The position numbers and the translations under genes were made by a program. This document shows, one piece after another, positions 1-64,000 of a stretch of 64,000 nt of DNA. The notes under the pieces were generated by a model. That model was given only the letters and a program-made list of their open reading frames with translations, had not been told where the DNA came from and did no database searches. This DNA is from a virus: positions 1 through 64,000 of the IMG/VR virus record IMGVR_UViG_3300050821_002122. The stretch is one strand, 5' to 3'. Position 1 is the first letter of the stretch, and the number at the start of each line of letters is the position of its first letter.

Positions 1-203
1 TCATTGGTGGTGGCGAACTCTACGCACACTACCTGAACAAGGCAGACCGCCTCATGCTCACAACCATCGAGTGCGACGCAGGTTGTGATACCTTCTTTCC
101 CACCATCGACCTCGAACGATGGAAGCGGATTAGCCTTGAGTCCTTCAAGGCTGACGAAAATAACCAATACGATTATTCCTACGCAACGTGGGTACGGCTA
201 TGA
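1..203 (+). CDS. folA: Dihydrofolate reductase, C-terminal part (5' truncated by window edge)
   Basis: Hand translation from nt 3 gives IGGGELYAHYLNKADRLMLTTIECDAGCDTFFPTIDLERW...YSYATWVRL*. IGGG.LY and DTFFP are DHFR hallmarks. Confidence 0.85.
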   Translation, partial: IGGGELYAHYLNKADRLMLTTIECDAGCDTFFPTIDLERWKRISLESFKADENNQYDYSYATWVRL

Positions 204-1015
204 GCAAGAACATCTGCATATGGCACGCAAACTGCCTCGACGGCTTCGGCTCAGCTACTGTCGTCAAGCTTGCTCTTAATGACTGCGATTTCTTTGAAGG
301 CATCTACGGCAATCCACCGCCGGATGTCAAGGACAAGCATGTCATCATGGTCGACTTCTCGTATCACCGTGAGGTGGTGGAAGCAATGCTGGAAGATTGT
401 GCTTCCATTATCATCATCGATCACCACAAGACGGCGATTGATCGCCTATCCACACTGATGCATCCGAAGCTGACCAAGCTGTTCGATCAGAAACACAGTG
501 GTGCGGTTCTGACATGGAAGACATTCTTCGCTGGTAAGCCAGTACCTCCTATTCTCCAGCATATACAAGACCGCGATCTGTGGCGCTTTGAGTTGCCTTG
601 GACGCGAGAGATATGTGCTTCATTGTACTCGCATGAATTCGACTTCGATCAGTGGTTGAAGTTTGACATCGAGATACTGCGCGTGGAGGGCATCGCTTTG
701 TGCCGCAACCAAGACAAGAGAGTCAAACAGCTAGTAGGAAGCAAAGAACGATGGATGGTTATCGGCGGTCAGTCAGTACCCGTAAGAAACTGTGGTGTTG
801 AGTACGCTTCCGATGTCGGGCATGCTTTGGCGCAAGGACAATCCTTCGCTGCTTGCTATTCCGATACCTCTGATAGCAGGGTCTTCAGCTTACGTTCCGA
901 TGACCAAGGTATGGACGTAGCGTTGGTTGCAGAGAAATACGAAGGTGGTGGCCACAAACATGCTGCTGGCTTCACTGTACCACTAACCAAGTTGGTGGAA
1001 CTCGGTCTCTTATAA
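200..1015 (+). CDS. DHH/DHHA1-family phosphoesterase
   Basis: Motifs HANCLDG, VDFS, IIIDHH and C-terminal GGGHKHAAGF. Start set at ATG 200, overlapping the DHFR stop (ATGA). Confidence 0.85.
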   Translation: MSKNICIWHANCLDGFGSATVVKLALNDCDFFEGIYGNPPPDVKDKHVIMVDFSYHREVVEAMLEDCASIIIIDHHKTAIDRLSTLMHPKLTKLFDQKHSGAVLTWKTFFAGKPVPPILQHIQDRDLWRFELPWTREICASLYSHEFDFDQWLKFDIEILRVEGIALCRNQDKRVKQLVGSKERWMVIGGQSVPVRNCGVEYASDVGHALAQGQSFAACYSDTSDSRVFSLRSDDQGMDVALVAEKYEGGGHKHAAGFTVPLTKLVELGLL

Positions 1016-1024
1016 AGGACTATC

Positions 1025-1489
1025 ATGCTACATACTTTATGGGTGGCCCAAGAACTTGCCGCCGCCAATCCGATTTGCATTTCAGATATTGTCATCACCG
1101 AATGGCCGCAATTCAAAGATATACCTACTGAATCTCGGCACGCTCGCGAAGCTCGATGGACGAAAGAACACCCAGGTCTGGCCATCGCTCGACATCAGCA
1201 GATTATGAACCGCTGCTTGAAAGTCTACACCGAGTTGTTCAATGGCATGACGGCAACCAAAGACATCCGTAACACGCCGGATGCAATGCTTGATGCTGCA
1301 CTGGTGCCCGTTATGGAAGAATTGGCGCTGTATCAAGTCCATGTTTCGCATCATTCAGTGTGGTTGGAGGACACCAAAGGTTGTAGTGACTACCTTGGTC
1401 TTACGGTCACTTACTCATGGGGAACGAAGTCGCATTCGTTCTCGATCTCCAATCTCAGCCCTTTAGAATATGCGCTCAGATTTAGTTAG
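1025..1489 (+). CDS. Hypothetical protein
   Basis: 154-aa ORF preceded by AAAGGA, co-oriented with its neighbours. Confidence 0.6.
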   Translation: MLHTLWVAQELAAANPICISDIVITEWPQFKDIPTESRHAREARWTKEHPGLAIARHQQIMNRCLKVYTELFNGMTATKDIRNTPDAMLDAALVPVMEELALYQVHVSHHSVWLEDTKGCSDYLGLTVTYSWGTKSHSFSISNLSPLEYALRFS

Positions 1490-1520
1490 CCCTGAGGTAG
1501 CTGAGCGGAGAGACAAGATA

Positions 1521-1775
1521 ATGCGTGAACTGACCGTACTTGTTTATTCCGAACATATCGACAAAGCAAAATGGAAAGTGGTAATAGCACCATCATCACT
1601 ATCGATCTGGTCACCAGGTCGTAAATACTGTTTGAAGATCGACTGCGCCTGCAACTTCATTCTGGAGGTACGCAAGGGCATCGAGTGTAAATCTAATACC
1701 TTCAGGTGCCAGACGCCTGAAGAGGCATGGAAGATGGCTTTCAGGGCCCTACGAACATACGAGGCACACATATGA
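1521..1775 (+). CDS. Hypothetical protein
   Basis: GGAG upstream of ATG 1521. Stop overlaps the next start (ATGA). Confidence 0.55.
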   Translation: MRELTVLVYSEHIDKAKWKVVIAPSSLSIWSPGRKYCLKIDCACNFILEVRKGIECKSNTFRCQTPEEAWKMAFRALRTYEAHI

Positions 1776-2242
1776 GACGCGATGAATTGCAGGTAATGAT
1801 TCAAAAGGAATTGGGTAAGTTTGTTGGTCAGAAGGCATCCGACAAACTGGAGAAGCGGATGCAGGATGCAGTAGATGACCTGTGTGTTGATCTGCGCAAG
1901 AAGAACATGTTGCCTCAGGCTGCTGGCGTTCTTATCTCCGGTGTTGATGTAGGCATTACAGGCGTTGGTGTGGTTGGCCTTAAATGCTGGCGCACCGAGT
2001 TCATCGTAGATATGTGGGGAGTCAACGCTGAACCAGATGCGATCCCTTTGGGCTACATGGGCGATATTCAACTCTATTTGATCGGTCAATACTTCTTTGC
2101 CCGGTCCTCTCGCTTCAAGGTGGAGAAATGGCACATGACCGACAAGTCCGATAGCATTCTTTTGCACACCATGGTCAAGCGTGCTTACGATCTAGGCTAT
2201 CGTTACGAACCACAAGGTATCGAGATCGATCTGAGGCATTGA
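1772..2242 (+). CDS. Hypothetical protein
   Basis: GAGG upstream, ATGA coupling to the previous gene, followed by a terminator. Confidence 0.6.
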   Translation: MRRDELQVMIQKELGKFVGQKASDKLEKRMQDAVDDLCVDLRKKNMLPQAAGVLISGVDVGITGVGVVGLKCWRTEFIVDMWGVNAEPDAIPLGYMGDIQLYLIGQYFFARSSRFKVEKWHMTDKSDSILLHTMVKRAYDLGYRYEPQGIEIDLRH

Positions 2243-2254
2243 ATACGTAGCACC

Positions 2255-2283
2255 AAAAGCCCGCTCTCGCAGTGGGCTTTTTT
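2255..2283 (+). terminator. Intrinsic terminator
   Basis: AAAAGCCC ... GGGCTTTT stem followed by a T run. Confidence 0.7.
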
Positions 2284-2306
2284 ACGTCTGTACAGCGTGG
2301 TAGCAT

Positions 2307-2314
2307 CAATTTTA
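2307..2314 (+). promoter_or_regulatory. Putative late-promoter box CAATTTTA
   Basis: Recurrent motif between the terminator and the start at 2333. Confidence 0.5.
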
Positions 2315-2332
2315 CTTCTTTAGGAGGCAATT

Positions 2333-3556
2333 ATGCCCTACAAGAATTCCTCAAATAACCGCATTCTGCCGGCTAATGCACGAGCATCTGATGTGGCATC
2401 GAAGGCCATTCAAGAGATTTTGCCAGTGCAGCAGGTGCGCAATATGTCGGCACATAGAGTGCAGGGATTTCCTTCAATACTCTACAACCGACTAACGCAG
2501 GGTCAGAAATGCACTTGCAATGCCAGCGACATCAAGTTGGGTACTCGCTTGGGTGAGGATGGCAAGGCTGCACCCGGTACTGTCAACGAACTGATTACTG
2601 GGGCACTGCATTTCAATGTCAGCCCCTATGGTTCGACTGGACCCAAAGATGACCCCTTCGATTCGGTCACTTCCCCACACGCGAACAACAAGTACCAAGG
2701 CACATTCGATAACGTAGGTCGTGAAGCTACCAGTCTGCCCACGCGTATCGAAGACAGTGAAGCGTTCGGCGATAATGGCCCCCTACAAGACTTCGACATA
2801 GAAGATATGGTCGGTGGTTTTGATACTGCCAACCTAGGCACTACTGATGCAACGTGCGCAGTATGCTTTGGCACTTCTTTCGTCGGTGGCTACGCACCTT
2901 TCCATGCACAGCGTATAGTATTGACCGTCGATAACGTGGAACTAGGTCTTTCGACTCTCAATCTCCTCAAGCACCCTTGGTCTGCCCGAGGCACTTCATT
3001 CTCTGCTCGTGTAGTGCTTCCCTACGGCGCAATTGGTGTCGATTCGTTCAAGGTTTACAACGGCCGCAAGATTGTACCTGCTAATTTTAGTGTGGATGCG
3101 CAGATAATCAACGCAGTGTCTGTGCTGGCATTTTGCGATGGCCGTCCTCATGACCTGGTTGCGTCTTTCGCTGGGGAGGTAGAATGGACTCATTTGGAGA
3201 TTCAATTCATCTTGAGTTCGGATTCGGCTTTCTTTGAATTCCCTAAGCTGAGTCAATCGGCCGACACGAACTTGCTTGAGAAAACTGAGCCATTCCAAAT
3301 CGTTATGGCATCGAATCTACCAAACCTGAAGGCAGAGGATGTGGTAGTCGAAAGTGTTTATGGGAAGGTCTTGGAAGTACAGACCGTTAACTGGTGGAAC
3401 GACAGAAACAGGAGTGTGTTAGGATGGGAGTGCCAGGTTAGACCAGTACAGCCACAGGAGCTTTACAATATACTGCCGCGACGTGGTCGTGTGCTGACCA
3501 AAACACCTACTTCAGTAGGAGTCCACGATAACATGCGTGGCACATTGAGGACATAA
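2333..3556 (+). CDS. Virion structural protein, possibly neck/head-closure type with Zn-binding Cys motifs
   Basis: CTC ... CAVCFGTSFVGGY motif, strong GGAGG RBS, first gene of the structural block. The neck assignment is inference. Confidence 0.5.
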   Translation: MPYKNSSNNRILPANARASDVASKAIQEILPVQQVRNMSAHRVQGFPSILYNRLTQGQKCTCNASDIKLGTRLGEDGKAAPGTVNELITGALHFNVSPYGSTGPKDDPFDSVTSPHANNKYQGTFDNVGREATSLPTRIEDSEAFGDNGPLQDFDIEDMVGGFDTANLGTTDATCAVCFGTSFVGGYAPFHAQRIVLTVDNVELGLSTLNLLKHPWSARGTSFSARVVLPYGAIGVDSFKVYNGRKIVPANFSVDAQIINAVSVLAFCDGRPHDLVASFAGEVEWTHLEIQFILSSDSAFFEFPKLSQSADTNLLEKTEPFQIVMASNLPNLKAEDVVVESVYGKVLEVQTVNWWNDRNRSVLGWECQVRPVQPQELYNILPRRGRVLTKTPTSVGVHDNMRGTLRT

Positions 3557-3557
3557 A

Positions 3558-4784
3558 ATGATTGAGATACCTAAGTTCCGCTACATGGATGATGTCCGCC
3601 GCTTCTTGGAGGGCATCGATAAAGAACTGGACGACAGCGGTAAGGTTCTGATTGAACAGCAGAAGCTCCTAGCCCGTCGGCTGCTGCCAGGTACCCCAGT
3701 TTCTGCCGTCATGGTTTTCAACGTAACACCAACAGATCGGAAAGATCAACTGTCTTTGGTCCGCAAGATGAAAACCAAGGTCGACCCATCGCTGACTAAG
3801 GTGGTGGTTCCGAACATGAAAAAGCTCGAAAGCCAGTACAACATGGCTGAAGACCTTTACGAGAAATTACGTGCCGTTGAGCAGGTGGAGACCCAGATGA
3901 GTCTGGCTTTCCCTGATCGTCGTGGTGAGCAGTTTGAGGCCACCATGCTTCAGATTTCCAAAATGAAGACCAAGATCGCCGACCAGCTGAAACTATGCCT
4001 GGGCTTTTTGTCGCAAGTCGCAGAAGCCCATGTGCCAGCGCAGTTCACCAAATACACGCAGATGATCGCCGACTTGGTCAACGAACATGTGATTTTCAAA
4101 GAGAGCCATCAGTTCCTATACGTGTCGGTTGATGCGAAAGGTAATCTGTTGTTCACCAACTACCTGATGCTTCAGGATGTTGCCAACGACAACGGTGAGA
4201 TTGCACCGCATCTGTATATCTCGGTACAGTGGAAGTTGGGCAAAGAACCGTCGATGACTGTCGATCTGAATCACGAGTATGAGGTGCCGAACAAGCTGAT
4301 CGGTGGTGGTGATGAAGTAGGTTCGGTAGGTGAAGCCGTTAAGGCAATCAGTGAAATGCTGGAGCTGGAAAACTTCAGTTCGGCTCTGGGTGTAGTGCCT
4401 TTGGCCTTGCAATTGAACGTCGATCCGACCTCGCTGAAACCCAACATTTTCTCCTACCGAGATATGATTGGCAAGATCGTGGTCGATGAACGCAGTATGG
4501 GATTCAGACTGCGTAAAGAAGTCAACAACCCAGCGTTGGTGACCGAAGTAGCCGCTCAGATTTACAAAGAGCTTAAGGCGTTGATGCGTACCAAAGACGT
4601 ACGCCTGACCATGAAGACCGAGAAGGTGAAGGGCATCTACACGCTTACCTTCACTTTCAACAAGATCGCACAGGGTGGTGAATTCAGCCACTACGATATG
4701 GAGTTCCTGCGCACCAAATTCGATCTGGATAATGCGCAACTTCGTAAGATCATGAACGTCATTAACAAGGGAAAAGAATCATGA
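3558..4784 (+). CDS. Hypothetical (probably virion) protein
   Basis: 408-aa ORF with a coiled-coil N-terminal half, within the structural operon. Confidence 0.6.
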   Translation: MIEIPKFRYMDDVRRFLEGIDKELDDSGKVLIEQQKLLARRLLPGTPVSAVMVFNVTPTDRKDQLSLVRKMKTKVDPSLTKVVVPNMKKLESQYNMAEDLYEKLRAVEQVETQMSLAFPDRRGEQFEATMLQISKMKTKIADQLKLCLGFLSQVAEAHVPAQFTKYTQMIADLVNEHVIFKESHQFLYVSVDAKGNLLFTNYLMLQDVANDNGEIAPHLYISVQWKLGKEPSMTVDLNHEYEVPNKLIGGGDEVGSVGEAVKAISEMLELENFSSALGVVPLALQLNVDPTSLKPNIFSYRDMIGKIVVDERSMGFRLRKEVNNPALVTEVAAQIYKELKALMRTKDVRLTMKTEKVKGIYTLTFTFNKIAQGGEFSHYDMEFLRTKFDLDNAQLRKIMNVINKGKES

Positions 4785-6280
4785 CCTTCGTCTTCAGTAA
4801 GGATGCTTTGACCGACACGATGGTTCAATGCGACGTCACCGACTTACTGAAGTTTGGTGAGACGCTGACCTCCATTGTACCTCAAGCAATCAGCCCAGTA
4901 ACCACACCAGCGCTGACTCTTAACCAAGTATCCGCCACCACCGATCCTGTGGTGGTACTTAACCTTTTCCAAGGTCAGGTTAATCTCAGCTACGGTTTTC
5001 AGTTGCTGATCACCACGTCTGCCCGAGTACTGACAGCGTTGGTTGCTGTGACCGTCACGCAGGACGTACAGGTTCCATACACGACCCAAAACCCAGAGGC
5101 AATTACTGATTTGGTCGACACCATTGAGAGTGGACAAGCCGCAATTGGTACCGCGGTGTTCTCGTTCCCGCCTGGTGTCGATCCTAGCGGTGGCTACGTC
5201 AACTGGGAATTCATGGATGTTCAAGGTGTGGTATATAGCTCCGGCAATGCCTTCGACTACCAAATCCAAAGTAACGGTCTTTCCAATACCGTGTTGGCGC
5301 GTGCGGTCATCAACATACCGTCGTCAACACCGGCCTCTGATGTGAACTCCAAGTATCAACTGCGGTACACGCTTACCCTCAATTCAGATTTGACCGATCA
5401 GCAGCAGTATTTCTCTGCCGAAAACGTAACGGTCATTGGTCTTACCACCGTACCTTTAGGTGTGCAAGATGCTGTTGAACTGCAGGGCACTACCGCCAAC
5501 ATGTCAATAGTGATTGAGAAGCTTTACGATACGGTCGCAGTCGAACTGTACCAAGATAATACCCTCATCGGTAGTACACCGGTAAAGGACTTCACGCGAG
5601 TTGGCAGCGGTTACTATTTCGCTGCGTCGTTCGATACGACTATGATACCAGCGTCGCTTGAAGCCTACACCGTGATTTGGAAATACTCGAATTCCAATGA
5701 ACCTAACTTGGTCTATACGGAGTCGGCCAATCTGTGGATCATAACACCTACCATCATGGGTGCGATCACCGACGTGAAGGCAAAGATCAATAAGGCCAGA
5801 ACCACTCTGTACGGACAGCCTGACATGCTGTTCCCACCAGAGACGGTCCTGTTGTGGCTTCGGCGAGGGAGAGATAACTTCAACAGTGGCCCTGGCGGCT
5901 TTACTACGTTTACCATGCTGAACGCAAAAGGTGGTGTACGCGAGTACTGGTTAATGTACACGGAGATGCTTGCCATAGAAGCGCAATACCTCGCTGAGGG
6001 CGAGAAGGCATTCAACTTCGCAGGCGCCGCTATAAGTTTGGACGTAGATCGCACTGGCTTCTTGGACAACGCGGCTAGCAAAATTCAGAGTCGCCTCGAC
6101 AATGAGTTCAAACCCTTTAAGCAAAACCTTATCATTAAAGGAAATACGTCCGGCGACGGCTCTGCTGATTTGTCGAAACTTCGGCAAGGTGCTTTGGGTT
6201 CGGTCGGTATCACGATTACGCCAGCATCGCCATGGGGTCCATACCGTTCCGGTCTGCCGTATCCGACAGTCAATCGCTAA
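4781..6280 (+). CDS. Putative head-tail adaptor/neck protein with N-terminal beta-rich (Ig-like) domains
   Basis: A beta-rich N-terminus precedes a helical C-terminal domain (ITDVKAKINK...LAIEAQYLAEGEKAFNF...ISLDVDR) resembling head-tail adaptors. Confidence 0.5.
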   Translation: MTFVFSKDALTDTMVQCDVTDLLKFGETLTSIVPQAISPVTTPALTLNQVSATTDPVVVLNLFQGQVNLSYGFQLLITTSARVLTALVAVTVTQDVQVPYTTQNPEAITDLVDTIESGQAAIGTAVFSFPPGVDPSGGYVNWEFMDVQGVVYSSGNAFDYQIQSNGLSNTVLARAVINIPSSTPASDVNSKYQLRYTLTLNSDLTDQQQYFSAENVTVIGLTTVPLGVQDAVELQGTTANMSIVIEKLYDTVAVELYQDNTLIGSTPVKDFTRVGSGYYFAASFDTTMIPASLEAYTVIWKYSNSNEPNLVYTESANLWIITPTIMGAITDVKAKINKARTTLYGQPDMLFPPETVLLWLRRGRDNFNSGPGGFTTFTMLNAKGGVREYWLMYTEMLAIEAQYLAEGEKAFNFAGAAISLDVDRTGFLDNAASKIQSRLDNEFKPFKQNLIIKGNTSGDGSADLSKLRQGALGSVGITITPASPWGPYRSGLPYPTVNR

Positions 6281-6291
6281 AGAGGCCTCGC

Positions 6292-7119
6292 ATGATTCCC
6301 CAGAAAGAAATAAATCTGGCCCTCAGTGGGTCAGGCTTCAAATTTCCCGCACACGTTGGCGCATTATTTGCTTTGGTCAACGCTGGTCTCAAACCCACCG
6401 ACCTGGCAGCAACCAGTGGTGGTAGTATCATTGCCGCACTGTATGCTACAGGCATGTATTCAGTAATCCAGCTACGCGATCTGGCAATGAACAATAATTG
6501 GTCCGCGATGCTGCGCCCTTCACCTTTGCTGTGGCCTTCTTTGAGCTACTGCAATGGCACAAATCTACACAAGTGGTTGCTGAAAATGACTAAAGGCATG
6601 ACGTTCGCCGATCTGGAAAATGACCTGATTATCATGGCGTCCGACATTGGTCACGAAGCACCATTTGAATTCAGCAAATTTTCCACACCGAAGACACGTA
6701 TTGCTGACGCAGTAAGGGCATCGACCGCAATACCTTTCGTGTACTCACCATATATCTACGAACCAATGTTCGAGGGTATTCAGTTGGCCGACGGTGGCCT
6801 TTGCAATAACATATCAATCGATAAGCTGAGTAGCAAGAACCCTCGCCTGGGTATTCAGCTGGTTGCAAACGACTCGACAACCGTAACACCACTGAATCGT
6901 GCTGGTCATCTGCTGAACCTGATGATGAATGCGTCGGAGGCAGCACACATCGACATCGCAGAGTTGAGTGGTGCTGAAGTTGTGTTTGTCGAAACAGGCT
7001 ATGCAAGTGGCTTGGATCGTAACATGGCAAATGGTATTCGCAGCCGCCTGTTCAACGCGGGTGTCGATGCAGTGCAGCCCTTTATCAAAACTCATAGCTT
7101 GGACCGGAGACAGCCATGA
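6292..7119 (+). CDS. Patatin-like phospholipase
   Basis: LALSGSG (oxyanion loop), ATSGG (nucleophile Ser elbow), ASTAIP and ADGG (catalytic Asp). Start set at 6292 after GAGG. Confidence 0.9.
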   Translation: MIPQKEINLALSGSGFKFPAHVGALFALVNAGLKPTDLAATSGGSIIAALYATGMYSVIQLRDLAMNNNWSAMLRPSPLLWPSLSYCNGTNLHKWLLKMTKGMTFADLENDLIIMASDIGHEAPFEFSKFSTPKTRIADAVRASTAIPFVYSPYIYEPMFEGIQLADGGLCNNISIDKLSSKNPRLGIQLVANDSTTVTPLNRAGHLLNLMMNASEAAHIDIAELSGAEVVFVETGYASGLDRNMANGIRSRLFNAGVDAVQPFIKTHSLDRRQP

Positions 7120-7331
7120 AAATCGAGGCAGCTAACCGCCTGGTTGCAACCAAACTTGACCGCAGTTCATCAAAAGCCGAACGCAACCAAAATGAAATGA
7201 ACAGCATAAAGACGCTGTTGAAAAATCAAGAAGCCATACTAAAACGGGAAAAGGACCCAACACTGCGTAAGAAATCGCAGGCTAAAATAGATACCTTGAA
7301 GCAAAAACTTCAAGAATTGGGGGCAAAATGA
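7116..7331 (+). CDS. Small basic coiled-coil protein with MKIEAA leader
   Basis: Begins MKIEAANRLVA. Lys/Glu-rich and helical. Confidence 0.75.
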   Translation: MKIEAANRLVATKLDRSSSKAERNQNEMNSIKTLLKNQEAILKREKDPTLRKKSQAKIDTLKQKLQELGAK

Positions 7332-7492
7332 AAATCGAGGCGGCCCAGCGTCTTAGGGCAGACAAGAAAGAACTGCATGACCGTATGCGGGACCTGAAGC
7401 ATTCACTTGAATCGACAACTGATCCTGAAGAGAAAGCCCGCATACAGAAAACCATAGCTGATCTGAAAGAGATCATTCGTACATCCATCTAA
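7328..7492 (+). CDS. 54-aa coiled-coil protein with MKIEAA leader (not in ORF track)
   Basis: Hand translation MKIEAAQRLRADKKELHDRMRDLKHSLESTTDPEEKARIQKTIADLKEIIRTSI*. ATGA overlap with the upstream gene. Confidence 0.75.
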   Translation: MKIEAAQRLRADKKELHDRMRDLKHSLESTTDPEEKARIQKTIADLKEIIRTSI

Positions 7493-7502
7493 GGAGAGGC
7501 AA

Positions 7503-7763
7503 ATGAAGATCGAAGCTGCTGCACGCCTACGCGCCGAGAAGTGGTCGCAACCTGTAACCGAAGATGTCAAAGAGCATCCACCGGAAGGCCTGTTCAAGAA
7601 ATCGGCTGATGCAATCGCCAAAGGCCTGAAGAAGCTGCACCCAGACTTGAAGTCGGCAATGTCTGCATTGAACTTCTACATAAACCGTGGCGGTGAGGAC
7701 GTACCGAACAAAGAGAATCTGGAGAAAGCCAAAGAGAAGCTGCGCAAACTCTACGGAGAATAA
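7503..7763 (+). CDS. DUF3175-like small protein with MKIEAA leader
   Basis: MKIEAAARLRA, then SAMSALNFYINRGG...LEKAKEKLRKLYG, a pattern I recognise as DUF3175-like. Confidence 0.7.
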   Translation: MKIEAAARLRAEKWSQPVTEDVKEHPPEGLFKKSADAIAKGLKKLHPDLKSAMSALNFYINRGGEDVPNKENLEKAKEKLRKLYGE

Positions 7764-7764
7764 C

Positions 7765-8154
7765 ATGAGCGATGAACATGAAATGAAGGCAGTCGGTACC
7801 AAGCTGATGATGTCCGACGCGGGTTACACCCTCTTTCACTGCCCAGCATGTAACAGCAAGCATGCGCTGTCGGTTGCACAGCCTAACGGTTGGGCGTGGA
7901 ACGGTTCTGGTGATGCACCCATTTTCAGTCCCTCTATTGGCGTCTCTGGCTCTGAAGTCGTGCGCGATGCCGCTGGCAACTGGACTGGTGAGTGGGTACG
8001 CGACGCTGCTGGTGAACCAGTACCTTCCTACTGCCATTCGTTTATTGGTTCCAGTGATGGCTCGACGCCTGGTCGTATTCAGTTCCTAGGTGATTGTACG
8101 CACTCTATGGCCAATCAGCTGGTAGACCTTCCAGACTTTCCGGTGGAGGTATGA
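7765..8154 (+). CDS. DUF6527-like protein
   Basis: HCPAC..H, W.WNG...P.FSPSI, CHSFI and GRIQFLGDCTH. Start set at ATG 7765. Confidence 0.65.
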   Translation: MSDEHEMKAVGTKLMMSDAGYTLFHCPACNSKHALSVAQPNGWAWNGSGDAPIFSPSIGVSGSEVVRDAAGNWTGEWVRDAAGEPVPSYCHSFIGSSDGSTPGRIQFLGDCTHSMANQLVDLPDFPVEV

Positions 8155-8489
8155 AGATCGAAGCCGCCCGTAGGCTTCATGCCTACGATAGCAAATGGTC
8201 GCAGAAGGTAGAAAAAGACATCAACATCAAGAACCAAGGTAAACCAGAGTTGAATGATGTTGGTCCGGATGCGGCTTTATTCAAGATGCAGCCCTCCGAA
8301 TTGGCCCGCACTCTAAAGAACAGGTACAAGGACGACTTCAAGGCAGCCATGTCGGCCATTTCGTTCTACGTGAATCGCGCTGGTAAGAAGCTTCTGTCGC
8401 CGGATAAGAATCGGCTCGACAAAGCTAAAGAAGAGTTGCGCAAACTTTATGGGAAATCAGATGAAGATAGAGGCAGCCAAGCGCCTTAA
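8151..8489 (+). CDS. DUF3175-like protein with MKIEAA leader (paralog of 7503)
   Basis: GGAGG RBS, MKIEAARRLHA, AAMSAISFYVNRAGKKL...LDKAKEELRKLYG. Confidence 0.7.
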   Translation: MKIEAARRLHAYDSKWSQKVEKDINIKNQGKPELNDVGPDAALFKMQPSELARTLKNRYKDDFKAAMSAISFYVNRAGKKLLSPDKNRLDKAKEELRKLYGKSDEDRGSQAP

Positions 8490-9900
8490 GGCGCACAATG
8501 GAAAAATCGCACATGAGGGCAACGTGTTGATGCTGGGCTTCGGCGGTGTTGGGCAGACGATGCTACCCCTAATGCTTAGGCACTTCACGACTCACCCCAA
8601 GAATATTCGTGTGGTAGAGAAAGATGACCATACCGAACTGTTTGCAGAGAAGTATGGTTCGACTGGTGTCCACTACGAGATACTGACTGTCACGCGGGAC
8701 AACCTGCATGAGGTATTGAGCGTGTTGAGCGCAGGTGACCTGTTGGTCAATCTGTCGACAGACATTGATGGCATCGAACTGGTAGAATGGTGCTTGCAGC
8801 AAGGTGTAATGTACATCGATACCTCAATCGAGCGGTGGCCAGACGAACCAGATGAGACGTTGCCTGATTTGGCAGAGCGCACACTGTATCACACGCATCA
8901 GGCAATACGCGAGATGGCATCGAACTATCCTGGTAGTGCGACCTGTGTTGTCACTCATGGTGCGAACCCCGGCCTCGTAACCTACTTCGTTAAAGCCGCG
9001 CTACTCGATATAGCGAAGGCTCAAGGCCTTAATGTCTATCCTCAAAACAAAGACGAGTGGGCCGAGTTGGCAAAAGACCTTGAGGTGAAGGTGATCCATA
9101 TTGCCGAACGCGATACTCAGTTGATGGACAAGCCTAAAGAGGTGAATGAGTTCGTGAACACTTGGTCATGCCACGGCTTCTGGGCAGAGGGTCGCGCACC
9201 TGCAGAATTGGGTTGGGGTACGCACGAGAACAAGCTACCTTATGGCGGCAATGAACATGACGAAGGCCCACAGAACGCTATTTACCTTAGCCAGCCGTCT
9301 GTATCGGTCCTACTCAAATCGTGGGTACCTAAAGGTGGTGCCTACAATGGTTTCTGTGTGCAGCATTCCGAGTCGGTCACTCTCAGCGAATACCTGACTA
9401 CCTCCGATGGTTCCTACAGACCGTCGGTCTACTACGTTTATTGCCCGTGCGATGCTGCGGTAGCCTCAGTGCATGAATTCAGGGGCCGTGAATTGGATAT
9501 GCAGGCGCATACCCGCGTAGCCAAAACAGAAATCGTAAGTGGTCGTGACGAATTAGGTGTCCTGCTGCTGGGCCACAAACTGAAAGCATGGTTCTTTGGT
9601 TCGCAGTTGGACATTGAGGAAGCCAATAGGCTGCTGCCAGGTGAGGGACCAACCACGATCCAAGTGGGCGCTGCCTTACTGGGTGCCATAGCATGGATGG
9701 TTGAAAATCCGAACGAAGGTTACTGCGAACCCGAGGACTTACCGCATGAGTTCGTACTAAGCCGTGCGATGCCATATCTTGGTCCTGTGGTCTCTACGCA
9801 ATCCGATTGGTCTCCGCACCAAGATCGTAACACGCTGTTCCCCAATGATGTCGATGCGGACCATCCGTGGACCTTTGCCAACTTCCAAATATCTAGCTGA
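8461..9900 (+). CDS. hss: Homospermidine synthase with MKIEAA leader
   Basis: Rossmann LGFGGVG, YIDTSIE.W, THGANPGLV, IHIAERD, NTWS..GF, HSES and YVYCPCD...S..E are all characteristic of bacterial-type HSS. Start set at 8461 (MKIEAAKRLKA). Confidence 0.92.
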   Translation: MKIEAAKRLKAHNGKIAHEGNVLMLGFGGVGQTMLPLMLRHFTTHPKNIRVVEKDDHTELFAEKYGSTGVHYEILTVTRDNLHEVLSVLSAGDLLVNLSTDIDGIELVEWCLQQGVMYIDTSIERWPDEPDETLPDLAERTLYHTHQAIREMASNYPGSATCVVTHGANPGLVTYFVKAALLDIAKAQGLNVYPQNKDEWAELAKDLEVKVIHIAERDTQLMDKPKEVNEFVNTWSCHGFWAEGRAPAELGWGTHENKLPYGGNEHDEGPQNAIYLSQPSVSVLLKSWVPKGGAYNGFCVQHSESVTLSEYLTTSDGSYRPSVYYVYCPCDAAVASVHEFRGRELDMQAHTRVAKTEIVSGRDELGVLLLGHKLKAWFFGSQLDIEEANRLLPGEGPTTIQVGAALLGAIAWMVENPNEGYCEPEDLPHEFVLSRAMPYLGPVVSTQSDWSPHQDRNTLFPNDVDADHPWTFANFQISS

Positions 9901-9907
9901 GGTCAAT

Positions 9908-10192
9908 ATGAAAATCGAAGCAGCTAATCGGATACAAGCAACAGAACGCCGCGTCAATGGTTGGCTTTGGAAGCCAGATGCACATACAAAAGCGAAGAGT
10001 CTAGCCAATGCTGTATTGCTCGTATCAGCCGACAAAGAGATGCGGAATTTGGCTAGCAACATACTCAGTAACGGTATTTACGATACTAAAGCTGAGTTAT
10101 CTATAGCACTAAAGAAACTTGGTCGCGAATTAACCAAAAGTATTAAGCCTATGGTAGGCGATATTCTTACCAGCTTAAAGGATTCAAAATGA
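9908..10192 (+). CDS. Hypothetical protein with MKIEAA leader
   Basis: GAGG RBS, MKIEAANRIQA. Confidence 0.7.
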   Translation: MKIEAANRIQATERRVNGWLWKPDAHTKAKSLANAVLLVSADKEMRNLASNILSNGIYDTKAELSIALKKLGRELTKSIKPMVGDILTSLKDSK

Positions 10193-10995
10193 AAATTGAA
10201 GCAGCCCGTAGACTTAGGGCATCTGATTACCGAGTACTGGCCGCCCAACTCGACTACGAGCAGTGGTCAGCAATCCTCAGTCACATCAATGAGCCGCAAA
10301 AGGTGGTAGCATTAGACGTATGGAAATCGGTCAAGACTGGGCTCGATCAGATCAACAGCCTGGTGCAACATGTCAAGAAACTGATCGAAGAGGTAGCCCA
10401 CGAAGTAGGCTTAGAGATCAAAGATATCATCGAAACCTTCCGCACGAAGCCTATGCTGGCCTTTCTGAAGGCATGCAAATTCAGTATCATGACGTTGGTG
10501 AAGCCGCTCAAGGCATTCGCTACTCTGTACAAAGACGGCATTCTCAAGATATTCGCCGAGTTGCACGACACCAAAGCGTTCCAGCAGTTACACAGCGGTG
10601 CTATAAAGGTCGATGAGTTCCTTGCGCGCTATCCTCTTCTACGGCAACTGGCTGGTCCTGCCATAGCAGGCTTGCTGATTTGGATTTGGCTAACTGGCAA
10701 TTTTACAGCACATCCAGATTTAGACATGGACCTAGTTGCGCTTATAAAGGCAGCTTTGGGCGGTCACTGGTCAGCGGCTGAGTTGTTTACCTCTCCTCAG
10801 GGATTGCTTATGATGGGTCTGCTGGTAGCAGGTCTCACCGCTCCTTGGCCATCGCCAGCATGGCTCACCGGCTCTGTGCCCTTCAATATATTGGTGGCAT
10901 TGTGCTACACGGCGTACAAACATGCGCCGACGAATCCGACAGTCAAACAAGGACTGTCACATCTCAAATCTAAGATCAAGTTCTCCCACGTGTGA
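10189..10995 (+). CDS. Membrane-segment protein with MKIEAA leader
   Basis: MKIEAARRLRA. Helical N-terminal half, then about three hydrophobic segments (AGPAIAGLLIWIWL, GLLMMGLLVAGL, VPFNILVALCY). Confidence 0.75.
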   Translation: MKIEAARRLRASDYRVLAAQLDYEQWSAILSHINEPQKVVALDVWKSVKTGLDQINSLVQHVKKLIEEVAHEVGLEIKDIIETFRTKPMLAFLKACKFSIMTLVKPLKAFATLYKDGILKIFAELHDTKAFQQLHSGAIKVDEFLARYPLLRQLAGPAIAGLLIWIWLTGNFTAHPDLDMDLVALIKAALGGHWSAAELFTSPQGLLMMGLLVAGLTAPWPSPAWLTGSVPFNILVALCYTAYKHAPTNPTVKQGLSHLKSKIKFSHV

Positions 10996-11001
10996 GGTCA
11001 T

Positions 11002-11886
11002 ATGCAACTATGTCCTAAATGCGGATCACCTCCGTCAGCGGTCTACGATGGCAACATCGCTGAATGCTATAACCATCATTTGTTCCGACTAAAGAAGAAA
11101 ACGAAAGGCTCTGCCATGCCCTCCTCAGTATATGATAAATCGTGCCCAACCTGCGCTGGTAAAATCGTGTCAACCGCTCGTATGGTTGATGATAGCCAAG
11201 CACCAACTTCGTGCATTAATGGGCATACGTTCATGCGCAGCGAAGCAGTAGCAGCACAAGTGAAAGCAGCCAAGCCTACATCGGTATACGACCTACCGTG
11301 CCCTACGTGTGCTGGTAAGATTATATCTACTGCCAAGATGAACGACAGCACTCAAGCCCCAACAAATTGTATTAACGGGCACACGTTCATGCGGGCAGAG
11401 GCCTATGCGTCAGCCAATAACAAGCTCGCACCGTTCTTCGGGCAGAACGCACTGAGTGCCAGTACCAAGCCTTTCAAGATCGAGGCAGCTGCCCGTCTGA
11501 AAGCAACCTTGTTGACCGCTGTTGAGAAGTTGATGGCAAAGTCCACGCCGGTTACGAAGATCGCAGAGAAGGGTATGCGCGATATTGACCATCAAATGGC
11601 GCTACTGGGTTATCAGGCGAAGACGGTTCAGAAACGTGCGTTCTATACCACTGACTTCGTTGAGCGCACCGACAATGTGGACGATGAACCGAAAGTATTC
11701 TCCATGACTGGCTGGCATGGTAACGGTCACTACGGTGACGAGAAAACCATCCTTGAGTTCTACGACAACCAGCGCAGTGAAAAACCAATCATCTCCATCG
11801 GCGTGTTGAGCGAAGAGAACATCAACGAGAAACGCCAGTTGGAGGTCGTCAAAGAAATTCTGGACTATGTACGCAAGCACGGGTGA
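11002..11886 (+). CDS. Zn-ribbon repeat protein with internal KIEAAARLKA motif
   Basis: Three CxxC...CxNxH units, then FKIEAAARLKA at about nt 11473. Confidence 0.7.
   Translation: MQLCPKCGSPPSAVYDGNIAECYNHHLFRLKKKTKGSAMPSSVYDKSCPTCAGKIVSTARMVDDSQAPTSCINGHTFMRSEAVAAQVKAAKPTSVYDLPCPTCAGKIISTAKMNDSTQAPTNCINGHTFMRAEAYASANNKLAPFFGQNALSASTKPFKIEAAARLKATLLTAVEKLMAKSTPVTKIAEKGMRDIDHQMALLGYQAKTVQKRAFYTTDFVERTDNVDDEPKVFSMTGWHGNGHYGDEKTILEFYDNQRSEKPIISIGVLSEENINEKRQLEVVKEILDYVRKHG
11125..11403 (+). repeat. In-frame tandem duplication, 156-nt (52-aa) period
   Basis: SVYDKSCPTCAGKIVSTARMVDDSQAPTSCINGHTFMRSEA at 11125 versus SVYDLPCPTCAGKIISTAKMNDSTQAPTNCINGHTFMRAEA at 11281. Confidence 0.9.
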
Positions 11887-11889
11887 CCT

Positions 11890-12171
11890 ATGAAAATTCA
11901 TGCCGCACGCAGGCTGTTGGCAGCCGATATGACGCTGCGCAATCTGTTGAATATCGATGGTGATCTTATCAGCCTGCACGGCAATCGCGCTCAGTACAAG
12001 CTGACTACTGCGTTGTACAAAGCCATGCAGATACTCGACAAACGATTGGGTTCACATAAGGAGGGCAAGCAAGGCTCGACAGATATCTATGTTTGGGAAG
12101 TACCTAACCTAGGCGTCTGTATCTATTCACCATCTGGTGGTGATCCCACTTTGGAGATTTATGACCGTTAA
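11890..12171 (+). CDS. Hypothetical protein with leader variant MKIHAARRLLA
   Basis: Direct translation. Confidence 0.7.
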   Translation: MKIHAARRLLAADMTLRNLLNIDGDLISLHGNRAQYKLTTALYKAMQILDKRLGSHKEGKQGSTDIYVWEVPNLGVCIYSPSGGDPTLEIYDR

Positions 12172-12181
12172 GGAGGTTTAC

Positions 12182-12550
12182 ATGGACAAAACTTTAGGCC
12201 AGTTGTGGGCACACCCTGGTGACATATCGATAATGCAGGCCGTACTCGTCTTGGTCATCTTGGCAGCAATCATATTGTTGACCTTTGTTCAGATGAAGAA
12301 AGATGCCATCGATCTGCGTTGGTTGATACTGGACGAGAAAAAGCGCCCGAGTCTGCACAAGATATCGCAGGTTACGGCACTCTGTATCTCAACCTGGGGT
12401 TTCGTGACCTTGACATTGCACAACCAACTGACCGAGTACTACTTCACTGGTTACATGGTTGTCTGGTCTGGTTCGGTGGCTTTGGATAAATATCTGTCCA
12501 ACCGACATCAAGAACATACTGCCGATACGGCCGCTGAAGGACCTCACTAG
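12182..12550 (+). CDS. Small multi-pass membrane protein (holin-like size and topology)
   Basis: TAAGGAGG RBS before ATG 12182, three hydrophobic helices. Confidence 0.65.
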   Translation: MDKTLGQLWAHPGDISIMQAVLVLVILAAIILLTFVQMKKDAIDLRWLILDEKKRPSLHKISQVTALCISTWGFVTLTLHNQLTEYYFTGYMVVWSGSVALDKYLSNRHQEHTADTAAEGPH

Positions 12551-12558
12551 GAGCTACC

Positions 12559-12951
12559 ATGTCTTGGACCTGTAAGATGATCGAGTACCACAAAGGGCTG
12601 CACACAAAGGGCGGTGGTATTGAAACAGGTGACATGTTCTGGGGTCCTAAGCCAGACGAGTTGGATGACCCTAAGTGGTCGGCTACGGTTCGCTTCGTGT
12701 GCCGCCACTTGAGCGCCTATTACCTCCAGAACAATAGCCATCGCAGTCCCTTAGTGGTCTGTTTGCCTAGCGGCGACCTATTCTGTGTAGATGGCATGTG
12801 CTGGTCTAGTGGTAATTACTACGGTGGCTGGAAGGTCAGTGGTGATGCACCACATATCACAGTAGAACCAAGTATCAATATGCAGGGTATCTATCATGGC
12901 TACCTGCAGCAAGGAATCATTACCGACGATTGCGAAGGTCGTCAATTTTAA
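12559..12951 (+). CDS. DUF6527-like protein (second, divergent copy)
   Basis: C-terminal GWKVSGDAPHITVEPSI...YHGYLQQG parallels the W..G..P...PSI...H..I..G core of the 7765 protein. Confidence 0.5.
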   Translation: MSWTCKMIEYHKGLHTKGGGIETGDMFWGPKPDELDDPKWSATVRFVCRHLSAYYLQNNSHRSPLVVCLPSGDLFCVDGMCWSSGNYYGGWKVSGDAPHITVEPSINMQGIYHGYLQQGIITDDCEGRQF

Positions 12952-12978
12952 GTAGCACTCAACCACAAAGGAAATGAA

Positions 12979-13302
12979 ATGAAGATCGAAGCCGCTACTC
13001 GCATCAAAACCGTATACGCTGCTCAACAGGTCGTTGCTGCTGACGCGAACGAAAAGAAAGCCATCAAGTACCTGACGGAGGTGGGCTTCGCTGGTCTCAC
13101 GCTGAAAAGCAGTGGTGACAACGTCATCAAGTTCAAGTTCGAGTCCTACGACAAGAAGAAACTGGAGAAGGCTCTCGGCAAACCGAAGGCTTCCAAGTCG
13201 GAAGATGCGGGCGCCATTCGCTACGACATTCCTGGCGCTGGTGTCGTCGCTGTGTGGCCGGCGAAGAACGAAGTCATGATGAAAAACAGCAAACGCAATT
13301 GA
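12979..13302 (+). CDS. Hypothetical protein with MKIEAA leader; domain shared with the N-terminus of the 13923 protein
   Basis: MKIEAATRIKT. GF.GL......N.IKF....YDK..LE..LGKPK...GVVAVWP....V..KNSKR is shared with 13923. Confidence 0.75.
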   Translation: MKIEAATRIKTVYAAQQVVAADANEKKAIKYLTEVGFAGLTLKSSGDNVIKFKFESYDKKKLEKALGKPKASKSEDAGAIRYDIPGAGVVAVWPAKNEVMMKNSKRN

Positions 13303-13308
13303 TGAACC

Positions 13309-13337
13309 TGGGAGGCACAAAGGCCTCCCATTTCTTT
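13309..13337 (+). terminator. Intrinsic terminator
   Basis: TGGGAGGC / GCCTCCCA 8-bp stem followed by TTTCTTT. Confidence 0.6.
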
Positions 13338-13344
13338 AGGACAC

Positions 13345-13926
13345 ATGATGAAAATCGAGGCATTAACCCGTCTTATTTCTGTTAGTATAGTTCCCCAATC
13401 AACGGCTTTCTCGGAAGCACATGGTAAAGAAAGTCTGGAGCTCTACAGTAAGAGACCAGATCAGTACGTAAACCTGAATCGTAAAATCGTTAAGACCAAC
13501 ATTAGTGGCTTTACGATTGAGGTTGATAAACTCGGTGTCATGTACGATATATTCTTGGTGCATGACGGTAAAGCCGTTGGTCTTCTGGCTCTCACACCGT
13601 CCTCCCTGCTGCGACATGTTTATATCCCTGCGTCTTTTTTCGCAAAGGCGTACCGTGGTTTAGGCTACGCCAAGGCTTTGTACAAGTGGGTGCTAGACAA
13701 TAAAATGTCGCTGCTGAGCGATACCACTCAAAGTAAATACAGTTCAGCACTATGGCAGTCTCTGATTAAGGAATATGAAAACATTTGGGTTACCACAAAT
13801 CGCTTAGGAGTTGAGTTACTACCTGATAGCGATTTGGACTACTTTACCGAACCAGGTGCGCGTATGATCCTGATTCAGCGTGGCCTTGGTAAAGACCAAT
13901 TTATCAAAGAGAACAAAATCAAATGA
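13345..13926 (+). CDS. GNAT-fold acetyltransferase-like protein with leader variant MKIEALTRL
   Basis: AYRGLGYAKALY (acetyl-CoA-binding motif A), then LLSD..QS.....LW..L. Confidence 0.65.
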   Translation: MMKIEALTRLISVSIVPQSTAFSEAHGKESLELYSKRPDQYVNLNRKIVKTNISGFTIEVDKLGVMYDIFLVHDGKAVGLLALTPSSLLRHVYIPASFFAKAYRGLGYAKALYKWVLDNKMSLLSDTTQSKYSSALWQSLIKEYENIWVTTNRLGVELLPDSDLDYFTEPGARMILIQRGLGKDQFIKENKIK

Positions 13927-15128
13927 ACATCACTGCTGCTGTGGCCAACAGGCAAATGGCTCTGGACTTTCTGCGTGGTTTAGGTTTCCACGGTCTACGC
14001 TTCAAGGCTGAAGCCGACAACATGATTAAGTTCTTTTACTCCGATTACGATAAGCATGTATTGGAGGCCCAGCTCGGTAAGCCCAAGAGCGCCGATAAAA
14101 GCATTCGTTACAACTACCGCAAGGATGGTGTAGTTGCTGTTTGGCCAAACAACAAGACGGTAATTCTGAAGAATAGCAAGCGAGGCCTAAAGTCACCACC
14201 AGAGATAGACGAGCCACCGAAACCTGAGGTGAAGCCACCAGTTGATGTCGATAAACCGGAAGGTCCTCAGTTGCCGAAGAGTGGAACTGAGAACGATGAT
14301 GACAAGATACCACACGTAGAGATAGGTCCAGTTCTCCGTGCGCAGTTTGGCAGAGCCCGAGTGCACCGTGAATTGCAGTTGCCTTACATTAAAGAGTTAT
14401 GGCATTATCTTAACCAACACAAATTCCACAACGCACTGCATATGCCCAACCTGAGGGTCATGAAGGCGGTCAAAGGAACTAGCTTTAGGCTGCGCGGTTA
14501 TTGGCAGGCATATAACCGAGAGTTAGGAATGAGCCCGCGCTTGTTCAACGGTTCGGTCGAGTTCTTTGTGGAGGTCTTGTTGCATGAGATGTGTCACCAA
14601 GCTGTCAGCGAAATAGACAAGGTCCGGGATCGCACAGAGCAAGGACATGGTCCTCATTGGATTGCATGGATGCGCAAAGTAGGGCTCAACCCTAATCGAT
14701 ACGATCCTACCGAGAATAAGGTCTTTATGACCAATGAGGAACGGGATGCGTTGGAAGAACGTCAGGCGAAGCAGCGCAATATTCTTGACGTTGTGAAGGA
14801 AGAGGGCCTAGAACACACTGCACCCAAACCTATGATGAATGCGACAGTGCTGTGGAAAGCAGAAATGCACGACGGCATAATTGTGTGTAAGGCATTCGGT
14901 AAGAAGAATATGTGGGCCTTCTTGCCCTATGCTCAGATACGTACCTACAAGCACGGTCAGCTATTCAACTTCCCTTTAGTTTCGGAAGACTCGGTCTACA
15001 AACCACGCAGTGCCATGCCATTAGGATTGGGTGACCAATTGGTTGAGATGACCTTGACCGTCAAACAGCATTACGATACCAAAAAGCAAGATCGTGAAAA
15101 CAGACGCCTGGACAAGTTATGGTCGTAA
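13923..15128 (+). CDS. SprT-like zinc metalloprotease with N-terminal repeat domain and Pro-rich linker
   Basis: VLLHEMCHQ (HExxH) and GHGPHW..WM..VG are SprT hallmarks. A PEVKPP linker precedes them. Confidence 0.8.
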   Translation: MNITAAVANRQMALDFLRGLGFHGLRFKAEADNMIKFFYSDYDKHVLEAQLGKPKSADKSIRYNYRKDGVVAVWPNNKTVILKNSKRGLKSPPEIDEPPKPEVKPPVDVDKPEGPQLPKSGTENDDDKIPHVEIGPVLRAQFGRARVHRELQLPYIKELWHYLNQHKFHNALHMPNLRVMKAVKGTSFRLRGYWQAYNRELGMSPRLFNGSVEFFVEVLLHEMCHQAVSEIDKVRDRTEQGHGPHWIAWMRKVGLNPNRYDPTENKVFMTNEERDALEERQAKQRNILDVVKEEGLEHTAPKPMMNATVLWKAEMHDGIIVCKAFGKKNMWAFLPYAQIRTYKHGQLFNFPLVSEDSVYKPRSAMPLGLGDQLVEMTLTVKQHYDTKKQDRENRRLDKLWS

Positions 15129-15451
15129 AGAGATTTGCCTCAGTGAGGACTTCCAGCAAGAGTGGTGTTGCACGTATCAAACGGGATGGTTATGCCACTA
15201 CTAGCGGTATGACCAAGAAGAACAGTTGGTGGGATATACGCAAAGAGGTGTATGCACGCGATGGAGGTATGTGCGTATTTTGCCGACGCGTTGGTAGGCT
15301 AGTAAAGGCTACCGACGTTCATCACATAGTGCCGCTGTCGCGCGGTGGTACAACCACCAAATCCAATCTGGTATCGGTATGTGATTGCTGCCATGAAAAG
15401 CGCCACCCAGGTAACAAACATTTGAGTACCTATCACAGGAGTAAGAAATGA
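15119..15451 (+). CDS. HNH endonuclease
   Basis: CVFC...DVHHIVPLSRGG.....NLVSVCDCCHEKRH. Confidence 0.9.
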   Translation: MVVKRFASVRTSSKSGVARIKRDGYATTSGMTKKNSWWDIRKEVYARDGGMCVFCRRVGRLVKATDVHHIVPLSRGGTTTKSNLVSVCDCCHEKRHPGNKHLSTYHRSKK

Positions 15452-15879
15452 ACAAACTAGAAGCCCTTATCAAGCTGTTCCTTATCATCAACCCAGAACC
15501 AGCTGACGCTCAGGTGCATGCTTTGGCATCGGCAATCGCTGTGGACAAAGAGACTCTGGAAAGTTTGGTTTATTCGATGTTAGGGGAGGTTGTGAACGAA
15601 GAGGAGACCCTGCTCGATGCTGATGAAGTATCGATAAGTGGTTCGGTAGTGTGTGCCGCCGATGAGGATGTGCTTTATGACCCGAACATCGATGAGGATA
15701 ACATCCCCCTCGAAGACGTAGCATTGACTGATGGTGATCCTACCGACGACGATCTGGGTATGCAGCAAGAGACCAGTGACGACGGCCCTGACGTGCATGA
15801 CGTCGGTGTGGGTGTAACTACGCCAGACAGCCAAGACGTGCTGTCCGACGACGGCGTACCATCATTCCGAGGTGCGTGA
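15448..15879 (+). CDS. Highly acidic protein, degenerate leader MNKLEALIKL
   Basis: Asp-rich C-terminal two-thirds. Confidence 0.65.
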   Translation: MNKLEALIKLFLIINPEPADAQVHALASAIAVDKETLESLVYSMLGEVVNEEETLLDADEVSISGSVVCAADEDVLYDPNIDEDNIPLEDVALTDGDPTDDDLGMQQETSDDGPDVHDVGVGVTTPDSQDVLSDDGVPSFRGA

Positions 15880-16580
15880 TGGCTGCGCCATTTTTGGCCC
15901 ACCTCGGTATCAGCGACATCGATCAGGCACGTAGCCCTACAGCAGATGCTTTCCCGCATGCGTTCAACATCAATTGCAAACCGCAATGGGATCAGGCAGT
16001 AGGGCGTGTGGAACCTAGCGATGACCCCAAGGTTGACTGGGGCCTAGCTATCAGGAACTACGTTGAGCTATGTACCTCCACCGATCGGTATCCTTTCTCG
16101 AACATGAAGCAGTCGAGCAATGACCAAATCGTTGAGCACCTCAAGAATGCACGCAGGGCCGTGGTCAAATTCCTGAACAACTCCAAGTTCCTTAACCACG
16201 TGCAGATCAGAACCACTGCGCGTAAGGTAAAGATGAACAACATGGGGTTCTCGCTCGATGTGTTTGGTCAAGTCTATATCAAGGACCCCACATTCGTTAG
16301 GTGGCTCTTGGAAATGCCGTATCCTGGTTTCCGCATCAAGCATGAAGGCAGGTACATCAAACATATAGGTAATGATGTGACGATGGTGGTCTATAACGAA
16401 GGTGCCAACGGAACGCAACGGTGGCACATCGGCTACGAGATAAACTGCCGTCTGTTCCCTGATCTCCCAGGTCGTAATTTGCCGTCTAAGGCTGAGTTGG
16501 AGAAATTCATATTGGAAGTCTTGTTCATGCCAGTGCTGCGCTCCTCTCGGCCATACGGATATCACCGGAGGCTCTTATGA
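15876..16580 (+). CDS. Hypothetical protein
   Basis: 234-aa ORF with GAGG upstream, coupled to both neighbours. Confidence 0.6.
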   Translation: MMAAPFLAHLGISDIDQARSPTADAFPHAFNINCKPQWDQAVGRVEPSDDPKVDWGLAIRNYVELCTSTDRYPFSNMKQSSNDQIVEHLKNARRAVVKFLNNSKFLNHVQIRTTARKVKMNNMGFSLDVFGQVYIKDPTFVRWLLEMPYPGFRIKHEGRYIKHIGNDVTMVVYNEGANGTQRWHIGYEINCRLFPDLPGRNLPSKAELEKFILEVLFMPVLRSSRPYGYHRRLL

Positions 16581-16747
16581 AAATCACTGCAAGCAAACGG
16601 TTGCAAGCAGCTAAAGAAAGAGACCAGAAAGATGCTGACCGCTACCGAGCAATACGAAAACGTGTTCTGGAAACTGGTACCTTAACGCTGAAGTCACCAG
16701 GTACACCAGAAGCATTCGATAAGGCTATCGACAAAGTTCTCCTGTAG
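16577..16747 (+). CDS. 56-aa protein with leader variant MKITASKRLQA (not in ORF track)
   Basis: Hand translation MKITASKRLQAAKERDQKDADRYRAIRKRVLETGTLTLKSPGTPEAFDKAIDKVLL*. GGAGG RBS and ATGA overlap. Confidence 0.7.
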   Translation: MKITASKRLQAAKERDQKDADRYRAIRKRVLETGTLTLKSPGTPEAFDKAIDKVLL

Positions 16748-16755
16748 TAAATAAG

Positions 16756-16788
16756 AGAGCCGACTACTCAATGCGAGTAGTCGGCTCT
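16756..16788. terminator. Perfect 14-bp hairpin, terminator or processing site
   Basis: AGAGCCGACTACTC-AATGC-GAGTAGTCGGCTCT. Only a weak U-tract follows. Confidence 0.6.
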
Positions 16789-16802
16789 TGTAGCTTAGGT
16801 TC

Positions 16803-16810
16803 CAATTTAA
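16803..16810 (+). promoter_or_regulatory. Putative late-promoter box CAATTTAA
   Basis: Intergenic, after the hairpin and upstream of 16862. Confidence 0.5.
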
Positions 16811-16861
16811 TGCGAGAACACCTCAACTAAATTGTAGTCCAACTCCAGTGTAAGGTACATC

Positions 16862-19800
16862 ATGTTAAGATCAACTACGAATCTGGTGGTACCAGAGGAC
16901 CTCCAACTCCCACGGAACGAGCTGAAACGTGGTTTCTTGGCCGTCTACAATAAGGCGTATCCTGGCTTGGAACCAGTGTTCATGAACCGCCTATGGCTCA
17001 GCTTGTTCCTACCAGAGATCGTTCAAGACCCTTCCTACGGTAAGAACCGTAAAGGTATTCGGCAATGGGCCGAATACATGCAGAAACATGCGCACGCCGG
17101 TCACCTCAGCCTCAAGAAGGTGAACGATAACGCTGATCCTCACTTTGTGGCGTCAATACCTTTGTTCTCGTTCGCGCGTAACGATGCGCAGGTAATGGCC
17201 AATAAGTTTTCGTATTGGTTCACTGACGGTAAGAACTTCGACTCGAATTCCGACTCGGTGAACAGCCTCATTGACGTGCTTAAAGACACCAGTGCGCCTG
17301 CCGAAGAGTTGGTGTCGAAGGTCGTACCAGGTGCACAGGCTATCCCGAAGATCATTGGTATCGATGCGAAGATGCATGCGGAACTCACCGAGACTCTGCT
17401 GGCAGTCAGGCTGGTGTATGTTGGTCTGCTCGCCGTCGTCATGATCGATTTCAAGATCAGCAAAGCTATTGCTCAGCAGTTGACTACCACTGAATGGGTG
17501 ATGATCCGTAATACCGATCTGTACCCTCTGTTGTTGCAATGGGTTGCAGGACAATTTGGTTTTACGGTCGATACGCCGCTGGCTGCGTTCCCGCTGTCGA
17601 AGATCGCCAAGACGCTGCCTCGCGTGCAGGAAGGTCAGGCGCGTGTGAACAAAGATGGGTTGGCCATCGATCCGCAGGGTATGCCTCTGTGGTTGCCTGA
17701 GAAGCTGGATAACACCTCTCGTTATGAGGATTTGTTCACGCAGGCTGGTGACAACGGTGACGGTACGTTCAGTCTTCTGAAGATTGCCGACCACGCAAAG
17801 CTGGCTGACCTGAACCAGCCACCAAAGAATAAACTGCCAGCAAACATACCCGTGCTGATCGATTGGGTGAACTTCAAGTATTCCTATACTCAATCGAACG
17901 GTATCCTGAAGGTACAGAATCTGTCGCGCTTCAAGGCCGCTGAACCGTCGCACATCCACAACCTGTTGTTGCGCCTGCGGATTAGCGACAAGCAACTTGG
18001 CGCCATAGCCAACATAGCGGCATCGGTTGGCGTATCGTCGGAGATAAAGATCAAGTCTGCCGAATTGGAGGCAATCGACAAGATCGATAGTATCATCGCC
18101 AATAAGATCAACCGTCCTCTGGAATTGGAAGAGTACTGGGGCTGGGCTACGCAGTTCTTTACCCAGCATATCAAAGATGATGTGGTCCTTAACGATATTG
18201 CAGTCGACGGTGAAGAGATTTTCCGTCCGGTTGCTCGTTTCCTTAACCAAGCACGTGCCTCCATCTTGACCAATTTGGATGCAGTGAACCTGAAATACTC
18301 GGTGGCAGGTGTGTCCGCCAACCTAGGTTTGTTGACGCTTATCAAGTATGCCGGTGACGCCGATGTTCACCTTGCGGCGGCTGCGGCTAACGCTGCGGCA
18401 ACCAATCAAGGCGTCGATCCGAAATGGGAACCGCCTTCGGTACCGATGATTAGCGACCGATTCGGTTTGCTACCGCACCAGAAGAAGGTGCGCAACCTGC
18501 TGAAAGATTCGCCGGACTTTGCCATCTTACCAGTACAGGCAGGTGGTGGTAAAACTCCGCTGGCCATCTTGGATGTCTGCTACGAGATTAAGGCCAACCG
18601 CAGTCAGCCTTACCTGATCTTGTGCCCTTCGCACTTGGTTCCCCAATACGTCAAAGAACTGGTGTTCTTCACCGCTGGTAAGATCAACGTCGTGCCTATC
18701 AATACCTATGTCACCGATCGTAATGGCTTCGAGCGGCTTACCAAGATGCTGGAAGGTGCACCTCGCAATACCGTTGTCGTCGCCGACTACGATGTGCTGC
18801 GGCAAAAACAGCGTCAGGTGTGCTACGGTACGACGTCGGTCACCGTCTATCCGATCATCGAATTCCTGCGTCAGTTCGACTTCAAGTATGCTCTGTTGGA
18901 CGAATCGCATTTCGTCAAAAACGATTCGCAACGGACTCGCGCATGTATGGCTCTGATCGCGGACATACCGAAGAAGCGTCTCGCCTCTGGTACGATGGCA
19001 CACGACTCTCCATCCGATTTGGCGATTCAGATTTCGATGCTGGACCCAACGCTGTTCGGTTCGCGTAGCGATTTCAATAACCGCTATGGTTCTACCGTTA
19101 AAGGTGATCGTGTCATCGAGTGGAAACCTGGTGCGCAGCATGCTATCAACGCTGCCATCAAAACCCGAGTCGTCATTGCTAAGGCGATGCGTAAAGAGTG
19201 GGCGGCTCTGTTGCCTCAGGCGGAGGAGAACTTCCTTGGTGTGGAACTCACACCAGCACAGCAGCAAGTCTACCAGGCTATCTTGACTGAAGCCTTGGAT
19301 AAGATGCGTGAGGACGCGAAGAACAACAAGACGTTGCAAAAGTTCTTTAAGTCTGGTGCACAGCAGGTGAAGGAGGATGTAGCTGAAGGTGAAGAGGCAG
19401 ACGAGGAAGAAGACGCAGCCGATGAGGATGCTGGTGCTGACCTAGAGGCTTTGTTGGGTTTCTATCTTGCGCGTCTTGAACAGTATATCACTGCGCCGGC
19501 ACGCGATCCTTTGGGTGACAAAGTACTGAAGGGCGATGATCGTCGTTCTCCTAAGGTGAACATGATTATCGAGCGTTGCAAGCTACACCTTGACCAGAAC
19601 CTCGAAGGTAAGATTCTGATCTTCACCAATTATACGGAATCCGCTGAGGAGATTTTCGAGGCGTTCCCGGATAACATGAAAGCCCAGGCATTGCTGTATC
19701 GTGCTGCGGAAAAGGTCGAAGCCGGTAACAAATTCGAGAACGATGATAACTGCCGTATCATGGTTGGTGTCGAGAACTCGATGAATACTGGTTTGAACTT

Positions 19801-21448
19801 CCAGTACGTCAGCCGCTTGATTCGTGTGGAAACCGTTTGGAACCCAGGCACTTTGGAGCAAGGTAACTCCCGTGTTAACCGTCCTGAACTGAAAAAGGCC
19901 GACCGTCGTGACCGTATCTATTACGACTGGATTATGGCCAATAAGACCCTGGATATTACCAAGATCAGCCGTCTGATCTCCAAGGTTATTGCAGTTGCCA
20001 AGTTTGAGAACACCGAGAATGCGGCATACGAAGAGGTGCCAAACGTCAAGGTCATTGCGATGAACACGGATTCGATCCAGTTGATGAATGATTGGAACGA
20101 GAATCTGGTTGAATATGCTGACGCCTACAAGACCTACAACACGATCAAAATCGAGGACTATCGTGAGTACCGTGAGAAGCATGGTGAACTGAAGCTGGAG
20201 GCGCTGACCATGGCCCCTACGCCGAAAGATGCCAAGCTGATGGCGGAGGTTCCTTACGTACCTGGTTTAGATATCTACCAAGCCTCACAATTGGGTCTGG
20301 TTCGCGTTGATGAATTCCTCCGTTTGGACTCTTTGGCGGGTGCTACTGAATCGGAAGAAGAAACTGAAGATTCGGAAGATGAATCCCAAATGACCGAAAA
20401 GCAAAAGGCGAAACGGCTGGCTGCTCAATCGTTGGTTGGTCAGGCGATTCACACGGAGTTTGGTGACGGTATCATCAAGTCTGTCATGATGGGTGAGAAG
20501 CGCGTCAACGTAGCACTGAACAATGGTTACCTTGTTCGCGTTGCGATGGCATCGTCGTACATCATTACCAAGAAAACAACCTCTGGTAAAGAAATACGTC
20601 AACAGCTTTTGGAGCAAGTGGGTGTCTTCCGCGACGAGAAAGGCAAGGTGACTAAGAAGGAAGAACCAATGCCTACTGTCAAGCCTACCGATATCATGAG
20701 TCCTAAATTCCGCCGCAACAAAGCAGCAGAGCGGCAACAGGAACGCGAGAAAGATAAGCCCACCAAGGTAGTCAAAGAGGTCAAAGAAGGTCCAGTCCTC
20801 AATGTCGAATTGGTGATGAACGTCAGCAATGGCTTCCTGGGTATTACCTATTTCGTGGAAGACGACAATGCAAAGGCAGCATTGCAGGCTTTGGGCTTCC
20901 GTCCGGTACCGCAGTTCGCGCTAGCAAAGGTGAAGAATGCTCGACAACTGATTAGTCAGTTTAAAGCATGGGAAGCGAAGGGCTTCACTCTTGACGAGCA
21001 GATTCGTAAGATGCGAGCAGCCGCCGCGTTTGAAGACCTGGCTGTTATTCTCAAGAGCGGTAATCTGGAACATGCGCGCGTGGGCTTCAACTTCGCTACC
21101 AAGAACCAGCTTACCAACTTCTTCCGCTTGGAAAGCAAACCCTCTGCCTCCAAGAACGAGATCAAGCCGTATCCAATGATCGAGGATGGTAGCGCTTATA
21201 TCGTTATGCACACGCGCGGTCAACCAGCCAACCTTCGCGCAATGAAAGTGAAGGTTCCCGGTGTCACTTGGCAGCATGGTGCAGACTCGATGGTTTTCTA
21301 CGGTCTTGACCTGGCGCATACTGGCCAAAAGATTAAAGAGATTCAGGCAGCTGGCATACAGATCGCTAACGTCAAGGACCTGGCAGCACACTTCAAGCTC
21401 CTGAAGAAGATCAAGATCAGGAATGCTGAGGATAAGACTTCGATTTAA
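16862..21448 (+). CDS. Large SNF2/SF2-family helicase-like ATPase (1528 aa)
   Basis: LLPHQ, QAGGGKT (Walker A), LDESH, ASGT, ILIFTNY, MNTGLNFQ and WNPGTLEQGNSRVNR. Confidence 0.85.
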   Translation: MLRSTTNLVVPEDLQLPRNELKRGFLAVYNKAYPGLEPVFMNRLWLSLFLPEIVQDPSYGKNRKGIRQWAEYMQKHAHAGHLSLKKVNDNADPHFVASIPLFSFARNDAQVMANKFSYWFTDGKNFDSNSDSVNSLIDVLKDTSAPAEELVSKVVPGAQAIPKIIGIDAKMHAELTETLLAVRLVYVGLLAVVMIDFKISKAIAQQLTTTEWVMIRNTDLYPLLLQWVAGQFGFTVDTPLAAFPLSKIAKTLPRVQEGQARVNKDGLAIDPQGMPLWLPEKLDNTSRYEDLFTQAGDNGDGTFSLLKIADHAKLADLNQPPKNKLPANIPVLIDWVNFKYSYTQSNGILKVQNLSRFKAAEPSHIHNLLLRLRISDKQLGAIANIAASVGVSSEIKIKSAELEAIDKIDSIIANKINRPLELEEYWGWATQFFTQHIKDDVVLNDIAVDGEEIFRPVARFLNQARASILTNLDAVNLKYSVAGVSANLGLLTLIKYAGDADVHLAAAAANAAATNQGVDPKWEPPSVPMISDRFGLLPHQKKVRNLLKDSPDFAILPVQAGGGKTPLAILDVCYEIKANRSQPYLILCPSHLVPQYVKELVFFTAGKINVVPINTYVTDRNGFERLTKMLEGAPRNTVVVADYDVLRQKQRQVCYGTTSVTVYPIIEFLRQFDFKYALLDESHFVKNDSQRTRACMALIADIPKKRLASGTMAHDSPSDLAIQISMLDPTLFGSRSDFNNRYGSTVKGDRVIEWKPGAQHAINAAIKTRVVIAKAMRKEWAALLPQAEENFLGVELTPAQQQVYQAILTEALDKMREDAKNNKTLQKFFKSGAQQVKEDVAEGEEADEEEDAADEDAGADLEALLGFYLARLEQYITAPARDPLGDKVLKGDDRRSPKVNMIIERCKLHLDQNLEGKILIFTNYTESAEEIFEAFPDNMKAQALLYRAAEKVEAGNKFENDDNCRIMVGVENSMNTGLNFQYVSRLIRVETVWNPGTLEQGNSRVNRPELKKADRRDRIYYDWIMANKTLDITKISRLISKVIAVAKFENTENAAYEEVPNVKVIAMNTDSIQLMNDWNENLVEYADAYKTYNTIKIEDYREYREKHGELKLEALTMAPTPKDAKLMAEVPYVPGLDIYQASQLGLVRVDEFLRLDSLAGATESEEETEDSEDESQMTEKQKAKRLAAQSLVGQAIHTEFGDGIIKSVMMGEKRVNVALNNGYLVRVAMASSYIITKKTTSGKEIRQQLLEQVGVFRDEKGKVTKKEEPMPTVKPTDIMSPKFRRNKAAERQQEREKDKPTKVVKEVKEGPVLNVELVMNVSNGFLGITYFVEDDNAKAALQALGFRPVPQFALAKVKNARQLISQFKAWEAKGFTLDEQIRKMRAAAAFEDLAVILKSGNLEHARVGFNFATKNQLTNFFRLESKPSASKNEIKPYPMIEDGSAYIVMHTRGQPANLRAMKVKVPGVTWQHGADSMVFYGLDLAHTGQKIKEIQAAGIQIANVKDLAAHFKLLKKIKIRNAEDKTSI

Positions 21449-21451
21449 ACC

Positions 21452-21483
21452 AAAGCGATGGGCTTTTGGCCCATCGCTTTTTT
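21452..21483 (+). terminator. Intrinsic terminator
   Basis: AAAGCGATGGGC / GCCCATCGCTTT 12-bp stem plus a T run. Confidence 0.8.
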
Positions 21484-21500
21484 ACGGTTCTCGAGGTCTA

Positions 21501-21508
21501 CAATTTAA
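21501..21508 (+). promoter_or_regulatory. Putative late-promoter box CAATTTAA
   Basis: Directly after the terminator and upstream of ATG 21534. Confidence 0.5.
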
Positions 21509-21533
21509 TGTTTTCGTCGAAAGGAACCTCAAA

Positions 21534-21992
21534 ATGAACTACTCGCTCATCAAAAAAGCAATGGCTTCTGTGGGTCACGTCGTCACCAAAGGTGAAGCCT
21601 GGGCTGCTTCCGATGCCGCTGCATTCCGTGACTTCGCTCACTTCACGCTGGGTATCCCGCATGATGCCGCCCATGGCATCTTGATGTTCCATGCTCATTT
21701 TGAAGATGCGTGGACCAAGATCAAGAGCCTGGCCGGTCACCCTACCGCTGCAACGCCCGTCGAAGTTCCTGCACCAGTTGCAGTTGAACCAGCACCTGCT
21801 GCTCCGGTTACCACTCCGGTTGCTTCGGTTACCACTTCGGTTGCTGAGGCTGCTCCTGCGACGCCTGCACCAGTCGAATCGGCTGCGCCAGCTACCGAAA
21901 CTGCTGCTGATGAAACTGCTGCACCAGCAAAAGAAACTGAGACTCCGCCTGTCGCCGTTCAGACCATGAACGTTTCTGGCACTGAGGCTTAA
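21534..21992 (+). CDS. Protein with Pro/Ala/Thr-rich low-complexity tail
   Basis: AAGGA RBS before ATG 21534, PAPVAVEPAPAAPVTT-type tail. Confidence 0.7.
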   Translation: MNYSLIKKAMASVGHVVTKGEAWAASDAAAFRDFAHFTLGIPHDAAHGILMFHAHFEDAWTKIKSLAGHPTAATPVEVPAPVAVEPAPAAPVTTPVASVTTSVAEAAPATPAPVESAAPATETAADETAAPAKETETPPVAVQTMNVSGTEA

Positions 21993-21994
21993 TC

Positions 21995-22384
21995 ATGGTA
22001 GCCCGGTCCTTAGGTAACCACGCGCCTGGTTTCAAAGGTAGGCAGATGAGCGGCATCGGAACGGCGGCTAAGCCTATGGGACTGGGCTGGGATTCGTTCG
22101 TTGCCACCGACTCAGGCGATCAGCTGGTGATCCAGCTTTCGTCTATCGTGATAGGTGACATTAACTTCGGTGTCTTCTTTCAGGCATCGTCGGCGATTAC
22201 CGTCGAGTTCACGCTGAGCAATGTGGCCACTGCGACTGATCCCGATCCTGCTGCGAATGCGGCAACGATATGGGGTAACTCACTGTCGGTTCCCGCTGGT
22301 CAGATCACTCAGGCACCCGTACTGTTCACTGCCTGCCGTATCACATTCACTGGTCCTTGCGAGGGCTACATAGGAGTCCGATAA
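21995..22384 (+). CDS. Small beta-rich structural protein
   Basis: Position in the head module and a beta-strand-like pattern. Exact start uncertain. Confidence 0.55.
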   Translation: MVARSLGNHAPGFKGRQMSGIGTAAKPMGLGWDSFVATDSGDQLVIQLSSIVIGDINFGVFFQASSAITVEFTLSNVATATDPDPAANAATIWGNSLSVPAGQITQAPVLFTACRITFTGPCEGYIGVR

Positions 22385-23139
22385 TGTTTGAACTCCATAC
22401 TGAGCGTGATATACGCCACTTCTCGGAGCAGAAACCGAATGTCATCTCGGCTGCAGTTCAGTCGGAACAGGTAACCGATGCAAACGAAACACCGCAGTTG
22501 CTCAGCGGTCTCGACTGCGTAACCTGGTTACCTTACGCCGCCAAGTTGTACCACATCAGCCCTCGAATAGAGGACTACATTCTGGTGGTCACTCCTATCT
22601 GCCCATCGGATATCCCGAATCGAAACGGTATCGGGTTCCCTTTGAATGAGCTGACAAGATTCCAAGAACCTCCTGTCGCCCGGATGGCATACAAGACTTG
22701 GAGTGGTTGCCCCGTTCACTACGAACACGCGAATGAGGACCACACCAAAGCTTATGGCGTCATTCTGGATACCTCACTGCATAAGGTGTCTGGTTACGGT
22801 CAAGGCAAGCTGTGGAAGGTCATGGGTCTGCTGGCAATAGATCGGCTGAAGTACCCAAAGATGGCAGAGCGTATCCTGCACAATGAGGTAAACACTTACT
22901 CGATGGGCGCTTTAGTTGATTCGTTCTCGTGTTCGCATTGTGGTGAGCCGATGTCGGAGAAGTCCTACTGCCAGCATCTGAACCCGCGCAACGAAATCGA
23001 TTGGCAGGCACTGCCGAACTACCGAGGTCCAACATCGCTGGCATTCCGTAACAGCCATGGTATCCAAGGTATCGAAACTAGTATCGTCGAATCACCAGCG
23101 TGGTCGACGGCACTAAGCGACCACATCCTAACTCGATAG
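22384..23139 (+). CDS. Prohead (head maturation) protease
   Basis: PVHYEH (His), TYSMG (Ser), CSHC Zn motif and ETSIVESPA. Lies upstream of the scaffold and capsid genes. TAATG overlap at the start. Confidence 0.8.
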   Translation: MFELHTERDIRHFSEQKPNVISAAVQSEQVTDANETPQLLSGLDCVTWLPYAAKLYHISPRIEDYILVVTPICPSDIPNRNGIGFPLNELTRFQEPPVARMAYKTWSGCPVHYEHANEDHTKAYGVILDTSLHKVSGYGQGKLWKVMGLLAIDRLKYPKMAERILHNEVNTYSMGALVDSFSCSHCGEPMSEKSYCQHLNPRNEIDWQALPNYRGPTSLAFRNSHGIQGIETSIVESPAWSTALSDHILTR

Positions 23140-23146
23140 GAAGATC

Positions 23147-23347
23147 ATGAAAATCGAAGCCGCCACTCGCCTGAAGGCATTTGAAGATGCCGATAAGGAA
23201 CGCATCGCAGACCTCCAACGTGACATCATGAACCTTGAGGAAGACGTCAAGGACATGGAAGAGAACGATGAGGACGCAACACAGGAAAGAAAGCAGTTGG
23301 AAGACCGTCGGGAAGAGCTACGAAAACTCAAAGAAAGCAAACAGTAA
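23147..23347 (+). CDS. Acidic coiled-coil protein with MKIEAA leader
   Basis: MKIEAATRLKA. Lies between the protease and scaffold genes. Confidence 0.75.
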   Translation: MKIEAATRLKAFEDADKERIADLQRDIMNLEEDVKDMEENDEDATQERKQLEDRREELRKLKESKQ

Positions 23348-23352
23348 TTTAA
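23345..23352 (+). promoter_or_regulatory. Putative late-promoter box variant TAATTTAA
   Basis: Upstream of the scaffold start at 23380. It overlaps a stop codon, so support is weaker. Confidence 0.35.
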
Positions 23353-23379
23353 CATCTGTCACTAACAAAGGAGGGCAAC

Positions 23380-24702
23380 ATGCCTATCAAAGAACAACTG
23401 GCCAAGGTAAAAACCAAAGCTGGTTCTACGCACGATGGTAATGGTGGCGACGTGGCAATTCCGAATGCCGATCAGGATTTGGAAAACAACATGTTCGCCG
23501 ACACGCTGATCGATCCCGAAGACATGACCGGCGGCAGTACGCACTCCATGACTGCCAGCAAGAAGCGCGTCAAGGCTGACGCTGATTGCATCCAGCAGAA
23601 CGTGGGTACGTTGCCTAACGATTCGGAACCAGCCAAAGGCTATCTGGAAAACGCATCCGAAGAAGACTTCGAGGTCGATGACGACGAGATGGACGAAGAC
23701 GAAGTTGCGGCCGGTTTGGACCCAGCACTGACCAACAACAATTCGTCGACGCCGCTGGAAGCTGACGCCGAAGATGCTGATTGGGACGCACCGATCAGCA
23801 ACGCCGAAGACGACATCGAAGAAGGTGAAGGCGCTATCGCCGACGACGCGCAGGTTGAGGTCGAGGAACCAGAAGAAATGGCTTCCGGCGACGAAGAAAT
23901 GTCGTTGATGGACATCGATGAGGTTCCTGACGAAGACACCAATGTGGCGTTCGCTACCTTGGGTACTCGCGTCATGGTCATTCGCGCCAATCGCATCATC
24001 GCCACGATGACTGCCAAAACCGCCGCTTCGCTGGGTCGCGATGATGTCTATCTGACCGATCAGTTCCAAGAAGTAACGGCGATGGAAATCGGCAAACAAG
24101 GTCTTCGCAAAGGCTTGCGTTCGATGGGTTTCATCGAAGCCAAGGTGAACGTTGCCAAACGTAAAGCAGTCAATGCTCGTGTGGCATTGCTGGTCACCAA
24201 GCAAACGGCTGCCGTCCGCAAGGTCGCACAGGTCAACGCTGCTGCCATGGAACAAGCGATGGCTATCGCAGCCGTCGGTATTAACCGCAAATTCTTCCAA
24301 GGTGCAAAGAACGAACTGCGCGATGCACTGGAAGCAGCAATGGTTCAGGCAGGCGTGCGCAATGCTGGTCGTATCTTGACCACTGCATTCGCTGAAGCAG
24401 GTCCTGCCTACGCCAAGCAAATCTGCGAACTGGCCACCAAGCTGTCGATGATGCCGAAAGAAACCCGTGCTGGTTTCGTGGCTGCGTTGGACATGACTTC
24501 TGGTGACATGGAAGACGACGCCGATACGATCCCGGTCGGTGAGGAATCCATGGACGGTACAGAAGAAGACGATGTGATGCCAGCAACCATGGCAACCGCA
24601 GGCGTCACGCTTCGCAAAACCGGTAACACCGTACGTTCGGGTATGTTGTCCGTAGAAGCATCGGCGCGTTTGGCAGGTGACTTGCCGATGTTCATTCGTT
24701 GA
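23380..24702 (+). CDS. Scaffold/prohead core protein
   Basis: Very acidic disordered N-terminal half and helical C-terminal half. Position between protease and capsid genes. Strong codon bias. Confidence 0.7.
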   Translation: MPIKEQLAKVKTKAGSTHDGNGGDVAIPNADQDLENNMFADTLIDPEDMTGGSTHSMTASKKRVKADADCIQQNVGTLPNDSEPAKGYLENASEEDFEVDDDEMDEDEVAAGLDPALTNNNSSTPLEADAEDADWDAPISNAEDDIEEGEGAIADDAQVEVEEPEEMASGDEEMSLMDIDEVPDEDTNVAFATLGTRVMVIRANRIIATMTAKTAASLGRDDVYLTDQFQEVTAMEIGKQGLRKGLRSMGFIEAKVNVAKRKAVNARVALLVTKQTAAVRKVAQVNAAAMEQAMAIAAVGINRKFFQGAKNELRDALEAAMVQAGVRNAGRILTTAFAEAGPAYAKQICELATKLSMMPKETRAGFVAALDMTSGDMEDDADTIPVGEESMDGTEEDDVMPATMATAGVTLRKTGNTVRSGMLSVEASARLAGDLPMFIR

Positions 24703-24754
24703 TTCACAAAGCGTAGTTTTACATCGTATCACAAATTAACTATTGGAGGTTTCA

Positions 24755-25426
24755 ATGATCTACGGTCCACTTTCCAAGTACCCAGACTCGGCGGAAGCTG
24801 CCGTTGCACCAGGCGTCTTCATCACCGCTGAGGGCCTGGCCCTGGTACGCGCAGCAGGCGCCCAATCCGCTGGCGTCATGCCATCGACCGGTACTTCTGC
24901 CGACGTCTTCTGCGGCTTCTCGTTGGCCGGCACTTCCGCTGCGCCATTTGCTGAAGGTTACGCCAACAAGATCGAATCGTTCGTTGTTCCAGCGACCGGT
25001 ATCGTGACCCTGCAGTTCACGCCGGTTACCGGTCAGGTCTTCGTCTTCGACGTTACCTCGAACGCAGCAGTTCCATCGCCAACCGTTTCGGGCAAACAAG
25101 TCACTGGCTTGACCGTCGGCGACCAAGTCAACGTTACCTACAAGTACGCGCTGACCGTCGTTCAGGCTCGCGCTCTGAGCGGCGACGTACAACCTGGTGG
25201 CTACAGCGGTGCGTACATCGGTCAAATCGGCCTGATCAAACGCGGCCTGATCTACACTTCGGAGTACGATGCCTCGAAGGACTGGACGGCAGCGACTGCG
25301 ATCAAGCTGCAAGCTGGCGGCCAAGTCACCGACCAAACCGGCTCGGGCGTCACGATCCCCGGCTACGTCGTAGCGGCTCCTGGTTCGGATATCCCGTTCT
25401 TGGGCATCGAATTCTCGGCAGCTTAA
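24755..25426 (+). CDS. Capsid decoration/cement-like protein
   Basis: GGAGG RBS, Gly/Thr/Val-rich beta protein immediately before the MCP, highly biased codons. Confidence 0.6.
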   Translation: MIYGPLSKYPDSAEAAVAPGVFITAEGLALVRAAGAQSAGVMPSTGTSADVFCGFSLAGTSAAPFAEGYANKIESFVVPATGIVTLQFTPVTGQVFVFDVTSNAAVPSPTVSGKQVTGLTVGDQVNVTYKYALTVVQARALSGDVQPGGYSGAYIGQIGLIKRGLIYTSEYDASKDWTAATAIKLQAGGQVTDQTGSGVTIPGYVVAAPGSDIPFLGIEFSAA

Positions 25427-25451
25427 TGCCCTTCAACTACGGAGAACAACT

Positions 25452-26543
25452 ATGAATCAGAAAGTCAAAATCGGCGCGGCCAAAGTGCCAAGCATCGCTG
25501 TCGCAGCTTCCGAGTACCGGTTCCAAGGAAGCAACGAACGCGCGGTCGGCCAAAACGGCGAGCTTAACGCATCCAGCAAACGCGATCTGCTGAACCAACA
25601 GGTCAAGTTCCTGAGTGCAGCCTCCAGTGGCGCCCTGATGTCGAACGAAGCCAAGCTGAACGAGCAAGCCGAAGTCCGCGCATCCCGCGAGCTGACGCTG
25701 GCTGCATTCAACGACGCATCGGTGCATCGCGTCCTGGGTGAGCGTATGGCCGACAGCCTGTTCATCACTGCCAACCGTCAGGGCTTCATGCGCAAGTATC
25801 TGGCGCGCGTGCAAGTCGACCAAGGTACGGTGCCTCGCTTCCCACTGCGTACCAAAAACGTGACTGCTGTATGGTCGACTTCGCCAACGCGTATCGACAG
25901 CCAGATCACTCGCGACAAATGGTACACCCCGCCAGAACTGTCGATTGTGGCACGCCCGTTCGTTACCCAGAACGAGCTGAACCAATCGGCCGGCGACGTG
26001 CTGCAAGAGAAGTACGTCGAGGCGACGGAAGCGATCATGGTTGCAGAAGATCGCCTGTGGTACAACCAGGTCAACCAAATCGTCGGTATCGACAACAACC
26101 TGTCGATCATCAGCGGTCAGCTGACCCCGTTCACCCTGATGCAAGTGCAGACCAACGTCACTCGCTGGGGCCTGAAAGCACCGCACATCCTGATGGCTTC
26201 CGATCTGTATCAGGACATCGTCGGTAACAGCGAGTTCTACAACGCTGTCGATCCTGTCGCTCGCCACGAATTGCTGCTGACTGGCGAACTGGCTGTGATG
26301 TACGGCATGACCATCACTTCGGATGCGTATCGTCACCCTGAACACAAGGTGCTGAGCCAAGGCGAGTTCTTCGTCATCTCCGCAGCGCTGAACCCCGGTG
26401 CCTACTCGGATCGCGGTGGCCTGAACAGCAAGCCGACCGACATCGTCAACGAGAAAATCCCAGGCATGGGCTGGGTGATCCATGAAGAAATCGCAATCTC
26501 GGTTGCCAACAGCCGCTCGGTCGCCAAAGGCGTTCGCGTCTAA
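25452..26543 (+). CDS. Major capsid protein (HK97-fold type)
   Basis: 363 aa with the strongest codon bias in the region. Synteny protease-scaffold-decoration-MCP. Contains LQEKYVEATEAIMVAEDRLWYN and a C-terminal EEIAISVANSRSVAKG pattern. Confidence 0.8.
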   Translation: MNQKVKIGAAKVPSIAVAASEYRFQGSNERAVGQNGELNASSKRDLLNQQVKFLSAASSGALMSNEAKLNEQAEVRASRELTLAAFNDASVHRVLGERMADSLFITANRQGFMRKYLARVQVDQGTVPRFPLRTKNVTAVWSTSPTRIDSQITRDKWYTPPELSIVARPFVTQNELNQSAGDVLQEKYVEATEAIMVAEDRLWYNQVNQIVGIDNNLSIISGQLTPFTLMQVQTNVTRWGLKAPHILMASDLYQDIVGNSEFYNAVDPVARHELLLTGELAVMYGMTITSDAYRHPEHKVLSQGEFFVISAALNPGAYSDRGGLNSKPTDIVNEKIPGMGWVIHEEIAISVANSRSVAKGVRV

Positions 26544-26597
26544 GTGAGAGGGTGCCTTCGCGGGCACCTCTTACACAACATCACAAGGAGCATCAAG

Positions 26598-27008
26598 ATG
26601 AAGCAATACAACAAATCTCTGGACTTCATAACCCTGGCGATGGCGACGGCGCGCAAAGGCAACATGAAGTTGGCCGCCCGTCTGTTTGCCAGTGCAGTGA
26701 AAGAGCCGGACGCGAAACGTGCCATCGGCATTCTGGAAGCATCCAACAAGCAGGCGTACCAAGCTATCACGGCGGCTCGCAAGCCAGTCGTCGCTGCTGA
26801 GGACGACATGGACTACGGTGACGAAAGCGACATCGAAGACCTGGTCGGTGACGGCGGCGAAGAGGAAGAAGAAGGAGAGCAGATGGAAGTCGAGTCGGCC
26901 GAAGAAGAGGACGACGAAGAAGACGACTTCGACGACGAAGCTTTCGCCAGCGTGCTGGCTTCGATGGTTCAGGTCAAAGCAAAACCTGCAGCAAAGAAAC
27001 GTAAGTAA
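26598..27008 (+). CDS. Head-associated acidic protein
   Basis: AAGGAG RBS, helical N-terminus, VVAAEDD, then a Glu/Asp-rich tract and a basic tail. Confidence 0.65.
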   Translation: MKQYNKSLDFITLAMATARKGNMKLAARLFASAVKEPDAKRAIGILEASNKQAYQAITAARKPVVAAEDDMDYGDESDIEDLVGDGGEEEEEGEQMEVESAEEEDDEEDDFDDEAFASVLASMVQVKAKPAAKKRK

Positions 27009-27015
27009 GACCAAG

Positions 27016-27052
27016 GAGCCGGCCACGCAATATAACGCTGGCCGGCTCTTTT
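27016..27052 (+). terminator. Intrinsic terminator
   Basis: GAGCCGGCCA / TGGCCGGCTC stem plus TTTT. Confidence 0.7.
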
Positions 27053-27068
27053 CACATTGAGGCCCAAT

Positions 27069-27698
27069 ATGGATATTCAACCTATTGAGGAATTTGTATT
27101 CAAAGGTCTGGTGCAAAGAGCTTCACAAGTCTTCGGCTGCCGAGTAATACTCGTTACTGCCAACGATAAGCAAGCAGCGTTGGCTAAAACATTCAATGGT
27201 CAACCAGTAGAGTATCCCTATCTGTTCATATCACCTGGCAGTTTGTCCAACAATCCCGAAAGCTATGCTACGAATTTTCTGGCACGCAAAGGTTTGATGA
27301 CGACGGTGGGTGATAAGCAAGGTATGGTGGTCAAGTTGATGCCCGCTAACTTCGAGACAGAATTCGAGTTTGTGACCAACAAGTTTATGGCCGTTGAGCA
27401 AGGGTCAGTGCTGTCCTACGCCAAGCGCTGGCTGTTCGCCCGCCGCGCTGGATGGCTTAAATTTAATGTTGAGTATGGACGCTTACGCCTGCCCATATCA
27501 TTGACTCTAGCAGAGTCAGTTCCCACGCCGCCAATGGAGAACAAAACCGAGAATGAGTCAGCCTACAAGATCGTTAGCACATGCACGGTCCATGGCTGGA
27601 TATCCGAGGCTACTCTGCAAACACAAGGTGTGGTCAACACAATCGAGCTTCAGACCTCAATAGCAGGCGTAGGTGCCCAATTCTTTCCCTTCAACTAA
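27069..27698 (+). CDS. Putative tail terminator/completion protein
   Basis: Position between the capsid and sheath genes, alpha/beta pattern. Function inferred from synteny. Confidence 0.5.
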   Translation: MDIQPIEEFVFKGLVQRASQVFGCRVILVTANDKQAALAKTFNGQPVEYPYLFISPGSLSNNPESYATNFLARKGLMTTVGDKQGMVVKLMPANFETEFEFVTNKFMAVEQGSVLSYAKRWLFARRAGWLKFNVEYGRLRLPISLTLAESVPTPPMENKTENESAYKIVSTCTVHGWISEATLQTQGVVNTIELQTSIAGVGAQFFPFN

Positions 27699-27707
27699 GG
27701 AGCTGTT

Positions 27708-27887
27708 ATGAAGAAAGTCATAAACCTGACGCGGGTTACGCAGCAGGTCGACGTGCGCCACGCGGATGGTAAGCTTGATCGCGTACAGATCATGCCGCGT
27801 GGCCGCACTACACTACGAGAAGGCATGGTAGTCGATCCACGGTGGGAACAGAAGAATCCCAACGTCATCAAATCTGAGGAGGTCTAA
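27708..27887 (+). CDS. 59-aa protein immediately upstream of the sheath gene (not in ORF track)
   Basis: TAAGGAG RBS. MKKVINLTRVTQQVDVRHADGKLDRVQIMPRGRTTLREGMVVDPRWEQKNPNVIKSEEV* abuts the sheath ATG. Confidence 0.7.
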   Translation: MKKVINLTRVTQQVDVRHADGKLDRVQIMPRGRTTLREGMVVDPRWEQKNPNVIKSEEV

Positions 27888-29828
27888 ATGGCGATTCTTC
27901 AACAACAAGGGTCCGACGTTCGGATTCAGGAGATCAATCTCAGTCAAGTAATCACATCGGCGTCTTCGTCGGTTGCTTGCCAGGTGGTGGTCTCCAATCA
28001 AGGTTCACCAGACCCCAAATACTTCACCAACTCGGATGACTACCTCAACGAGTATGGTAATCCTAACGCACAGATATCGTTTGACGTCTACTGCGGTCTG
28101 GACTTCTTCAAAGAAGGTAACGCTATGTGGGCGCGCCGTGCAGTGCATTCCGATGCGCTGTACGCTGGTGTTGTTCTCTACAGTGATGGCACGGAAAGCG
28201 CTTTGAATTCGGCTCCGGTCGGTATTCCGAATCCGCTGCTGCCGAACTGGGGTGTTCTGATGCCGAACACTGCGGATACTCCAATCGCATTGTTCTATCC
28301 GATCCATGGTCAAGGCTCATACGCCAAGTCCATTGCGGTAGAGATCGTATCCAACAACGTTGATACGCCGACGAACCCGTTAGCAGTATCGGCTACCACT
28401 GGCGGTGTGCTGCCTCCAGCGACTTATCAGTATCAGGTTGCAGCTCTGGGTCAAAATGGTGAGACTCTTGCCACTGCGCCAGTTGTTGTCGTCATTGCTG
28501 GTGTCTCGGTCACGAATTCGATCACCATTTCGTGGGACTTGGTACCTTTGGCTATCGGCTACGTTGTATATGGCCGCGACTCGGTTACTGTTGGCGAGTT
28601 GATGACTGTCGGTCAAGGCGTGTTGTCGTTCATCGATACCGGTGCTATCACCCCAGATACTACTCATACGCCGATCACCAGCCCAGCCGATCTGCCGCCA
28701 CGTAATCCGCAGTTCACGGTCAACGTGTATGACACTTCGCAGTCGTCTTACCAGCCAGTCGAATCGTTCTTGTGCACCTTGGACGACGGTATCGATTCGA
28801 CCGGTACGGCTACTGAACTGGAAGAACGTATCAACCCGTTCTCGAACTACGTGCAGGTTCTGAATAACACACCTGCTCTGTCGTCCACACCAACGATCAA
28901 CAGTTCGGCTCCTAAGCTGATGACTGGTGGCGATAGCGGTACGGCGCCAACGTCGTTCGATGTAGCCGCTGCATACGGCATCTTTGCCAACAAACAACTG
29001 TACAAGATCAACACGCTCATCAATGGTGGTCATGCTGATCCAATCGTGCAGTTGGCGATGGACACCTTGGCTCAAGGTCGTGGTGATACGGTCGCGATGC
29101 TGGATGTCCCATCCAATGCGCAGCAGTTCCAACAGGCAATCAACTATCGTAACCTGACGTTGAACCTGAACTCGACCTACAGTGGTCTGTTTAACCCAGA
29201 CGTTCTGGAAGCAGACAACATCAATGGTAAGCAGCAGTATGTGCCGTTCTCTGGCTGGGCTGCTGCACTGTGCGCGCGGACCGATCGTGTAGCTAACCCA
29301 AGCTTCTCGATAGCAGGTCTGAACCGCGGTATCGTGGACGTACTGAAAACGCGGTACACCTTCGATGATCCACAATCGACGGCATTGTTCCAAGCACAAG
29401 TCAACTACACGCGGACCTTCATCGGTCAAGGCATCGCACTGTGGGAGCAGACCACGCTTGCAGCGCAACCGTCGGCACTGAGCTGGATTTCGGTACGTCG
29501 TATTGTCAACGTCATCAAGACCTCGCTGTATAGCTTCCTGCTCTACAGCTTGCAAGAACCAGATGATGAATTCACGGGCCGCCAGATCGTTGGCTCATGC
29601 TCGGCTTACCTGCAGTTGATTCAAAACGCCCGAGGCATCTCAAGCTTCAAGGTTGTAAGCGACAACTCCAACAACTCTGCGGCGCAACTGAACTCCGGTA
29701 TCCGCGTGGTCACGGTTGTCATCGTGCCAGTGATTCCGATCCATGAGATTCAGTTGCAGATGGTGATCTCGAAACAAGGTGTGAGCTTCAATGAAGTTCT
29801 TCAGCAGGTCAACGGCCAGCCATCGTAA
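27888..29828 (+). CDS. Contractile tail sheath protein
   Basis: N-terminal DVRIQEINLS, VPFSGWAAALCARTD...SIAGLNRG and WISVRRIVNVIK. 646 aa. Confidence 0.9.
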   Translation: MAILQQQGSDVRIQEINLSQVITSASSSVACQVVVSNQGSPDPKYFTNSDDYLNEYGNPNAQISFDVYCGLDFFKEGNAMWARRAVHSDALYAGVVLYSDGTESALNSAPVGIPNPLLPNWGVLMPNTADTPIALFYPIHGQGSYAKSIAVEIVSNNVDTPTNPLAVSATTGGVLPPATYQYQVAALGQNGETLATAPVVVVIAGVSVTNSITISWDLVPLAIGYVVYGRDSVTVGELMTVGQGVLSFIDTGAITPDTTHTPITSPADLPPRNPQFTVNVYDTSQSSYQPVESFLCTLDDGIDSTGTATELEERINPFSNYVQVLNNTPALSSTPTINSSAPKLMTGGDSGTAPTSFDVAAAYGIFANKQLYKINTLINGGHADPIVQLAMDTLAQGRGDTVAMLDVPSNAQQFQQAINYRNLTLNLNSTYSGLFNPDVLEADNINGKQQYVPFSGWAAALCARTDRVANPSFSIAGLNRGIVDVLKTRYTFDDPQSTALFQAQVNYTRTFIGQGIALWEQTTLAAQPSALSWISVRRIVNVIKTSLYSFLLYSLQEPDDEFTGRQIVGSCSAYLQLIQNARGISSFKVVSDNSNNSAAQLNSGIRVVTVVIVPVIPIHEIQLQMVISKQGVSFNEVLQQVNGQPS

Positions 29829-29870
29829 CGGATAGGGCGTCTACATGAGCCCCTAAACAAGGAGTAGCAA

Positions 29871-30374
29871 ATGACACGTACTTCATTGGCTGACGTATCG
29901 AGCCTACAAGACCCGGCGGTAAGCTGGAACTTCGACCTCTTCCTTCCCACTATCCCTGGTAGCTCAGACACGCGTGACTTGTCCATCAAGTGCATGACGA
30001 CTGACATGCCAGGCTCCACCATCGAGCGTGTAGAGGTCCCGCTGCATGGTGTGAACTTGGTTTATGGCGGACGAAAGACCTACAGTCATTCGATTGCCAC
30101 AACCTTCTTGGAGACCAGTGACTGGGCCACGCGAGAGAAATTCCGTCGCTGGCACCAGATGCGTGACTGGGTGAACAACAGTGGTATGCTGGCATCGGCG
30201 TACAAGGTCAACGCACAGGTTGTGGTCTACAACGACATACCAGCGGTAACGAAGACCTGCGCAGTAACTGGTTTGTGGCCAGACGTAATCAACGAGGTGG
30301 CGCTCGATGGTTCTGCTTCCAACTTGATTACCCTCGCCATCACGTTTGCTTTCGACTTCTGGGAGGACATCTAA
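29871..30374 (+). CDS. Tail tube protein
   Basis: 167 aa directly after the sheath, with T4 gp19-like pattern (DPAVSWNF, MPGSTI, YGGRKTY, LWP, ITFAFD). Confidence 0.85.
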   Translation: MTRTSLADVSSLQDPAVSWNFDLFLPTIPGSSDTRDLSIKCMTTDMPGSTIERVEVPLHGVNLVYGGRKTYSHSIATTFLETSDWATREKFRRWHQMRDWVNNSGMLASAYKVNAQVVVYNDIPAVTKTCAVTGLWPDVINEVALDGSASNLITLAITFAFDFWEDI

Positions 30375-30395
30375 GTAAATAGCTAGTGCTTCAAA

Positions 30396-30463
30396 ATCTG
30401 TTTAGTGCGAAAAAAGGTTTAGCGGCCTCTGGTGTGCCACATCACACCTAGCATTAAACAGAT
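30396..30463 (+). ncRNA. Predicted structured RNA element in the endonuclease leader
   Basis: 13-bp outer helix 30396-30408/30451-30463 (one G-U) enclosing a GGTGTG/CACACC hairpin at 30431-30448. Confidence 0.45.
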
Positions 30464-30486
30464 CCTATTACCTATGTGGAGGACGT

Positions 30487-31572
30487 ATGAACAACAAAGA
30501 ATTCTACAATGCCCTCTTGGCATTGCGCGGGAAATATAAAGGTCGGTCTCTATGGGCACAATTGCTTAATGGTTTTCCGCAAGAGACGAAGCGACTAGAG
30601 AAGGTATTAGGTAAGCGATTCAGTTCGGAGGTTCTGTACAATTATCTCTTACCTAATGCACGAAAAACATGTATTACATGCAGTGCTGGTCCGTTGAAAT
30701 TTATGACCTTCTATGACGGTTACCGAAGCTACTGTGGGCCAGCATGTTCTCACGGTACTGCTGAAGTAATTGAAAAACGAGTTGCAACCTGCAGGCAACG
30801 GCTTGGTGTTGATAATCCAAGTCAGAGTAAGAAGATCAAGCGCAAGAAAATTAAAACAAGCCGTAAGAATAATGGATGTGATTATCCCATGCAGAATAGC
30901 AGAGTGCAGGCGCTTGCGGTCACTACAAGACTAGAGAAGACTGGTTTTGAATACACCACGCAAACAAAGGATTTCCAGATAAAACGTAAGCGAACCTTAG
31001 TTGGAAAGTACGGCACTTCTTGTTTGGATGCAGTACCGGAAATCAAAGAGCGGAAACAAAATACCACAATGAAAAATTATGGTGTGCTTAATCCCTCCCA
31101 GTCACCGGAAGTACACGCAAGAAAATTGAGGACTGGCTACAGTACAAAGGTCGTTAAGATTGGCAAACGTATTTTTCATCTGCAAGGCTACGAACCGCAA
31201 GCGCTTATGTATTTGCTAAGTATAGGTGTAACACTAAATAACGTGGAGGTGCCTGAGGTCGGTATCCCATACGAATGTTCCAAAACAGGTAAAAGTAGAA
31301 TATATTTTCCGGACTTCGTTCTGCATGGACCCAGATGGGACACTATGCTTGAAATTAAAAGTACATGGACTGCCTTGTTGAAGAATGAGAGTGTAAGCAG
31401 AAATATTCATGATAAGCATAAAGGTGTGGACCTAGTTGGTCATAAATTCTTACTTCTTATCATGAATAGCGATGGGACTTATCATCGTCACATGGAATAT
31501 GACAAAGTACGAAATGATGAGCGGGACTTTCGCGAGAGTATCTTAGCATCCGAATTAAATCTACTAGTATAG
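30487..31572 (+). CDS. Free-standing putative homing endonuclease (basic repeats plus PD-(D/E)xK domain)
   Basis: Repeated NPSQS..IK.K...T...YG units, then RIYFPDF...LEIKSTW. Visibly AT-richer than the flanking structural genes. Confidence 0.65.
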   Translation: MNNKEFYNALLALRGKYKGRSLWAQLLNGFPQETKRLEKVLGKRFSSEVLYNYLLPNARKTCITCSAGPLKFMTFYDGYRSYCGPACSHGTAEVIEKRVATCRQRLGVDNPSQSKKIKRKKIKTSRKNNGCDYPMQNSRVQALAVTTRLEKTGFEYTTQTKDFQIKRKRTLVGKYGTSCLDAVPEIKERKQNTTMKNYGVLNPSQSPEVHARKLRTGYSTKVVKIGKRIFHLQGYEPQALMYLLSIGVTLNNVEVPEVGIPYECSKTGKSRIYFPDFVLHGPRWDTMLEIKSTWTALLKNESVSRNIHDKHKGVDLVGHKFLLLIMNSDGTYHRHMEYDKVRNDERDFRESILASELNLLV

Positions 31573-31577
31573 AGGCG

Positions 31578-31605
31578 AAAAAGCCAGACATATCATGTCT
31601 GGCTT
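31578..31605. terminator. Terminator between convergent genes
   Basis: AAGCCAGACAT / ATGTCTGGCTT 11-bp stem. A T run follows on the - strand. Confidence 0.7.
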
Positions 31606-31610
31606 ATTGG

Positions 31611-31991
31611 TTAGTGAATATTCAAATCCCTTGTATGGCAGTCACATTTTGGATCGTCACATTCCGCGTCACCGTCAGCGAATATAACGCTTTCTGCTTG
31701 CGCGATAAGCTCTTGCGGCGTCCAGAACTTTCGATCAACTTCTTTTAATTCAACGAAGTCGAGACCATCATTGGCAGCATCTTTCGGTAAGTCGCCTTGC
31801 TCATTCATTGGCTCACCATATAAAAGGCGGCATAAAATAGCGTGTACTATGTAAGCAGTACCATAGAGTAAAGCTTTTCGTAGGTCGTCGTCAACCTCAC
31901 CGCCAAAACAATCTTCGATGTACTCATTGGTTATCGCTTCTACTACATCATGTTTTGCTTGGTCCTTTTCAAAATCAGATTCGTATATCAT
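31611..31991 (-). CDS. Acidic hypothetical protein
   Basis: 126-aa ORF with an AAAGGA RBS and an upstream AGTAAATA box. Confidence 0.6.
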   Translation of the reverse strand: MIYESDFEKDQAKHDVVEAITNEYIEDCFGGEVDDDLRKALLYGTAYIVHAILCRLLYGEPMNEQGDLPKDAANDGLDFVELKEVDRKFWTPQELIAQAESVIFADGDAECDDPKCDCHTRDLNIH

Positions 31992-32015
31992 TTTCGATCC
32001 TTTCGTTAAACATAT

Positions 32016-32023
32016 TATTTACT
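32016..32023 (-). promoter_or_regulatory. Putative early/middle promoter box AGTAAATA
   Basis: TATTTACT on the + strand, about 25 nt upstream of the - strand start at 31991. Confidence 0.45.
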
Positions 32024-32029
32024 ATCCAT

Positions 32030-32037
32030 CAATTTTA
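32030..32037 (+). promoter_or_regulatory. Putative late-promoter box CAATTTTA
   Basis: At the divergence point, directly before AAGGAG and ATG 32049. Confidence 0.5.
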
Positions 32038-32048
32038 AGGAGCCTATC

Positions 32049-32144
32049 ATGCACTGGTATGCCTGGGTATTAATCGCAGTTGGTGTGGTCATCGGCCTGG
32101 TTATCAAGATGGCTGCGGATTTCGGTAAAGGCGGTCCGACATGA
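32049..32144 (+). CDS. 31-aa single-pass membrane peptide (not in ORF track)
   Basis: AAGGAG RBS. MHWYAWVLIAVGVVIGLVIKMAADFGKGGPT*. ATGA coupling to the next gene. Confidence 0.6.
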   Translation: MHWYAWVLIAVGVVIGLVIKMAADFGKGGPT

Positions 32145-32533
32145 CGCCACAGGATCAAGAAGTCTTTGAACCTTGGCAGCATGGCGACTGCGCTCGGGCT
32201 GTGATAGCATCACTGCTTGATTTACCAATCGCGGAGGTTCCTAACTTTGCGGCATTGGCTACCGAAGGCAATGGTTTCTGGAACATGACTTACGATTGGT
32301 TGGAAGCTCGAGGTCTAGAGTTCTTGCCACAAGTGAGCTTGGTCTACTATTGGAGACCCGGTGACCCAGACCTATATCATTACATGATGGGACCTTCGCC
32401 TCGCGGTGAGGGTATCTATCATGCAGTGGTTGGGCTGAACGGTGTACCGTATTTCGATCCTCATCCCAGTCGGGCCATGCTTGCCGGTGAGCCCTCACAA
32501 TGGCAAATTTCAATAGTAAGGAAAGCAAAATGA
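32141..32533 (+). CDS. Hypothetical protein, possible papain-like Cys-His-Asp fold
   Basis: GDCARAVIASLL ... YHAVVG ... YFDPHP. Confidence 0.5.
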   Translation: MTPQDQEVFEPWQHGDCARAVIASLLDLPIAEVPNFAALATEGNGFWNMTYDWLEARGLEFLPQVSLVYYWRPGDPDLYHYMMGPSPRGEGIYHAVVGLNGVPYFDPHPSRAMLAGEPSQWQISIVRKAK

Positions 32534-32814
32534 AAATCGAAGCCGCACAGCGACTTAAGGCTGCTGGTCCTCCGAATAGCCTCAAGAACACTATCATGCG
32601 AGGTTTGACTTCTGCTGGTCATAAGGTTGATCGACAAGGTGACTCAGTATTCGTCGTGCATGCGCGTTTCAACGAAGTAGCTGAAGTTCTTGAGGCATTA
32701 GGCTGGGAACATGCTGCCAAGTATAGCGAGTACACCAAACGCGGTGAGGAGTATTCAATAGCCTACACCACCAGCGGTGATGCAACAAAACTTGAGTTCA
32801 ATTACGACGCATAA
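32530..32814 (+). CDS. Hypothetical protein with MKIEAA leader
   Basis: MKIEAAQRLKA at ATG 32530 (ATGA overlap). Confidence 0.75.
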   Translation: MKIEAAQRLKAAGPPNSLKNTIMRGLTSAGHKVDRQGDSVFVVHARFNEVAEVLEALGWEHAAKYSEYTKRGEEYSIAYTTSGDATKLEFNYDA

Positions 32815-32884
32815 ATTTCTGGTACCTCAACAGAGGACCGTACTACCTCCTTCACCTTAGAGTGTCTCAATCATGGAGAAATAA

Positions 32885-33670
32885 ATGAACATCAATTTGC
32901 ATGGCCTCAATGCCAACACCGTAGCGATAACGGACTTCAAGATCGTGGCCTCCAAGCTGGCCAAGGTCGTCATCTCGTTCACTGGCAAGTTCGACAAAGC
33001 AGAAGTTACTGCTGCGCTGGGTCGTCAGCTGGGCAATCTGGCAACACCGGTCGAGAACTCGTTCCAGCGTGTCAAAGCTGGCTGCGCTGTCGGCTTCATT
33101 CGCGCTAACCAAGAGGTGCGCGTACCTGAACCGCAGGAGCTGAAAGCGTACAAGATCATGTCGTCCAACATCATGATGGACGAATCGGACAAGTCCTTGT
33201 GGGAAGTTCGCAAAGGTGCTTCGGGTACGTATCTGGCACGTCAGGGTCATGAGGACCTGTCAGAACTGGTGTCGGCTGCTACCAACCATGGCATCCTGAA
33301 TGTACCGCGCCTGAATCACATCGCGCAGGCTTCAGTCGCTCGTCGTGAGTTCGTTGCCTTCGCTTCGGCCTCCGGTGACATGGATTACGGCTTCTGCGTA
33401 GGCGTCAATCGCAACGATGGCATGCTGAAGGTTGTGGCTACCTCGGATCGTCAGGCTGTGGTCATCTCGTCGGAGCAGGTTGTGGCTTCGGTTCCTGTCG
33501 GCAAGAACGCACTTCAGCTGCCGCACGATGCACACGCACGCATTACGGCAAGTGGCATCAGCCGTACCGACGCGGATCAAGAGATCACGTACTACCAGAA
33601 ACTGTACGGCTACGATCCAGCGTACTTGGCTGAAGTTATCCGCCAAGTTGAAGGCACTACCGCAATGTAA
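32885..33670 (+). CDS. Probable virion structural protein
   Basis: GGAG RBS and capsid-gene-like codon bias. Confidence 0.6.
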   Translation: MNINLHGLNANTVAITDFKIVASKLAKVVISFTGKFDKAEVTAALGRQLGNLATPVENSFQRVKAGCAVGFIRANQEVRVPEPQELKAYKIMSSNIMMDESDKSLWEVRKGASGTYLARQGHEDLSELVSAATNHGILNVPRLNHIAQASVARREFVAFASASGDMDYGFCVGVNRNDGMLKVVATSDRQAVVISSEQVVASVPVGKNALQLPHDAHARITASGISRTDADQEITYYQKLYGYDPAYLAEVIRQVEGTTAM

Positions 33671-33681
33671 TTAGCCGTACA

Positions 33682-33716
33682 AAAGGGAGCGTCAGAGTTG
33701 ATCTGACGCTCCCTTT
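33682..33716. terminator. Bidirectional intrinsic terminator
   Basis: Perfect 15-bp stem AAAGGGAGCGTCAGA / TCTGACGCTCCCTTT between convergent blocks. Confidence 0.8.
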
Positions 33717-33746
33717 ACCACGCATGTACTATGTGCTTTAAGCACT

Positions 33747-33801
33747 AAAATAGCACCATAGCACCCCTTGCCTGGTAGTGCCTGAGGTGCTCTATGGTGC
33801 T
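33747..33801 (-). terminator. Hairpin downstream of the - strand replication block
   Basis: AGCACCATAG (33752-33761) pairs with CTATGGTGCT (33792-33801), followed by ATTTT on the - strand. Confidence 0.5.
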
Positions 33802-33802
33802 G

Positions 33803-34411
33803 TTACTGAGCTGCTGGCAGATCAACAACTGGAGCGGTTGGGTCAACTGCCAGAGCCGTTGGATCATCCACCACTGGTGCTTCTGCGGGTGCTTCGGTTG
33901 GAGCCGATTGCATTGCCAGCGCATCTTGCACAGCCTCACCAGCTGGTTGTGCATCCACAGCGGGCGATGCGTCAGCAACTGGAGCAGTTGGGTCCACAAC
34001 CGTTTGTTGAACGTCGGCTGCTGTACCATCGTTGGTCACCGCACTGTCAGCCACTTGCTGCACATCAGCGTTGCCGTCAGCCGCCGTATCGGTGGTGTCC
34101 GAACTGGCAGTATCTTGGGCGGCAGCGGCCACGATTTCGTCAGGGATGATGCCACCTTGTTGAGGACGGGTCGCCAGTGCCTCGATTGCTTGGTAACCAC
34201 CCTGCAGGCCTTGGATTGCGTTCTGCATGTTCTGGATAGCCGACGACGCGAATGGTGCCGTGTCACGCACGCCCTGGTTGTAGAAGAAACGGGCGTTGTC
34301 GATGGCGACTTGGCTCCAGGTTTCACGCCACGCTGGCGATGCCACATTCAGTGCGTTCTCGAAGCCGATTTGTACGGTGACGGTTTCGTCTTGGGTTGCT
34401 TGCTCGGTCAT
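33803..34411 (-). CDS. Acidic Ala/Asp/Pro-rich low-complexity protein
   Basis: 202-aa ORF with an AAGGA RBS and DPTAPVADA-type repeats. Confidence 0.65.
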   Translation of the reverse strand: MTEQATQDETVTVQIGFENALNVASPAWRETWSQVAIDNARFFYNQGVRDTAPFASSAIQNMQNAIQGLQGGYQAIEALATRPQQGGIIPDEIVAAAAQDTASSDTTDTAADGNADVQQVADSAVTNDGTAADVQQTVVDPTAPVADASPAVDAQPAGEAVQDALAMQSAPTEAPAEAPVVDDPTALAVDPTAPVVDLPAAQ

Positions 34412-34429
34412 AATAGTTCCTTAGTTAGG

Positions 34430-35764
34430 TTAAACATCTGAAGCTGCTAAATTGGGGAGCTCCTTCCCTTTCTTCTTAACACTTGCCAACGACTCCGACT
34501 CTTGCATGTCCACTCCATATACGCGCATCTTAGCACCATCTATACGCATTAGGAATGGGAAGCTTAGACTGTTGCGTGATTTAGGTTGATCGACCTTCAC
34601 CACCCAACCGTCATTCTTTATCTCCGGTGTCGATATCCAAATCCAACTATTGGAACTGTGTTCCGATATCGCCCGTGAGTATTTCAGTTTACCTTCTTCG
34701 TTCACCTGACAGATGAGGATGTTCACTCGGTTGCTGTTCTCAGCATTAATCTTGGCATAGCGCGCAACACGACCAAGAGCCTTTACTTGGTCATCGCCAT
34801 CAACACCTTTCAACAAGCTGATGTAATCGATGATGACCACATCAACGTCGAATGCGTTGATCGAAGCCATGATCTCCTCAATCGTCATGTCCTCTTCGGG
34901 TTTGAAGATCGTGTATCTACCACCACGCTTCTTGGCACGCTTTACCCATTTCTTGTACTTCAGGCGAACATGATCCTTCTCGTTCCCTTTGAGCTTTTGT
35001 AGCCACAAATCTGAGAAGTCTGTATTGGTTATGTTGGCAACGATACGCGCCGTCATCTCCTTCTTCGACATCTCCAATGGTACCAGCAGGACTTTGTAGC
35101 CTCTGCTTGCCATATTTACTGCTAGAGCCGACGCACAAATCGACTTGCCGCCGCCCGAGTTCGCACCGATGGTAACCAGACTACCTCGTGCAAATCCTCC
35201 AGCTTCATTATCGAAGGCGTCAATGCCGGTTTCGATAATGTCTTCCGACCGATCTTCGTCCAATAACTCATTCACGATTTTCATCGAGTTGTTATTGGCA
35301 CCGAAGTGAATAAACGAATCGTCCGTTGCCTTCTTGGCACGTACAACGTTAAGTGCTGTTGCAGCGCGGTGCAGCACTGCATCGATATCGATCTTTGACT
35401 TCTTAAGGTTAGTTGCCAGGTCAGCAGCAAGGTTGTAGAGGCCCCTGCGCTGGCGATACTTGTTCAGTATCGATGCAGCCTTTACTGCATCTGCTCTACT
35501 GTGAATTGAGGCGGTTGATTCTTTGATGTGGTCACGCGCCTCATCACTGATATCTGGGTCTTCGATCAACAACCGGTACGTCGGATTCTTACCCAACACA
35601 CCCATGTTCTTCATGATCGCTTCGTATATTTCTAGCGACTCCGGCGAATAGAAAAACGTGTCGTCAACCGCCCCAATCAACGTACCACTTATCTTAGGGT
35701 CTTTGCTTAGCATGCCGCGTAAGACTGCAAGCTCTGCCTTCGGAGATACGATCTTGACTCCCAT
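34430..35764 (-). CDS. dnaB: DnaB-like replicative helicase
   Basis: N-terminal AELAVLRGML, ETGI..FD...GGF..GSLVTIGANSGGGKS, LEMS and VVIIDYISLL. Confidence 0.85.
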   Translation of the reverse strand: MGVKIVSPKAELAVLRGMLSKDPKISGTLIGAVDDTFFYSPESLEIYEAIMKNMGVLGKNPTYRLLIEDPDISDEARDHIKESTASIHSRADAVKAASILNKYRQRRGLYNLAADLATNLKKSKIDIDAVLHRAATALNVVRAKKATDDSFIHFGANNNSMKIVNELLDEDRSEDIIETGIDAFDNEAGGFARGSLVTIGANSGGGKSICASALAVNMASRGYKVLLVPLEMSKKEMTARIVANITNTDFSDLWLQKLKGNEKDHVRLKYKKWVKRAKKRGGRYTIFKPEEDMTIEEIMASINAFDVDVVIIDYISLLKGVDGDDQVKALGRVARYAKINAENSNRVNILICQVNEEGKLKYSRAISEHSSNSWIWISTPEIKNDGWVVKVDQPKSRNSLSFPFLMRIDGAKMRVYGVDMQESESLASVKKKGKELPNLAASDV

Positions 35765-35774
35765 CTTACCTCCT

Positions 35775-36419
35775 CTAAATAATGTCTATCTTTTTCTTCA
35801 CAATCGAATCAATGAAGTAGGCCAAGCCATGTACCGGGCAGAATAAACGTGTCGCCAGAAATGACATCGGGTCCAGACCAGCGCATACCACAATGCGCGG
35901 TACGTTTGGATAAGCCTCAATTATGTCGCGTGCTTTTTCTATACGGAATGCTGTGGAGTTCACCGTCAGGTTCGTGATGACTATAAGCGTTGGCGGTGCC
36001 CTCTCTTTGTCCAGATAGTGGTTGTCGAAGCCACCATACAGCGTAGCCCAAACTGGATTCGCATCACCCTTAAGGTGTTGCATGTGTAGCGCGACCAAAT
36101 AGGCCGCAAAATACTTCGCTTTCGCGTCGTCTGGGTTTCCACCAACTCCGTAGATCATAGACCGACATGGGTTCTCGATGAACTTAGCCAGAGATTTGTC
36201 TTGGACCGTCGACTCTATGAACTTGGAGTTCAGTTGCTCACTCTCTGTTGCGAACGTCTGGGGCGACCACTTGAATGCTTTCGTACGCCACACATGACCA
36301 GGTACGATACGCTCTACGCCGTGTTTGCGATCTATCTCAATCAGCTTAGGCAAACCAGCATCCTCTGATGGTCGTTCACGTACACGCCTTTCCTTCTTAC
36401 CTCTTGCAATGACTTCCAT
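35775..36419 (-). CDS. Hypothetical protein, possible degenerate helicase-loader-like ATPase fold
   Basis: Adjacent to the helicase, with IYGVGG...AKAK and LIVITNL. No intact Walker A. Confidence 0.45.
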   Translation of the reverse strand: MEVIARGKKERRVRERPSEDAGLPKLIEIDRKHGVERIVPGHVWRTKAFKWSPQTFATESEQLNSKFIESTVQDKSLAKFIENPCRSMIYGVGGNPDDAKAKYFAAYLVALHMQHLKGDANPVWATLYGGFDNHYLDKERAPPTLIVITNLTVNSTAFRIEKARDIIEAYPNVPRIVVCAGLDPMSFLATRLFCPVHGLAYFIDSIVKKKIDII

Positions 36420-36431
36420 CTCGACTCCTGG

Positions 36432-36827
36432 TCAGCAGTTCAAGACCTCAACGTTGGCGATCACGGTCGATCCTTTCAAGGTCTCGACTTTATTTACTGC
36501 GTCGTATACCAGCTGACAAAATCCTGCGAGACGCATCACATGGCCATACGACTGAACCAAAGACGCCTGTATGTCGCATGAGCATCCCATGGCCTCACGC
36601 AGCACGCTAGCGACTTCTCGTACCTTACTTTCATCGATCAGGAACTTGTCCATCGGCTGGTCACGGTCAACGATCTGAAGCAAGCACCAATCGTTCGCCG
36701 CCATCTGATCTTGAATCAAGTAGCGATAGTTAGCGTAGGCTTCGTGCACCTTCTGGTTTGTTGCGAACAGATGCTGACCATGTTCCAGCGTCTTGTCATG
36801 TGCGATCAGGATTGAAACGCGTGTCAT
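36432..36827 (-). CDS. Hypothetical protein
   Basis: 131-aa ORF in the - strand operon. Confidence 0.55.
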   Translation of the reverse strand: MTRVSILIAHDKTLEHGQHLFATNQKVHEAYANYRYLIQDQMAANDWCLLQIVDRDQPMDKFLIDESKVREVASVLREAMGCSCDIQASLVQSYGHVMRLAGFCQLVYDAVNKVETLKGSTVIANVEVLNC

Positions 36828-36830
36828 AGT

Positions 36831-37019
36831 TTAGTCCTTGAAGTATTTGTTGAACACTGTGTTGATGATCTCAAGCTGCTTCTGGTCAAGCTGGTCCATC
36901 TTGGTAGCGCGGTCTGAAGAGGTCCACGCAATATCGATAAACGATTGCTCCGCATCCGTGAGACCTTTGGTAGTGAATAGCGCTATCAATTTGGATGAAT
37001 AGATACTTAGCGGTGCCAT
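36831..37019 (-). CDS. Hypothetical protein
   Basis: 62-aa ORF with a GGAGG RBS. Confidence 0.55.
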   Translation of the reverse strand: MAPLSIYSSKLIALFTTKGLTDAEQSFIDIAWTSSDRATKMDQLDQKQLEIINTVFNKYFKD

Positions 37020-37028
37020 GATTTCCTC

Positions 37029-38561
37029 CTATAGTTCCCAGCTTGCGTGTTCGGCTTTCTGCTTCTCAGCAAGGTAGCCTTTTAAGATTATCAAATCTTT
37101 GTCTGTTATGATAGGCCTGAACTTCGGGCTGATCGTTGACCACCATTCGTTTGCCAGACAGCGCTTGCGAATGCTCAGATCATCTAAGAAAATACGCAGC
37201 AGCGGAGGAGGTTTATCATCCCATGGTGTCAAGATACGGCTGACACGCTGCTCGGCATTTTCTTTGTTGCTCGACATGGTAACCTCATACAACGCGGACG
37301 CTCGCGGTATGTTTAGGCCCGTACTCAGCAACTTAATGTTACCAACTATGATCCGCACCTTGTAGTTCCGTGCGTCTTGAATAAGCTGCTTACGCACATC
37401 TTTTTTCAGGCCACCGAAGAATGGCTTCGCCATCTTCTTACCACTCATGATGTTGATCGCTTTACACAGTGCCTTTATGACGGTCACTCGTGCAAACGGT
37501 ATCAGTACCATGTGTCCATCTTTTGCATCTTTGATCGCCCATTTAGCAATTAGCTTCAATCGTGCAGGGTCTTTCTCCAAATGCGAGACCAGCGAGACCC
37601 ACTGTGGCTGCGCACGACCAATGACACGGCGATACTGAGTCCTGACCAATCGCACAGTTGGGCGTAACCGTTTGACTTTGGCCTCATAGATCACCTTACC
37701 GATCAAAGCATCGATGATGACGAAGCGACCATCTTTACGATTCGGCGTACCGTCCAGACCAATCTTGTACTTCACGTTCAAGCGCGATATAGCAATAGCG
37801 AACTTGTTGGCTGCACCGAGGCGCACCTCATCAACTACCAGCACAGTGAACATATCTCGTATCTTGGCCAAAAGCTTTTGGCCTTTCTCGGAATTGAATG
37901 TCTGCACGGTGGTTAAACAGACATCATACTTCTTGAAGTCAGCTAAGGTTTTTGCAAACCCTACCTGCGATTTCTTCGCATTGGTTAGCGGCTTCTGCGT
38001 AGAGGAACCGCAGAAGGTCTCATGGAAACCATCCAACCACTCACGCTGCGATGCCAAGATCAACGTCTTCTTACCAATCTCGCAGACTGCTGCGGTCGAC
38101 AGAACTGTCTTACCGCTACGTGGTGGTGCCTTGATGATACCTTGCTTGGTCTTCTTTATGCAGTCAACTGCCTCCCTCTGGTGGCCTCTCAACTCACCAG
38201 TGAACTTCATCTTGCGCGAGAAGGCCTCTACGTTATGCTTCGACTTGTAGACGACCTCCTTACCGATGATGCGTTCCATGTTCTTGCGATCACCGAATGG
38301 CAGGCTAATGTATGGAACCTTCTTGAACGTCACAGCTTTGCATAGGTTGACGCCACCTTTATACGCTGGACAGTCCTCGCATTTCTCGCTCAGACCACTT
38401 GCGTCCGCAAGGCGTTCTTCGTGCCACTCGCAGTTAGCGCAGGCTTTCTCTTCAAAGAATAGATGGCGGTTATGGAGTTCTAGTTTCTCCAGCGTGCTGG
38501 GCTTTAGGTCCTTCTTGCGAATGAAAAAGGCCTCTCTCTTGTAAATCTTAATTGGTTCCAT
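37029..38561 (-). CDS. uvsW: UvsW-like SF2 DNA helicase with N-terminal Cys cluster
   Basis: LRGHQREAV, APPRSGKT, VVDEV, GTP.RKDG, LSTGLNIP and EQRVSRILTP. Confidence 0.75.
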   Translation of the reverse strand: MEPIKIYKREAFFIRKKDLKPSTLEKLELHNRHLFFEEKACANCEWHEERLADASGLSEKCEDCPAYKGGVNLCKAVTFKKVPYISLPFGDRKNMERIIGKEVVYKSKHNVEAFSRKMKFTGELRGHQREAVDCIKKTKQGIIKAPPRSGKTVLSTAAVCEIGKKTLILASQREWLDGFHETFCGSSTQKPLTNAKKSQVGFAKTLADFKKYDVCLTTVQTFNSEKGQKLLAKIRDMFTVLVVDEVRLGAANKFAIAISRLNVKYKIGLDGTPNRKDGRFVIIDALIGKVIYEAKVKRLRPTVRLVRTQYRRVIGRAQPQWVSLVSHLEKDPARLKLIAKWAIKDAKDGHMVLIPFARVTVIKALCKAINIMSGKKMAKPFFGGLKKDVRKQLIQDARNYKVRIIVGNIKLLSTGLNIPRASALYEVTMSSNKENAEQRVSRILTPWDDKPPPLLRIFLDDLSIRKRCLANEWWSTISPKFRPIITDKDLIILKGYLAEKQKAEHASWEL

Positions 38562-38967
38562 TTGTTATCGCCAGGTATGCGTCATCACTAAGTATATGTC
38601 TCTTCATGTACTCGATGATCGACGGCCCTCCATTGATCCACATAGTGGCACCTTGTTTTGCTCCAGCATTGACCTTGGTGCTCAGTCGCAGCGTCAGTTT
38701 TGTATTCTCCATCACCTCACACAACCAGGCAATTTGGCGGTAGCAGCACATTTGTCCGTGCAGGTAAATAAAATTAGTACATACTTCTTCTACCACTGCC
38801 GCGTCTTTAACGATCACATTGCCTGGCTTCAGTTCGCGGCCATTCTCTTCGATGGTAAACACACAGCGGGCCTCATCCATCCTGATGACGGACGACCACC
38901 AGCCACGGAATGTCTTGTTAATTGGCGCTTGGTTGCGGCTTAGCGCGTAGCCTTCAGGAAGTATCAT
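38548..38967 (-). CDS. Hypothetical protein
   Basis: 139-aa ORF overlapping both neighbours. Confidence 0.55.
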   Translation of the reverse strand: MILPEGYALSRNQAPINKTFRGWWSSVIRMDEARCVFTIEENGRELKPGNVIVKDAAVVEEVCTNFIYLHGQMCCYRQIAWLCEVMENTKLTLRLSTKVNAGAKQGATMWINGGPSIIEYMKRHILSDDAYLAITNGTN

Positions 38968-39482
38968 AATGTTTTACCCGGTTTGTCACTCATCAGCTTC
39001 AACACATCAACCATATTGGATAAGTGGTATGAAGCCTTATCGATGTCGGAGATAAGACTGTCTAGCAGCGAAAGCAAGGCTTTACCTTCACCCTCCAGTT
39101 GCACTGCCTTGGCAATCAGATTGTCAATGAAGGCTTGACGCTGACCCACCGTCTTATAAACCTTCATCTGGTCTGCATACTCAGTCAAAATATGGTGCTT
39201 GATTGCCTTCGACGCGTCATGTACGGTATCGATTTGAATTGAGGCTTGAACACGAATCTCCACCAGCCGCGAACGACAGGACATTTCGTTCATGCAGGCG
39301 TCTAACAGAGATTTGGCAGAGTACTGCTTCTTACCGTACATCGCGCGACTCAGCCTACCACTATGCATCGATAACGCCTCTATACGGTCACGCTCCAGGT
39401 TTAGGCGTGATTCTGACTCAAGACGAATCTTGGTGAACAGCTTGAACTCCTTGCTGCTCCTGATATCCGATTTTAGACCCAT
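38964..39482 (-). CDS. All-helical protein (weak UvsY-like possibility)
   Basis: Helical amphipathic pattern, close to the UvsW-like gene. The function is a guess. Confidence 0.5.
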   Translation of the reverse strand: MGLKSDIRSSKEFKLFTKIRLESESRLNLERDRIEALSMHSGRLSRAMYGKKQYSAKSLLDACMNEMSCRSRLVEIRVQASIQIDTVHDASKAIKHHILTEYADQMKVYKTVGQRQAFIDNLIAKAVQLEGEGKALLSLLDSLISDIDKASYHLSNMVDVLKLMSDKPGKTL

Positions 39483-39491
39483 GTCACTCTC

Positions 39492-39908
39492 CTATTGTTC
39501 ACGGAAAATCTGCTCTATCTCTGTATTTACTTTAGGGGAGATTGCCAGAGTCCCACGATTCGGGTAATTGTAGACCACCAGGTCCTGCGTTTTAATCAGC
39601 GTCTCACACTCAGTGGCCTCTTGCCGGCGATTCATGTGTGTCAGCAGATAGCCACCTTCGTTACGAATCGTGAACTTGGAGGTGAAGTAGAAGCCACAAC
39701 GCTCACCTATCGAGAGACCTTCATTGTTGCCTGGCACCTCGACCAAGAAGATCGAGAACATGCACCGAAGAGGTAATTCCTTAACGATACGCATATCACG
39801 CTGACGGCGCACATTAATCGTTGGTAGAAAGAAGCCTCGCTCCGCGTCTTCGTAGAACACACCCGGTGATGCATCGATAGCCAACGCGAACATAAAATCG
39901 ACTTGCAT
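39492..39908 (-). CDS. Hypothetical protein
   Basis: 138-aa ORF with a GAGG RBS. Confidence 0.55.
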   Translation of the reverse strand: MQVDFMFALAIDASPGVFYEDAERGFFLPTINVRRQRDMRIVKELPLRCMFSIFLVEVPGNNEGLSIGERCGFYFTSKFTIRNEGGYLLTHMNRRQEATECETLIKTQDLVVYNYPNRGTLAISPKVNTEIEQIFREQ

Positions 39909-39909
39909 T

Positions 39910-40989
39910 TTATTCCTCTTCGGAAGTCTCTTGATTCAGCGACACGATCACTGTGCCTACCTTCAGGTGGAAGGCAATGAACTGGTCATCCACGATTTTC
40001 ATCTGCACCACATCACCACTCTTGCGAATCGCTTCGTCCAAAAACTCGAAGTCGATCATCACCTTGATCTTTTTGCTCTTGGTAGTCTTGATGAGCGCCT
40101 TCGTGGAACCATTCGAGGTCTGCACTGCCAGCGACATTTTGCCGTCAGCTACAGTCAAGCTTACTTCTGAACGTTCTTTGGTAGCAACTGCGCGAGCATT
40201 GTCCATGAAGGCGATGATGTCCTCCTTCTTGACCTCCACCTCAGTGCCTTTGCTACCTTTGATATCCTTGACCGCTGAGATTACTTCCTCCAACTTGAGT
40301 TCGTTCTCTTCCTCTTGCGGCAAACTCAGCGCTACTTTGACCAGCTTGTTCGACACATACAGGTTGGACTTGGATAGTTCGATGGTGAACTCGCCCTTGA
40401 ACGCATCGAGAACAGCTTGGAACATATCTAGGGGCAACTTCACCTCCATTGAACCAGTGATTTCGTTGGAGTGAATGAACGCCATATGATTGCTGTCGTA
40501 ACAGGCAACGAATGCGCCCTTGTTCGTCAGCTTGACCGACAAGGGCATGAAGGTAGCAATCAGCGTCGTTGGCTTCAGCGCAACAGCAGAAACAGTCGTG
40601 CGTAACCACGATGCCTGTTCAGCATCGATTTTGATGGCCTTCTCTTTCTTGTCTTGATCGTCCTCAAGCTGCATTGCGTCCACTGTTGGCAGCTCGCACT
40701 TGTAGGCACCGCTGGTGATCTTGCACAGCGTTTTGTCGTAAGCTATTTTCAGGTCCTTGCGTCCCTTAGTCGCATCCCTCAAGCTCTGCATAGCGACAGC
40801 GAACACATTTGCTTTGCCTTCAACGTCGCCCGGTAACGTGACTGAGCAACTGGATGTCTCACTGTTGGATACCATATGTACACGCTTACCATTCGACTGA
40901 ACAGCAACGTTACCACTTACCGGTGGGGCCAGACGCGATATGATTCGGATGGCTTCTTGCAGGGCGTCATTTGTCGTAGAGATTTGCAT
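39910..40989 (-). CDS. dnaN: DNA sliding clamp, bacterial beta-subunit-like
   Basis: 359 aa with a three-domain alternating beta/helix pattern starting MQISTTNDALQEAIRIISR. Lies in the same block as a clamp loader. Confidence 0.7.
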   Translation of the reverse strand: MQISTTNDALQEAIRIISRLAPPVSGNVAVQSNGKRVHMVSNSETSSCSVTLPGDVEGKANVFAVAMQSLRDATKGRKDLKIAYDKTLCKITSGAYKCELPTVDAMQLEDDQDKKEKAIKIDAEQASWLRTTVSAVALKPTTLIATFMPLSVKLTNKGAFVACYDSNHMAFIHSNEITGSMEVKLPLDMFQAVLDAFKGEFTIELSKSNLYVSNKLVKVALSLPQEEENELKLEEVISAVKDIKGSKGTEVEVKKEDIIAFMDNARAVATKERSEVSLTVADGKMSLAVQTSNGSTKALIKTTKSKKIKVMIDFEFLDEAIRKSGDVVQMKIVDDQFIAFHLKVGTVIVSLNQETSEEE

Positions 40990-41017
40990 GATTTTGTCTG
41001 TGAGTTGGTGTCTGTCT

Positions 41018-41025
41018 TATTTACT
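41018..41025 (-). promoter_or_regulatory. Putative early/middle promoter box AGTAAATA
   Basis: About 29 nt upstream of the clamp start, just after a terminator. Confidence 0.45.
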
Positions 41026-41030
41026 GTGAC

Positions 41031-41064
41031 GAAGAAAGCCTGCTACCATTTCTAGCAGCAGGCT
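41031..41064 (-). terminator. Intrinsic terminator
   Basis: AGCCTGCT / AGCAGGCT stem followed by TTCTTC on the - strand. Confidence 0.5.
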
Positions 41065-41070
41065 CGTGTA

Positions 41071-41145
41071 CTATCTGGTTATTTTGTTGACCACATACGC
41101 TATGGCCACTATGAGGCCTAGGAACAACCATACCTTGATTAGCAT
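41071..41145 (-). CDS. 24-aa hydrophobic peptide (not in ORF track)
   Basis: MLIKVWLFLGLIVAIAYVVNKITR*. TGATG overlap with the upstream stop. Confidence 0.45.
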   Translation of the reverse strand: MLIKVWLFLGLIVAIAYVVNKITR

Positions 41146-41945
41146 CAGACCACCGTGAGCGTCAGTGCAACATTGGTCGTTTGGTTCAGCGAATCCGTGA
41201 CGACATAGTTGAATGTGTAATCAGCGGGTGGCGGTGCACCCAGACGGATAATTCGGATCGTGTTGAACTGCACACCACCCAACGGGGCCACCGAAGTGTA
41301 GGGCACCAACGTGGACTTGAAGAAGCCACCTGGTGGGTTCGATACCACATCGATACGCAAAGGATCGACATTGGTCGTACCTGCTTTGAACAGATCGACC
41401 CAGTTGAAGTCGATGAACGGGCACTGGGCTTCCAGATCAGCGACCTTAACACTAGCAGCCCAACGCAAGGTGCCAGACGTAACGACTGGTGGTGCGGTTG
41501 TTGGTGGGCTGGATACGTCTGCTGCCATGTTGACCTCCAGATTGGTGACCAATGTGCCCAGATAGTAGCGAGTACCCCAACCTTGCGTTGGCAATTGGTG
41601 ATGCGCACCCAAATAGCCGACATCATCGGTTGCAACGAAGGCCGAATAGCCGAGCCACGGACGTTCGCGCACTTCATCATCAGGATAGACGACAGCCATG
41701 TATTGACCGACACCGAAGCCGCTGCCATTGTCTACCTTTTGGGGCAACGTCACGCTGGTGATTGCGACTGAGCCTTCCAGCAGCGCGAACGACGTCTCCG
41801 TGCCCGTGAAGGTAGTAGCGTTGATGGCAAAGAAACCCTGCAGGTTGCCGTTACCACCGCACACCACTGGCAGAATGGTTTGCTTCGATGGTTGGCTCAA
41901 AGGGAGACCCAATTGGTTACTGGTCTGGAAATTAGAATAAGTCAT
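41145..41945 (-). CDS. Probable virion protein with C-terminal Ig-like domain
   Basis: Thr/Val/Gly-rich beta composition ending ADYTFNYVVTDSLNQTTNVALTLTVV. Confidence 0.6.
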   Translation of the reverse strand: MTYSNFQTSNQLGLPLSQPSKQTILPVVCGGNGNLQGFFAINATTFTGTETSFALLEGSVAITSVTLPQKVDNGSGFGVGQYMAVVYPDDEVRERPWLGYSAFVATDDVGYLGAHHQLPTQGWGTRYYLGTLVTNLEVNMAADVSSPPTTAPPVVTSGTLRWAASVKVADLEAQCPFIDFNWVDLFKAGTTNVDPLRIDVVSNPPGGFFKSTLVPYTSVAPLGGVQFNTIRIIRLGAPPPADYTFNYVVTDSLNQTTNVALTLTVV

Positions 41946-42296
41946 TTAAGGCTCCGGTTGGACTATTACGAAAGAGAGTCGGGTGCCACTACAGGTTACG
42001 CCACACACGCATTGGCCTCCACTAGGATCGGCTTCAGCGATAACGGTAGGATCGGTCATTGGTTCGGTCAGAGCCGAATAGCCAATCACGGCCGCCTTCA
42101 ATATCACCTGCGTCGTCAGCATCTGTGCAGCGATTTCCTTATAGGGCAAGCTGAGGGCAACCACGCTGACCGTGTACAGCCCGCAGTATAGTGCATCGCC
42201 GGCAGGTACAAAATCCTGCCCGTTAAACACAAGATCGGTATCGGCAACATTTAAGGTGCCAGTACCATTGATAAGCTGTACCGTTAATTGGCTCAT
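41946..42296 (-). CDS. Probable small virion protein
   Basis: GAGGA RBS, beta-rich, preceded by a CAATTTAA box. Confidence 0.6.
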   Translation of the reverse strand: MSQLTVQLINGTGTLNVADTDLVFNGQDFVPAGDALYCGLYTVSVVALSLPYKEIAAQMLTTQVILKAAVIGYSALTEPMTDPTVIAEADPSGGQCVCGVTCSGTRLSFVIVQPEP

Positions 42297-42306
42297 ACGA
42301 TCCTCA

Positions 42307-42314
42307 TTAAATTG
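42307..42314 (-). promoter_or_regulatory. Putative late-promoter box CAATTTAA
   Basis: TTAAATTG on the + strand, about 10 nt upstream of start 42296. Confidence 0.5.
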
Positions 42315-42317
42315 AAT

Positions 42318-43094
42318 TCATTTCTTCAGGCCAGCTATGGTCTTTTTGGAACTTCCCGCGATATAAAGGATTTCAAAGGTCTGCAACTTGTGTTGACTTG
42401 CCACCAACTCTACATTACCTTCTTTCTTATACTGCATAACGGCTTGACGCAGGGCACCACTCATCGGGTCCTTCATCATCTCTTTCAGTTCCCACAGCTT
42501 ATGGCTCGAATCTAATTTTGCCATCAGCTTGGAACGGGCTTCAACACCTGCGAGGTAACCGATTAGGAGCGCTGCTACTTCCTTGCGCAGATCATAAGGC
42601 GTTATCTTATAGATGGCTGCCTGCACATGATTCAAGAACGATGGTTTAGTTGCTGCGTTCACATAGTCATCCATCGTTGGTTCTTTACGAACCAAATGCC
42701 AGTCCTCTGGATTCTCCACCGCATATTCTAATGCGCGACGCATCGACTTTACGAGATCAGTTGGATCGAGTACCTTCACGTTGCAGGTCTTCAAACATGA
42801 CAGCGAGTCGCAGATGAAAAGAATCTGCCGAGCATAGGGTGACCGATAGCGGTGACAGAACGTAACCGAAGGCAAGATGATGGGCCACGCTGGTTGCTCT
42901 GCGCTCAGATGCCGTGACTTGCTTTTGGCTACCAGCGAATTGTCGACCATAGCGTGGCTAACACGAAGCAATTTCAACGCATGGGCAACCTCCAACGGAG
43001 AAGCCAATACACCATAGGCCTTTATCACAACTTGACGCTCTGCGGATGACCCTTCACCAGCTTTGCTTCCACCTTTGTTTTTACGACTGTCCAT
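42318..43094 (-). CDS. Hypothetical protein (possibly clamp-loader accessory)
   Basis: GAAGGAG RBS inside the sbcC 3' end, giving a 70-nt overlap. Function is a guess. Confidence 0.55.
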   Translation of the reverse strand: MDSRKNKGGSKAGEGSSAERQVVIKAYGVLASPLEVAHALKLLRVSHAMVDNSLVAKSKSRHLSAEQPAWPIILPSVTFCHRYRSPYARQILFICDSLSCLKTCNVKVLDPTDLVKSMRRALEYAVENPEDWHLVRKEPTMDDYVNAATKPSFLNHVQAAIYKITPYDLRKEVAALLIGYLAGVEARSKLMAKLDSSHKLWELKEMMKDPMSGALRQAVMQYKKEGNVELVASQHKLQTFEILYIAGSSKKTIAGLKK

Positions 43095-45256
43095 TCTTCA
43101 GCTCCTTCATATCGTTCTCCACTATCAGGAGTAATGATTATTATTGTGGGGAATATTTTGTTCAGCACTGGAATTAGGCGCTTAAACGATTCTGTCGTCT
43201 CTGGACTAAAATTCGCGGTCGGCTCATCCAAAAATAGAACGTTACACCGTTGACTTACTGGTCGGAAGGTCATCAGAGCCGCCATCAGTACCAAGGTGAA
43301 TAGTTTTGATTCAGCACCACTCAGTTTGCGCACATCAGAGGTCAACATCTTCTTACCGTGCTTGCGAGTCACCACTAAGGAGATTTGACTTCTGTCCCAG
43401 CTAAAGCTGAACTCAAAATCCTCAGGGAAGACCACACGAGCATACTTATTGACCTCCACCATCAGGCGCTTACTGATCGCCTGTATAGCCATTTTCTTTA
43501 CAGCTTTGTCGGAGTAACCGTCGACCAGAAGCTTCAGCGCTTCTTCGTCTTTCAATTCCTCTCGCATCTCAGTCAAGCGTTCTTTAAGACGCTTGTAGGT
43601 CTGCATCGCCTCACGACCAATAGCATACTTGGTCTTCAGGTTCGACAATTTGTCCTGTAACTCATTTATCTTTGCCTGCAACTTCGGACCGATTGAAGCA
43701 GCACCGCGTTGCTTAGCAGTCAGCTTACCCAGATCGATGATGGTCTCAAGGTTAGGATGAATGAATGTCAACAGGCTAATACGGTCACGATCCTCAGTGA
43801 CCATACGTTCTAGAACCTGCACCTCCAATTTCTTACCTTCAAACTTTTCTGGTTCGTCCGGTAGATTCTTGATCTCATCGAACGCCTCCATGTAGCGCGT
43901 ACTCTTGTCCATCGCAGCATTGAGGGCATCGATCTCTGATTCCTTTAACTCCTTACGAGCCTTCTTGTACTCCTCTATCGCAGTCTCGTATTCAGCGTAG
44001 GCATCGCATGCTTCGACCTCAGCTTCCAGTGTCTCTATCTTGTGCCTAAGTTTCTTGGGGCTCTTTACCGTAACATCCTGCCCGCAGGTTTCGCATTGAC
44101 CAGTCTTGAATTTCTTGGCATGGTCATACTGATGCTCAAGTGATTCGATTCGAGATTTCAGTTCCTTGCGACTGGTCTTAAGTTCATCAACTGCCTCAGG
44201 CTTACCAGATGCTACTATCTTGGTGGCCCATTTGAAGTTCTGATCTGCGGTGTGCCATTGTTCCTCCAAGCCACGGCGATCAGCGTAGAATGTTTTACAC
44301 AGTTTCGTGGCCTTACGCACACCATGTTTCGCAACTAACTTGGCTGCATCTTTGCCGAGGGAAGCCAAAGCCTTATCGTAACGACGAGTATCTTTCTGAT
44401 GCTGTTCCCAAGCACGGGCTTCCTCAAGGTCCTTCTTGTTGGTCCGAAGGTTCCACTTTGCGGTAGTCATCAACTCATCGAACGAGTCTACAGATATGTC
44501 ACCGGCAATACGACTGAACTCGGCGATCTGAGCAGCAGCGGACTTCTCAAATGCCAACAGTCGGCATATATCTTGAAGGCGCGTACTCTTTTCGTGCAGT
44601 GCCTCTAGTTCCTCAGCTGTGGCAGCTACCTTCGCCTTTAACTCACGGAGGTCTAGACCATCAACCTTATCCTTAGCGCGTGAATACTCTGCCTTCAGTT
44701 CAGTAAAGGCAGCACGCACCTTAGCGAGCTTAGACAGCTCAGCCAAGAAGAGGCGACGTTCGGTATCGATCTTATCCAAACCAAAGAAGGATGTGAAGAA
44801 CTTCTTACGTGCAGTTGAGTTACCCATAACCAGAGGATGCGGCACGCGAGCATCCGAATGCACATAGGTGTTGAAGTCCTCAATTGAGATAGGTAGCTTC
44901 TTGTCCAACCACTTCCGGGCCATCGGTTTAGTACGGAACCGCGATTTACCACCCTTCATGATTTTGAGGCCTGTACCAGACCGCTGAATATTGAAAGTCG
45001 TATCGCCGGCAGTCACATTTAGCAAGCGGGTACCTGTCTTCAAGGCATCCTGTTTCGTGCCAACCATAGGTTCGTCGAACAGGATTTCTCCCACTTGGCT
45101 GAAGAATGCGGATTTACCAGCACCGTTACCGTTACTCTTGCTTTTGCCGCCAGCAAGGTTCAAGCCGTAGATCGCAGAGACTCCAGGCTTAAAGTCGAAC
45201 TTTACGTCCTTGAAAAGCAAAGGACCTTTCAATCGGATTGAATTAAGTTTCAGCAT
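43025..45256 (-). CDS. sbcC: SbcC/Rad50/gp46-like SMC ATPase
   Basis: NGAGKS Walker A, coiled coils, CETC zinc hook, LSGAE signature and FLDEP Walker B. Confidence 0.9.
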   Translation of the reverse strand: MLKLNSIRLKGPLLFKDVKFDFKPGVSAIYGLNLAGGKSKSNGNGAGKSAFFSQVGEILFDEPMVGTKQDALKTGTRLLNVTAGDTTFNIQRSGTGLKIMKGGKSRFRTKPMARKWLDKKLPISIEDFNTYVHSDARVPHPLVMGNSTARKKFFTSFFGLDKIDTERRLFLAELSKLAKVRAAFTELKAEYSRAKDKVDGLDLRELKAKVAATAEELEALHEKSTRLQDICRLLAFEKSAAAQIAEFSRIAGDISVDSFDELMTTAKWNLRTNKKDLEEARAWEQHQKDTRRYDKALASLGKDAAKLVAKHGVRKATKLCKTFYADRRGLEEQWHTADQNFKWATKIVASGKPEAVDELKTSRKELKSRIESLEHQYDHAKKFKTGQCETCGQDVTVKSPKKLRHKIETLEAEVEACDAYAEYETAIEEYKKARKELKESEIDALNAAMDKSTRYMEAFDEIKNLPDEPEKFEGKKLEVQVLERMVTEDRDRISLLTFIHPNLETIIDLGKLTAKQRGAASIGPKLQAKINELQDKLSNLKTKYAIGREAMQTYKRLKERLTEMREELKDEEALKLLVDGYSDKAVKKMAIQAISKRLMVEVNKYARVVFPEDFEFSFSWDRSQISLVVTRKHGKKMLTSDVRKLSGAESKLFTLVLMAALMTFRPVSQRCNVLFLDEPTANFSPETTESFKRLIPVLNKIFPTIIIITPDSGERYEGAEEWTVVKTKVEAKLVKGHPQSVKL

Positions 45257-45509
45257 ACTTGATGGTGTAGAACATGAAGGCGTTGCGAACGTCGTTTATC
45301 GCTGGCTGAAGAAAATGATTCAGGAAACTACTACCAGCTGCTGGAGTCTCATCTTCCTCGTAAGAAATGAAAGTCATCTCCATCATGAGTTTATCTTTGC
45401 CCATGTTGACCCATACTTCAGTGTGCCCGTCACAGGTAACCCTACCTCTTAAAGGTACGGAGTCATATGGCAATGTCAGCTTGCCTTTACACTCGAATTT
45501 GGTAATCAT
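45243..45509 (-). CDS. Hypothetical protein
   Basis: 88-aa ORF coupled to both neighbours. Confidence 0.55.
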   Translation of the reverse strand: MITKFECKGKLTLPYDSVPLRGRVTCDGHTEVWVNMGKDKLMMEMTFISYEEDETPAAGSSFLNHFLQPAINDVRNAFMFYTIKYAET

Positions 45510-46591
45510 TTTGGATACAGCTCCTTAATGAGACGATACAGACGCAGACTCAATACCTCTTCCACTGGTGCGGCGAATTGCGTGATTTGAATCTTGGCCT
45601 CGATAAGGCTCGCGTTAGTGGCTGCCAGAGTACCCAGCGTAATTCCCTTGGCTTTGGCCATCAACTCCTTTGCAGTCTTCGATGGCCAGACCTTAGGATG
45701 CCGCTTGCCGTCCAGAGCCGCAGTGTTGAGCAAGTAAGTATTGGCCCACAGTAGTTTGTTCACGAAGGTAAACGATTCTTGGATGTCCAGCAGACTACGC
45801 TGAACGATCTTGAACTTACCTTCGTAGACAGCAAGCATGACTTCAACCGCAAGAACCTCATCGGAGTTCTCGGTGGATGCCAAGACGACGCTTAGGTCAT
45901 CTTTCGTCAGCATCTTCGGTTTCTTTTCTAGACCGTCATAGTACTGCTGTGCTGCCTCGACTAGGTTCGCAGTCGTTCGCATTTCGGTAGCGCCCTCAAC
46001 CAACATCTTCAGCAGCTTATTTTCGTCATCCATGATGTACGACATTTTCTCTGCCTTGGCAATGCGATACGCCTGTTTTAGCAAATCTTTTGGCGTATGT
46101 GGCGACAGAATGATCTGCGAGCACCTGTTGATTATAGCTCGACCCAGCTGCGTCGATTGGAACTTAGCAGGGTCCATACTGCACACGATAAAGGTCGTGT
46201 TCTTTGGCGCGTCTTCCAGCATTTTCAGAATCGCGTTTCCTGCAACTGGATTACCCAGCAGACCATGTGCCTCATCGATGCAGATAATGCGTCGCTTCAA
46301 CTGCGGTCTAAACTTTGCCGTCTGCTGCATCTGCCGGATATCATCGATGGAGCGGTCCACCGATGCGTTTATTTCGATATAATCGCGACTCTCACCGATG
46401 TCTTTCAGCCCGTTGATGGCTGCTGCTAAGGCCCGGCTGAACGTGGTTTTACCAGCCGATGTAGGACCAAAAAATGCAATCGCACTCGGTATATTTCCAG
46501 AGGTCACCATACCACGCAGCCGTGTTACTGCTGCCTCATGACCGATGATGCGCTCAAGGTTACGTGGGCGATATTTTGTGTGAAAGCTCAT
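45506..46591 (-). CDS. dnaX: Clamp loader AAA+ subunit (DnaX/RFC-like)
   Basis: FHTKYRP...IIGHE, GPTSAGKT, IDEAH, LLKMLE-like ILKMLED and SRC-like NRC. Start set at 46591 (ATGA). Confidence 0.85.
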   Translation of the reverse strand: MSFHTKYRPRNLERIIGHEAAVTRLRGMVTSGNIPSAIAFFGPTSAGKTTFSRALAAAINGLKDIGESRDYIEINASVDRSIDDIRQMQQTAKFRPQLKRRIICIDEAHGLLGNPVAGNAILKMLEDAPKNTTFIVCSMDPAKFQSTQLGRAIINRCSQIILSPHTPKDLLKQAYRIAKAEKMSYIMDDENKLLKMLVEGATEMRTTANLVEAAQQYYDGLEKKPKMLTKDDLSVVLASTENSDEVLAVEVMLAVYEGKFKIVQRSLLDIQESFTFVNKLLWANTYLLNTAALDGKRHPKVWPSKTAKELMAKAKGITLGTLAATNASLIEAKIQITQFAAPVEEVLSLRLYRLIKELYPK

Positions 46592-46884
46592 GCTAGTGAT
46601 TTCCAATTGTGCAGTGAATTGACGCCGTTGCTAAGAACGTCCCTCGCTACTTGATTTATGTGAGAAGAGATTCGGTGATCACCATCAATCACCGAACGAT
46701 TAGCTGTGTAGAAGCCTGTCATGATCTGATGACCACGCAACCGAGCGGTGGCATATACGCTGTCATTGCTGACTGTCAAAGTGATTTCGATTCCATCGTG
46801 TATCTGTCTGTAGGAACCAGAGTCTTTGTACTCTGGTAGCTCGTAACCACAGTGCAATATCTTACTCAACCACTTTGGCATCAT
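46588..46884 (-). CDS. Hypothetical protein
   Basis: 98-aa ORF with an AGGAG RBS. Confidence 0.55.
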   Translation of the reverse strand: MMPKWLSKILHCGYELPEYKDSGSYRQIHDGIEITLTVSNDSVYATARLRGHQIMTGFYTANRSVIDGDHRISSHINQVARDVLSNGVNSLHNWKSLA

Positions 46885-46890
46885 AAGCTC

Positions 46891-47109
46891 CTATTTCTTT
46901 TTGGCGGCCCAGCTTTCGACCTCGGCCTTCACGTACTTGCGGCAGCGCTTGGATGCCGATTCGTACAGTTCATCCAAGACCTCCTTATGGTCATCGTCTT
47001 TTCCAACCTCAGCAGTCTCTGTCACCGTGATGGTCGATGGGTTGTATTGTGGCTCTTGGATGGTCTTAGTAACCACCACGCTCACGGTTTTTCTTTTCGT
47101 ACTAGGCAT
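46891..47109 (-). CDS. Hypothetical protein
   Basis: AAAGGAG RBS before MPSTKRK at 47109. Confidence 0.6.
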   Translation of the reverse strand: MPSTKRKTVSVVVTKTIQEPQYNPSTITVTETAEVGKDDDHKEVLDELYESASKRCRKYVKAEVESWAAKKK

Positions 47110-47294
47110 AGCTTCTCCTTTGGATTGTATTGAACGATGTTGCCCCACTTGTTGACGTAGACCACATCGTCTTCGTGATTGTATGCGACGTCACCATGAT
47201 TGGGTAGCTTCTTTACAGTAGGTACTGCACCAGCCCTGAAGCTACGAAGTAGTGGACGTTTACCGAACCAGTCAAACATACTCAGCCATTTCAT
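47082..47294 (-). CDS. Hypothetical protein
   Basis: AAAGGAGG RBS and an upstream AGTAAATA box. Confidence 0.55.
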   Translation of the reverse strand: MKWLSMFDWFGKRPLLRSFRAGAVPTVKKLPNHGDVAYNHEDDVVYVNKWGNIVQYNPKEKLCLVRKEKP

Positions 47295-47312
47295 GATGAC
47301 CTCCTTTGTCTT

Positions 47313-47320
47313 TATTTACT
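47313..47320 (-). promoter_or_regulatory. Putative early/middle promoter box AGTAAATA
   Basis: About 19 nt upstream of start 47294. It overlaps the upstream stop codon. Confidence 0.35.
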
Positions 47321-48173
47321 GTAGTTCACTTAGAGGCAGTCTATGTGCCTCCTTCCCCTTCTGGTACGCTTTCCTAATCTGGGTCTTCAAGCTGATATCG
47401 AGCTTGCAGGTGCGACAGTATGGATTCTTACAGCGACCATAACGAGCCAATGCGATTGCTTCATTAGCTGTTGCAACTGCCAGCACCTCTTTCAACATCC
47501 GCTTGTAGCCCTTCATTTCCTTCTTGGCTTTGGCGAAGTCATCATCGTCCATTTCCTTGATCCATACCTTGGGCTCCGTGGGATTATCGCGCTTGATAAA
47601 CATCAGCATCACACCCGCAACACGAATACCATACTGTAGCCATAACATCAATGCGTAAGCACGTACTTGCGCTTTGTAGACAGGACCAGGATTCTTCTCT
47701 TTATAGATGATGCCTTTGACCGATGAAGTCTTGAAGTCCACAATCCAGTACCGACCTTCGCTGTCTTGAAACACAGCATCAATATGACCAATCACTCCTT
47801 TGTGATTGATCGATATCTCATGGTAGTCCATATCGAAGTCGCAGCATTCGTGGCGTGTCGTCAACTCATGCCGCTTACCGCACTGCCGACACTGCCATGT
47901 TGCCAAGAAACGACCACTCGTACCCAAATACTTCTGAACCACTGAGTGAACTGCTGTGCCAACTTCCATGTAGAAACTGCTGACCATGTCAGTCATACGG
48001 AGCGCACCAAACGTGGCAGCGCTGATAAACACACCTACGGGGCATATCGGTAGCTGCGATGGCCTTACAAACTTGATTCGGTTAATGTCGCCCTTAGATA
48101 TCAAATGCTTTTCGGATGATTCCTTATAGACAGCCAGCAGCTCTCTTACCACTTGTTTAGTTTTCATTGGCAT
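47316..48173 (-). CDS. Solo Cas4/RecB-like PD-(D/E)xK exonuclease with predicted 4-Cys Fe-S cluster
   Basis: RPSQLPICP, GTAVH, GHIDAV, IVDFKT, QVRAYA and C-terminal CKNPYCRTC. Start uncertain (48197, 48173 or 48167). Confidence 0.8.
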   Translation of the reverse strand: MPMKTKQVVRELLAVYKESSEKHLISKGDINRIKFVRPSQLPICPVGVFISAATFGALRMTDMVSSFYMEVGTAVHSVVQKYLGTSGRFLATWQCRQCGKRHELTTRHECCDFDMDYHEISINHKGVIGHIDAVFQDSEGRYWIVDFKTSSVKGIIYKEKNPGPVYKAQVRAYALMLWLQYGIRVAGVMLMFIKRDNPTEPKVWIKEMDDDDFAKAKKEMKGYKRMLKEVLAVATANEAIALARYGRCKNPYCRTCKLDISLKTQIRKAYQKGKEAHRLPLSELQ

Positions 48174-48181
48174 CAATTTTA
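48174..48181 (+). promoter_or_regulatory. Putative late-promoter box CAATTTTA
   Basis: At the strand switch, upstream of the fibre cassette. Confidence 0.5.
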
Positions 48182-48207
48182 TGAGGAATTCATTCAAGGG
48201 GAACTAC

Positions 48208-50763
48208 GTGAACAGCCAGCTTACTACCTTCGGGGTCACATTATTTAACGCAAGTCCTACACCGCCTTTTTTGTCAGCGTTCAAGCTGGCAACTGATTAC
48301 AATTTTTTGCCGCAAGAGAGCGATACCGATGTTCACGGCGCTGTGGTGGGTCCAGTCGGTGGCATTCCTTCTGCACCGGAGATTGTCAATGGTAATTTGG
48401 TCAAATACTCTGTCTACCTGGACTTTAGCGTAGGCGATTTTGACTTTGGTAACATCGGACTTTTTCTTGGAAATAATCTGGTATCGCTGAGCGCATCAAC
48501 GACTCCTATCCCTAAAATTGCAGGCGGCATCTCTGGCAATAGCCTGCGCGTTGACATCTACCTATCGATGGTAGGCACAAATTACGAGATGTGGGCAGAT
48601 TTGGCGGAATCCAACAATAGGTTTCAGGTGGCGCGTTTATCCTCGCCTGATCTGATGCCGCCTGCAAAGGACTCGACGCCAAACATGTATGTCATTGCTG
48701 GTGCTGACACCACGCAGAGCAGCATATTGGCATACACCGACCGTGAGTCGTTGTGGAATTTCGACGCTTACCAATTCAGTTCGGTACTGAGTGCACCAAT
48801 CGTTGGTTTCGACAGCACTTCGGTCACGATAGCAACAGCCGACTTCTCCGACGATATTAATCCGGCGTACCTCGGTCAGGTCATTTTGCAGTTCACTACT
48901 GGCACGTTGTACTCGATTTGCCGTTATGTCAGCCACGCAATCCAAAACGGGTCGACCGTAACGTTGGTATTCGTTACTGCGCTTACCGAGACACCGATCG
49001 TCAACGACAAATTCCAAGTCTTCCGCCGCAACGCAGGATCAGTTGAGACTCCGTTGCCAATAGCTACCGCAACCACACTAGGTGGCATCAAGATCGGTAC
49101 TGGTCTGGTGGTCACCCCTGATGGCCTGTGTTCGATTGATCCATCACTGCTAGGCACAGTGACCTCTGTAAATGGTCAGACCGGTACTGTTACAGTCAAT
49201 GCTACCAATCTGCCTGGTCTTTCGGCTGTTGGTAAAAGCGGTCTCTACAGTGATTTGATCGGGGCACCACCAGCGTATGTGTTGCCTCCTATGTCGACCA
49301 GCGTTCGCGGTGGCGCTCGCATTGGCCCATCGGGTAATCTGACCATCTTCGGCATAGATCAACTCGATTTGAGCTTCCAACCAGTCAAGTCAGTCAACGG
49401 TAATTTACCAGATGGCAATGGTCTGGTGACTGTGGCATTGAACGACATTGGTCTCGTGAATCCGCAGGCTCTGCCCACGACGGTCAATCTTGATGCCTAT
49501 ACCACGACTGGACTATTTACTGTGTCGGCTGCTATAGCCCCAAGCTTGGTGAACGCCCCAACAACGAACGATGCGGCTACTTTGGAAGTCGTACCCCTGT
49601 CGGTTACCGGTACTGGTGATTCGATTCAACGTTGGACTACTGCCACTGCTCAGTACTGGCGCAAGTCCACGAGTGGCACGTGGGGTGCATGGAATCAAGC
49701 AGCAGCTTTGAACATAGCAACTACCTCCACGTTGGGTGTCGTTAAAATCGGTAGCGGTTTAGCTATAGCCGTTGATGGTACTCTGACCAATGCATACAAC
49801 CTGCCGGTGGCTACCACATCGCTGCTAGGTGGCGTGCGCGTTGGTGTCGGTCTGACCGTCGATTCTTTCGGCACCATAAGCACTACCAATATCCTGCCTA
49901 TTGCTACTGCAACGGTATTAGGTGGTATAAAAGTTGGCAGCGGTCTTGCTGTTACTACGGATGGGACATTGAGCGTGAGCCTTCCCATTGCATCCATCAC
50001 GACTTTGGGTGTTATCAAGGTTGGTAGCGGATTAGCAATAGCAGGCGACGGTACGTTGAGCGCAAATTCGACATTGCCAACGGCCTCCGCATCGACCTTG
50101 GGTGGCATCAAGATAGGTCCCGGTCTCAGCATCGATAGCAACGGAGTGGTCACTGCATCAACGACCTATACGTTGCCCATAGCGTCGGCCTCTATATTAG
50201 GTGGTATCAAAATCGGTAGCGGGTTGAGCATCGCTGGCGATGGTACGGTATCTGCGTCGTCAACCTACAATCTGCCGATAGCTAGTTCTGTAGTATTGGG
50301 TGGCGTGAAAGTGGGTAGTGGTTTGTCAGTTGCAGGTGATGGTACATTGTCTACCTCTGTTGACCCCAACAACAAGCTGAACGTCATCAGCGGTACTGCA
50401 CAAGGCCTGATGCTCAAGGTTAACGCAATGGGTGTCGTATCGTCGGCTATTAATGGCAGCATGACTACCGCCAACGTACAATCAGCTACCTTCACTGGTG
50501 GTGCCGTAACATGGACGTTGAGTGGATTTGTGGCCAATTCCTATGGTGAGATAGAGTTCTTCTTGACCAACGCAGGACTAGCAACCCACACGTTCCCATC
50601 GGCTGTACACTGGGTGAATCCTGATGGAACCACAACAACCAGCTTTACTACTTACATCGGCAATTTGCGTAGCGGTGCCACGAACTTCCAAACTTCAGGT
50701 ATTGACTTCGTTATCTTCTGGTCGATTGACGGCGGTACTAACATCTACGCGAAGGTGCTGTAA
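48208..50763 (+). CDS. Tail fibre protein 1 (baseplate-anchor N-terminus, LPIA...LGG(I/V)K(V/I)GSGL repeats)
   Basis: GTG start at 48208 with an AAGGGG RBS aligns with paralog 51645. Many ~30-aa repeats and TSVNGQTG.V. Confidence 0.8.
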   Translation: MNSQLTTFGVTLFNASPTPPFLSAFKLATDYNFLPQESDTDVHGAVVGPVGGIPSAPEIVNGNLVKYSVYLDFSVGDFDFGNIGLFLGNNLVSLSASTTPIPKIAGGISGNSLRVDIYLSMVGTNYEMWADLAESNNRFQVARLSSPDLMPPAKDSTPNMYVIAGADTTQSSILAYTDRESLWNFDAYQFSSVLSAPIVGFDSTSVTIATADFSDDINPAYLGQVILQFTTGTLYSICRYVSHAIQNGSTVTLVFVTALTETPIVNDKFQVFRRNAGSVETPLPIATATTLGGIKIGTGLVVTPDGLCSIDPSLLGTVTSVNGQTGTVTVNATNLPGLSAVGKSGLYSDLIGAPPAYVLPPMSTSVRGGARIGPSGNLTIFGIDQLDLSFQPVKSVNGNLPDGNGLVTVALNDIGLVNPQALPTTVNLDAYTTTGLFTVSAAIAPSLVNAPTTNDAATLEVVPLSVTGTGDSIQRWTTATAQYWRKSTSGTWGAWNQAAALNIATTSTLGVVKIGSGLAIAVDGTLTNAYNLPVATTSLLGGVRVGVGLTVDSFGTISTTNILPIATATVLGGIKVGSGLAVTTDGTLSVSLPIASITTLGVIKVGSGLAIAGDGTLSANSTLPTASASTLGGIKIGPGLSIDSNGVVTASTTYTLPIASASILGGIKIGSGLSIAGDGTVSASSTYNLPIASSVVLGGVKVGSGLSVAGDGTLSTSVDPNNKLNVISGTAQGLMLKVNAMGVVSSAINGSMTTANVQSATFTGGAVTWTLSGFVANSYGEIEFFLTNAGLATHTFPSAVHWVNPDGTTTTSFTTYIGNLRSGATNFQTSGIDFVIFWSIDGGTNIYAKVL
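49196..49254 (+). repeat. 59-nt exact direct repeat, copy 1
   Basis: TCAATGCTACCAATCTGCCTGGTCTTTCGGCTGTTGGTAAAAGCGGTCTCTACAGTGAT, identical to 52630-52688. Confidence 0.9.
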
Positions 50764-51635
50764 TGACTCTCATGCGGAAATACAGTAGGGGAGGTATATC
50801 CGTAACACCTCCACCGACCGACGGTGCATATGCGATATTCAAAGCTTCAAGTGGGCTAGCGTCCGCCAAATACATATTCAGCAGCAACTCGGTGAGTGCT
50901 GGACCTGCGCTTACGCAAACTAATACCATCTTGGCCGCAGCAAACACATCATTTGGTATATTTATGTGTTCAGGCAGTACGCTGTCATCCAAGATAGTGT
51001 TCACCACATCAACCGTCGTCAATGGTGCTTCACTGAATTTGGTTAGTGGTAGCGGTGGAGTAGGCGTTGGTAACCAAGACATTGGTTTGTTCTGCGGTAA
51101 CGTGACCGGCAATGCACCAACAGCGACCTACACGTATGCGAACGCGACGGTGGCACCTGGTACTTCACTTAATGCTAACATGGGTGGTGGTGTGGGTGTT
51201 GGTGATAGCACTCGGGCCATAGTCGCATTAGGTAGTGGGACAAGCGGTTCGACCAACACAGAGACCTATGCTTATTCGGATGGGTCTGTTGGCAATGGTA
51301 CGAGCCTGACAACCGATGTAAAGAATGGGGCATCTACGACCAACTCGACTTTTGGCCTCATCGCTGTTGGTGGTAGTGTGGCATCTAAAGTAACCGAGAA
51401 GTACACATTCGCCGACGATTCGGTCACCAGTGGGACACAATTGCTTGCCGCAACATCAACTCTCAAGGCAGCTGGTAATGGAGTGATGGGGATATTTGAG
51501 GTCTCCACGTCAGGTTTAACTAACGCCTATATTTATGCTGGAGATAGCGTGGTGACCGGTACCAACTTGGCGACCTCCATATCTGCAACCAACCCAGCGG
51601 CAGCCAGCAATGGTATCGCTGGTGTAACCACATAA
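50763..51635 (+). CDS. Fibre-associated beta-propeller-like protein 1 (putative receptor-binding/adhesin)
   Basis: Six ~43-aa Gly/Ser/Thr-rich repeats with T..YTY...SV..G..L. Confidence 0.6.
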   Translation: MTLMRKYSRGGISVTPPPTDGAYAIFKASSGLASAKYIFSSNSVSAGPALTQTNTILAAANTSFGIFMCSGSTLSSKIVFTTSTVVNGASLNLVSGSGGVGVGNQDIGLFCGNVTGNAPTATYTYANATVAPGTSLNANMGGGVGVGDSTRAIVALGSGTSGSTNTETYAYSDGSVGNGTSLTTDVKNGASTTNSTFGLIAVGGSVASKVTEKYTFADDSVTSGTQLLAATSTLKAAGNGVMGIFEVSTSGLTNAYIYAGDSVVTGTNLATSISATNPAAASNGIAGVTT

Positions 51636-51644
51636 AGGATTATC

Positions 51645-53972
51645 ATGCAAGTAGCGCTCACAGACTACGCAATCGCATTGCTGCAGGCCTCCACAGGGCC
51701 GATCACCCTCGATAACTACAAGCTAGGCACTGGCGTCAACTATATACCGCAAGCCTCTGATACAGATATTCACGGCAGTCTGGTCTTTACCGGCACACCA
51801 TCTGCACCATCTAGTGCAAACGCCAACATCGTCAAGTACTCCGTCTACCTAGACTACAATACAGGCGACTTCAACTTTGGTGAGTTCGGTCTCTATATCG
51901 GCACTAATCTGTTTGCTCTGGGTGTGGCAACCGAACTGATTGCCAAGATCAAAATGGGTCTCTCGGCTGGTAATTCAATACGCCTCGACATTTATCTGTC
52001 TATGGTGGGTACGAACTACAACATGTGGTTCGATCTCGCTGAGTCGAATAATCAATTCCGAGTAGCTTCGATTCAGTCGCCTGATATGCTGCCCCCGTCG
52101 GCCGATGCGACACCCAACGTGTACATCATAGCTGGTGCAACAAGCCAACAAAGCCCTCTATTGGCCTACACTGATCGTCAAGGTCTGTGGAACTTCGATG
52201 TGTATCAGTATTCGTCGATCTTGTCAGCAACGGTCACTGGTTTCGATTCGCATTCAGTCACTATCAATATAACCGACTATTCCGATAGCATGGTGCCAGC
52301 GTATTTCGGTCAGCTCATTATCGAGTTCATCACCGGCCCCATCTATTCGATTTGCCGCTACATTAAAACCACCATCGTCAGCGGTACTTCAGTGACGTTG
52401 GGCTTCAATACCCCACTAGCCATAACGCCGGTTGTAGGTGATAAGTTCCAGATGTTCACGCGCTCTGTCGGCAGTATCGATCTGCAGGTTCCTATTGCTA
52501 CTGCATCCGTGCTGGGTGGCATCAAGATCGGTACTGGCCTCCAGATCACGCCTGACGGCACTTGCTCCATCGATGCACTGGCTCTTGGTCTGGTGACCTC
52601 AGTCAACGCGATGGTTGGTGATGTCGTCATCAATGCTACCAATCTGCCTGGTCTTTCGGCTGTTGGTAAAAGCGGTCTCTACAGTGATCTGATTGGGGCA
52701 CCAGGACCTTATACACTACCCGTGATGTCGCAGATCATACGCGGTGGTGCAAAATTACCGGCGAACGGCAATCTCGTCATTACTGGTACGGAGGTCCTTG
52801 ATTTGGGTTTTGCACCGGTCAAGAAGGTCAATGGCCTAAGTCCTGATTCGAGTGGTAATGTCGTTCTTGCTGCATCAGTCATTGGTCTTATCAATCCAAC
52901 TGCTATACCAACGTCTGCTGACCTTAATAATTACAAAACCACCGGCTTGTTCAACATCACTGCCGCTGTAAGTTCGACTCTGCTCGATGCGCCACCAATC
53001 GTAGGTTCTGATGCGACACTGGAGGTAGTGCCTCTGACTACTGGTGGTACTGGCGATTCAATCCAACGGTGGACGACTGCAACCGATCAATACTGGCGCA
53101 AGTCGACGGGTTCTAGTTGGAGTGCGTGGCAGCATGTAGGCACTGGCAACATAGCAACTACTTCGACGTTGGGTATCATCAAGGTCGGCAGTGGTCTAGC
53201 GGTAGCTGGTGACGGTACTCTGAGTGCCTCATTACCGATCGCCACAACGAGCGTCGCAGGTATAGTCAAAGCAGGTACTGGCCTCAGTGTGGCTGGTGAC
53301 GGAACGCTGACGATCAACATGAGTGCATTGGCTGTCGCTACTACCTCATCCGTTGGTGTGGTTAAGATCGGTACTGGTATATTGGTCGATGGTGCAGGCA
53401 CCATCAGTGCTGACTTCAGCGCCATTCCTGTGGCCTCTGCAACGGTATTGGGCTCCATCAAAGTCGGTAACGGTTTGGCGATCTCTAGTGGCGTGCTGTC
53501 GTCGAAAGTCTTGACCGTCAACAGTGCGCTACCTGACGGCAGTGGTAACATCACTGTACCATCGGATGCGACGAAATTGAATGTCACCAACGGCGTTGCT
53601 ACTGGTATTCGTATGACGTTCACGAATATTGGTACGATTGGTAGTGGTGGCACAGTCACCATGACTCAATCGGCAGCCAACGTACAGGCTGCTACCTTCA
53701 CAGGCGGCACAGTTACTTGGTCCATGGGTGGGTGGCCAGCAGCCAATACGTATGCTGAGGTCCAGATGCGTCTGGTCAATGCTGGGCTAGCAACTCATAC
53801 TTTCCCCTCTGGAGTGAATTGGGTTAATCCGGATGGAAGTTTGACCACAGTTTTCGCTACCTACATAGGCAACCAACGACCTGGGTTCACCAATTTTCAA
53901 TCGTCTGGTACTGACTTTGTGGTTTTCTGGACTGATAATGGCGGTACCACTATCTACGGTAAGGTGATGTGA
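51645..53972 (+). CDS. Tail fibre protein 2 (paralog of 48208)
   Basis: Colinear similarity with fibre 1 along its length, with fewer central repeats. Confidence 0.8.
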   Translation: MQVALTDYAIALLQASTGPITLDNYKLGTGVNYIPQASDTDIHGSLVFTGTPSAPSSANANIVKYSVYLDYNTGDFNFGEFGLYIGTNLFALGVATELIAKIKMGLSAGNSIRLDIYLSMVGTNYNMWFDLAESNNQFRVASIQSPDMLPPSADATPNVYIIAGATSQQSPLLAYTDRQGLWNFDVYQYSSILSATVTGFDSHSVTINITDYSDSMVPAYFGQLIIEFITGPIYSICRYIKTTIVSGTSVTLGFNTPLAITPVVGDKFQMFTRSVGSIDLQVPIATASVLGGIKIGTGLQITPDGTCSIDALALGLVTSVNAMVGDVVINATNLPGLSAVGKSGLYSDLIGAPGPYTLPVMSQIIRGGAKLPANGNLVITGTEVLDLGFAPVKKVNGLSPDSSGNVVLAASVIGLINPTAIPTSADLNNYKTTGLFNITAAVSSTLLDAPPIVGSDATLEVVPLTTGGTGDSIQRWTTATDQYWRKSTGSSWSAWQHVGTGNIATTSTLGIIKVGSGLAVAGDGTLSASLPIATTSVAGIVKAGTGLSVAGDGTLTINMSALAVATTSSVGVVKIGTGILVDGAGTISADFSAIPVASATVLGSIKVGNGLAISSGVLSSKVLTVNSALPDGSGNITVPSDATKLNVTNGVATGIRMTFTNIGTIGSGGTVTMTQSAANVQAATFTGGTVTWSMGGWPAANTYAEVQMRLVNAGLATHTFPSGVNWVNPDGSLTTVFATYIGNQRPGFTNFQSSGTDFVVFWTDNGGTTIYGKVM
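52630..52688 (+). repeat. 59-nt exact direct repeat, copy 2
   Basis: Identical to 49196-49254. Confidence 0.9.
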
Positions 53973-54805
53973 TGCTAGCAAAAAAGTTCTTTGGTGCCTA
54001 CGTTCACGTAGCATATGGAACCACTGCTTATTTTATTGCAAGTGGATCAACTGGTATCGATAAATATGATTTTGCTACCGACTCCATCTCTTCTGGCGGA
54101 TCGCTGCTAGGTACTGGTAATGGAGGCGCAGCAGGTAATGGGATATTAAGTATATGGTGGCAAACTACGGGTTCTACCACCTCCAAATACAAGTATGCCA
54201 CGGATACGGTAGTCACCGCCACAAGTTCACCCATAACATCATCTAATGGTAGCGCCACTGGGAATGTCACACAGGGCATATTCACACGCGGTGGTGGTAC
54301 AGCTCTTACAGCACTCTATATTTATAACGCTGATACATTTGTGGCCGCAACATCCACGATCTTCAACGGCAACAACATGGCGGCTATTGGCAACTCCACT
54401 GTGGCAATACTAGCACAAGGTAATGCGACAACCAACACAAATAAATATACATACAGCAGTACCTCAATGGTGGCAGCTACTGCATTGGCCTCCAACGTAA
54501 ACAGCGCAGGTTCCATAACCAACGCTACTGAGGGTATTATCGCAACTGCTGGTTCCAGCGCTACAAATAAATATACATATAGTGGGGATACCACTTCTAC
54601 TGGTGGTAATCTCGTAGTACTTGGCTCCACTGCTGGCGCCGGGGCAGGAAGTGACACATTCGGAATTATTGCCCGAGGTGGTACTGGTTTGCAGGTAAAT
54701 AAATATACGTATGCCGGAGATGTTGTGACGGCAGGCGGTACCATTGTAGGAACTCTACAAGGGCACTGCGCCACGTCGAATGGAACTACGGGAGTGAACA
54801 TCTAG
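53972..54805 (+). CDS. Fibre-associated beta-propeller-like protein 2 (paralog of 50763)
   Basis: Six repeats of T(N/S)KY(T/K)Y..D.V...(T/G). TGATG overlap. Alternative GTG start at 53969. Confidence 0.6.
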   Translation: MLAKKFFGAYVHVAYGTTAYFIASGSTGIDKYDFATDSISSGGSLLGTGNGGAAGNGILSIWWQTTGSTTSKYKYATDTVVTATSSPITSSNGSATGNVTQGIFTRGGGTALTALYIYNADTFVAATSTIFNGNNMAAIGNSTVAILAQGNATTNTNKYTYSSTSMVAATALASNVNSAGSITNATEGIIATAGSSATNKYTYSGDTTSTGGNLVVLGSTAGAGAGSDTFGIIARGGTGLQVNKYTYAGDVVTAGGTIVGTLQGHCATSNGTTGVNI

Positions 54806-54831
54806 AAGAGGGTGGTCAGCCCTCTGGGGGA

Positions 54832-55689
54832 CTAGCGTTTGAAAAGACCTTTGGACTTCGGATAGAGGAATGCCTGCAGCTCGTACCACGCTCTGGGCAT
54901 ATCCTCTATCTGTTTCTTTTGTGGTCTAAGTTCATCGAGATCAGGTAGCGATATATCTGTCACCAGCTCTACCAGCTTGCGATTCAACTGCAATGCAACT
55001 TGATTGACGGTAAGCCAACGTCTATCTTCTTTAGTGCCTTTAGTGTACCACTGCTTGAAGGTACCCCACTTATTGACCGCTGCTTTTGCTTTACCAGGCG
55101 ACAAAAGCTCTGGTACATTATCAGTCGGATCACCCGTCAAGGTCTGGAACATGACCATACCTGAAATAGGTACCCCTTTCTTTTTCTCAGCTTTCGCAGC
55201 AGTCACCATAATCGGTGTAGGTTTTGCCGTCGAGTTGTAGGCACTCACGTTCTTGCGTAGACCTTGGTACGTATCCTTGTCTGCTGTACCGAAGATAACT
55301 ATGTGGTCATCGCCCCACTTGATGCCTGCTGAGGTTAAACAGTCGTCGGCTTCGTGCTTTGCTGATTGCCGGAACGCTATACCGCAGTCAGCGAGCAACT
55401 TTCGTACCTGCGGAAGATATTGGTAAAGGTCTTTACCACCTTCGTCTTCTGAATCACCGACATCCTTCTCTCGTCGGTTAGCCTTATACTCTGGGTACAG
55501 CTTGTAGCGGAATACTTGTGGTCCATCGAAGCACACAAGTACGTGAGTGGCCCTTACCGCGCAGGCATCCTTGCATACCAAGCCTAGAAAATTTAGGGGC
55601 AGCACATCACCAATCGGACGGGATGTCTTGAGAGTAAAAAAGCACCTATGTAAGTACCAGTTACCGTCAACCACAAAAATTCTATTCAT
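54832..55689 (-). CDS. 5'-3' exonuclease/flap endonuclease (Pol I N-terminal / T5 D15 type)
   Basis: VDGNWY, VCFDG, FRYKLYPEYKANR, EADD, DKD and LTGDPTDNVP. Confidence 0.9.
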   Translation of the reverse strand: MNRIFVVDGNWYLHRCFFTLKTSRPIGDVLPLNFLGLVCKDACAVRATHVLVCFDGPQVFRYKLYPEYKANRREKDVGDSEDEGGKDLYQYLPQVRKLLADCGIAFRQSAKHEADDCLTSAGIKWGDDHIVIFGTADKDTYQGLRKNVSAYNSTAKPTPIMVTAAKAEKKKGVPISGMVMFQTLTGDPTDNVPELLSPGKAKAAVNKWGTFKQWYTKGTKEDRRWLTVNQVALQLNRKLVELVTDISLPDLDELRPQKKQIEDMPRAWYELQAFLYPKSKGLFKR

Positions 55690-55952
55690 TGCATTTCCTC
55701 TACGCAGGGAGTATCACAGCCGAGTACAAGCGACCACCGTGTGGGCTGTACGTCTGTGACTTCGTATTCTATATTGAGGTCCATGTCGCTATACTTCAGG
55801 TTGATAGGGATGCCGAGTGATTTGGTCAAATGTGCCATCGCATCACCTAGCGAGCGTTCGTTCTCGATCTGATGCATTAGGTAGTGAGTCACCATATCGA
55901 TGTTACCAATAGCCAAGTAGGCTGATGGTTGGATGAAGATGCCGCAGAACAT
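55686..55952 (-). CDS. Hypothetical protein
   Basis: AAAGGAG RBS and an AGTAAATA box upstream. Confidence 0.55.
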   Translation of the reverse strand: MFCGIFIQPSAYLAIGNIDMVTHYLMHQIENERSLGDAMAHLTKSLGIPINLKYSDMDLNIEYEVTDVQPTRWSLVLGCDTPCVEEMQ

Positions 55953-55970
55953 AGAATTCTCCTTTCGCTC

Positions 55971-55978
55971 TATTTACT
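55971..55978 (-). promoter_or_regulatory. Putative early/middle promoter box AGTAAATA
   Basis: About 19 nt upstream of start 55952, at a divergence point. Confidence 0.45.
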
Positions 55979-55982
55979 GTCT

Positions 55983-55990
55983 CAATTTTA
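55983..55990 (+). promoter_or_regulatory. Putative late-promoter box CAATTTTA
   Basis: Back-to-back with the AGTAAATA box, upstream of the lysis cassette. Confidence 0.5.
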
Positions 55991-56014
55991 TCTTATTTAC
56001 AAAAGGAGACTCTT

Positions 56015-56338
56015 GTGGACCTGCAAAACCCATTCGGGTATCCCATCAAACAATACGTCACAGTGCTGATTGTTGCTTGCGCTGGCGGGCTGGTCAAACA
56101 CATCAACTCCGCTAAACGAATCAGTGTAGCGAAGTTCGTGGTGGACATTATTACCTCAGGCTTCACAGGGGTATTGACTTTTTGGGTGTGCGAATCTGCA
56201 AACATACACGGCCCCATGAGTGCGATACTTATCGCAACTGGCGGACTTATGGGAAACAAAGCGTTTAAGGAATTCGAGGCCATTCTCAAAGCAAAACTGG
56301 GCATCGCCTCGACAGACAAAAAAGAGGCAAACAAATGA
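56015..56338 (+). CDS. Holin (LydA-like, three hydrophobic segments)
   Basis: AAAAGGAG RBS, GTG start, AGGLVK...SGFTG......C...GLMG pattern and a basic C-terminal tail. First gene of the lysis cassette. Confidence 0.7.
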   Translation: MDLQNPFGYPIKQYVTVLIVACAGGLVKHINSAKRISVAKFVVDIITSGFTGVLTFWVCESANIHGPMSAILIATGGLMGNKAFKEFEAILKAKLGIASTDKKEANK

Positions 56339-56778
56339 ACGTTGCTATTCTGGGTCTTTCTAAAATTAAGATGTGGGTGGATGCAGTGTGGAGTGTATCC
56401 GCCTTAGTGTGCGTACCAGGCCTTATTTTGACAGGAGGGTTCTGGCTGGCTGGCGGGGGTAGCGGAGGGTCGATCATAGGTCGGCTCTCCGAAATTCACA
56501 TAAGCCATCAGCATCCCCAATCAGCAGTGAGGGATTTTAGCATCGAGACTGAAGGTGCAGTCGTCTACAAAATGCGTCTTGTTGATGTAAGCGGCATGAC
56601 CGTCTACTCGTATCCAGAAGTAATCACCAATAGCAAAGAATTCGGCAATCTGGTTGTTAAGATGCCGCAGATTAAAGGAGGCACTTATGACCTCTACGCG
56701 GATATCACATACGCAAAAAACCCGATCAGAACTAACACGGTTGCAGTTAAAATGGCTCGTGTCAACGTTGGAGAATAA
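56335..56778 (+). CDS. Single-pass membrane protein with Ig-like exported domain
   Basis: N-terminal hydrophobic helix, Gly linker, GTYDLYADITYAKNPIR. Confidence 0.6.
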   Translation: MNVAILGLSKIKMWVDAVWSVSALVCVPGLILTGGFWLAGGGSGGSIIGRLSEIHISHQHPQSAVRDFSIETEGAVVYKMRLVDVSGMTVYSYPEVITNSKEFGNLVVKMPQIKGGTYDLYADITYAKNPIRTNTVAVKMARVNVGE

Positions 56779-56779
56779 A

Positions 56780-57187
56780 ATGCTTAGGTCCCTCATCGCA
56801 GCTTGCGTTGTAGGCGCGGGGATCGGAGTCGGCTCGGTACCGGCCTATTGGTCCATACAGCCTGACCTAGAATTCGACAGGCCTGTAGTGAATTATGTGG
56901 AACAGACACAGGGTCAATCTGTGGCCATGTCAGTACCCGTAAAAATCTATGAGCAAGCAGGCGACTTCACCCTGCGAGTCTCGATAGTGGACGACCAGAA
57001 ACACGTCGTTCGTAGCTTCAACAGTGAGACCATCACTTCTGATTCTACGTACCAGGTACTGACTGGGGCACAACTTCCTGTTGGTACCTACTATGTGTAT
57101 GTGGTTGTCGCCTATAGGCTAAATCCTATCCGCGATAGTAACCAAACGTTTCAAATAGCTGTTCTTAAAGTGAAAGGAAATCAATGA
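56780..57187 (+). CDS. Signal/TM protein with Ig-like domain (paralog of 56335)
   Basis: ATG 56780, GTYYVYVVVAYRLNPIR. Confidence 0.6.
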   Translation: MLRSLIAACVVGAGIGVGSVPAYWSIQPDLEFDRPVVNYVEQTQGQSVAMSVPVKIYEQAGDFTLRVSIVDDQKHVVRSFNSETITSDSTYQVLTGAQLPVGTYYVYVVVAYRLNPIRDSNQTFQIAVLKVKGNQ

Positions 57188-57813
57188 TTACCATTGACCA
57201 GCTCAACAAGTTCTGTCAGCCAAAAGACCCGCAGGGGTTATTGATGGCTCTCATCGCAACCATGAACAAGCGAGAGATCAACACACCGCGACGTATTCGG
57301 TACTTCATGGCCCAGGCTTACCACGAATCGCAGGGCTTCTTGCAGTTCGAGGAAGACCTCTACTACGCTGATCCGAATCGGCTGGTCGCTGTTTGGCCAA
57401 CGCATTTCTCGATGCAACAAGACGCTGCATCGAAAGGCTATGCACCTGACTATGTGCGTAATTCACAAAAGCTGGGTTCATTCATCTACGCTAGTAAGTA
57501 CGGCAATGGTGACGAACAATCTGGCGATGGCTATGCGTTCAGAGGTCAAGGTGCATTCGGGCTTACGTTCCATGACAATTACCAAGCGTGTTCACAAGAT
57601 ACGTACGGTGACGATCGGTTGATTCAGAATCCAGCGCTAGTAGCTCAGATGCCTGGGGCCATAGATTCAGCTGGTTGGTTCTGGGCGAAGCACAACCTGA
57701 ATGTTCTCGCCGATTCAGACAGCCTGACGGATATGACCCGCGTCATCAACGGAAGCATAGTAACGGTACCACAGCGTCTTCAGGTGTTGAACAAAGCCAA
57801 CGCCATTTTCTGA
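57184..57813 (+). CDS. Endolysin, glycoside hydrolase family 19
   Basis: FMAQAYHES, GDGYAFRGQG..GLT...NY, SAGWFW...NLN.LAD and TRVING. Confidence 0.9.
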   Translation: MITIDQLNKFCQPKDPQGLLMALIATMNKREINTPRRIRYFMAQAYHESQGFLQFEEDLYYADPNRLVAVWPTHFSMQQDAASKGYAPDYVRNSQKLGSFIYASKYGNGDEQSGDGYAFRGQGAFGLTFHDNYQACSQDTYGDDRLIQNPALVAQMPGAIDSAGWFWAKHNLNVLADSDSLTDMTRVINGSIVTVPQRLQVLNKANAIF

Positions 57814-57823
57814 GGAGACGACT

Positions 57824-58570
57824 ATGGGTACAGAATCAACATTCTACTACCCGGTTGACCTTCACAAAGACTCTGGAGTCGTAGCCGCCTTAGCACCACT
57901 GTTGTATAAACTGCCTCTGCAAGCACAAGAGGAAGAAGTGGCGGTTTTGGCTTTAGGAGTTGGTAACCTCTTGCAGGGGTTTTACGTGTACGATAACAAT
58001 CGATGGAAATTCGCTGTGCCAATGCAGCCTATTTCCGTATCTACCATAACAGGTGGTGCGATTGATATTTATGCGAACCCGAGTGCGGATGTAGTCGTGG
58101 ACACATCCGCGACCATTTACCGGAATGGCCAAGTAGTATCAGGCAACGTGGTAAATGCAGGTCCAGCGCTGTATGCTGTTCTGACACCCGGAGCAAACAT
58201 TCCTCCGAAACCGCCTGGTCCTGACTTTTTGGCCTACACCGCAGTCACTGATGTTAGTGGTCACCGTGTAATGAAGATCGCAATAGGAGGTGTCACCTAC
58301 GCGTCTTCGGATAACCTTCTTGATACCAATTTAGTTCTTGGTATCAGTATGGGTGCTGCTGTGGCCGGAGCAACAGTAGATGTGCAACTGAATGGTGTAT
58401 TAACTGAGCCAAGCTGGAGCTGGATACCGGGCCTCCCAGTGTTCTGCGGCGTTGATGGATTCATCACACAAGTTGCACCAACTGCTGGGTTTGTAATCAT
58501 AGTAGGTCAAGTAATATCACCGCAATCAATCGTCGTAACCATTAAAACCCCTATCATCGTCGGAGATTAA
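57824..58570 (+). CDS. Virion fibre/decoration protein
   Basis: N-terminal domain shared with 60025. C-terminal LGISMGAAVAGATV.VQLNG...W.W.PG.PVF.G.DG.ITQ.AP module is typical of capsid-fibre (DUF2190-like) domains. Confidence 0.6.
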   Translation: MGTESTFYYPVDLHKDSGVVAALAPLLYKLPLQAQEEEVAVLALGVGNLLQGFYVYDNNRWKFAVPMQPISVSTITGGAIDIYANPSADVVVDTSATIYRNGQVVSGNVVNAGPALYAVLTPGANIPPKPPGPDFLAYTAVTDVSGHRVMKIAIGGVTYASSDNLLDTNLVLGISMGAAVAGATVDVQLNGVLTEPSWSWIPGLPVFCGVDGFITQVAPTAGFVIIVGQVISPQSIVVTIKTPIIVGD

Positions 58571-58574
58571 AACC

Positions 58575-59183
58575 ATGGGCACTCTGTCTAGCAAGAAGTT
58601 TCTCAAGAACGTAACTGGTACCATCACTGAAGAGGCAGCGCTGCTCACCAGTGCTGGCGCGGCGGATGCTAACAAGCTCCCTGCACTGGGTGCGACTGGT
58701 GTACTGGACATCACGATCCTGAACGGTATTGTGGTCTCGACCGGTCCTACCAATGCTGGTCAGACTCCGATTTTGGATTCGACTGGTCGTCTGGACGTTT
58801 CGGTGATGCCAGTTGGTATCGTACCAGAAACCTCCTCGATCATCGCATCCGAAGCATTGGCTGCTGGCGATCTGGTCAATGTGTGGAACAACTCTGGTGT
58901 CGCCAATGCTCGCAAAGCTGACGGCTCGACCAGCGGTAAAGAATGCCACGGCTTCGTGCTGTCGGCGTTCAGTGCCTCGGCAACTGCACTAGTCTACTTC
59001 GAGGGCAGCAACACTCAAGTCAGCGGCTTGACACCAGGTCTGCAATTCCTGAGCGGTACGGCTGCTGGTAAGTCGAGCACCACGGCAGCTAGTGCAAGTG
59101 GCAGCACTGTTCAACGAGTAGGTCTCGCCACGACAGCGACCAACCTGGTGTTCCAAGCGGAACAGCCAATCGTCTTGGCATAA
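58575..59183 (+). CDS. Virion fibre/decoration protein (DUF2190-like C-terminus)
   Basis: ASEALAAGDLVNV...ARKAD...HGFV...ATALVYFEG. Confidence 0.6.
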   Translation: MGTLSSKKFLKNVTGTITEEAALLTSAGAADANKLPALGATGVLDITILNGIVVSTGPTNAGQTPILDSTGRLDVSVMPVGIVPETSSIIASEALAAGDLVNVWNNSGVANARKADGSTSGKECHGFVLSAFSASATALVYFEGSNTQVSGLTPGLQFLSGTAAGKSSTTAASASGSTVQRVGLATTATNLVFQAEQPIVLA

Positions 59184-59240
59184 CTATTAGAATCGAAAAA
59201 ATAAAGCACCCTTCTCACTTCTCTAAAATAAAGTGATAAT

Positions 59241-59612
59241 ATGGCCTCTCAACGCCCCCTCCTAAACGTCGCAGGGGTTACTAAAGAGGCTGCCACTACA
59301 GATTTTGTGATTCACGGAATGGAGATAAATCTCTCCACTACCGTTATTACGACTGCTAACGTGGCGGCAGTAACGCTTTCAACCCGCCGTACTATCCTAA
59401 CTGGTAGCGCTGGTTTGTCTTTGGCCATAACCTTGCCTGCAGCTTCTGCCTCTATGGACGGTGCGTTGATGACGTTAATGGTAACCAATGGTAGGTTAAC
59501 AGGAACATGGACGTCCAGTGGTGCGTCAACCACTGGTATTCCGAACCCAGGATCGAATACGCCGGTAACGGTGATATACAACCATGCGAACCTTGCGTGG
59601 TATGTGACTTAA
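59241..59612 (+). CDS. Small Thr-rich virion protein (paralog of 59638)
   Basis: RP..NVAG.T.E....D...HGME...RRTILTG.AG....TLPAA....DG.LM..M.T.GR is shared with 59638. Confidence 0.65.
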   Translation: MASQRPLLNVAGVTKEAATTDFVIHGMEINLSTTVITTANVAAVTLSTRRTILTGSAGLSLAITLPAASASMDGALMTLMVTNGRLTGTWTSSGASTTGIPNPGSNTPVTVIYNHANLAWYVT

Positions 59613-59637
59613 TGGGTCACATTCTTCAGGAAATATT

Positions 59638-60012
59638 ATGGCAACCATAAGACCGATAGGCAACGTAGCAGGAATAACGCGAGAGATACAGACCACGGAT
59701 ATCATGCTCCATGGTATGGAGGCAGACACCTCCAAAACAATAACGGCAACCAATGGGTTGACCGCTGTAACACTGACCACACGTAGGACAATACTGACAG
59801 GCACTGCAGGTACGTCGTGTGTAGTAACACTACCTGCGGCTGCTTCCGCCGTAGATGGGCAACTGATGAGCGTCATGTCCACAACCGGGCGTGCGCTAGT
59901 AAGTTGGTCTAGCACGGGTGCATCAGTTACCGGGCTTCCAACCAGCATGACCGCAAACACTGCAATAAATCTGATTTACGACACAGCATCGCTGCGCTGG
60001 TTTGTCACTTAA
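59638..60012 (+). CDS. Small Thr-rich virion protein (paralog of 59241)
   Basis: Colinear tandem paralog. Confidence 0.65.
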   Translation: MATIRPIGNVAGITREIQTTDIMLHGMEADTSKTITATNGLTAVTLTTRRTILTGTAGTSCVVTLPAAASAVDGQLMSVMSTTGRALVSWSSTGASVTGLPTSMTANTAINLIYDTASLRWFVT

Positions 60013-60024
60013 AATGGAAAGAAC

Positions 60025-63000
60025 ATGACAACGCAATCGAAATTCTACTACCTGGTGACAATGCACCAAGATGCCGAGCATAACACTTACTTGGCTCCCG
60101 TTGTTAGCGCTTTGCCGCTCGTTCAAAACCTGGAGGACATGGTAGTAATTTTGGGCCTTGACGTAGGTGTCACTGCGCAAGGTCTGTATATGTTCGATGG
60201 CATTCAATGGCGTTTCACGATGCCTATGCCAGCAATCAGTGGCGCAATCATCCGAGGTGACAACATCGACCTGTACTACAACAGGACTGATGATGTCACC
60301 TTAGACCCGTCTGTGACGGTCTACAAGAATGGTCAGCAGCAATCGACTGACATCATCACTCACGGCAACGCTGTATATGCGGTACGCACGCCGCCACCAG
60401 GTCAGATACCAGCCGTGACCTCAGTCAACGGACAGACCGGTGCAGTAACTGTCAACGCTGCCAACTTACCAGGTCTCGCAATAGTTGCACAAACTGGCGC
60501 CTACAGCGATCTGGTCGGTCTCCCACCCGCGTATTCCCTGCCAGTTGCCACACCTACCGTTTTGGGTGGCGTAATAGTGCCTACTGCTTCGTCGTTGTCG
60601 GTGGATGGTAGCGGGAATATTGATATTAAGGCTTCAGTGTTGACCGCGATCGCTGCTGCGATACAGTCTGTTGTAACGAGTGGTACTGGCACTTCGCTCA
60701 TCAAATCTGTGGCATCCGGCACTGCGACACTGAAGAGTGTTATAGCTGGTACTGGCATGACCATCACGGATGACGGCAATGGAACACTGACGTTCGTGAG
60801 TAGTGGTTCTGCGCTGGTGCCTGCAACACCAACCGCGTTGGGTGGTGTTATCGTACCGTCAGCTTCACACATAGCAGTAGACGGCTCAGGCAACATCGAC
60901 CTTAGCTCGGCATTCCTGGCAGCATTTGGTACGAAGATAGGCACCGTTGCTGATGCAGTGCCTGCTAGTGGAACGTCATTGATCGCCTCAGTGACAGCAG
61001 GCTCCGCGCTGTTCAATACACTGAGCGCTGGCAGTGGCATCTCTATAGCGCTCGCAGGTGGCACGATAACCATCAGCAGCGGTGCGGTGCCAGCGACCAC
61101 CACGAGCCTAGGTCTGGTGCAAATCGGTACTGGTCTCAACGTCGATGTCAGTGGTTTGCTGTCGCTGGCCAAGGCTACTGCGTCCACGCTGGGCGGTGTG
61201 GTAGTTGGTGCCGGCCTGACTGTTGATGGTGCTGGTACCATTTCCTACAACCTGCCTATCGCATCTGCCTCTGTGTTAGGTGGCATCAAGATCGGTACTG
61301 GGTTGAGTATCGATGTCAACGGTGTTGTCGAGGCAGCCGCCTCCATGCCAGCGACTACGACTACCATCGGTGCCATAATTGTGGGCAGTGGTCTAGCCGT
61401 CCAAACAGACGGTACGCTAAGTGCTGTGTTCCCTGTTACTTCGATTAATACCAAGCTGGGTGATGTGGTCATCACTGCTGGCACTGGCATGACCATCGAC
61501 AATAGCGGCAGCGGCATCATCCTCAACGTGACATTGAGTCAAGCTCAAGTAATTGCAGCATTGGGCTACACGCCATATAACGGTACGCTGAATCCTTCGG
61601 GTTTTTTGACTGCCAATCAGACTATCACCGTAACTGGTGACGTTAGTGGTAGCGGCACTACTGCGCTAAATCTTGTGTTTGCGAATAGTGGTGTCGCAGC
61701 AGGCACCTACACCAAGGTCACTGTGGACACCAAAGGTCGTGTAACAGCTGGTCTGAATCCGACTACGCTGAACGGCTACGGTATAACCGATGCTCTGAAT
61801 GCTATCACCGGCGGTGCAGTAACAGGCACAGTAACATTCGGTTCTGGTGCCAAACTGACAGGTTTGATTGCACCGCAGTCTGGTTCAGATGCTGCGACCA
61901 AAGACTATGTTGATACCGCAATTCAAGGCGTTGCAAACGGTACGTCGTGGAAGGCTAATGCGAATGCAGCTTCCACAGGTCCGCTGACGCTAAGTGGTCT
62001 TCAGACAGTAGACGGCTATGTGTTGCAGACGAATGACCGTGTGTTGGTCAAAGATCAGACAGACCAGACTATCAACGGTGTGTACGTTGCATCGGCAGGT
62101 GCATGGACCCGTGCAACCGATCTGGATAGCGGTGCTGAATTGCAAGGTATGGCAATACTGGTCTTGAATGGGTCAGCCAACGCATTGACTCAATGGGTCA
62201 ATACTGCGGCTAGCCCGATCACTGTTGGCACTACCAACCTGGTCTATGCCAAGCTTCAGCCACCTCCACCAGCGTACACTGCGGGCACAGGCTTGTCGAT
62301 TACTGCAAATCAGTTCTCGATAGCTAACACAGGCGTGACTGCTGGTGTATATACGAAAGTAACGGTGAACGCGCAAGGTCAGGTAACTGCCGGCGCACAG
62401 TTCTCGATCACTGATATCTCGACGGCATTGGGCTACACGCCGTACAACGCCAGCAACCCAGCGAACTACATATCGACAAACCTGCCGATTACTCTGAGTG
62501 GTGATGCAACTGGCACGGGCACCACAGCAATCAACGTAACTTTGGCTACCTCCGGTGTCACTCCAGGTACGTATTCCAAGGTAACGGTGGATGCAAAAGG
62601 TCGTGTCACTGTTGGGGCTAACCTTAGCAACACCGAGATAGTGGCAGCAATCGGTTACACGCCAGTCAATCGCGCAGGTGATACGATGAGCGGCGCTTTG
62701 AACGATGCACCAGCAGTTACGGTTGCTTCGGCAGCTACTATGCTGATCGGTGCCGCTGCATCGAACACCTGCAACATCAGTGGCACGACCAAAATTACAG
62801 CATTCGATTCTATTCCCAATGGTGCCGTTCGCAATCTGATCTTCGCTGGCGTGCTGACGTTGACCAATTCGTCGAACCTAACACTGCCGACGGGTGCCAA
62901 TATCACTACCGCAGCAGGTGACACAGCAGTCTTCGTGTCGCAAGGTAGCGGTATCTGGAAGTGCTTGAACTATTCGCGGGCTAGTGGTGCTGCGTTGGTC

Positions 63001-64000
63001 GGTGCACCAGACGTAACGAAGCTGCCATTGGCTGGTGGTACCTTGAGCGGTACTCTGAACTTAGCGCCTCAGGTCGCGGTTACTGCGGCAGCTACGACCA
63101 CAATTGCGGCACAAGGTGCGAACGACATCATAGTGAATGGTGCGACTACCATAACAGCGTTCGATGCTGCTCCACTTGGTGCCGTACGTACATTGACATT
63201 CTATGGTGGTGCGCTGTTGACCAACAACATCGTATCTTTAGTGTTGCCAACCAGTGCTAACATTCAGACGATACCTGGAGATTCTGCGCAGTTCACATCG
63301 ATATCCGGTGGCTGGCGTTGCGACTGGTACACACGCCATGATGGTACACCGCTGGCGGGTAGCGCCGATCCTACGAAACTGCCGCTAGCTGGCGGTAAGA
63401 TGACGGGTGCCTTGAATCTCGCAACGTCAGTCACGATTGCTTCAAGTGCAGTACCTGCGATTGGTGCCGCGGCCTCGAATGAGATTATTATCAGTGGTAC
63501 GACTACCATCACTGGCTTCGATAGCATCGCTGATGGTGCTGTACGTCGGGTAACGTTCACGGGTATCTTGACGCTGACGAATTCGTCTACGTTGATCTTA
63601 CCAGGCGCGACCAATATTGCTACCGCTGTTGGTGACGGTGCACAATTCACTTCGCTGGGTGCTGGTAGCTGGCGCTGCGATTACTACACACGCGCGAATG
63701 GTACGGCAGTAGTTGGTGCATTTGACGCTACGAAACTTCCACTGGCAGGTGGAACGATGTCAGGGGCACTGAACTTCGCTCCGACCGTAACTGTAGCATC
63801 TGCATCTACCGTCAACATCGGTGCTGCGGCAGCCAACGATATAGCGATCACTGGCACGACCAGCATCGTTGCGTTCGACACTGTAGCATCGGGTATCGAA
63901 CGGCAGGTTACATTCGCTGGCATCTTGACGTTGACCAATAGCACTGGCTTGATCTTACCAGGCACCACGAACATCACGACAGCCGCTGGTGATACTGCAC
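60025..64000 (+). CDS. Very long tail fibre protein, 3' truncated by window edge (not in ORF track)
   Basis: Frame read by hand from ATG 60025 (MTTQSKFYYLV) at many points, with no stop seen to the window end. Contains LGG(V/I) repeats, GTYTKVTVD.KGRVT.G, DAATKDYVD and DRVLVKDQT...NGVY...GAWTRATD fibre modules. Confidence 0.85.
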   Translation, partial: MTTQSKFYYLVTMHQDAEHNTYLAPVVSALPLVQNLEDMVVILGLDVGVTAQGLYMFDGIQWRFTMPMPAISGAIIRGDNIDLYYNRTDDVTLDPSVTVYKNGQQQSTDIITHGNAVYAVRTPPPGQIPAVTSVNGQTGAVTVNAANLPGLAIVAQTGAYSDLVGLPPAYSLPVATPTVLGGVIVPTASSLSVDGSGNIDIKASVLTAIAAAIQSVVTSGTGTSLIKSVASGTATLKSVIAGTGMTITDDGNGTLTFVSSGSALVPATPTALGGVIVPSASHIAVDGSGNIDLSSAFLAAFGTKIGTVADAVPASGTSLIASVTAGSALFNTLSAGSGISIALAGGTITISSGAVPATTTSLGLVQIGTGLNVDVSGLLSLAKATASTLGGVVVGAGLTVDGAGTISYNLPIASASVLGGIKIGTGLSIDVNGVVEAAASMPATTTTIGAIIVGSGLAVQTDGTLSAVFPVTSINTKLGDVVITAGTGMTIDNSGSGIILNVTLSQAQVIAALGYTPYNGTLNPSGFLTANQTITVTGDVSGSGTTALNLVFANSGVAAGTYTKVTVDTKGRVTAGLNPTTLNGYGITDALNAITGGAVTGTVTFGSGAKLTGLIAPQSGSDAATKDYVDTAIQGVANGTSWKANANAASTGPLTLSGLQTVDGYVLQTNDRVLVKDQTDQTINGVYVASAGAWTRATDLDSGAELQGMAILVLNGSANALTQWVNTAASPITVGTTNLVYAKLQPPPPAYTAGTGLSITANQFSIANTGVTAGVYTKVTVNAQGQVTAGAQFSITDISTALGYTPYNASNPANYISTNLPITLSGDATGTGTTAINVTLATSGVTPGTYSKVTVDAKGRVTVGANLSNTEIVAAIGYTPVNRAGDTMSGALNDAPAVTVASAATMLIGAAASNTCNISGTTKITAFDSIPNGAVRNLIFAGVLTLTNSSNLTLPTGANITTAAGDTAVFVSQGSGIWKCLNYSRASGAALVGAPDVTKLPLAGGTLSGTLNLAPQVAVTAAATTTIAAQGANDIIVNGATTITAFDAAPLGAVRTLTFYGGALLTNNIVSLVLPTSANIQTIPGDSAQFTSISGGWRCDWYTRHDGTPLAGSADPTKLPLAGGKMTGALNLATSVTIASSAVPAIGAAASNEIIISGTTTITGFDSIADGAVRRVTFTGILTLTNSSTLILPGATNIATAVGDGAQFTSLGAGSWRCDYYTRANGTAVVGAFDATKLPLAGGTMSGALNFAPTVTVASASTVNIGAAAANDIAITGTTSIVAFDTVASGIERQVTFAGILTLTNSTGLILPGTTNITTAAGDTA
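62665..64000 (+). repeat. Four tandem 119-aa (357-nt) in-frame repeats
   Basis: Units start at 62665, 63022, 63379 and 63736 (LPLAGG..SGALN...I.G.T.I.AFD....G..R...F.G.LTLTN...L.LP...NI.T..GD.A). Confidence 0.9.

Follow-up and report, generated by a model that had tools for sequence, protein, structure and literature searches.

What marks a protein for the head of a large phage? The choice is settled for T4 only, where a capsid-targeting sequence (CTS) is carried by three proteins of the head interior (IPI, IPII, IPIII) and is removed by the prohead protease gp21 (PMC9026906, PMC3012670). The same question is raised by the 64,000-nucleotide stretch of DNA analyzed here (the window), which belongs to the 189,689-bp genome of IMGVR_UViG_3300050821_002122, a phage of ~190 kb related to Ralstonia phage RSL1. 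In it, an 11-residue leader with the consensus M-K-I-x-A-A-x-R-L-x-A, made of two [VIL]-x-A units, opens thirteen ORFs (Table 1). The leader is probably a targeting propeptide comparable to the T4 CTS, which would direct packaging and would then be trimmed after Ala.

Table 1. Leader copies and head genes, with their coordinates in the window.
Feature	Coordinates	Strand	Remarks
Leader	7116..7148	+	On 71-aa basic coiled-coil ORF (7116-7331)
Leader	7328..7360	+	On 54-aa ORF (7328-7492); start overlaps preceding stop
Leader	7503..7535	+	On DUF3175 protein (7503-7763); PF11373, E 1e-12
Leader	8151..8183	+	On DUF3175 paralog (8151-8489); E 1e-16 to 7503
Leader	8461..8493	+	On homospermidine synthase (8461-9900)
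Leader	9908..9940	+	On 94-aa ORF (9908-10192)
Leader	10189..10221	+	On 268-aa ORF of no known family (10189-10995); third [VIL]-x-A right behind leader
Internal leader copy	11473..11505	+	At residue 158 of ORF 11002-11886, in frame
Leader	11890..11922	+	On 93-aa ORF (11890-12171)
Leader	12979..13011	+	On 107-aa ORF (12979-13302); paralog of the N-domain of the SprT protein at 13923
Leader	13348..13380	+	On GNAT acetyltransferase (13348-13926); PF00583, above cut-off
Probable decayed leader	13923..13955	+	On SprT-like metalloprotease (13923-15128)
Leader	16577..16609	+	On 56-aa ORF (16577-16747)
Prohead protease	22384..23139	+	T4 gp21/herpes assemblin fold; invariant His115 and Ser173
Leader	23147..23179	+	On 66-aa ORF encoding an acidic coiled coil; lies behind the protease gene and ahead of the scaffold gene
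Scaffold-like protein	23380..24702	+	Conserved core between acidic disordered ends; C-terminal tail (~24646-24699) also conserved
Capsid front, ~90 residues, putative propeptide	25452..25724	+	Part of major capsid protein (25452-26543)
Post-capsid acidic protein	26598..27008	+	5 [VIL]-x-A-[AS] sites vs 0.8 expected
Leader	32530..32562	+	On 94-aa ORF (32530-32814), downstream of tail tube gene

Occurrence of the leader in the genome

The thirteen ORFs reported by the first-pass annotation to open with the leader were all recovered, at the same positions and with the same peptides. When all 189,689 bp were scanned in six frames, 14 matches scored 30.4-40.3, the next best reaching only 21.2. They comprise the 13 N-terminal copies and one internal copy (11473), all of them on the + strand in the head-gene block. 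With a log-odds profile of the clade, the 13 carriers scored 21-31 and the best N-terminus outside the head block 6.1; the reversed genome, run as a control with this profile, gave no N-terminal match. Of the ~40 + strand genes at 2.3-34 kb, roughly one in three is a carrier, and the leader is absent from the ~246 genes called in the rest of the genome, those of the - strand replication block and all the tail genes among them. The clustering of carriers among head genes and their absence from the replication block, claimed earlier from the window, are thus confirmed at the scale of the whole genome.

Of two degenerate forms also proposed, that at 13923 is plausibly the remnant of a leader, as a full one is borne by an ortholog of the SprT-like protein (L064:574); another ortholog (L002) has the [VIL]-x-A part only. 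The form at 15448 was discarded as a leader because its N-terminus forms the opening helix of a conserved domain, and orthologs without leader start identically. The BCSR5 ortholog of this protein has a leader-like segment added ahead of that helix. A membrane protein had also been listed among the carriers, but this had to be withdrawn: there is no clear case among the 13, the highest 19-residue hydropathy being 1.55. Look-ups of the 12979 and 10189 proteins in the ESM Atlas gave no usable family.

The internal copy at 11473 had been overlooked in the first-pass annotation. In ORF 11002-11886, two Cys-rich repeats are followed by an x-x-A-rich linker and then by this copy, and the same arrangement with an internal leader occurs at locus L075 9985-11034. 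By its layout, the product appears polyprotein-like.

Distribution over related phages

The profile scan of this genome and its relatives, proposed at the outset as a check, was run, and the leader, block-specific here, was found to recur across the RSL1/Motura clade. In the RSL1/Motura/BCSR5/BcepSauron clade there are 119 non-redundant leader proteins belonging to 74 families, with 5-16 leaders per genome. In Motura, which was outside the profile training, 13 N-terminal matches in 200 kb all lie in structural blocks, and the ~190 genes at 10-110 kb gave no match. Carriers of the clade are confined to structural gene blocks, behind a candidate late promoter; the three outlying carriers of Sauron and BCSR5 that were examined sit among tail and lysis genes. 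Orthologs gain and lose the leader. The tag is present in cultured phages (Motura, BCSR5, BcepSauron and RSL1), unlike most such metagenome tags, and is directly testable.

In four more distant phages (PaBG, PhiXhv-15, GR11A and RHph_N46) the leader was found at background level only. The published PaBG proteome (PMC7412058) is uninformative for the tag, because PaBG lacks the leader. A profile search with the leader alignment against 1.84 billion representatives yielded nothing but false positives caused by repeats (VWA repeats and CRISPR-array ORFs), since the motif is too short, and the leader was not found described in the literature searched. The expectation that this tag is much more widely used than that of T4 holds per genome (13-16 carriers versus 3 in T4) but not in range, as the tag is restricted to one clade.

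Putative cleavage motif and prohead protease

The Ala-ending motif of which the leader is built also fills the capsid front, which makes a load-then-trim tag the most likely reading. Pooled over 30 relatives, which are not independent samples, the motif [VIL]-x-A occurs 162 times in the first ~90 capsid protein residues versus 20 expected (8-fold), and 18 times versus 19 expected in the capsid core. In the clade scaffolds the motif occurs 174 times versus 48 expected, while the T4-type [VIL]-x-E is depleted (126 versus 194). Ala-rich helices are somewhat favorable to i/i+2 hydrophobic-Ala pairs, the count in replication proteins being 59 versus 51. A T4-type specificity for Glu was rejected on account of this depletion and of the L-x-A end of the leader.

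In this phage, the capsid front holds 5 [VIL]-x-A-[AS] sites versus 0.85 expected; the scaffold-like protein, so named from its position and composition, is not enriched by itself (3 versus 2.3). The scaffolds of the relatives are rich in [VIL]-x-A-[AS], and three or four of them embed the full leader, in disordered parts. A segment resembling the leader lies within the Motura and L037 homologs of the post-capsid acidic protein. The capsid fronts of three of the four more distant phages showed no significant enrichment of the motif, and the K/R-x-A enrichment in the scaffold of Rizal (Bxz1-like) was weak. The predicted fold of the capsid protein is of low confidence (pLDDT 53), with residues 1-20 unmodelled.

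Concerning the enzyme, the predicted prohead protease matches T4 gp21 (5JBL) with Z 12.2 and rmsd 3.0 over 148 residues (VIA-align for Z; Foldseek E 5e-4), followed by the proteases of VZV (Z 7.0) and HCMV (Z 5.9). It is proposed as the enzyme that trims the leader. An anchor for the cutting rule is provided by Bacillus phage G, which has a homologous capsid protein (gp27) and a protease (gp19) of the same family (phrog_18299). N-terminal sequencing showed its capsid protein to be shortened from 282 to 255 residues (PMC5646251 Table 1), which places P1 at Ala27; as P3 at this site is Ala rather than V/I/L, it supports P1 = Ala only. Herpes proteases also cut after x-x-Ala (predicted PrV sites, PMC4498786). 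The motif statistics of the clade are compatible with an assemblin-type pattern of hydrophobic P3, Ala P1 and small P1' at the putative maturation sites.

The first-pass annotation had placed the cut after residue 11, which is more exact than the data allow. Ala occupies position 11 in 93 of the 119 carriers and another residue in 26, while A5, R8 and L9 are nearly invariant, an invariance that the method of carrier selection partly builds in. The protease could therefore cut behind A5, behind A11 or at a third site farther downstream. Immediately behind the leader, 72/119 carriers have A, S or T, and extra downstream sites follow in 40/119 versus 29 expected.

Proposed mechanism and comparison with known systems

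According to the mechanism proposed, tagged proteins would use a short helix to bind, late in infection, to the core or the inner shell of the prohead under assembly, presumably by the fixed residues I3, A5, R8 and L9. The gp21-fold protease of the phage would then cut after Ala in [VIL]-x-A, and the same rule would shred the scaffold and the capsid front, in which the distribution of the motif itself is observed. By analogy with T4, the trimmed bodies would remain in the head and be ejected with the DNA, to act as host-takeover, counter-defence or DNA-condensing factors. Since so short a tag does not depend on the body behind it, its gain could recruit genes and its loss drop them, gain and loss themselves being seen on orthologs, and internal copies would allow fused cargo to be separated by cutting. 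The capsid-targeting reading, already advanced in the first-pass annotation, is the best supported one, in view of the shared motif, the gp21 fold, the structural gene blocks, the effector-like carriers and the gain and loss on orthologs.

Most likely, the leader extends the known T4-style loading tags, with a different sequence and a different predicted cutting rule. Both are basic N-terminal peptides of 10-11 residues, carried by small proteins that are unrelated to one another, vary among strains and, in the case of the leader presumably, are late; both end in the motif, predicted in the case of the leader, of the gp21-fold protease that the phage itself encodes, and in both systems this motif is scattered through the scaffold and the (here putative) capsid propeptide. 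Unlike the CTS, the leader is Ala-rich with an R-L core, and it shows neither sequence similarity to the CTS nor an L/I-x-E end; the predicted cut is after Ala instead of Glu, internal copies occur in fused proteins and scaffolds, and the capsid lineage is phage G/Bxz1/RSL1-like, not that of T4 gp23. Targeting and cutting are proven in T4, whereas for the leader they are inferred. Should the tag work in this way, the principle would reach a capsid lineage that is unrelated to T4's and follows another cutting rule, the injected and mostly 'hypothetical' proteins of Ralstonia, Burkholderia and Achromobacter phages could be listed from sequence, and a second natural packaging tag would be at hand.

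Herpesvirus assemblin (R- and M-sites; PMC4498786) shares with the present system the protease fold, a cut-like scaffold site just ahead of a conserved C-terminal tail and, as far as the predicted cut sites go, Ala at P1 with a hydrophobic P3 and a small P1'. It differs in that the phage protease, which has no fusion to the scaffold, resembles T4 gp21 more closely, and the parts of that account available to us describe no portable cargo leader. In another large phage, SPN3US, gp245 (phiKZ-type maturation) strips N-terminal propeptides from head and ejection proteins, but it cuts after A-x-E, and the available parts of the report (PMC10052503) mention no common 11-residue leader. In phage G, several small late genes have a common K/R-R-L-I-rich start of their own; this is another leader sequence, and the available parts of the publication assign it no targeting function.

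Alternative explanations

It is unlikely that the leader is an uncut docking helix mimicking the capsid-binding C-terminal tail of the scaffold (or addressing another virion site), the carriers being minor virion proteins, neither trimmed nor ejected. The scaffold tail has the same hydrophobic/Ala/Leu/small spacing and is near-leader in this phage, herpes scaffolds bind the capsid by their C-terminus (PMC4498786), and the variability of position 11 would be in agreement with an uncut peptide. Nevertheless, with the leader profile the tail reaches 8.1 in this phage but no more than 0.6 in any relative, because the invariant Arg is missing, and as a general copy of the leader it was rejected. 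A docking helix would also leave unexplained the enrichment of the capsid front, the small residue after the leader and the extra downstream sites.

Rather improbable is a leader serving only as a protease-removable propeptide or core filler (or as an inhibitor of toxic enzymes until maturation), with packaging directed otherwise or absent. Both halves of the leader match the predicted cut motif, and scaffold linkers hold similar K/R-rich [VIL]-x-A runs; moreover, most head proteins of SPN3US are packaged uncut (PMC10052503), so cleavage and packaging can be separate. Against this, the fixed spacing and the invariant R8-L9 exceed what is seen at scaffold and capsid sites, which are free apart from P3 and P1, and in T4 a single 10-residue peptide holds the determinants of both targeting and cutting (PMC9026906).

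It is more doubtful still that the leader is the recognition site of another factor unrelated to the head, such as the GNAT (13348), the SprT protein (13923), a chaperone, or a host protease for which it would be a degron. A GNAT and a SprT protease are indeed found among the carriers, yet PaBG has a SprT-annotated gene and no leaders, the GNAT is itself tagged and has homologs in only some relatives, and neither the restriction of carriers to structural gene blocks nor the recurrence of the motif in capsid and scaffold proteins fits this view.

As for the DNA, position 5 of the leader uses all four Ala codons and position 8 all six Arg codons. Same-residue pairs have identical codons in 259 of 653 cases versus 224 expected from codon usage; identity over the 30 nt upstream of carriers is 0.30 versus 0.28 in controls, and downstream identity is also at background. 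This bears out the earlier claim that the codons are scrambled and that selection acts on the peptide, and a DNA cassette was rejected on these grounds. The bodies had been called unrelated apart from one pair, which is upheld: 7503/8151 is the sole clearly related pair among the 13, with two borderline ones (11890/12979 and 7328/23147, E 0.003-0.009), and homology past the N-terminal peptide does not join the carriers into a single paralogous family, several distinct Pfam folds being represented. A by-product of DNA or ancestry (a recombining promoter/ribosome-binding cassette, translation-start selection or the remnants of one paralog family) is therefore very improbable and already largely refuted, despite the ATG-AAR start of all leaders, the slight excess of identical codons and some paralogous carriers (7503/8151; the 12979 family), given the scrambled synonymous sites, the background flanking identity, the internal copies without start codon and bodies that span Rossmann, GNAT, Nudix, kinase and zincin folds.

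Putative cargo and homospermidine synthase

The carrier classes in the clade include GNAT, Nudix, T7-like kinase, SprT, exonuclease and homospermidine synthase. The first five overlap the effector domains of polyvalent proteins, which are thought to be delivered by virions (PMC5512222). A large SNF2/DarB-like protein (16862), plausible as head cargo, has no leader in this phage.

If the 11-residue tag is sufficient for loading, a fast-changing cargo of 10-16 effectors per phage would follow. A wider reading is conceivable, with the balance somewhat against it: the phage G/Bxz1/RSL1 capsid lineage would combine an Ala-cutting herpes-like protease with lineage-specific portable leaders, the RSL1/Motura tag alone would load any protein for injection, be it a 480-residue enzyme or a self-separating polyprotein, and homospermidine synthase would have been tagged repeatedly, with different leaders per lineage. 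The tagged homospermidine synthase of this phage has 479 aa, unlike the small internal proteins of T4. The RSL1 and Motura enzymes have no leader, and that of RSL1 is functional without it (PMC9992855). Among the 120 nearest homospermidine synthases, the leader is present on 17, which fall into at least two groups of a quick tree.

The leader in the window and in the whole genome

The source is a phage genome of 189,689 bp, and its first 64 kb make up the window. The 13 ORFs said in the first-pass annotation to open with the leader M-K-I-x-A-A-x-R-L-x-A were all confirmed in coordinates and peptide. A leader profile was built, as proposed there, and a six-frame scan of the genome gave 14 strong matches, with a score gap below them from 30.4 to 21.2; the fourteenth is an internal copy. 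Carriers were 13 of the approximately 40 + strand genes at 2.3–34 kb and none of the approximately 246 genes called elsewhere, where the best N-terminal score was 6.1 versus 21–31 for carriers. As to the degenerate forms formerly assigned to 13923 and 15448, the start of 13923 (SprT) is probably a decayed leader and that of 15448 is not a leader. A membrane protein had also been listed, but no carrier is clearly one.

The capsid protein is 70–71% identical to those of phiRSL1, BcepSauron, BcepSaruman and BCSR5, and 59% to that of Motura. Products of the head block include a head-tail connector, prohead protease, scaffold-like protein, virion structural protein, capsid protein, sheath and tube. 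A candidate late promoter element lies 20–60 nt upstream of structural and cargo operons (Table).

Features of the window and of related or compared phages
Feature	Location	Remarks
YAATTT(T)A, candidate late promoter	Window 2308, 12944, 13898, 16804, 21502, 23346, 48175; genome 64523	
Second element, TAGTAAAT	Window 16745 (one of its copies)	Upstream of genes mostly in other regions
Homospermidine synthase	Window 8461-9900	
Internal leader copy	Window 11473	In ORF 11002-11886; preceded by two repeats rich in Cys and by a linker in which several x-x-A sites occur
SNF2/DarB-like helicase, 1528 aa	Window 16862-21448	Inside head block; leader-like N-terminal extension in RSL1 ortholog only
Cys-x2-Cys...Cys-x-His insert, invariant	Window 22384-23139, residues 183-198	In prohead protease; likely a zinc finger
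Homing endonuclease gene	Window 30487-31572	Inserted downstream of tail tube gene
RSL1 leader form	L005 15212, 15802, 21627, 22804, 23123, 24736, 32368	One additional residue between first Ala and R-L core
Fusions of bodies separate in the window	L075 9985-11034; L017 7083-7646; L048 4579-5097	DUF3175 + 11002 C-domain, with internal leaders; 12979-like domain + 23147-like coiled coil
R-L-[IV] starts, phage G	L087 4953-31315	gp10, gp12, gp13, gp17, gp20, gp38, gp53
Shared N-terminal segment, Rizal	L085 27462, 29341	gp101, gp102; ~18 residues, containing T-A

Distribution and portability

IMG/VR, metagenomes and cultured phages supplied loci with 119 non-redundant carriers, which fall into 74 body families and have a median length of 128 aa. 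A search of 2.9 million viral contigs with an exact degenerate DNA pattern found 17 stretches, 16 of them in the RSL1/Motura/BCSR5/BcepSauron clade. Whole-genome pattern counts were 5–16 in six clade genomes versus 0–5 in controls, and 0–1 in PaBG, PhiXhv-15, GR11A and RHph_N46, although phages of these more distant groups encode a homologous protease (~35% identity). Strict patterns overlook the RSL1 leaders because of their extra residue. In Motura, which was excluded from profile training, all 13 N-terminal matches fell within structural blocks. Three outlying carriers checked in Sauron and BCSR5 had tail and lysis genes as neighbours; Sauron has four further matches outside the head block, some of which lie inside genes.

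The leader is portable: three kinds of body (homospermidine synthase, SprT and the 15448 family) are each found with it and without it. It is present on 17 of the 120 nearest homospermidine synthases, a distribution that takes four or more changes on a quick tree. Recognisable bodies (GNAT, DUF3175, Nudix, homospermidine synthase, SprT, exonuclease, RMF-like protein, T7-like kinase) overlap with the effector domains that phage polyvalent proteins contain (PMC5512222). Among close homologs of the homospermidine synthase (P0132-P0192), many carry other short N-terminal leaders instead, starting M-[NR]-L-x-D-I-K in one group and M-K-L-x-E-I in another. Separate lineages seem to have tagged this enzyme with leaders of their own.

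The leader motif in head proteins, and the protease fold

The leader consists of two [VIL]-x-A units flanking an invariant Arg. A third unit follows in 40 of the 119 carriers, against 29 expected. Directly after the leader, 72 of the 119 have A, S or T. In 30 clade capsid proteins, [VIL]-x-A-[AS] was enriched 8-fold in the front ~90 residues (162 versus 20 expected), upstream of the portion aligning to phage G gp27, but not in the cores (18 versus 19). The window's own capsid front has 5 versus 0.85 expected; enrichment was not significant in the capsid fronts of three outgroups. Clade scaffolds were enriched (174 versus 48; 20 of 21 relatives individually p<0.05) and depleted in the T4-type Glu motif, while the window's own scaffold was not enriched. 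In three or four relatives the disordered scaffold region contains a whole leader, and in two the post-capsid acidic protein does.

The predicted protease structure (pLDDT 86) best matched T4 gp21 (Z 12.2, rmsd 3.0, 148 residues), followed by herpes proteases (Z 7.0 and 5.9). T4 gp21 cuts after L/I-x-E (PMC9026906), and pseudorabies assemblin has predicted cleavage sites after Ala (PMC4498786). Phage G gp19 belongs to the same family as the window's protease. The phage G capsid protein is shortened from 282 to 255 residues, by N-terminal sequencing (PMC5646251), from which we infer Ala27 as P1; this length is the only experimental anchor for Ala-directed cutting. In Mycobacterium phage Rizal, the protease homolog gp94 is fused to a long C-terminal region.

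Interpretation of the leader

Given the motif distribution, the protease fold and the cut deduced for phage G, the leader is probably a capsid-targeting propeptide that is trimmed behind an Ala. It would engage a binding partner and be cut, and the proteins bearing it would be packaged and later ejected. A rival reading takes the leader for a docking helix that stays uncut and imitates the tail of the scaffold. It agrees with the residue spacing of that tail, but the tails of relatives lack the invariant Arg, and this reading is unlikely. Somewhat less likely is a propeptide serving cleavage without targeting, which leaves the fixed R8-L9 unexplained. Recognition by some other enzyme is improbable, as it does not account for the motif in head proteins. 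Finally, origin of the similarity by a DNA cassette or paralogy is very improbable and largely excluded: as first proposed, selection acts on the peptide rather than the DNA (identical codons in 259 of 653 same-residue pairs, 224 expected from codon usage; flanking DNA identity at background) and bodies are mostly unrelated, with clear homology past the leader in the 7503/8151 pair only.

The principle is already known from T-even phages, whose diverse internal proteins have the capsid targeting sequence (CTS) as sole common part (PMC3012670); in T4 its 10 residues serve both targeting and cutting (PMC9026906). The leader would work alike but is not a CTS, having neither its sequence nor the Glu cut motif, and it differs in capsid lineage, cutting rule and larger cargo set. 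No description of it was found in the literature searched, which left out key RSL1 and phage G papers. Cultured clade members permit a direct test.

In phage G, several small genes near the head module open alike, with a basic stretch that has R-L-[IV] at its core and then K-x-A/S; judging from sequence, this is a candidate for the same kind of leader in a cultured phage. Two Rizal proteins also share an N-terminal segment (Table).

Follow-up and report, generated by a model that had tools for sequence, protein, structure and literature searches.

An 11-residue leader shared by head-region genes of an RSL1-like jumbo phage fronts its homospermidine synthase and may act as a head-loading tag

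In a jumbo phage that is a soil relative of Ralstonia phage RSL1, the homospermidine synthase (HSS) starts with an 11-residue leader that recurs on a set of otherwise unrelated proteins encoded among the head genes. The leader is conserved as a peptide, not as DNA. It is specific to phage, and tagged HSS is confined to phage contigs wherever context is available. By analogy with the capsid-targeting sequence (CTS) of phage T4, this pattern suggests that the leader serves in head loading and that HSS would be found in virions, a reading to which we give somewhat better than even chances. The window analyzed here is a stretch of 64,000 nucleotides (positions 1 to 64,000 of IMG/VR record IMGVR_UViG_3300050821_002122) from a genome of 189,689 bp; its features are collected in Table 1.

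Table 1. Features of the window discussed in the text
Feature	Position	Strand	Basis or remark
Portal (head-tail connector)	4781..6280	+	phrog_17327, E 4.7e-69
Leader gene MKIEAANRLVA, 71 aa	7116..7331	+	ORF list
Leader gene MKIEAAQRLRA, 54 aa	7328..7492	+	ORF list
Leader gene, DUF3175, 86 aa	7503..7763	+	ORF list
Leader gene, DUF3175 paralog, 112 aa	8151..8489	+	ORF list
HSS CDS with N-terminal leader, 479 aa	8461..9900	+	ORF list, Pfam PF03435 and PF16653, solved homologs
HSS leader MKIEAAKRLKA, residues 1-11	8461..8493	+	matrix score 35.4 bits, third best in genome
HSS own N-terminal segment before strand beta-1, residues 12-20 (HNGKIAHEG)	8494..8520	+	alignment
NAD-binding Rossmann domain of HSS	8524..8949	+	PF03435 residues 22-163, alignment to B. 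viridis HSS
HSS-like catalytic domain	8959..9762	+	PF16653 residues 167-434; carries E216, W235, E243, H302, E304, Y325, D363
Leader gene MKIEAANRIQA-TE, 94 aa	9908..10192	+	ORF list
Leader gene, 268 aa	10189..10995	+	ORF list
ORF with internal leader copy (F-KIEAAARLKA, 11473-11505) after two zinc-ribbon-like repeats	11002..11886	+	ORF list
Leader gene MKIHAARRLLA, 93 aa	11890..12171	+	ORF list
Leader gene, 107 aa	12979..13302	+	ORF list
GNAT-family acetyltransferase, variant leader (M)MKIEALTRLIS	13345..13926	+	PF00583, E 8.9e-5
56-aa ORF, weaker leader-like start MKITASKRLQAA	16577..16747	+	16.9 bits
Head maturation protease	22357..23139	+	phrog_18299, E 5.3e-81
Leader gene, 66 aa, between protease and scaffold genes	23147..23347	+	
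Acidic scaffold-like protein	23380..24702	+	
Major capsid protein, N-terminus ...VAASE/YRF	25452..26543	+	
Leader gene, 94 aa	32530..32814	+	

The homospermidine synthase and its N-terminus

The window gene is predicted to encode a catalytically competent, NAD-dependent HSS, converting two putrescine into sym-homospermidine and NH3. Both Pfam domains are recognized (PF03435, E 1e-23; PF16653, E 6.4e-19) and a GFGGVG sequence of the GxGxxG type occupies residues 26-31. The alignment with the solved enzyme 2PH5 runs end to end (E 3.5e-119, query 11-477), the one with B. viridis HSS spans query 19-476 (E 7e-113), and the Legionella HSS alignment begins at residue 11 of the window enzyme. A sequence search of the PDB matched 14 distinct sequences, all named HSS. 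The substrate-binding and catalytic set given for B. viridis HSS by Krossa et al. (Asn162, Glu210, Trp229, Glu237, His296, Glu298, Tyr323, Asp361; PMC4725965) is retained at 8/8 positions, namely N169, just upstream of the catalytic domain, and the residues listed for that domain in Table 1. Glu232 of B. viridis HSS, whose ligand contact is a backbone oxygen, corresponds to His238, and the "ionic slide" residues D103 and E124 are also kept. Domains, end-to-end alignment and residues bear out the initial annotation, which had described a full-length bacterial-type HSS. The gene resembles the portal and protease genes in GC/GC3 (0.522/0.571 versus 0.509/0.578 and 0.520/0.590, respectively), arguing against a recent import and for an old arrangement. 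Queried by megablast, the phage collection gave no match to the HSS gene; NCBIfam matched neither HSS, the protease and GNAT nor two leader genes, and the PDB sequence search had no match to the protease and none that could be used for GNAT.

The enzyme opens with MKIEAAKRLKA-HNGKIAHEG-NVLMLGFGGVGQ, which places the beginning of the Rossmann strand 9 residues past the leader; the annotation had counted about 8 and described the leader as if bolted onto an acquired gene, an appearance that is upheld. In solved HSS the first four residues are untraceable according to the structural report. An AF2 model of the tagged enzyme (19-row alignment) has a moderate mean pLDDT of 69; it places a short helix at residues 5-10, unpacked on the core, with pLDDT <50 over residues 1-13.

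The leader is translated, because no in-frame ATG, GTG or TTG occurs between ATG 8461 and GTG 8524, and the residues from K14 to G20 are conserved throughout the family, with K14 hardly varying among tagged HSS. In-frame starts upstream of the conserved HSS residues thus lie only at or ahead of the leader, which settles in its favor the earlier concern that translation might begin downstream. ATG 8461 follows a GGGAA Shine-Dalgarno-like site 5 nt upstream, like other leader genes, and its context equals that of 11 other ATG-led leader genes.

Distribution of the leader in the genome and among relatives

In total, 13 copies of the 11-residue leader are present in the genome, one on HSS and the others in 12 further ORFs (one of them internal), plus one weaker copy. 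A position matrix was derived from the 13 copies and scanned over six frames of the whole genome. The copies themselves score 25.6-36.1 bits, a match by construction; the weaker copy at 16580 reaches 16.9 bits, and the best unrelated site 11.4 bits. The variant leader of the GNAT protein, whose PF00583 match scores 23.2 bits against a cut-off of 20.7, has a matrix score of 25.6. A degenerate DNA pattern of the leader gave 10 matches versus 0.05 expected, a number that 0/100 shuffles reached. In these 13 copies, every one of the six Arg codons occurs at Arg8 and every one of the four Ala codons at Ala5, hence selection acts on the peptide; mean nucleotide identity is 67% over 33 nt. The same synonymous scrambling rules out a DNA-level repeat or a shared translation-start cassette.

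Every leader copy lies on the + strand and falls in the interval 7116-32814, with the portal gene to one side and the tail genes to the other. This is the structural strand, and the copies belong to the head morphogenesis block, one of them being placed between protease and scaffold. The portal gene heads a tightly packed + strand run that contains HSS. The genes of the leader region abut or overlap, and the first good terminator-like hairpin (13309-13330, the best of the region) comes after the 107-aa leader gene. The last 10 codons of the DUF3175 paralog overlap the HSS leader in another frame. The protease is 57% identical to those of phiRSL1 and BcepSauron. The capsid protein N-terminus (KIGAAK) and the scaffold C-terminus (VEASARLAG) were considered as leader-like sequences and rejected; the leader matrix picks neither above 8 bits, an observation that does not favor head loading. 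The scaffold tails of phiRSL1, BcepSauron and G001, a relative described below, lack R-L.

None of 31 cellular HSS loci from species-representative genomes carries the leader, so that the possibility of a common N-terminus in cellular homologs, which would have spoken against a phage tag, falls away. The leader is likewise absent from the HSS of Motura (34% identical) and of phiRSL1 (ORF110, 61% identical over 96% of the length), whose N-terminus reads MDKVGNIQLDGF... instead. Among the 122 rows of HSS relatives, 22 are tagged. A phylogeny built without the N-terminal columns and with 20 tagged rows kept distributes these rows over three groups; the leader thus occurs in at least three tree groups, in phage only where context is available. 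A5, R8 and L9 are invariant in 19 tagged HSS that share 55-74% identity with the window enzyme. The leader-HSS fusion is therefore older and wider than was initially known and is conserved in several phage lineages. The tag has been lost at least twice inside the phage HSS clade, since HSS of the phiRSL1 type and HSS of the MQKLARP type both branch from within the tagged forms, and is consequently dispensable for the use of HSS by a phage. The tagged HSS came from a profile scan; a single-protein scan of viral contigs returned untagged HSS only, and protein cluster look-ups gave no names for the tagged proteins.

Flanking DNA is available for six tagged lineages, and in each of them neighboring genes bear the same kind of leader. 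Besides HSS, the number of leader ORFs is 12 in the window, 12 in G001/L013, three in G002/L017, six in G003/L018-20, one in L143 and two in L157. Around untagged HSS, five loci checked alike (L010, L011, L014, L016, L044) have no leader-type ORF starts. In addition, the HSS leader matches the leader variant typical of its phage. Immediately ahead of Ala-Ala, 11/13 window copies, HSS included, have Glu, and Asn takes this position in the G001 HSS and in 17 of the 22 other G001 copies. G001 is complete at 218,861 bp and carries terminal repeats, and its protease shares 58% identity with that of the window. Its right end adjoins the left end across the terminal repeat, and 21 of its 23 leader copies lie in the head/tail gene block, counting three at the right end. 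The leader of G001 heads a NUDIX hydrolase (Pfam 6.6e-9; phrog_1198, 1.3e-20) and, more weakly, a T7 0.7-like kinase (phrog_15752, 3.4e-6) and a GNAT protein.

Possible roles of the leader

In the reading that we favor, the variable N-terminal tip of HSS would have been replaced by the common 11-residue tag of the phage lineage, which would work as an address peptide of short helical form in the manner of the T4 CTS. The tag would attach proteins that have nothing else in common, 13-23 in a set that varies, to some component of the prohead during its assembly, where they would be enclosed and then carried in the virion, HSS among them. Inside the head, HSS may act during DNA packing and make a DNA-binding triamine in place. 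It would need only putrescine, since NAD(H) in solved HSS is described as a bound prosthetic group that is regenerated in each cycle. Alternatively, HSS might be delivered with the DNA and be active at once in the next cell. For such injection, the dimeric 53-kDa enzyme would need to be unfolded for tail passage.

A lesser possibility, though one to be taken seriously, is that the leader is a functional peptide tag with another task, such as recruitment to a chaperone, a membrane assembly site or a late-stage complex, or the setting of stability. HSS would then stay cytoplasmic late in infection, its triamine serving packaging or translation, and the untagged phiRSL1 enzyme presumably works in this way. 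The leader is under peptide-level selection, yet nothing ties it physically to the head; cut sites are not enriched past it, tagged enzymes make equal sense in the cytoplasm, and phiRSL1 and Motura use untagged HSS. Against this, all 13 window copies and 21 of the 23 in G001 are found inside the head/tail gene block, one copy even sitting between protease and scaffold. Glutathionylspermidine synthase, a cytoplasmic partner in polyamine metabolism encoded by the same phage as tagged HSS, is untagged. Moreover, judged from the sequence, a short helix that is rich in Ala and weakly amphipathic does not correspond to any known signal for secretion or membrane targeting.

Encapsulins offer a further comparison: a short terminal peptide directs diverse enzymes into a shell of the HK97 fold. 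In contrast to the N-terminal leader, these peptides are usually found at the C-terminus, and their binding to the shell protein is direct. It is conceivable, if rather unlikely, that RSL1-like jumbo phages possess an encapsulin-like cargo system in which tagged HSS, bringing along NAD that it regenerates itself, is an in-capsid nanoreactor making homospermidine. The address peptide would co-evolve with its docking partner in each lineage, and the changeable cargo kit would comprise 13-23 proteins, with enzymes of metabolism and of host takeover including HSS, the NUDIX hydrolase, GNAT and the kinase-like protein. Putrescine would diffuse in and be turned into DNA-bound homospermidine, a counter-ion made where the 190-230-kb genome packs.

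We consider it improbable that the fusion is a neutral leftover, in which HSS entered a leader gene, or underwent recombination at the 5' end, and retained 11 codons that are tolerated without serving it. In favor of a leftover, HSS varies at its N-terminus, which is disordered in the solved enzyme, the upstream DUF3175 gene extends 10 codons into the HSS leader as expected from cassette insertion, and some lineages have lost the tag. However, a leftover does not fit the invariance of A5, R8 and L9 over 19 enzymes of 55-74% identity, the match of the HSS tag to the Glu or Asn variant of each phage, its recurrence across three groups of the tree and across six lineages whose context is available, or a composition equal to that of core genes, which indicates an old arrangement. 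Least probable by far is translation from GTG 8524, TTG 8527 or ATG 8530 to give an untagged enzyme: a GAGGG Shine-Dalgarno-like site does lie 4 nt upstream of GTG 8524, but such starts fall inside strand beta-1 and would cost the enzyme its conserved stretch K14 to G20, ribosomes from ATG 8461, with its typical leader-gene context, run into HSS in frame without a stop, and relatives have the same in-frame architecture.

Known packaging systems and possible cleavage after the leader

The T4 CTS loads the internal proteins, Alt and even foreign proteins into the head, and its genes lie near those for portal, protease and scaffold, as the leader genes do here (both according to PMC5694885). Similarly, the CTS of IPI-III and Alt is a short N-terminal peptide (10-20 residues in T4) on otherwise unrelated proteins. 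It is cut by gp21 after Glu, whereas such sites are not enriched here. Loading is proven for T4 and proposed for the window phage, and the cargo sets differ. The two peptides are not known to resemble each other in sequence. The heads of phiKZ and SPN3US contain many internal and ejection proteins, enzymes such as the virion RNA polymerase included, and paralogs share identical N-terminal peptides (as described in PMC5694885). Their propeptides are mostly longer than 100 residues and cut at A/S/G-x-E, in contrast to the 11-residue tag without a clear site.

Relatives in culture are at present limited to phiRSL1, BcepSauron/Saruman, BCSR5 and Motura. Phage phiRSL1, a jumbo myophage related to the window phage, shares its portal ... 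helicase ... protease-scaffold-capsid order. The phiRSL1 HSS is reported to be biochemically active (PMC9992855, citing Shaw 2010). Unlike in the window, the gene is situated upstream of the portal, amid nucleotide and NAD metabolism genes and beside a NUDIX gene. A leader-like motif one residue longer (AA-x-x-RL) occurs on ORF120, 123, 124, 127 and 133. The virion contains 25 proteins (Yamada 2010, according to PMC5348500). Outside the phages, the HSS of chlorovirus PBCV-1 is reported as virion-associated, and this virus also encodes a polyamine acetyltransferase (PMC7019647). The statement that packaging of HSS is not known accordingly stands for phages but not overall. Unlike the window phage, PBCV-1 is a giant virus of eukaryotes that possesses an internal membrane, and the cited text describes no targeting peptide for it. 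Since its virion polyamines are stated to neutralize about 0.2% of DNA phosphate (PMC7019647), a charge-neutralizing role for the HSS product cannot be assumed. The passages covered by our literature search contain no account of RSL1-like phages sharing a leader, nor of phage HSS that is tagged or packaged. For phiMatilda, the available text of the preprint presents whole-cell infection proteomics and no virion proteome.

The current view, as in PMC9992855, assigns phage polyamine enzymes to auxiliary metabolism in the cytoplasm. If head loading is true, tagged HSS would be a natural counterpart of engineered T4 CTS fusions, with an address peptide gained and kept in several lineages, and ordinary metabolic enzymes could be recruited by phages as virion cargo. 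The proposal also bears on the old question of where phage-head polyamines come from and whether the packing of very long genomes depends on them at all. Tagged (window phage, G001) and untagged HSS (phiRSL1, Motura) in otherwise syntenic genomes provide a ready comparison. Should the tag work as proposed, its 11 residues would be a compact tool for protein loading of large capsids.

With regard to cleavage, the T4 model predicts a protease site directly after the tag, and the lack of significant enrichment may count against loading of the T4 kind. Of 36 leader proteins, 11 have the motif [AGS]-x-E, which is of the phiKZ/SPN3US type and may not be the preference of this protease, no more than 15 residues from the tag, compared to 71 of 334 background windows (21%; binomial p 0.12). 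As this enrichment is not significant, we do not call the tag a propeptide. In HSS, AHE at residues 17-19 was rejected as a cut site: the segment K-[LIY]-x-x-[HP]-x-G belongs to the enzyme itself and is also present in untagged HSS, and AHE may be a coincidence because it falls inside this conserved segment. The junction residue in most tagged HSS is Gln, not Glu. For the capsid protein, the search pattern put 38 of 120 relatives in register, and these keep A-[ST]-[ED] before Y/F/L; among these 38, the first position is always A, the second S (29), T (8) or D (1), and the third E (34), D (3) or Q (1).

The homospermidine synthase and its N-terminal leader

The window forms the first 64 kb of one viral contig of 189,689 bp, with a completeness of about 80% (CheckV). 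Since its head maturation protease shares 57-58% identity with those of the Burkholderia phages BcepSauron, BcepSaruman and BCSR5 and of Ralstonia phage phiRSL1, and its capsid protein 70-71% identity with those of phiRSL1 and BcepSauron, the phage is assigned on sequence grounds to the RSL1-like jumbo myophages. In line with the initial annotation, a full-length bacterial-type homospermidine synthase (HSS) is predicted: the 479-aa product matches PF03435 and PF16653 (Pfam), aligns over its full length to the solved HSS of Legionella, Blastochloris and Pseudomonas (E 3.5e-119 to 1.4e-108) and retains all eight residues to which passages of Krossa et al. (PMC4725965) assign substrate binding and catalysis (N169, E216, W235, E243, H302, E304, Y325 and D363). 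D103 and E124, which correspond to the 'ionic slide', are conserved as well. For this mapping, the window HSS was aligned to the B. viridis chain, whose index equals the native number + 3, and a residue check was made. The gene is long-resident in the phage, because its GC and GC3 are those of the phage core genes.

The enzyme starts with MKIEAAKRLKA, followed by HNGKIAHEG and strand beta-1 (NVLMLGFGGVGQ). This leader, with the pattern M-K-I-E-A-A-x-R-[LI]-x-A, also heads ten further ORFs in the window (Table), and an internal copy lies in an ORF that could be a gene fusion or encode a bipartite protein whose address or cut site is internal. The GNAT-family ORF with a variant leader has no PDB or NCBIfam match. 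A position matrix was built from 13 leader copies and run over the six frames of the whole genome; these copies score 25.6-36.1 bits, as expected for the sequences from which the matrix was derived, and the best unrelated site in the genome scores 11.4 bits, compared to 16.9 bits for the weaker copy of the 56-aa ORF. Every copy is located on the plus strand between the portal and tail genes. The leader is conserved as a peptide; all six Arg codons are used for Arg8 and all four Ala codons for Ala5, and the mean nucleotide identity of the copies is 67% across 33 bases.

Table. Features of the contig and of a related locus (window positions unless indicated)
Feature	Position	Strand	Basis or remark
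Portal	4781-6280	+	PHROGs, ORF listing
Patatin-like phospholipase	6292-7119		PF01734, E 5.2e-25
Leader-headed ORFs besides HSS (starts)	7116, 7328, 7503, 8151, 9908, 10189, 11890, 12979, 23147, 32530	+
Leader-tagged DUF3175 paralogs	7503-7763; 8151-8489
HSS	8461-9900	+	Leader MKIEAAKRLKA
Internal leader copy F-KIEAAARLKA	11473-11505, within ORF 11002-11886	+	TTC replacing ATG; 3' of two zinc-ribbon-like repeats
GNAT-family acetyltransferase	13345-13926	+	Variant leader (M)MKIEALTRLIS
SprT-like metalloprotease-domain protein	13923-15128		PF10263, E 3.9e-12
56-aa ORF	16577-16747 (copy at 16580)	+	Weaker leader-like start MKITASKRLQAA; just 5' of giant helicase gene
Head maturation protease	22357-23139	+	PHROGs, ORF listing
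Scaffold C-terminus	24652-24702		...SVEASARLAGDLPMFIR
Capsid protein	25452-26543	+	PHROGs, ORF listing
Scaffold-like protein, tail sheath, tail tube	in window		PHROGs, ORF listings
Glutathionylspermidine synthase homolog	188888-189685 (outside window)		PF03738, E 1.3e-107; cut by contig end
Tagged NUDIX and kinase-like genes after tagged HSS of phage G001	33171-34373 of contig (locus L089)

The initial annotation had allowed for a translation start 3' of the leader. The stretch between ATG 8461 and GTG 8524 contains none of the start codons ATG, GTG and TTG in frame, and residues 14-20 are part of the HSS family sequence, with K14 nearly invariant in the alignment of tagged HSS proteins (A1) and the Legionella HSS aligning from query residue 11; any start that keeps these residues thus takes in the leader. 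As in the other leader genes, a Shine-Dalgarno-like element is present (GGGAA, 5 nt 5' of ATG 8461). From the portal as far as 13302, genes abut or overlap, and no good terminator-like hairpin occurs before 13309-13330; HSS is therefore probably carried on a portal-proximal late transcript. In the AF2 model, which is of moderate quality (mean pLDDT 69), the leader is a short helix unpacked from the core (residues 1-13 with pLDDT <50).

Some neighboring genes deserve mention. The phospholipase gene lies directly 3' of the portal gene, lacks the leader and shares an ATGA overlap with the first leader gene. The second DUF3175 ORF is missing the stop found after ...LRKLYG(E) in its paralog. It overlaps the HSS leader by 10 codons in a different frame, as though the cassette with HSS had inserted at its end. 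The SprT-like protein has an N-terminus (MNITAAVANRQMA) with a faint likeness to the phiRSL1-type leader.

Distribution of the tag among HSS lineages

As the initial annotation stated, phage HSS is already known: passages of PMC9992855 report an active phiRSL1 enzyme and a homolog in phage Motura. These two are the only phages with an HSS match in a 50,697-record collection, and both enzymes lack the leader (phiRSL1, 61% identity to the window HSS, start MDKVGNIQLDGF; Motura, 34% identity, start MQGRNVF). Cellular homologs with the same N-terminus, envisaged in the initial annotation, did not emerge: a profile scan of one genome per prokaryote species yielded 33 HSS loci, and none of the 31 with a captured N-terminus has a leader-like start. 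The scan relied on two peptide patterns taken from the tagged group, and this sample hence represents the nearest cellular relatives.

Among the best 120 database relatives, 18 have an AA-x-R-L type N-terminus in addition to the window HSS itself. Adding three viral-contig sequences and Motura, and leaving out P0001 (duplicate of P0050), P0008 (N-terminally truncated) and P0048 (634 aa), gives 22 tagged proteins out of 122. A second tree of 63 hand-chosen sequences, built with the N-terminal columns removed, retains 20 tagged ones, which form two clades and a grade: one clade has 5 members including the window HSS, the other has 11 members, all tagged, and the grade comprises 4 that enclose untagged phiRSL1-type and MQKLARP-type HSS. 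Its well-supported branches force at least three changes of tag state, gains and losses not being told apart; the simplest story is one old fusion that was lost at least twice, together with an independent gain in the clade of the window HSS.

Tagged HSS occur in 5 of the 29 viral-contig loci examined (out of 80), representing three phages (G001, G002 and G003), and in 6 of the 77 metagenome loci whose N-terminus could be read, which add the lineages L143 and L157/L158. In each of these lineages the flanks of the tagged HSS hold additional ORFs headed by a leader of this kind, and the same check on five untagged-HSS loci revealed no leader at flanking ORF starts. The relative G001, whose genome is complete at 218,861 bp and bounded by terminal repeats, encodes a protease 58% identical to that of the window. 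It has 23 leader ORFs (consensus M-x-L-N-A-A-x-R-L), 18 of them within 3.4-38.8 kb around the protease and three at the right end, which the terminal repeat joins to the left end. The HSS tag variant follows its own phage, because the residue before Ala-Ala is Asn in 17 of the 22 other G001 copies and in the G001 HSS (KINAA), and Glu in 11 of 13 window copies including HSS. Directly 3' of the G001 HSS lie a tagged NUDIX hydrolase (Pfam 6.6e-9; phrog_1198 1.3e-20) and then a tagged protein weakly matching the T7 0.7-type kinase family (3.4e-6), an arrangement suggestive of a kit of tagged enzymes; G001 also has a tagged ORF with weak similarity to GNAT. In phiRSL1, an untagged NUDIX gene is located directly 5' of the untagged HSS.

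Between its portal and scaffold genes, phiRSL1 encodes five ORFs (120, 123, 124, 127 and 133; locus L003) with a common N-terminal motif I-x-A-A-x-x-R-L-x-[AG]-[ST], one residue longer than the window leader and directly followed by [ST]-E in ORF127 and ORF133 and by L-E in ORF123. M-[KNR]-L-x-[DE]-I-K-G is the N-terminus of another large group of HSS relatives. In three of their loci (L010, L011 and L016; untagged HSS on contigs that are not RSL1-like), small ORFs directly 3' of HSS start with MKIKEAILEKM, MKIKDFLLENM, MKIHDVILEPM or MRLIDIQ; this may be coincidental or reflect a further N-terminal signature.

HSS as possible virion cargo

The closest working model for the leader is the capsid-targeting sequence of phage T4. 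According to passages of PMC5694885, this is an N-terminal peptide of 10-20 residues by which internal proteins and the enzyme Alt enter the scaffold core; the prohead protease removes it, and foreign proteins can be loaded with it as well. Similarly, the window leader is one short peptide on many unrelated proteins, several of them enzymes, encoded between the portal and capsid genes, with a small tagged protein between protease and scaffold. By this analogy, the leader would bring HSS into the head, a virion-cargo life to which the enzyme is well suited; it might act there during packaging or else after delivery. A precedent for packaged HSS exists in chlorovirus PBCV-1, whose enzyme is described as 'a virion-associated protein' (PMC7019647). 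Based on the T4-like anatomy, the unpacked leader helix and this precedent, we lean towards the window HSS being virion cargo. Against this reading stand the loss of the tag in some lineages that keep HSS, a direction to which the tree itself is blind, and the lack of a tag on the glutathionylspermidine synthase of the same phage. As virion polyamines of PBCV-1 neutralise about 0.2% of the DNA phosphate (PMC7019647), caution is warranted in assuming charge neutralisation by the product of the window HSS. PBCV-1 also encodes a polyamine acetyltransferase (same passages), and the phiRSL1 virion list, according to PMC5348500, comprises 25 proteins.

Virion-associated HSS in a chlorovirus and tag-directed head loading in T4 are thus already known. 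In the literature searched (listings and passages), we found no metabolic enzyme naturally fused to a head-type tag that is shared across a lineage, no conservation of such a fusion across several uncultured RSL1-like lineages and no description of a leader system in the RSL1-like group.

A further point against the T4 model is that its cleavage step is unsupported by cut-site counts: [AGS]-x-E occurs within 15 residues after the tag in 11 of 36 leader proteins versus 71 of 334 background windows (p 0.12). The junction residue after the tag is Gln in most tagged HSS. The prohead protease may cut after acidic residues, since the capsid protein keeps A-[ST]-[ED] before Y/F/L near residue 20 in those 38 of 120 relatives that a pattern put in register.

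The scaffold C-terminus is leader-like in the window phage only; in phiRSL1, BcepSauron and G001, the scaffold tail retains A-x-x-L-x-G...P-F and lacks R-L. Outside the window, the contig encodes an untagged glutathionylspermidine synthase homolog, and HSS is likewise paired with a glutathionylspermidine synthase gene in phiRSL1 and Motura.
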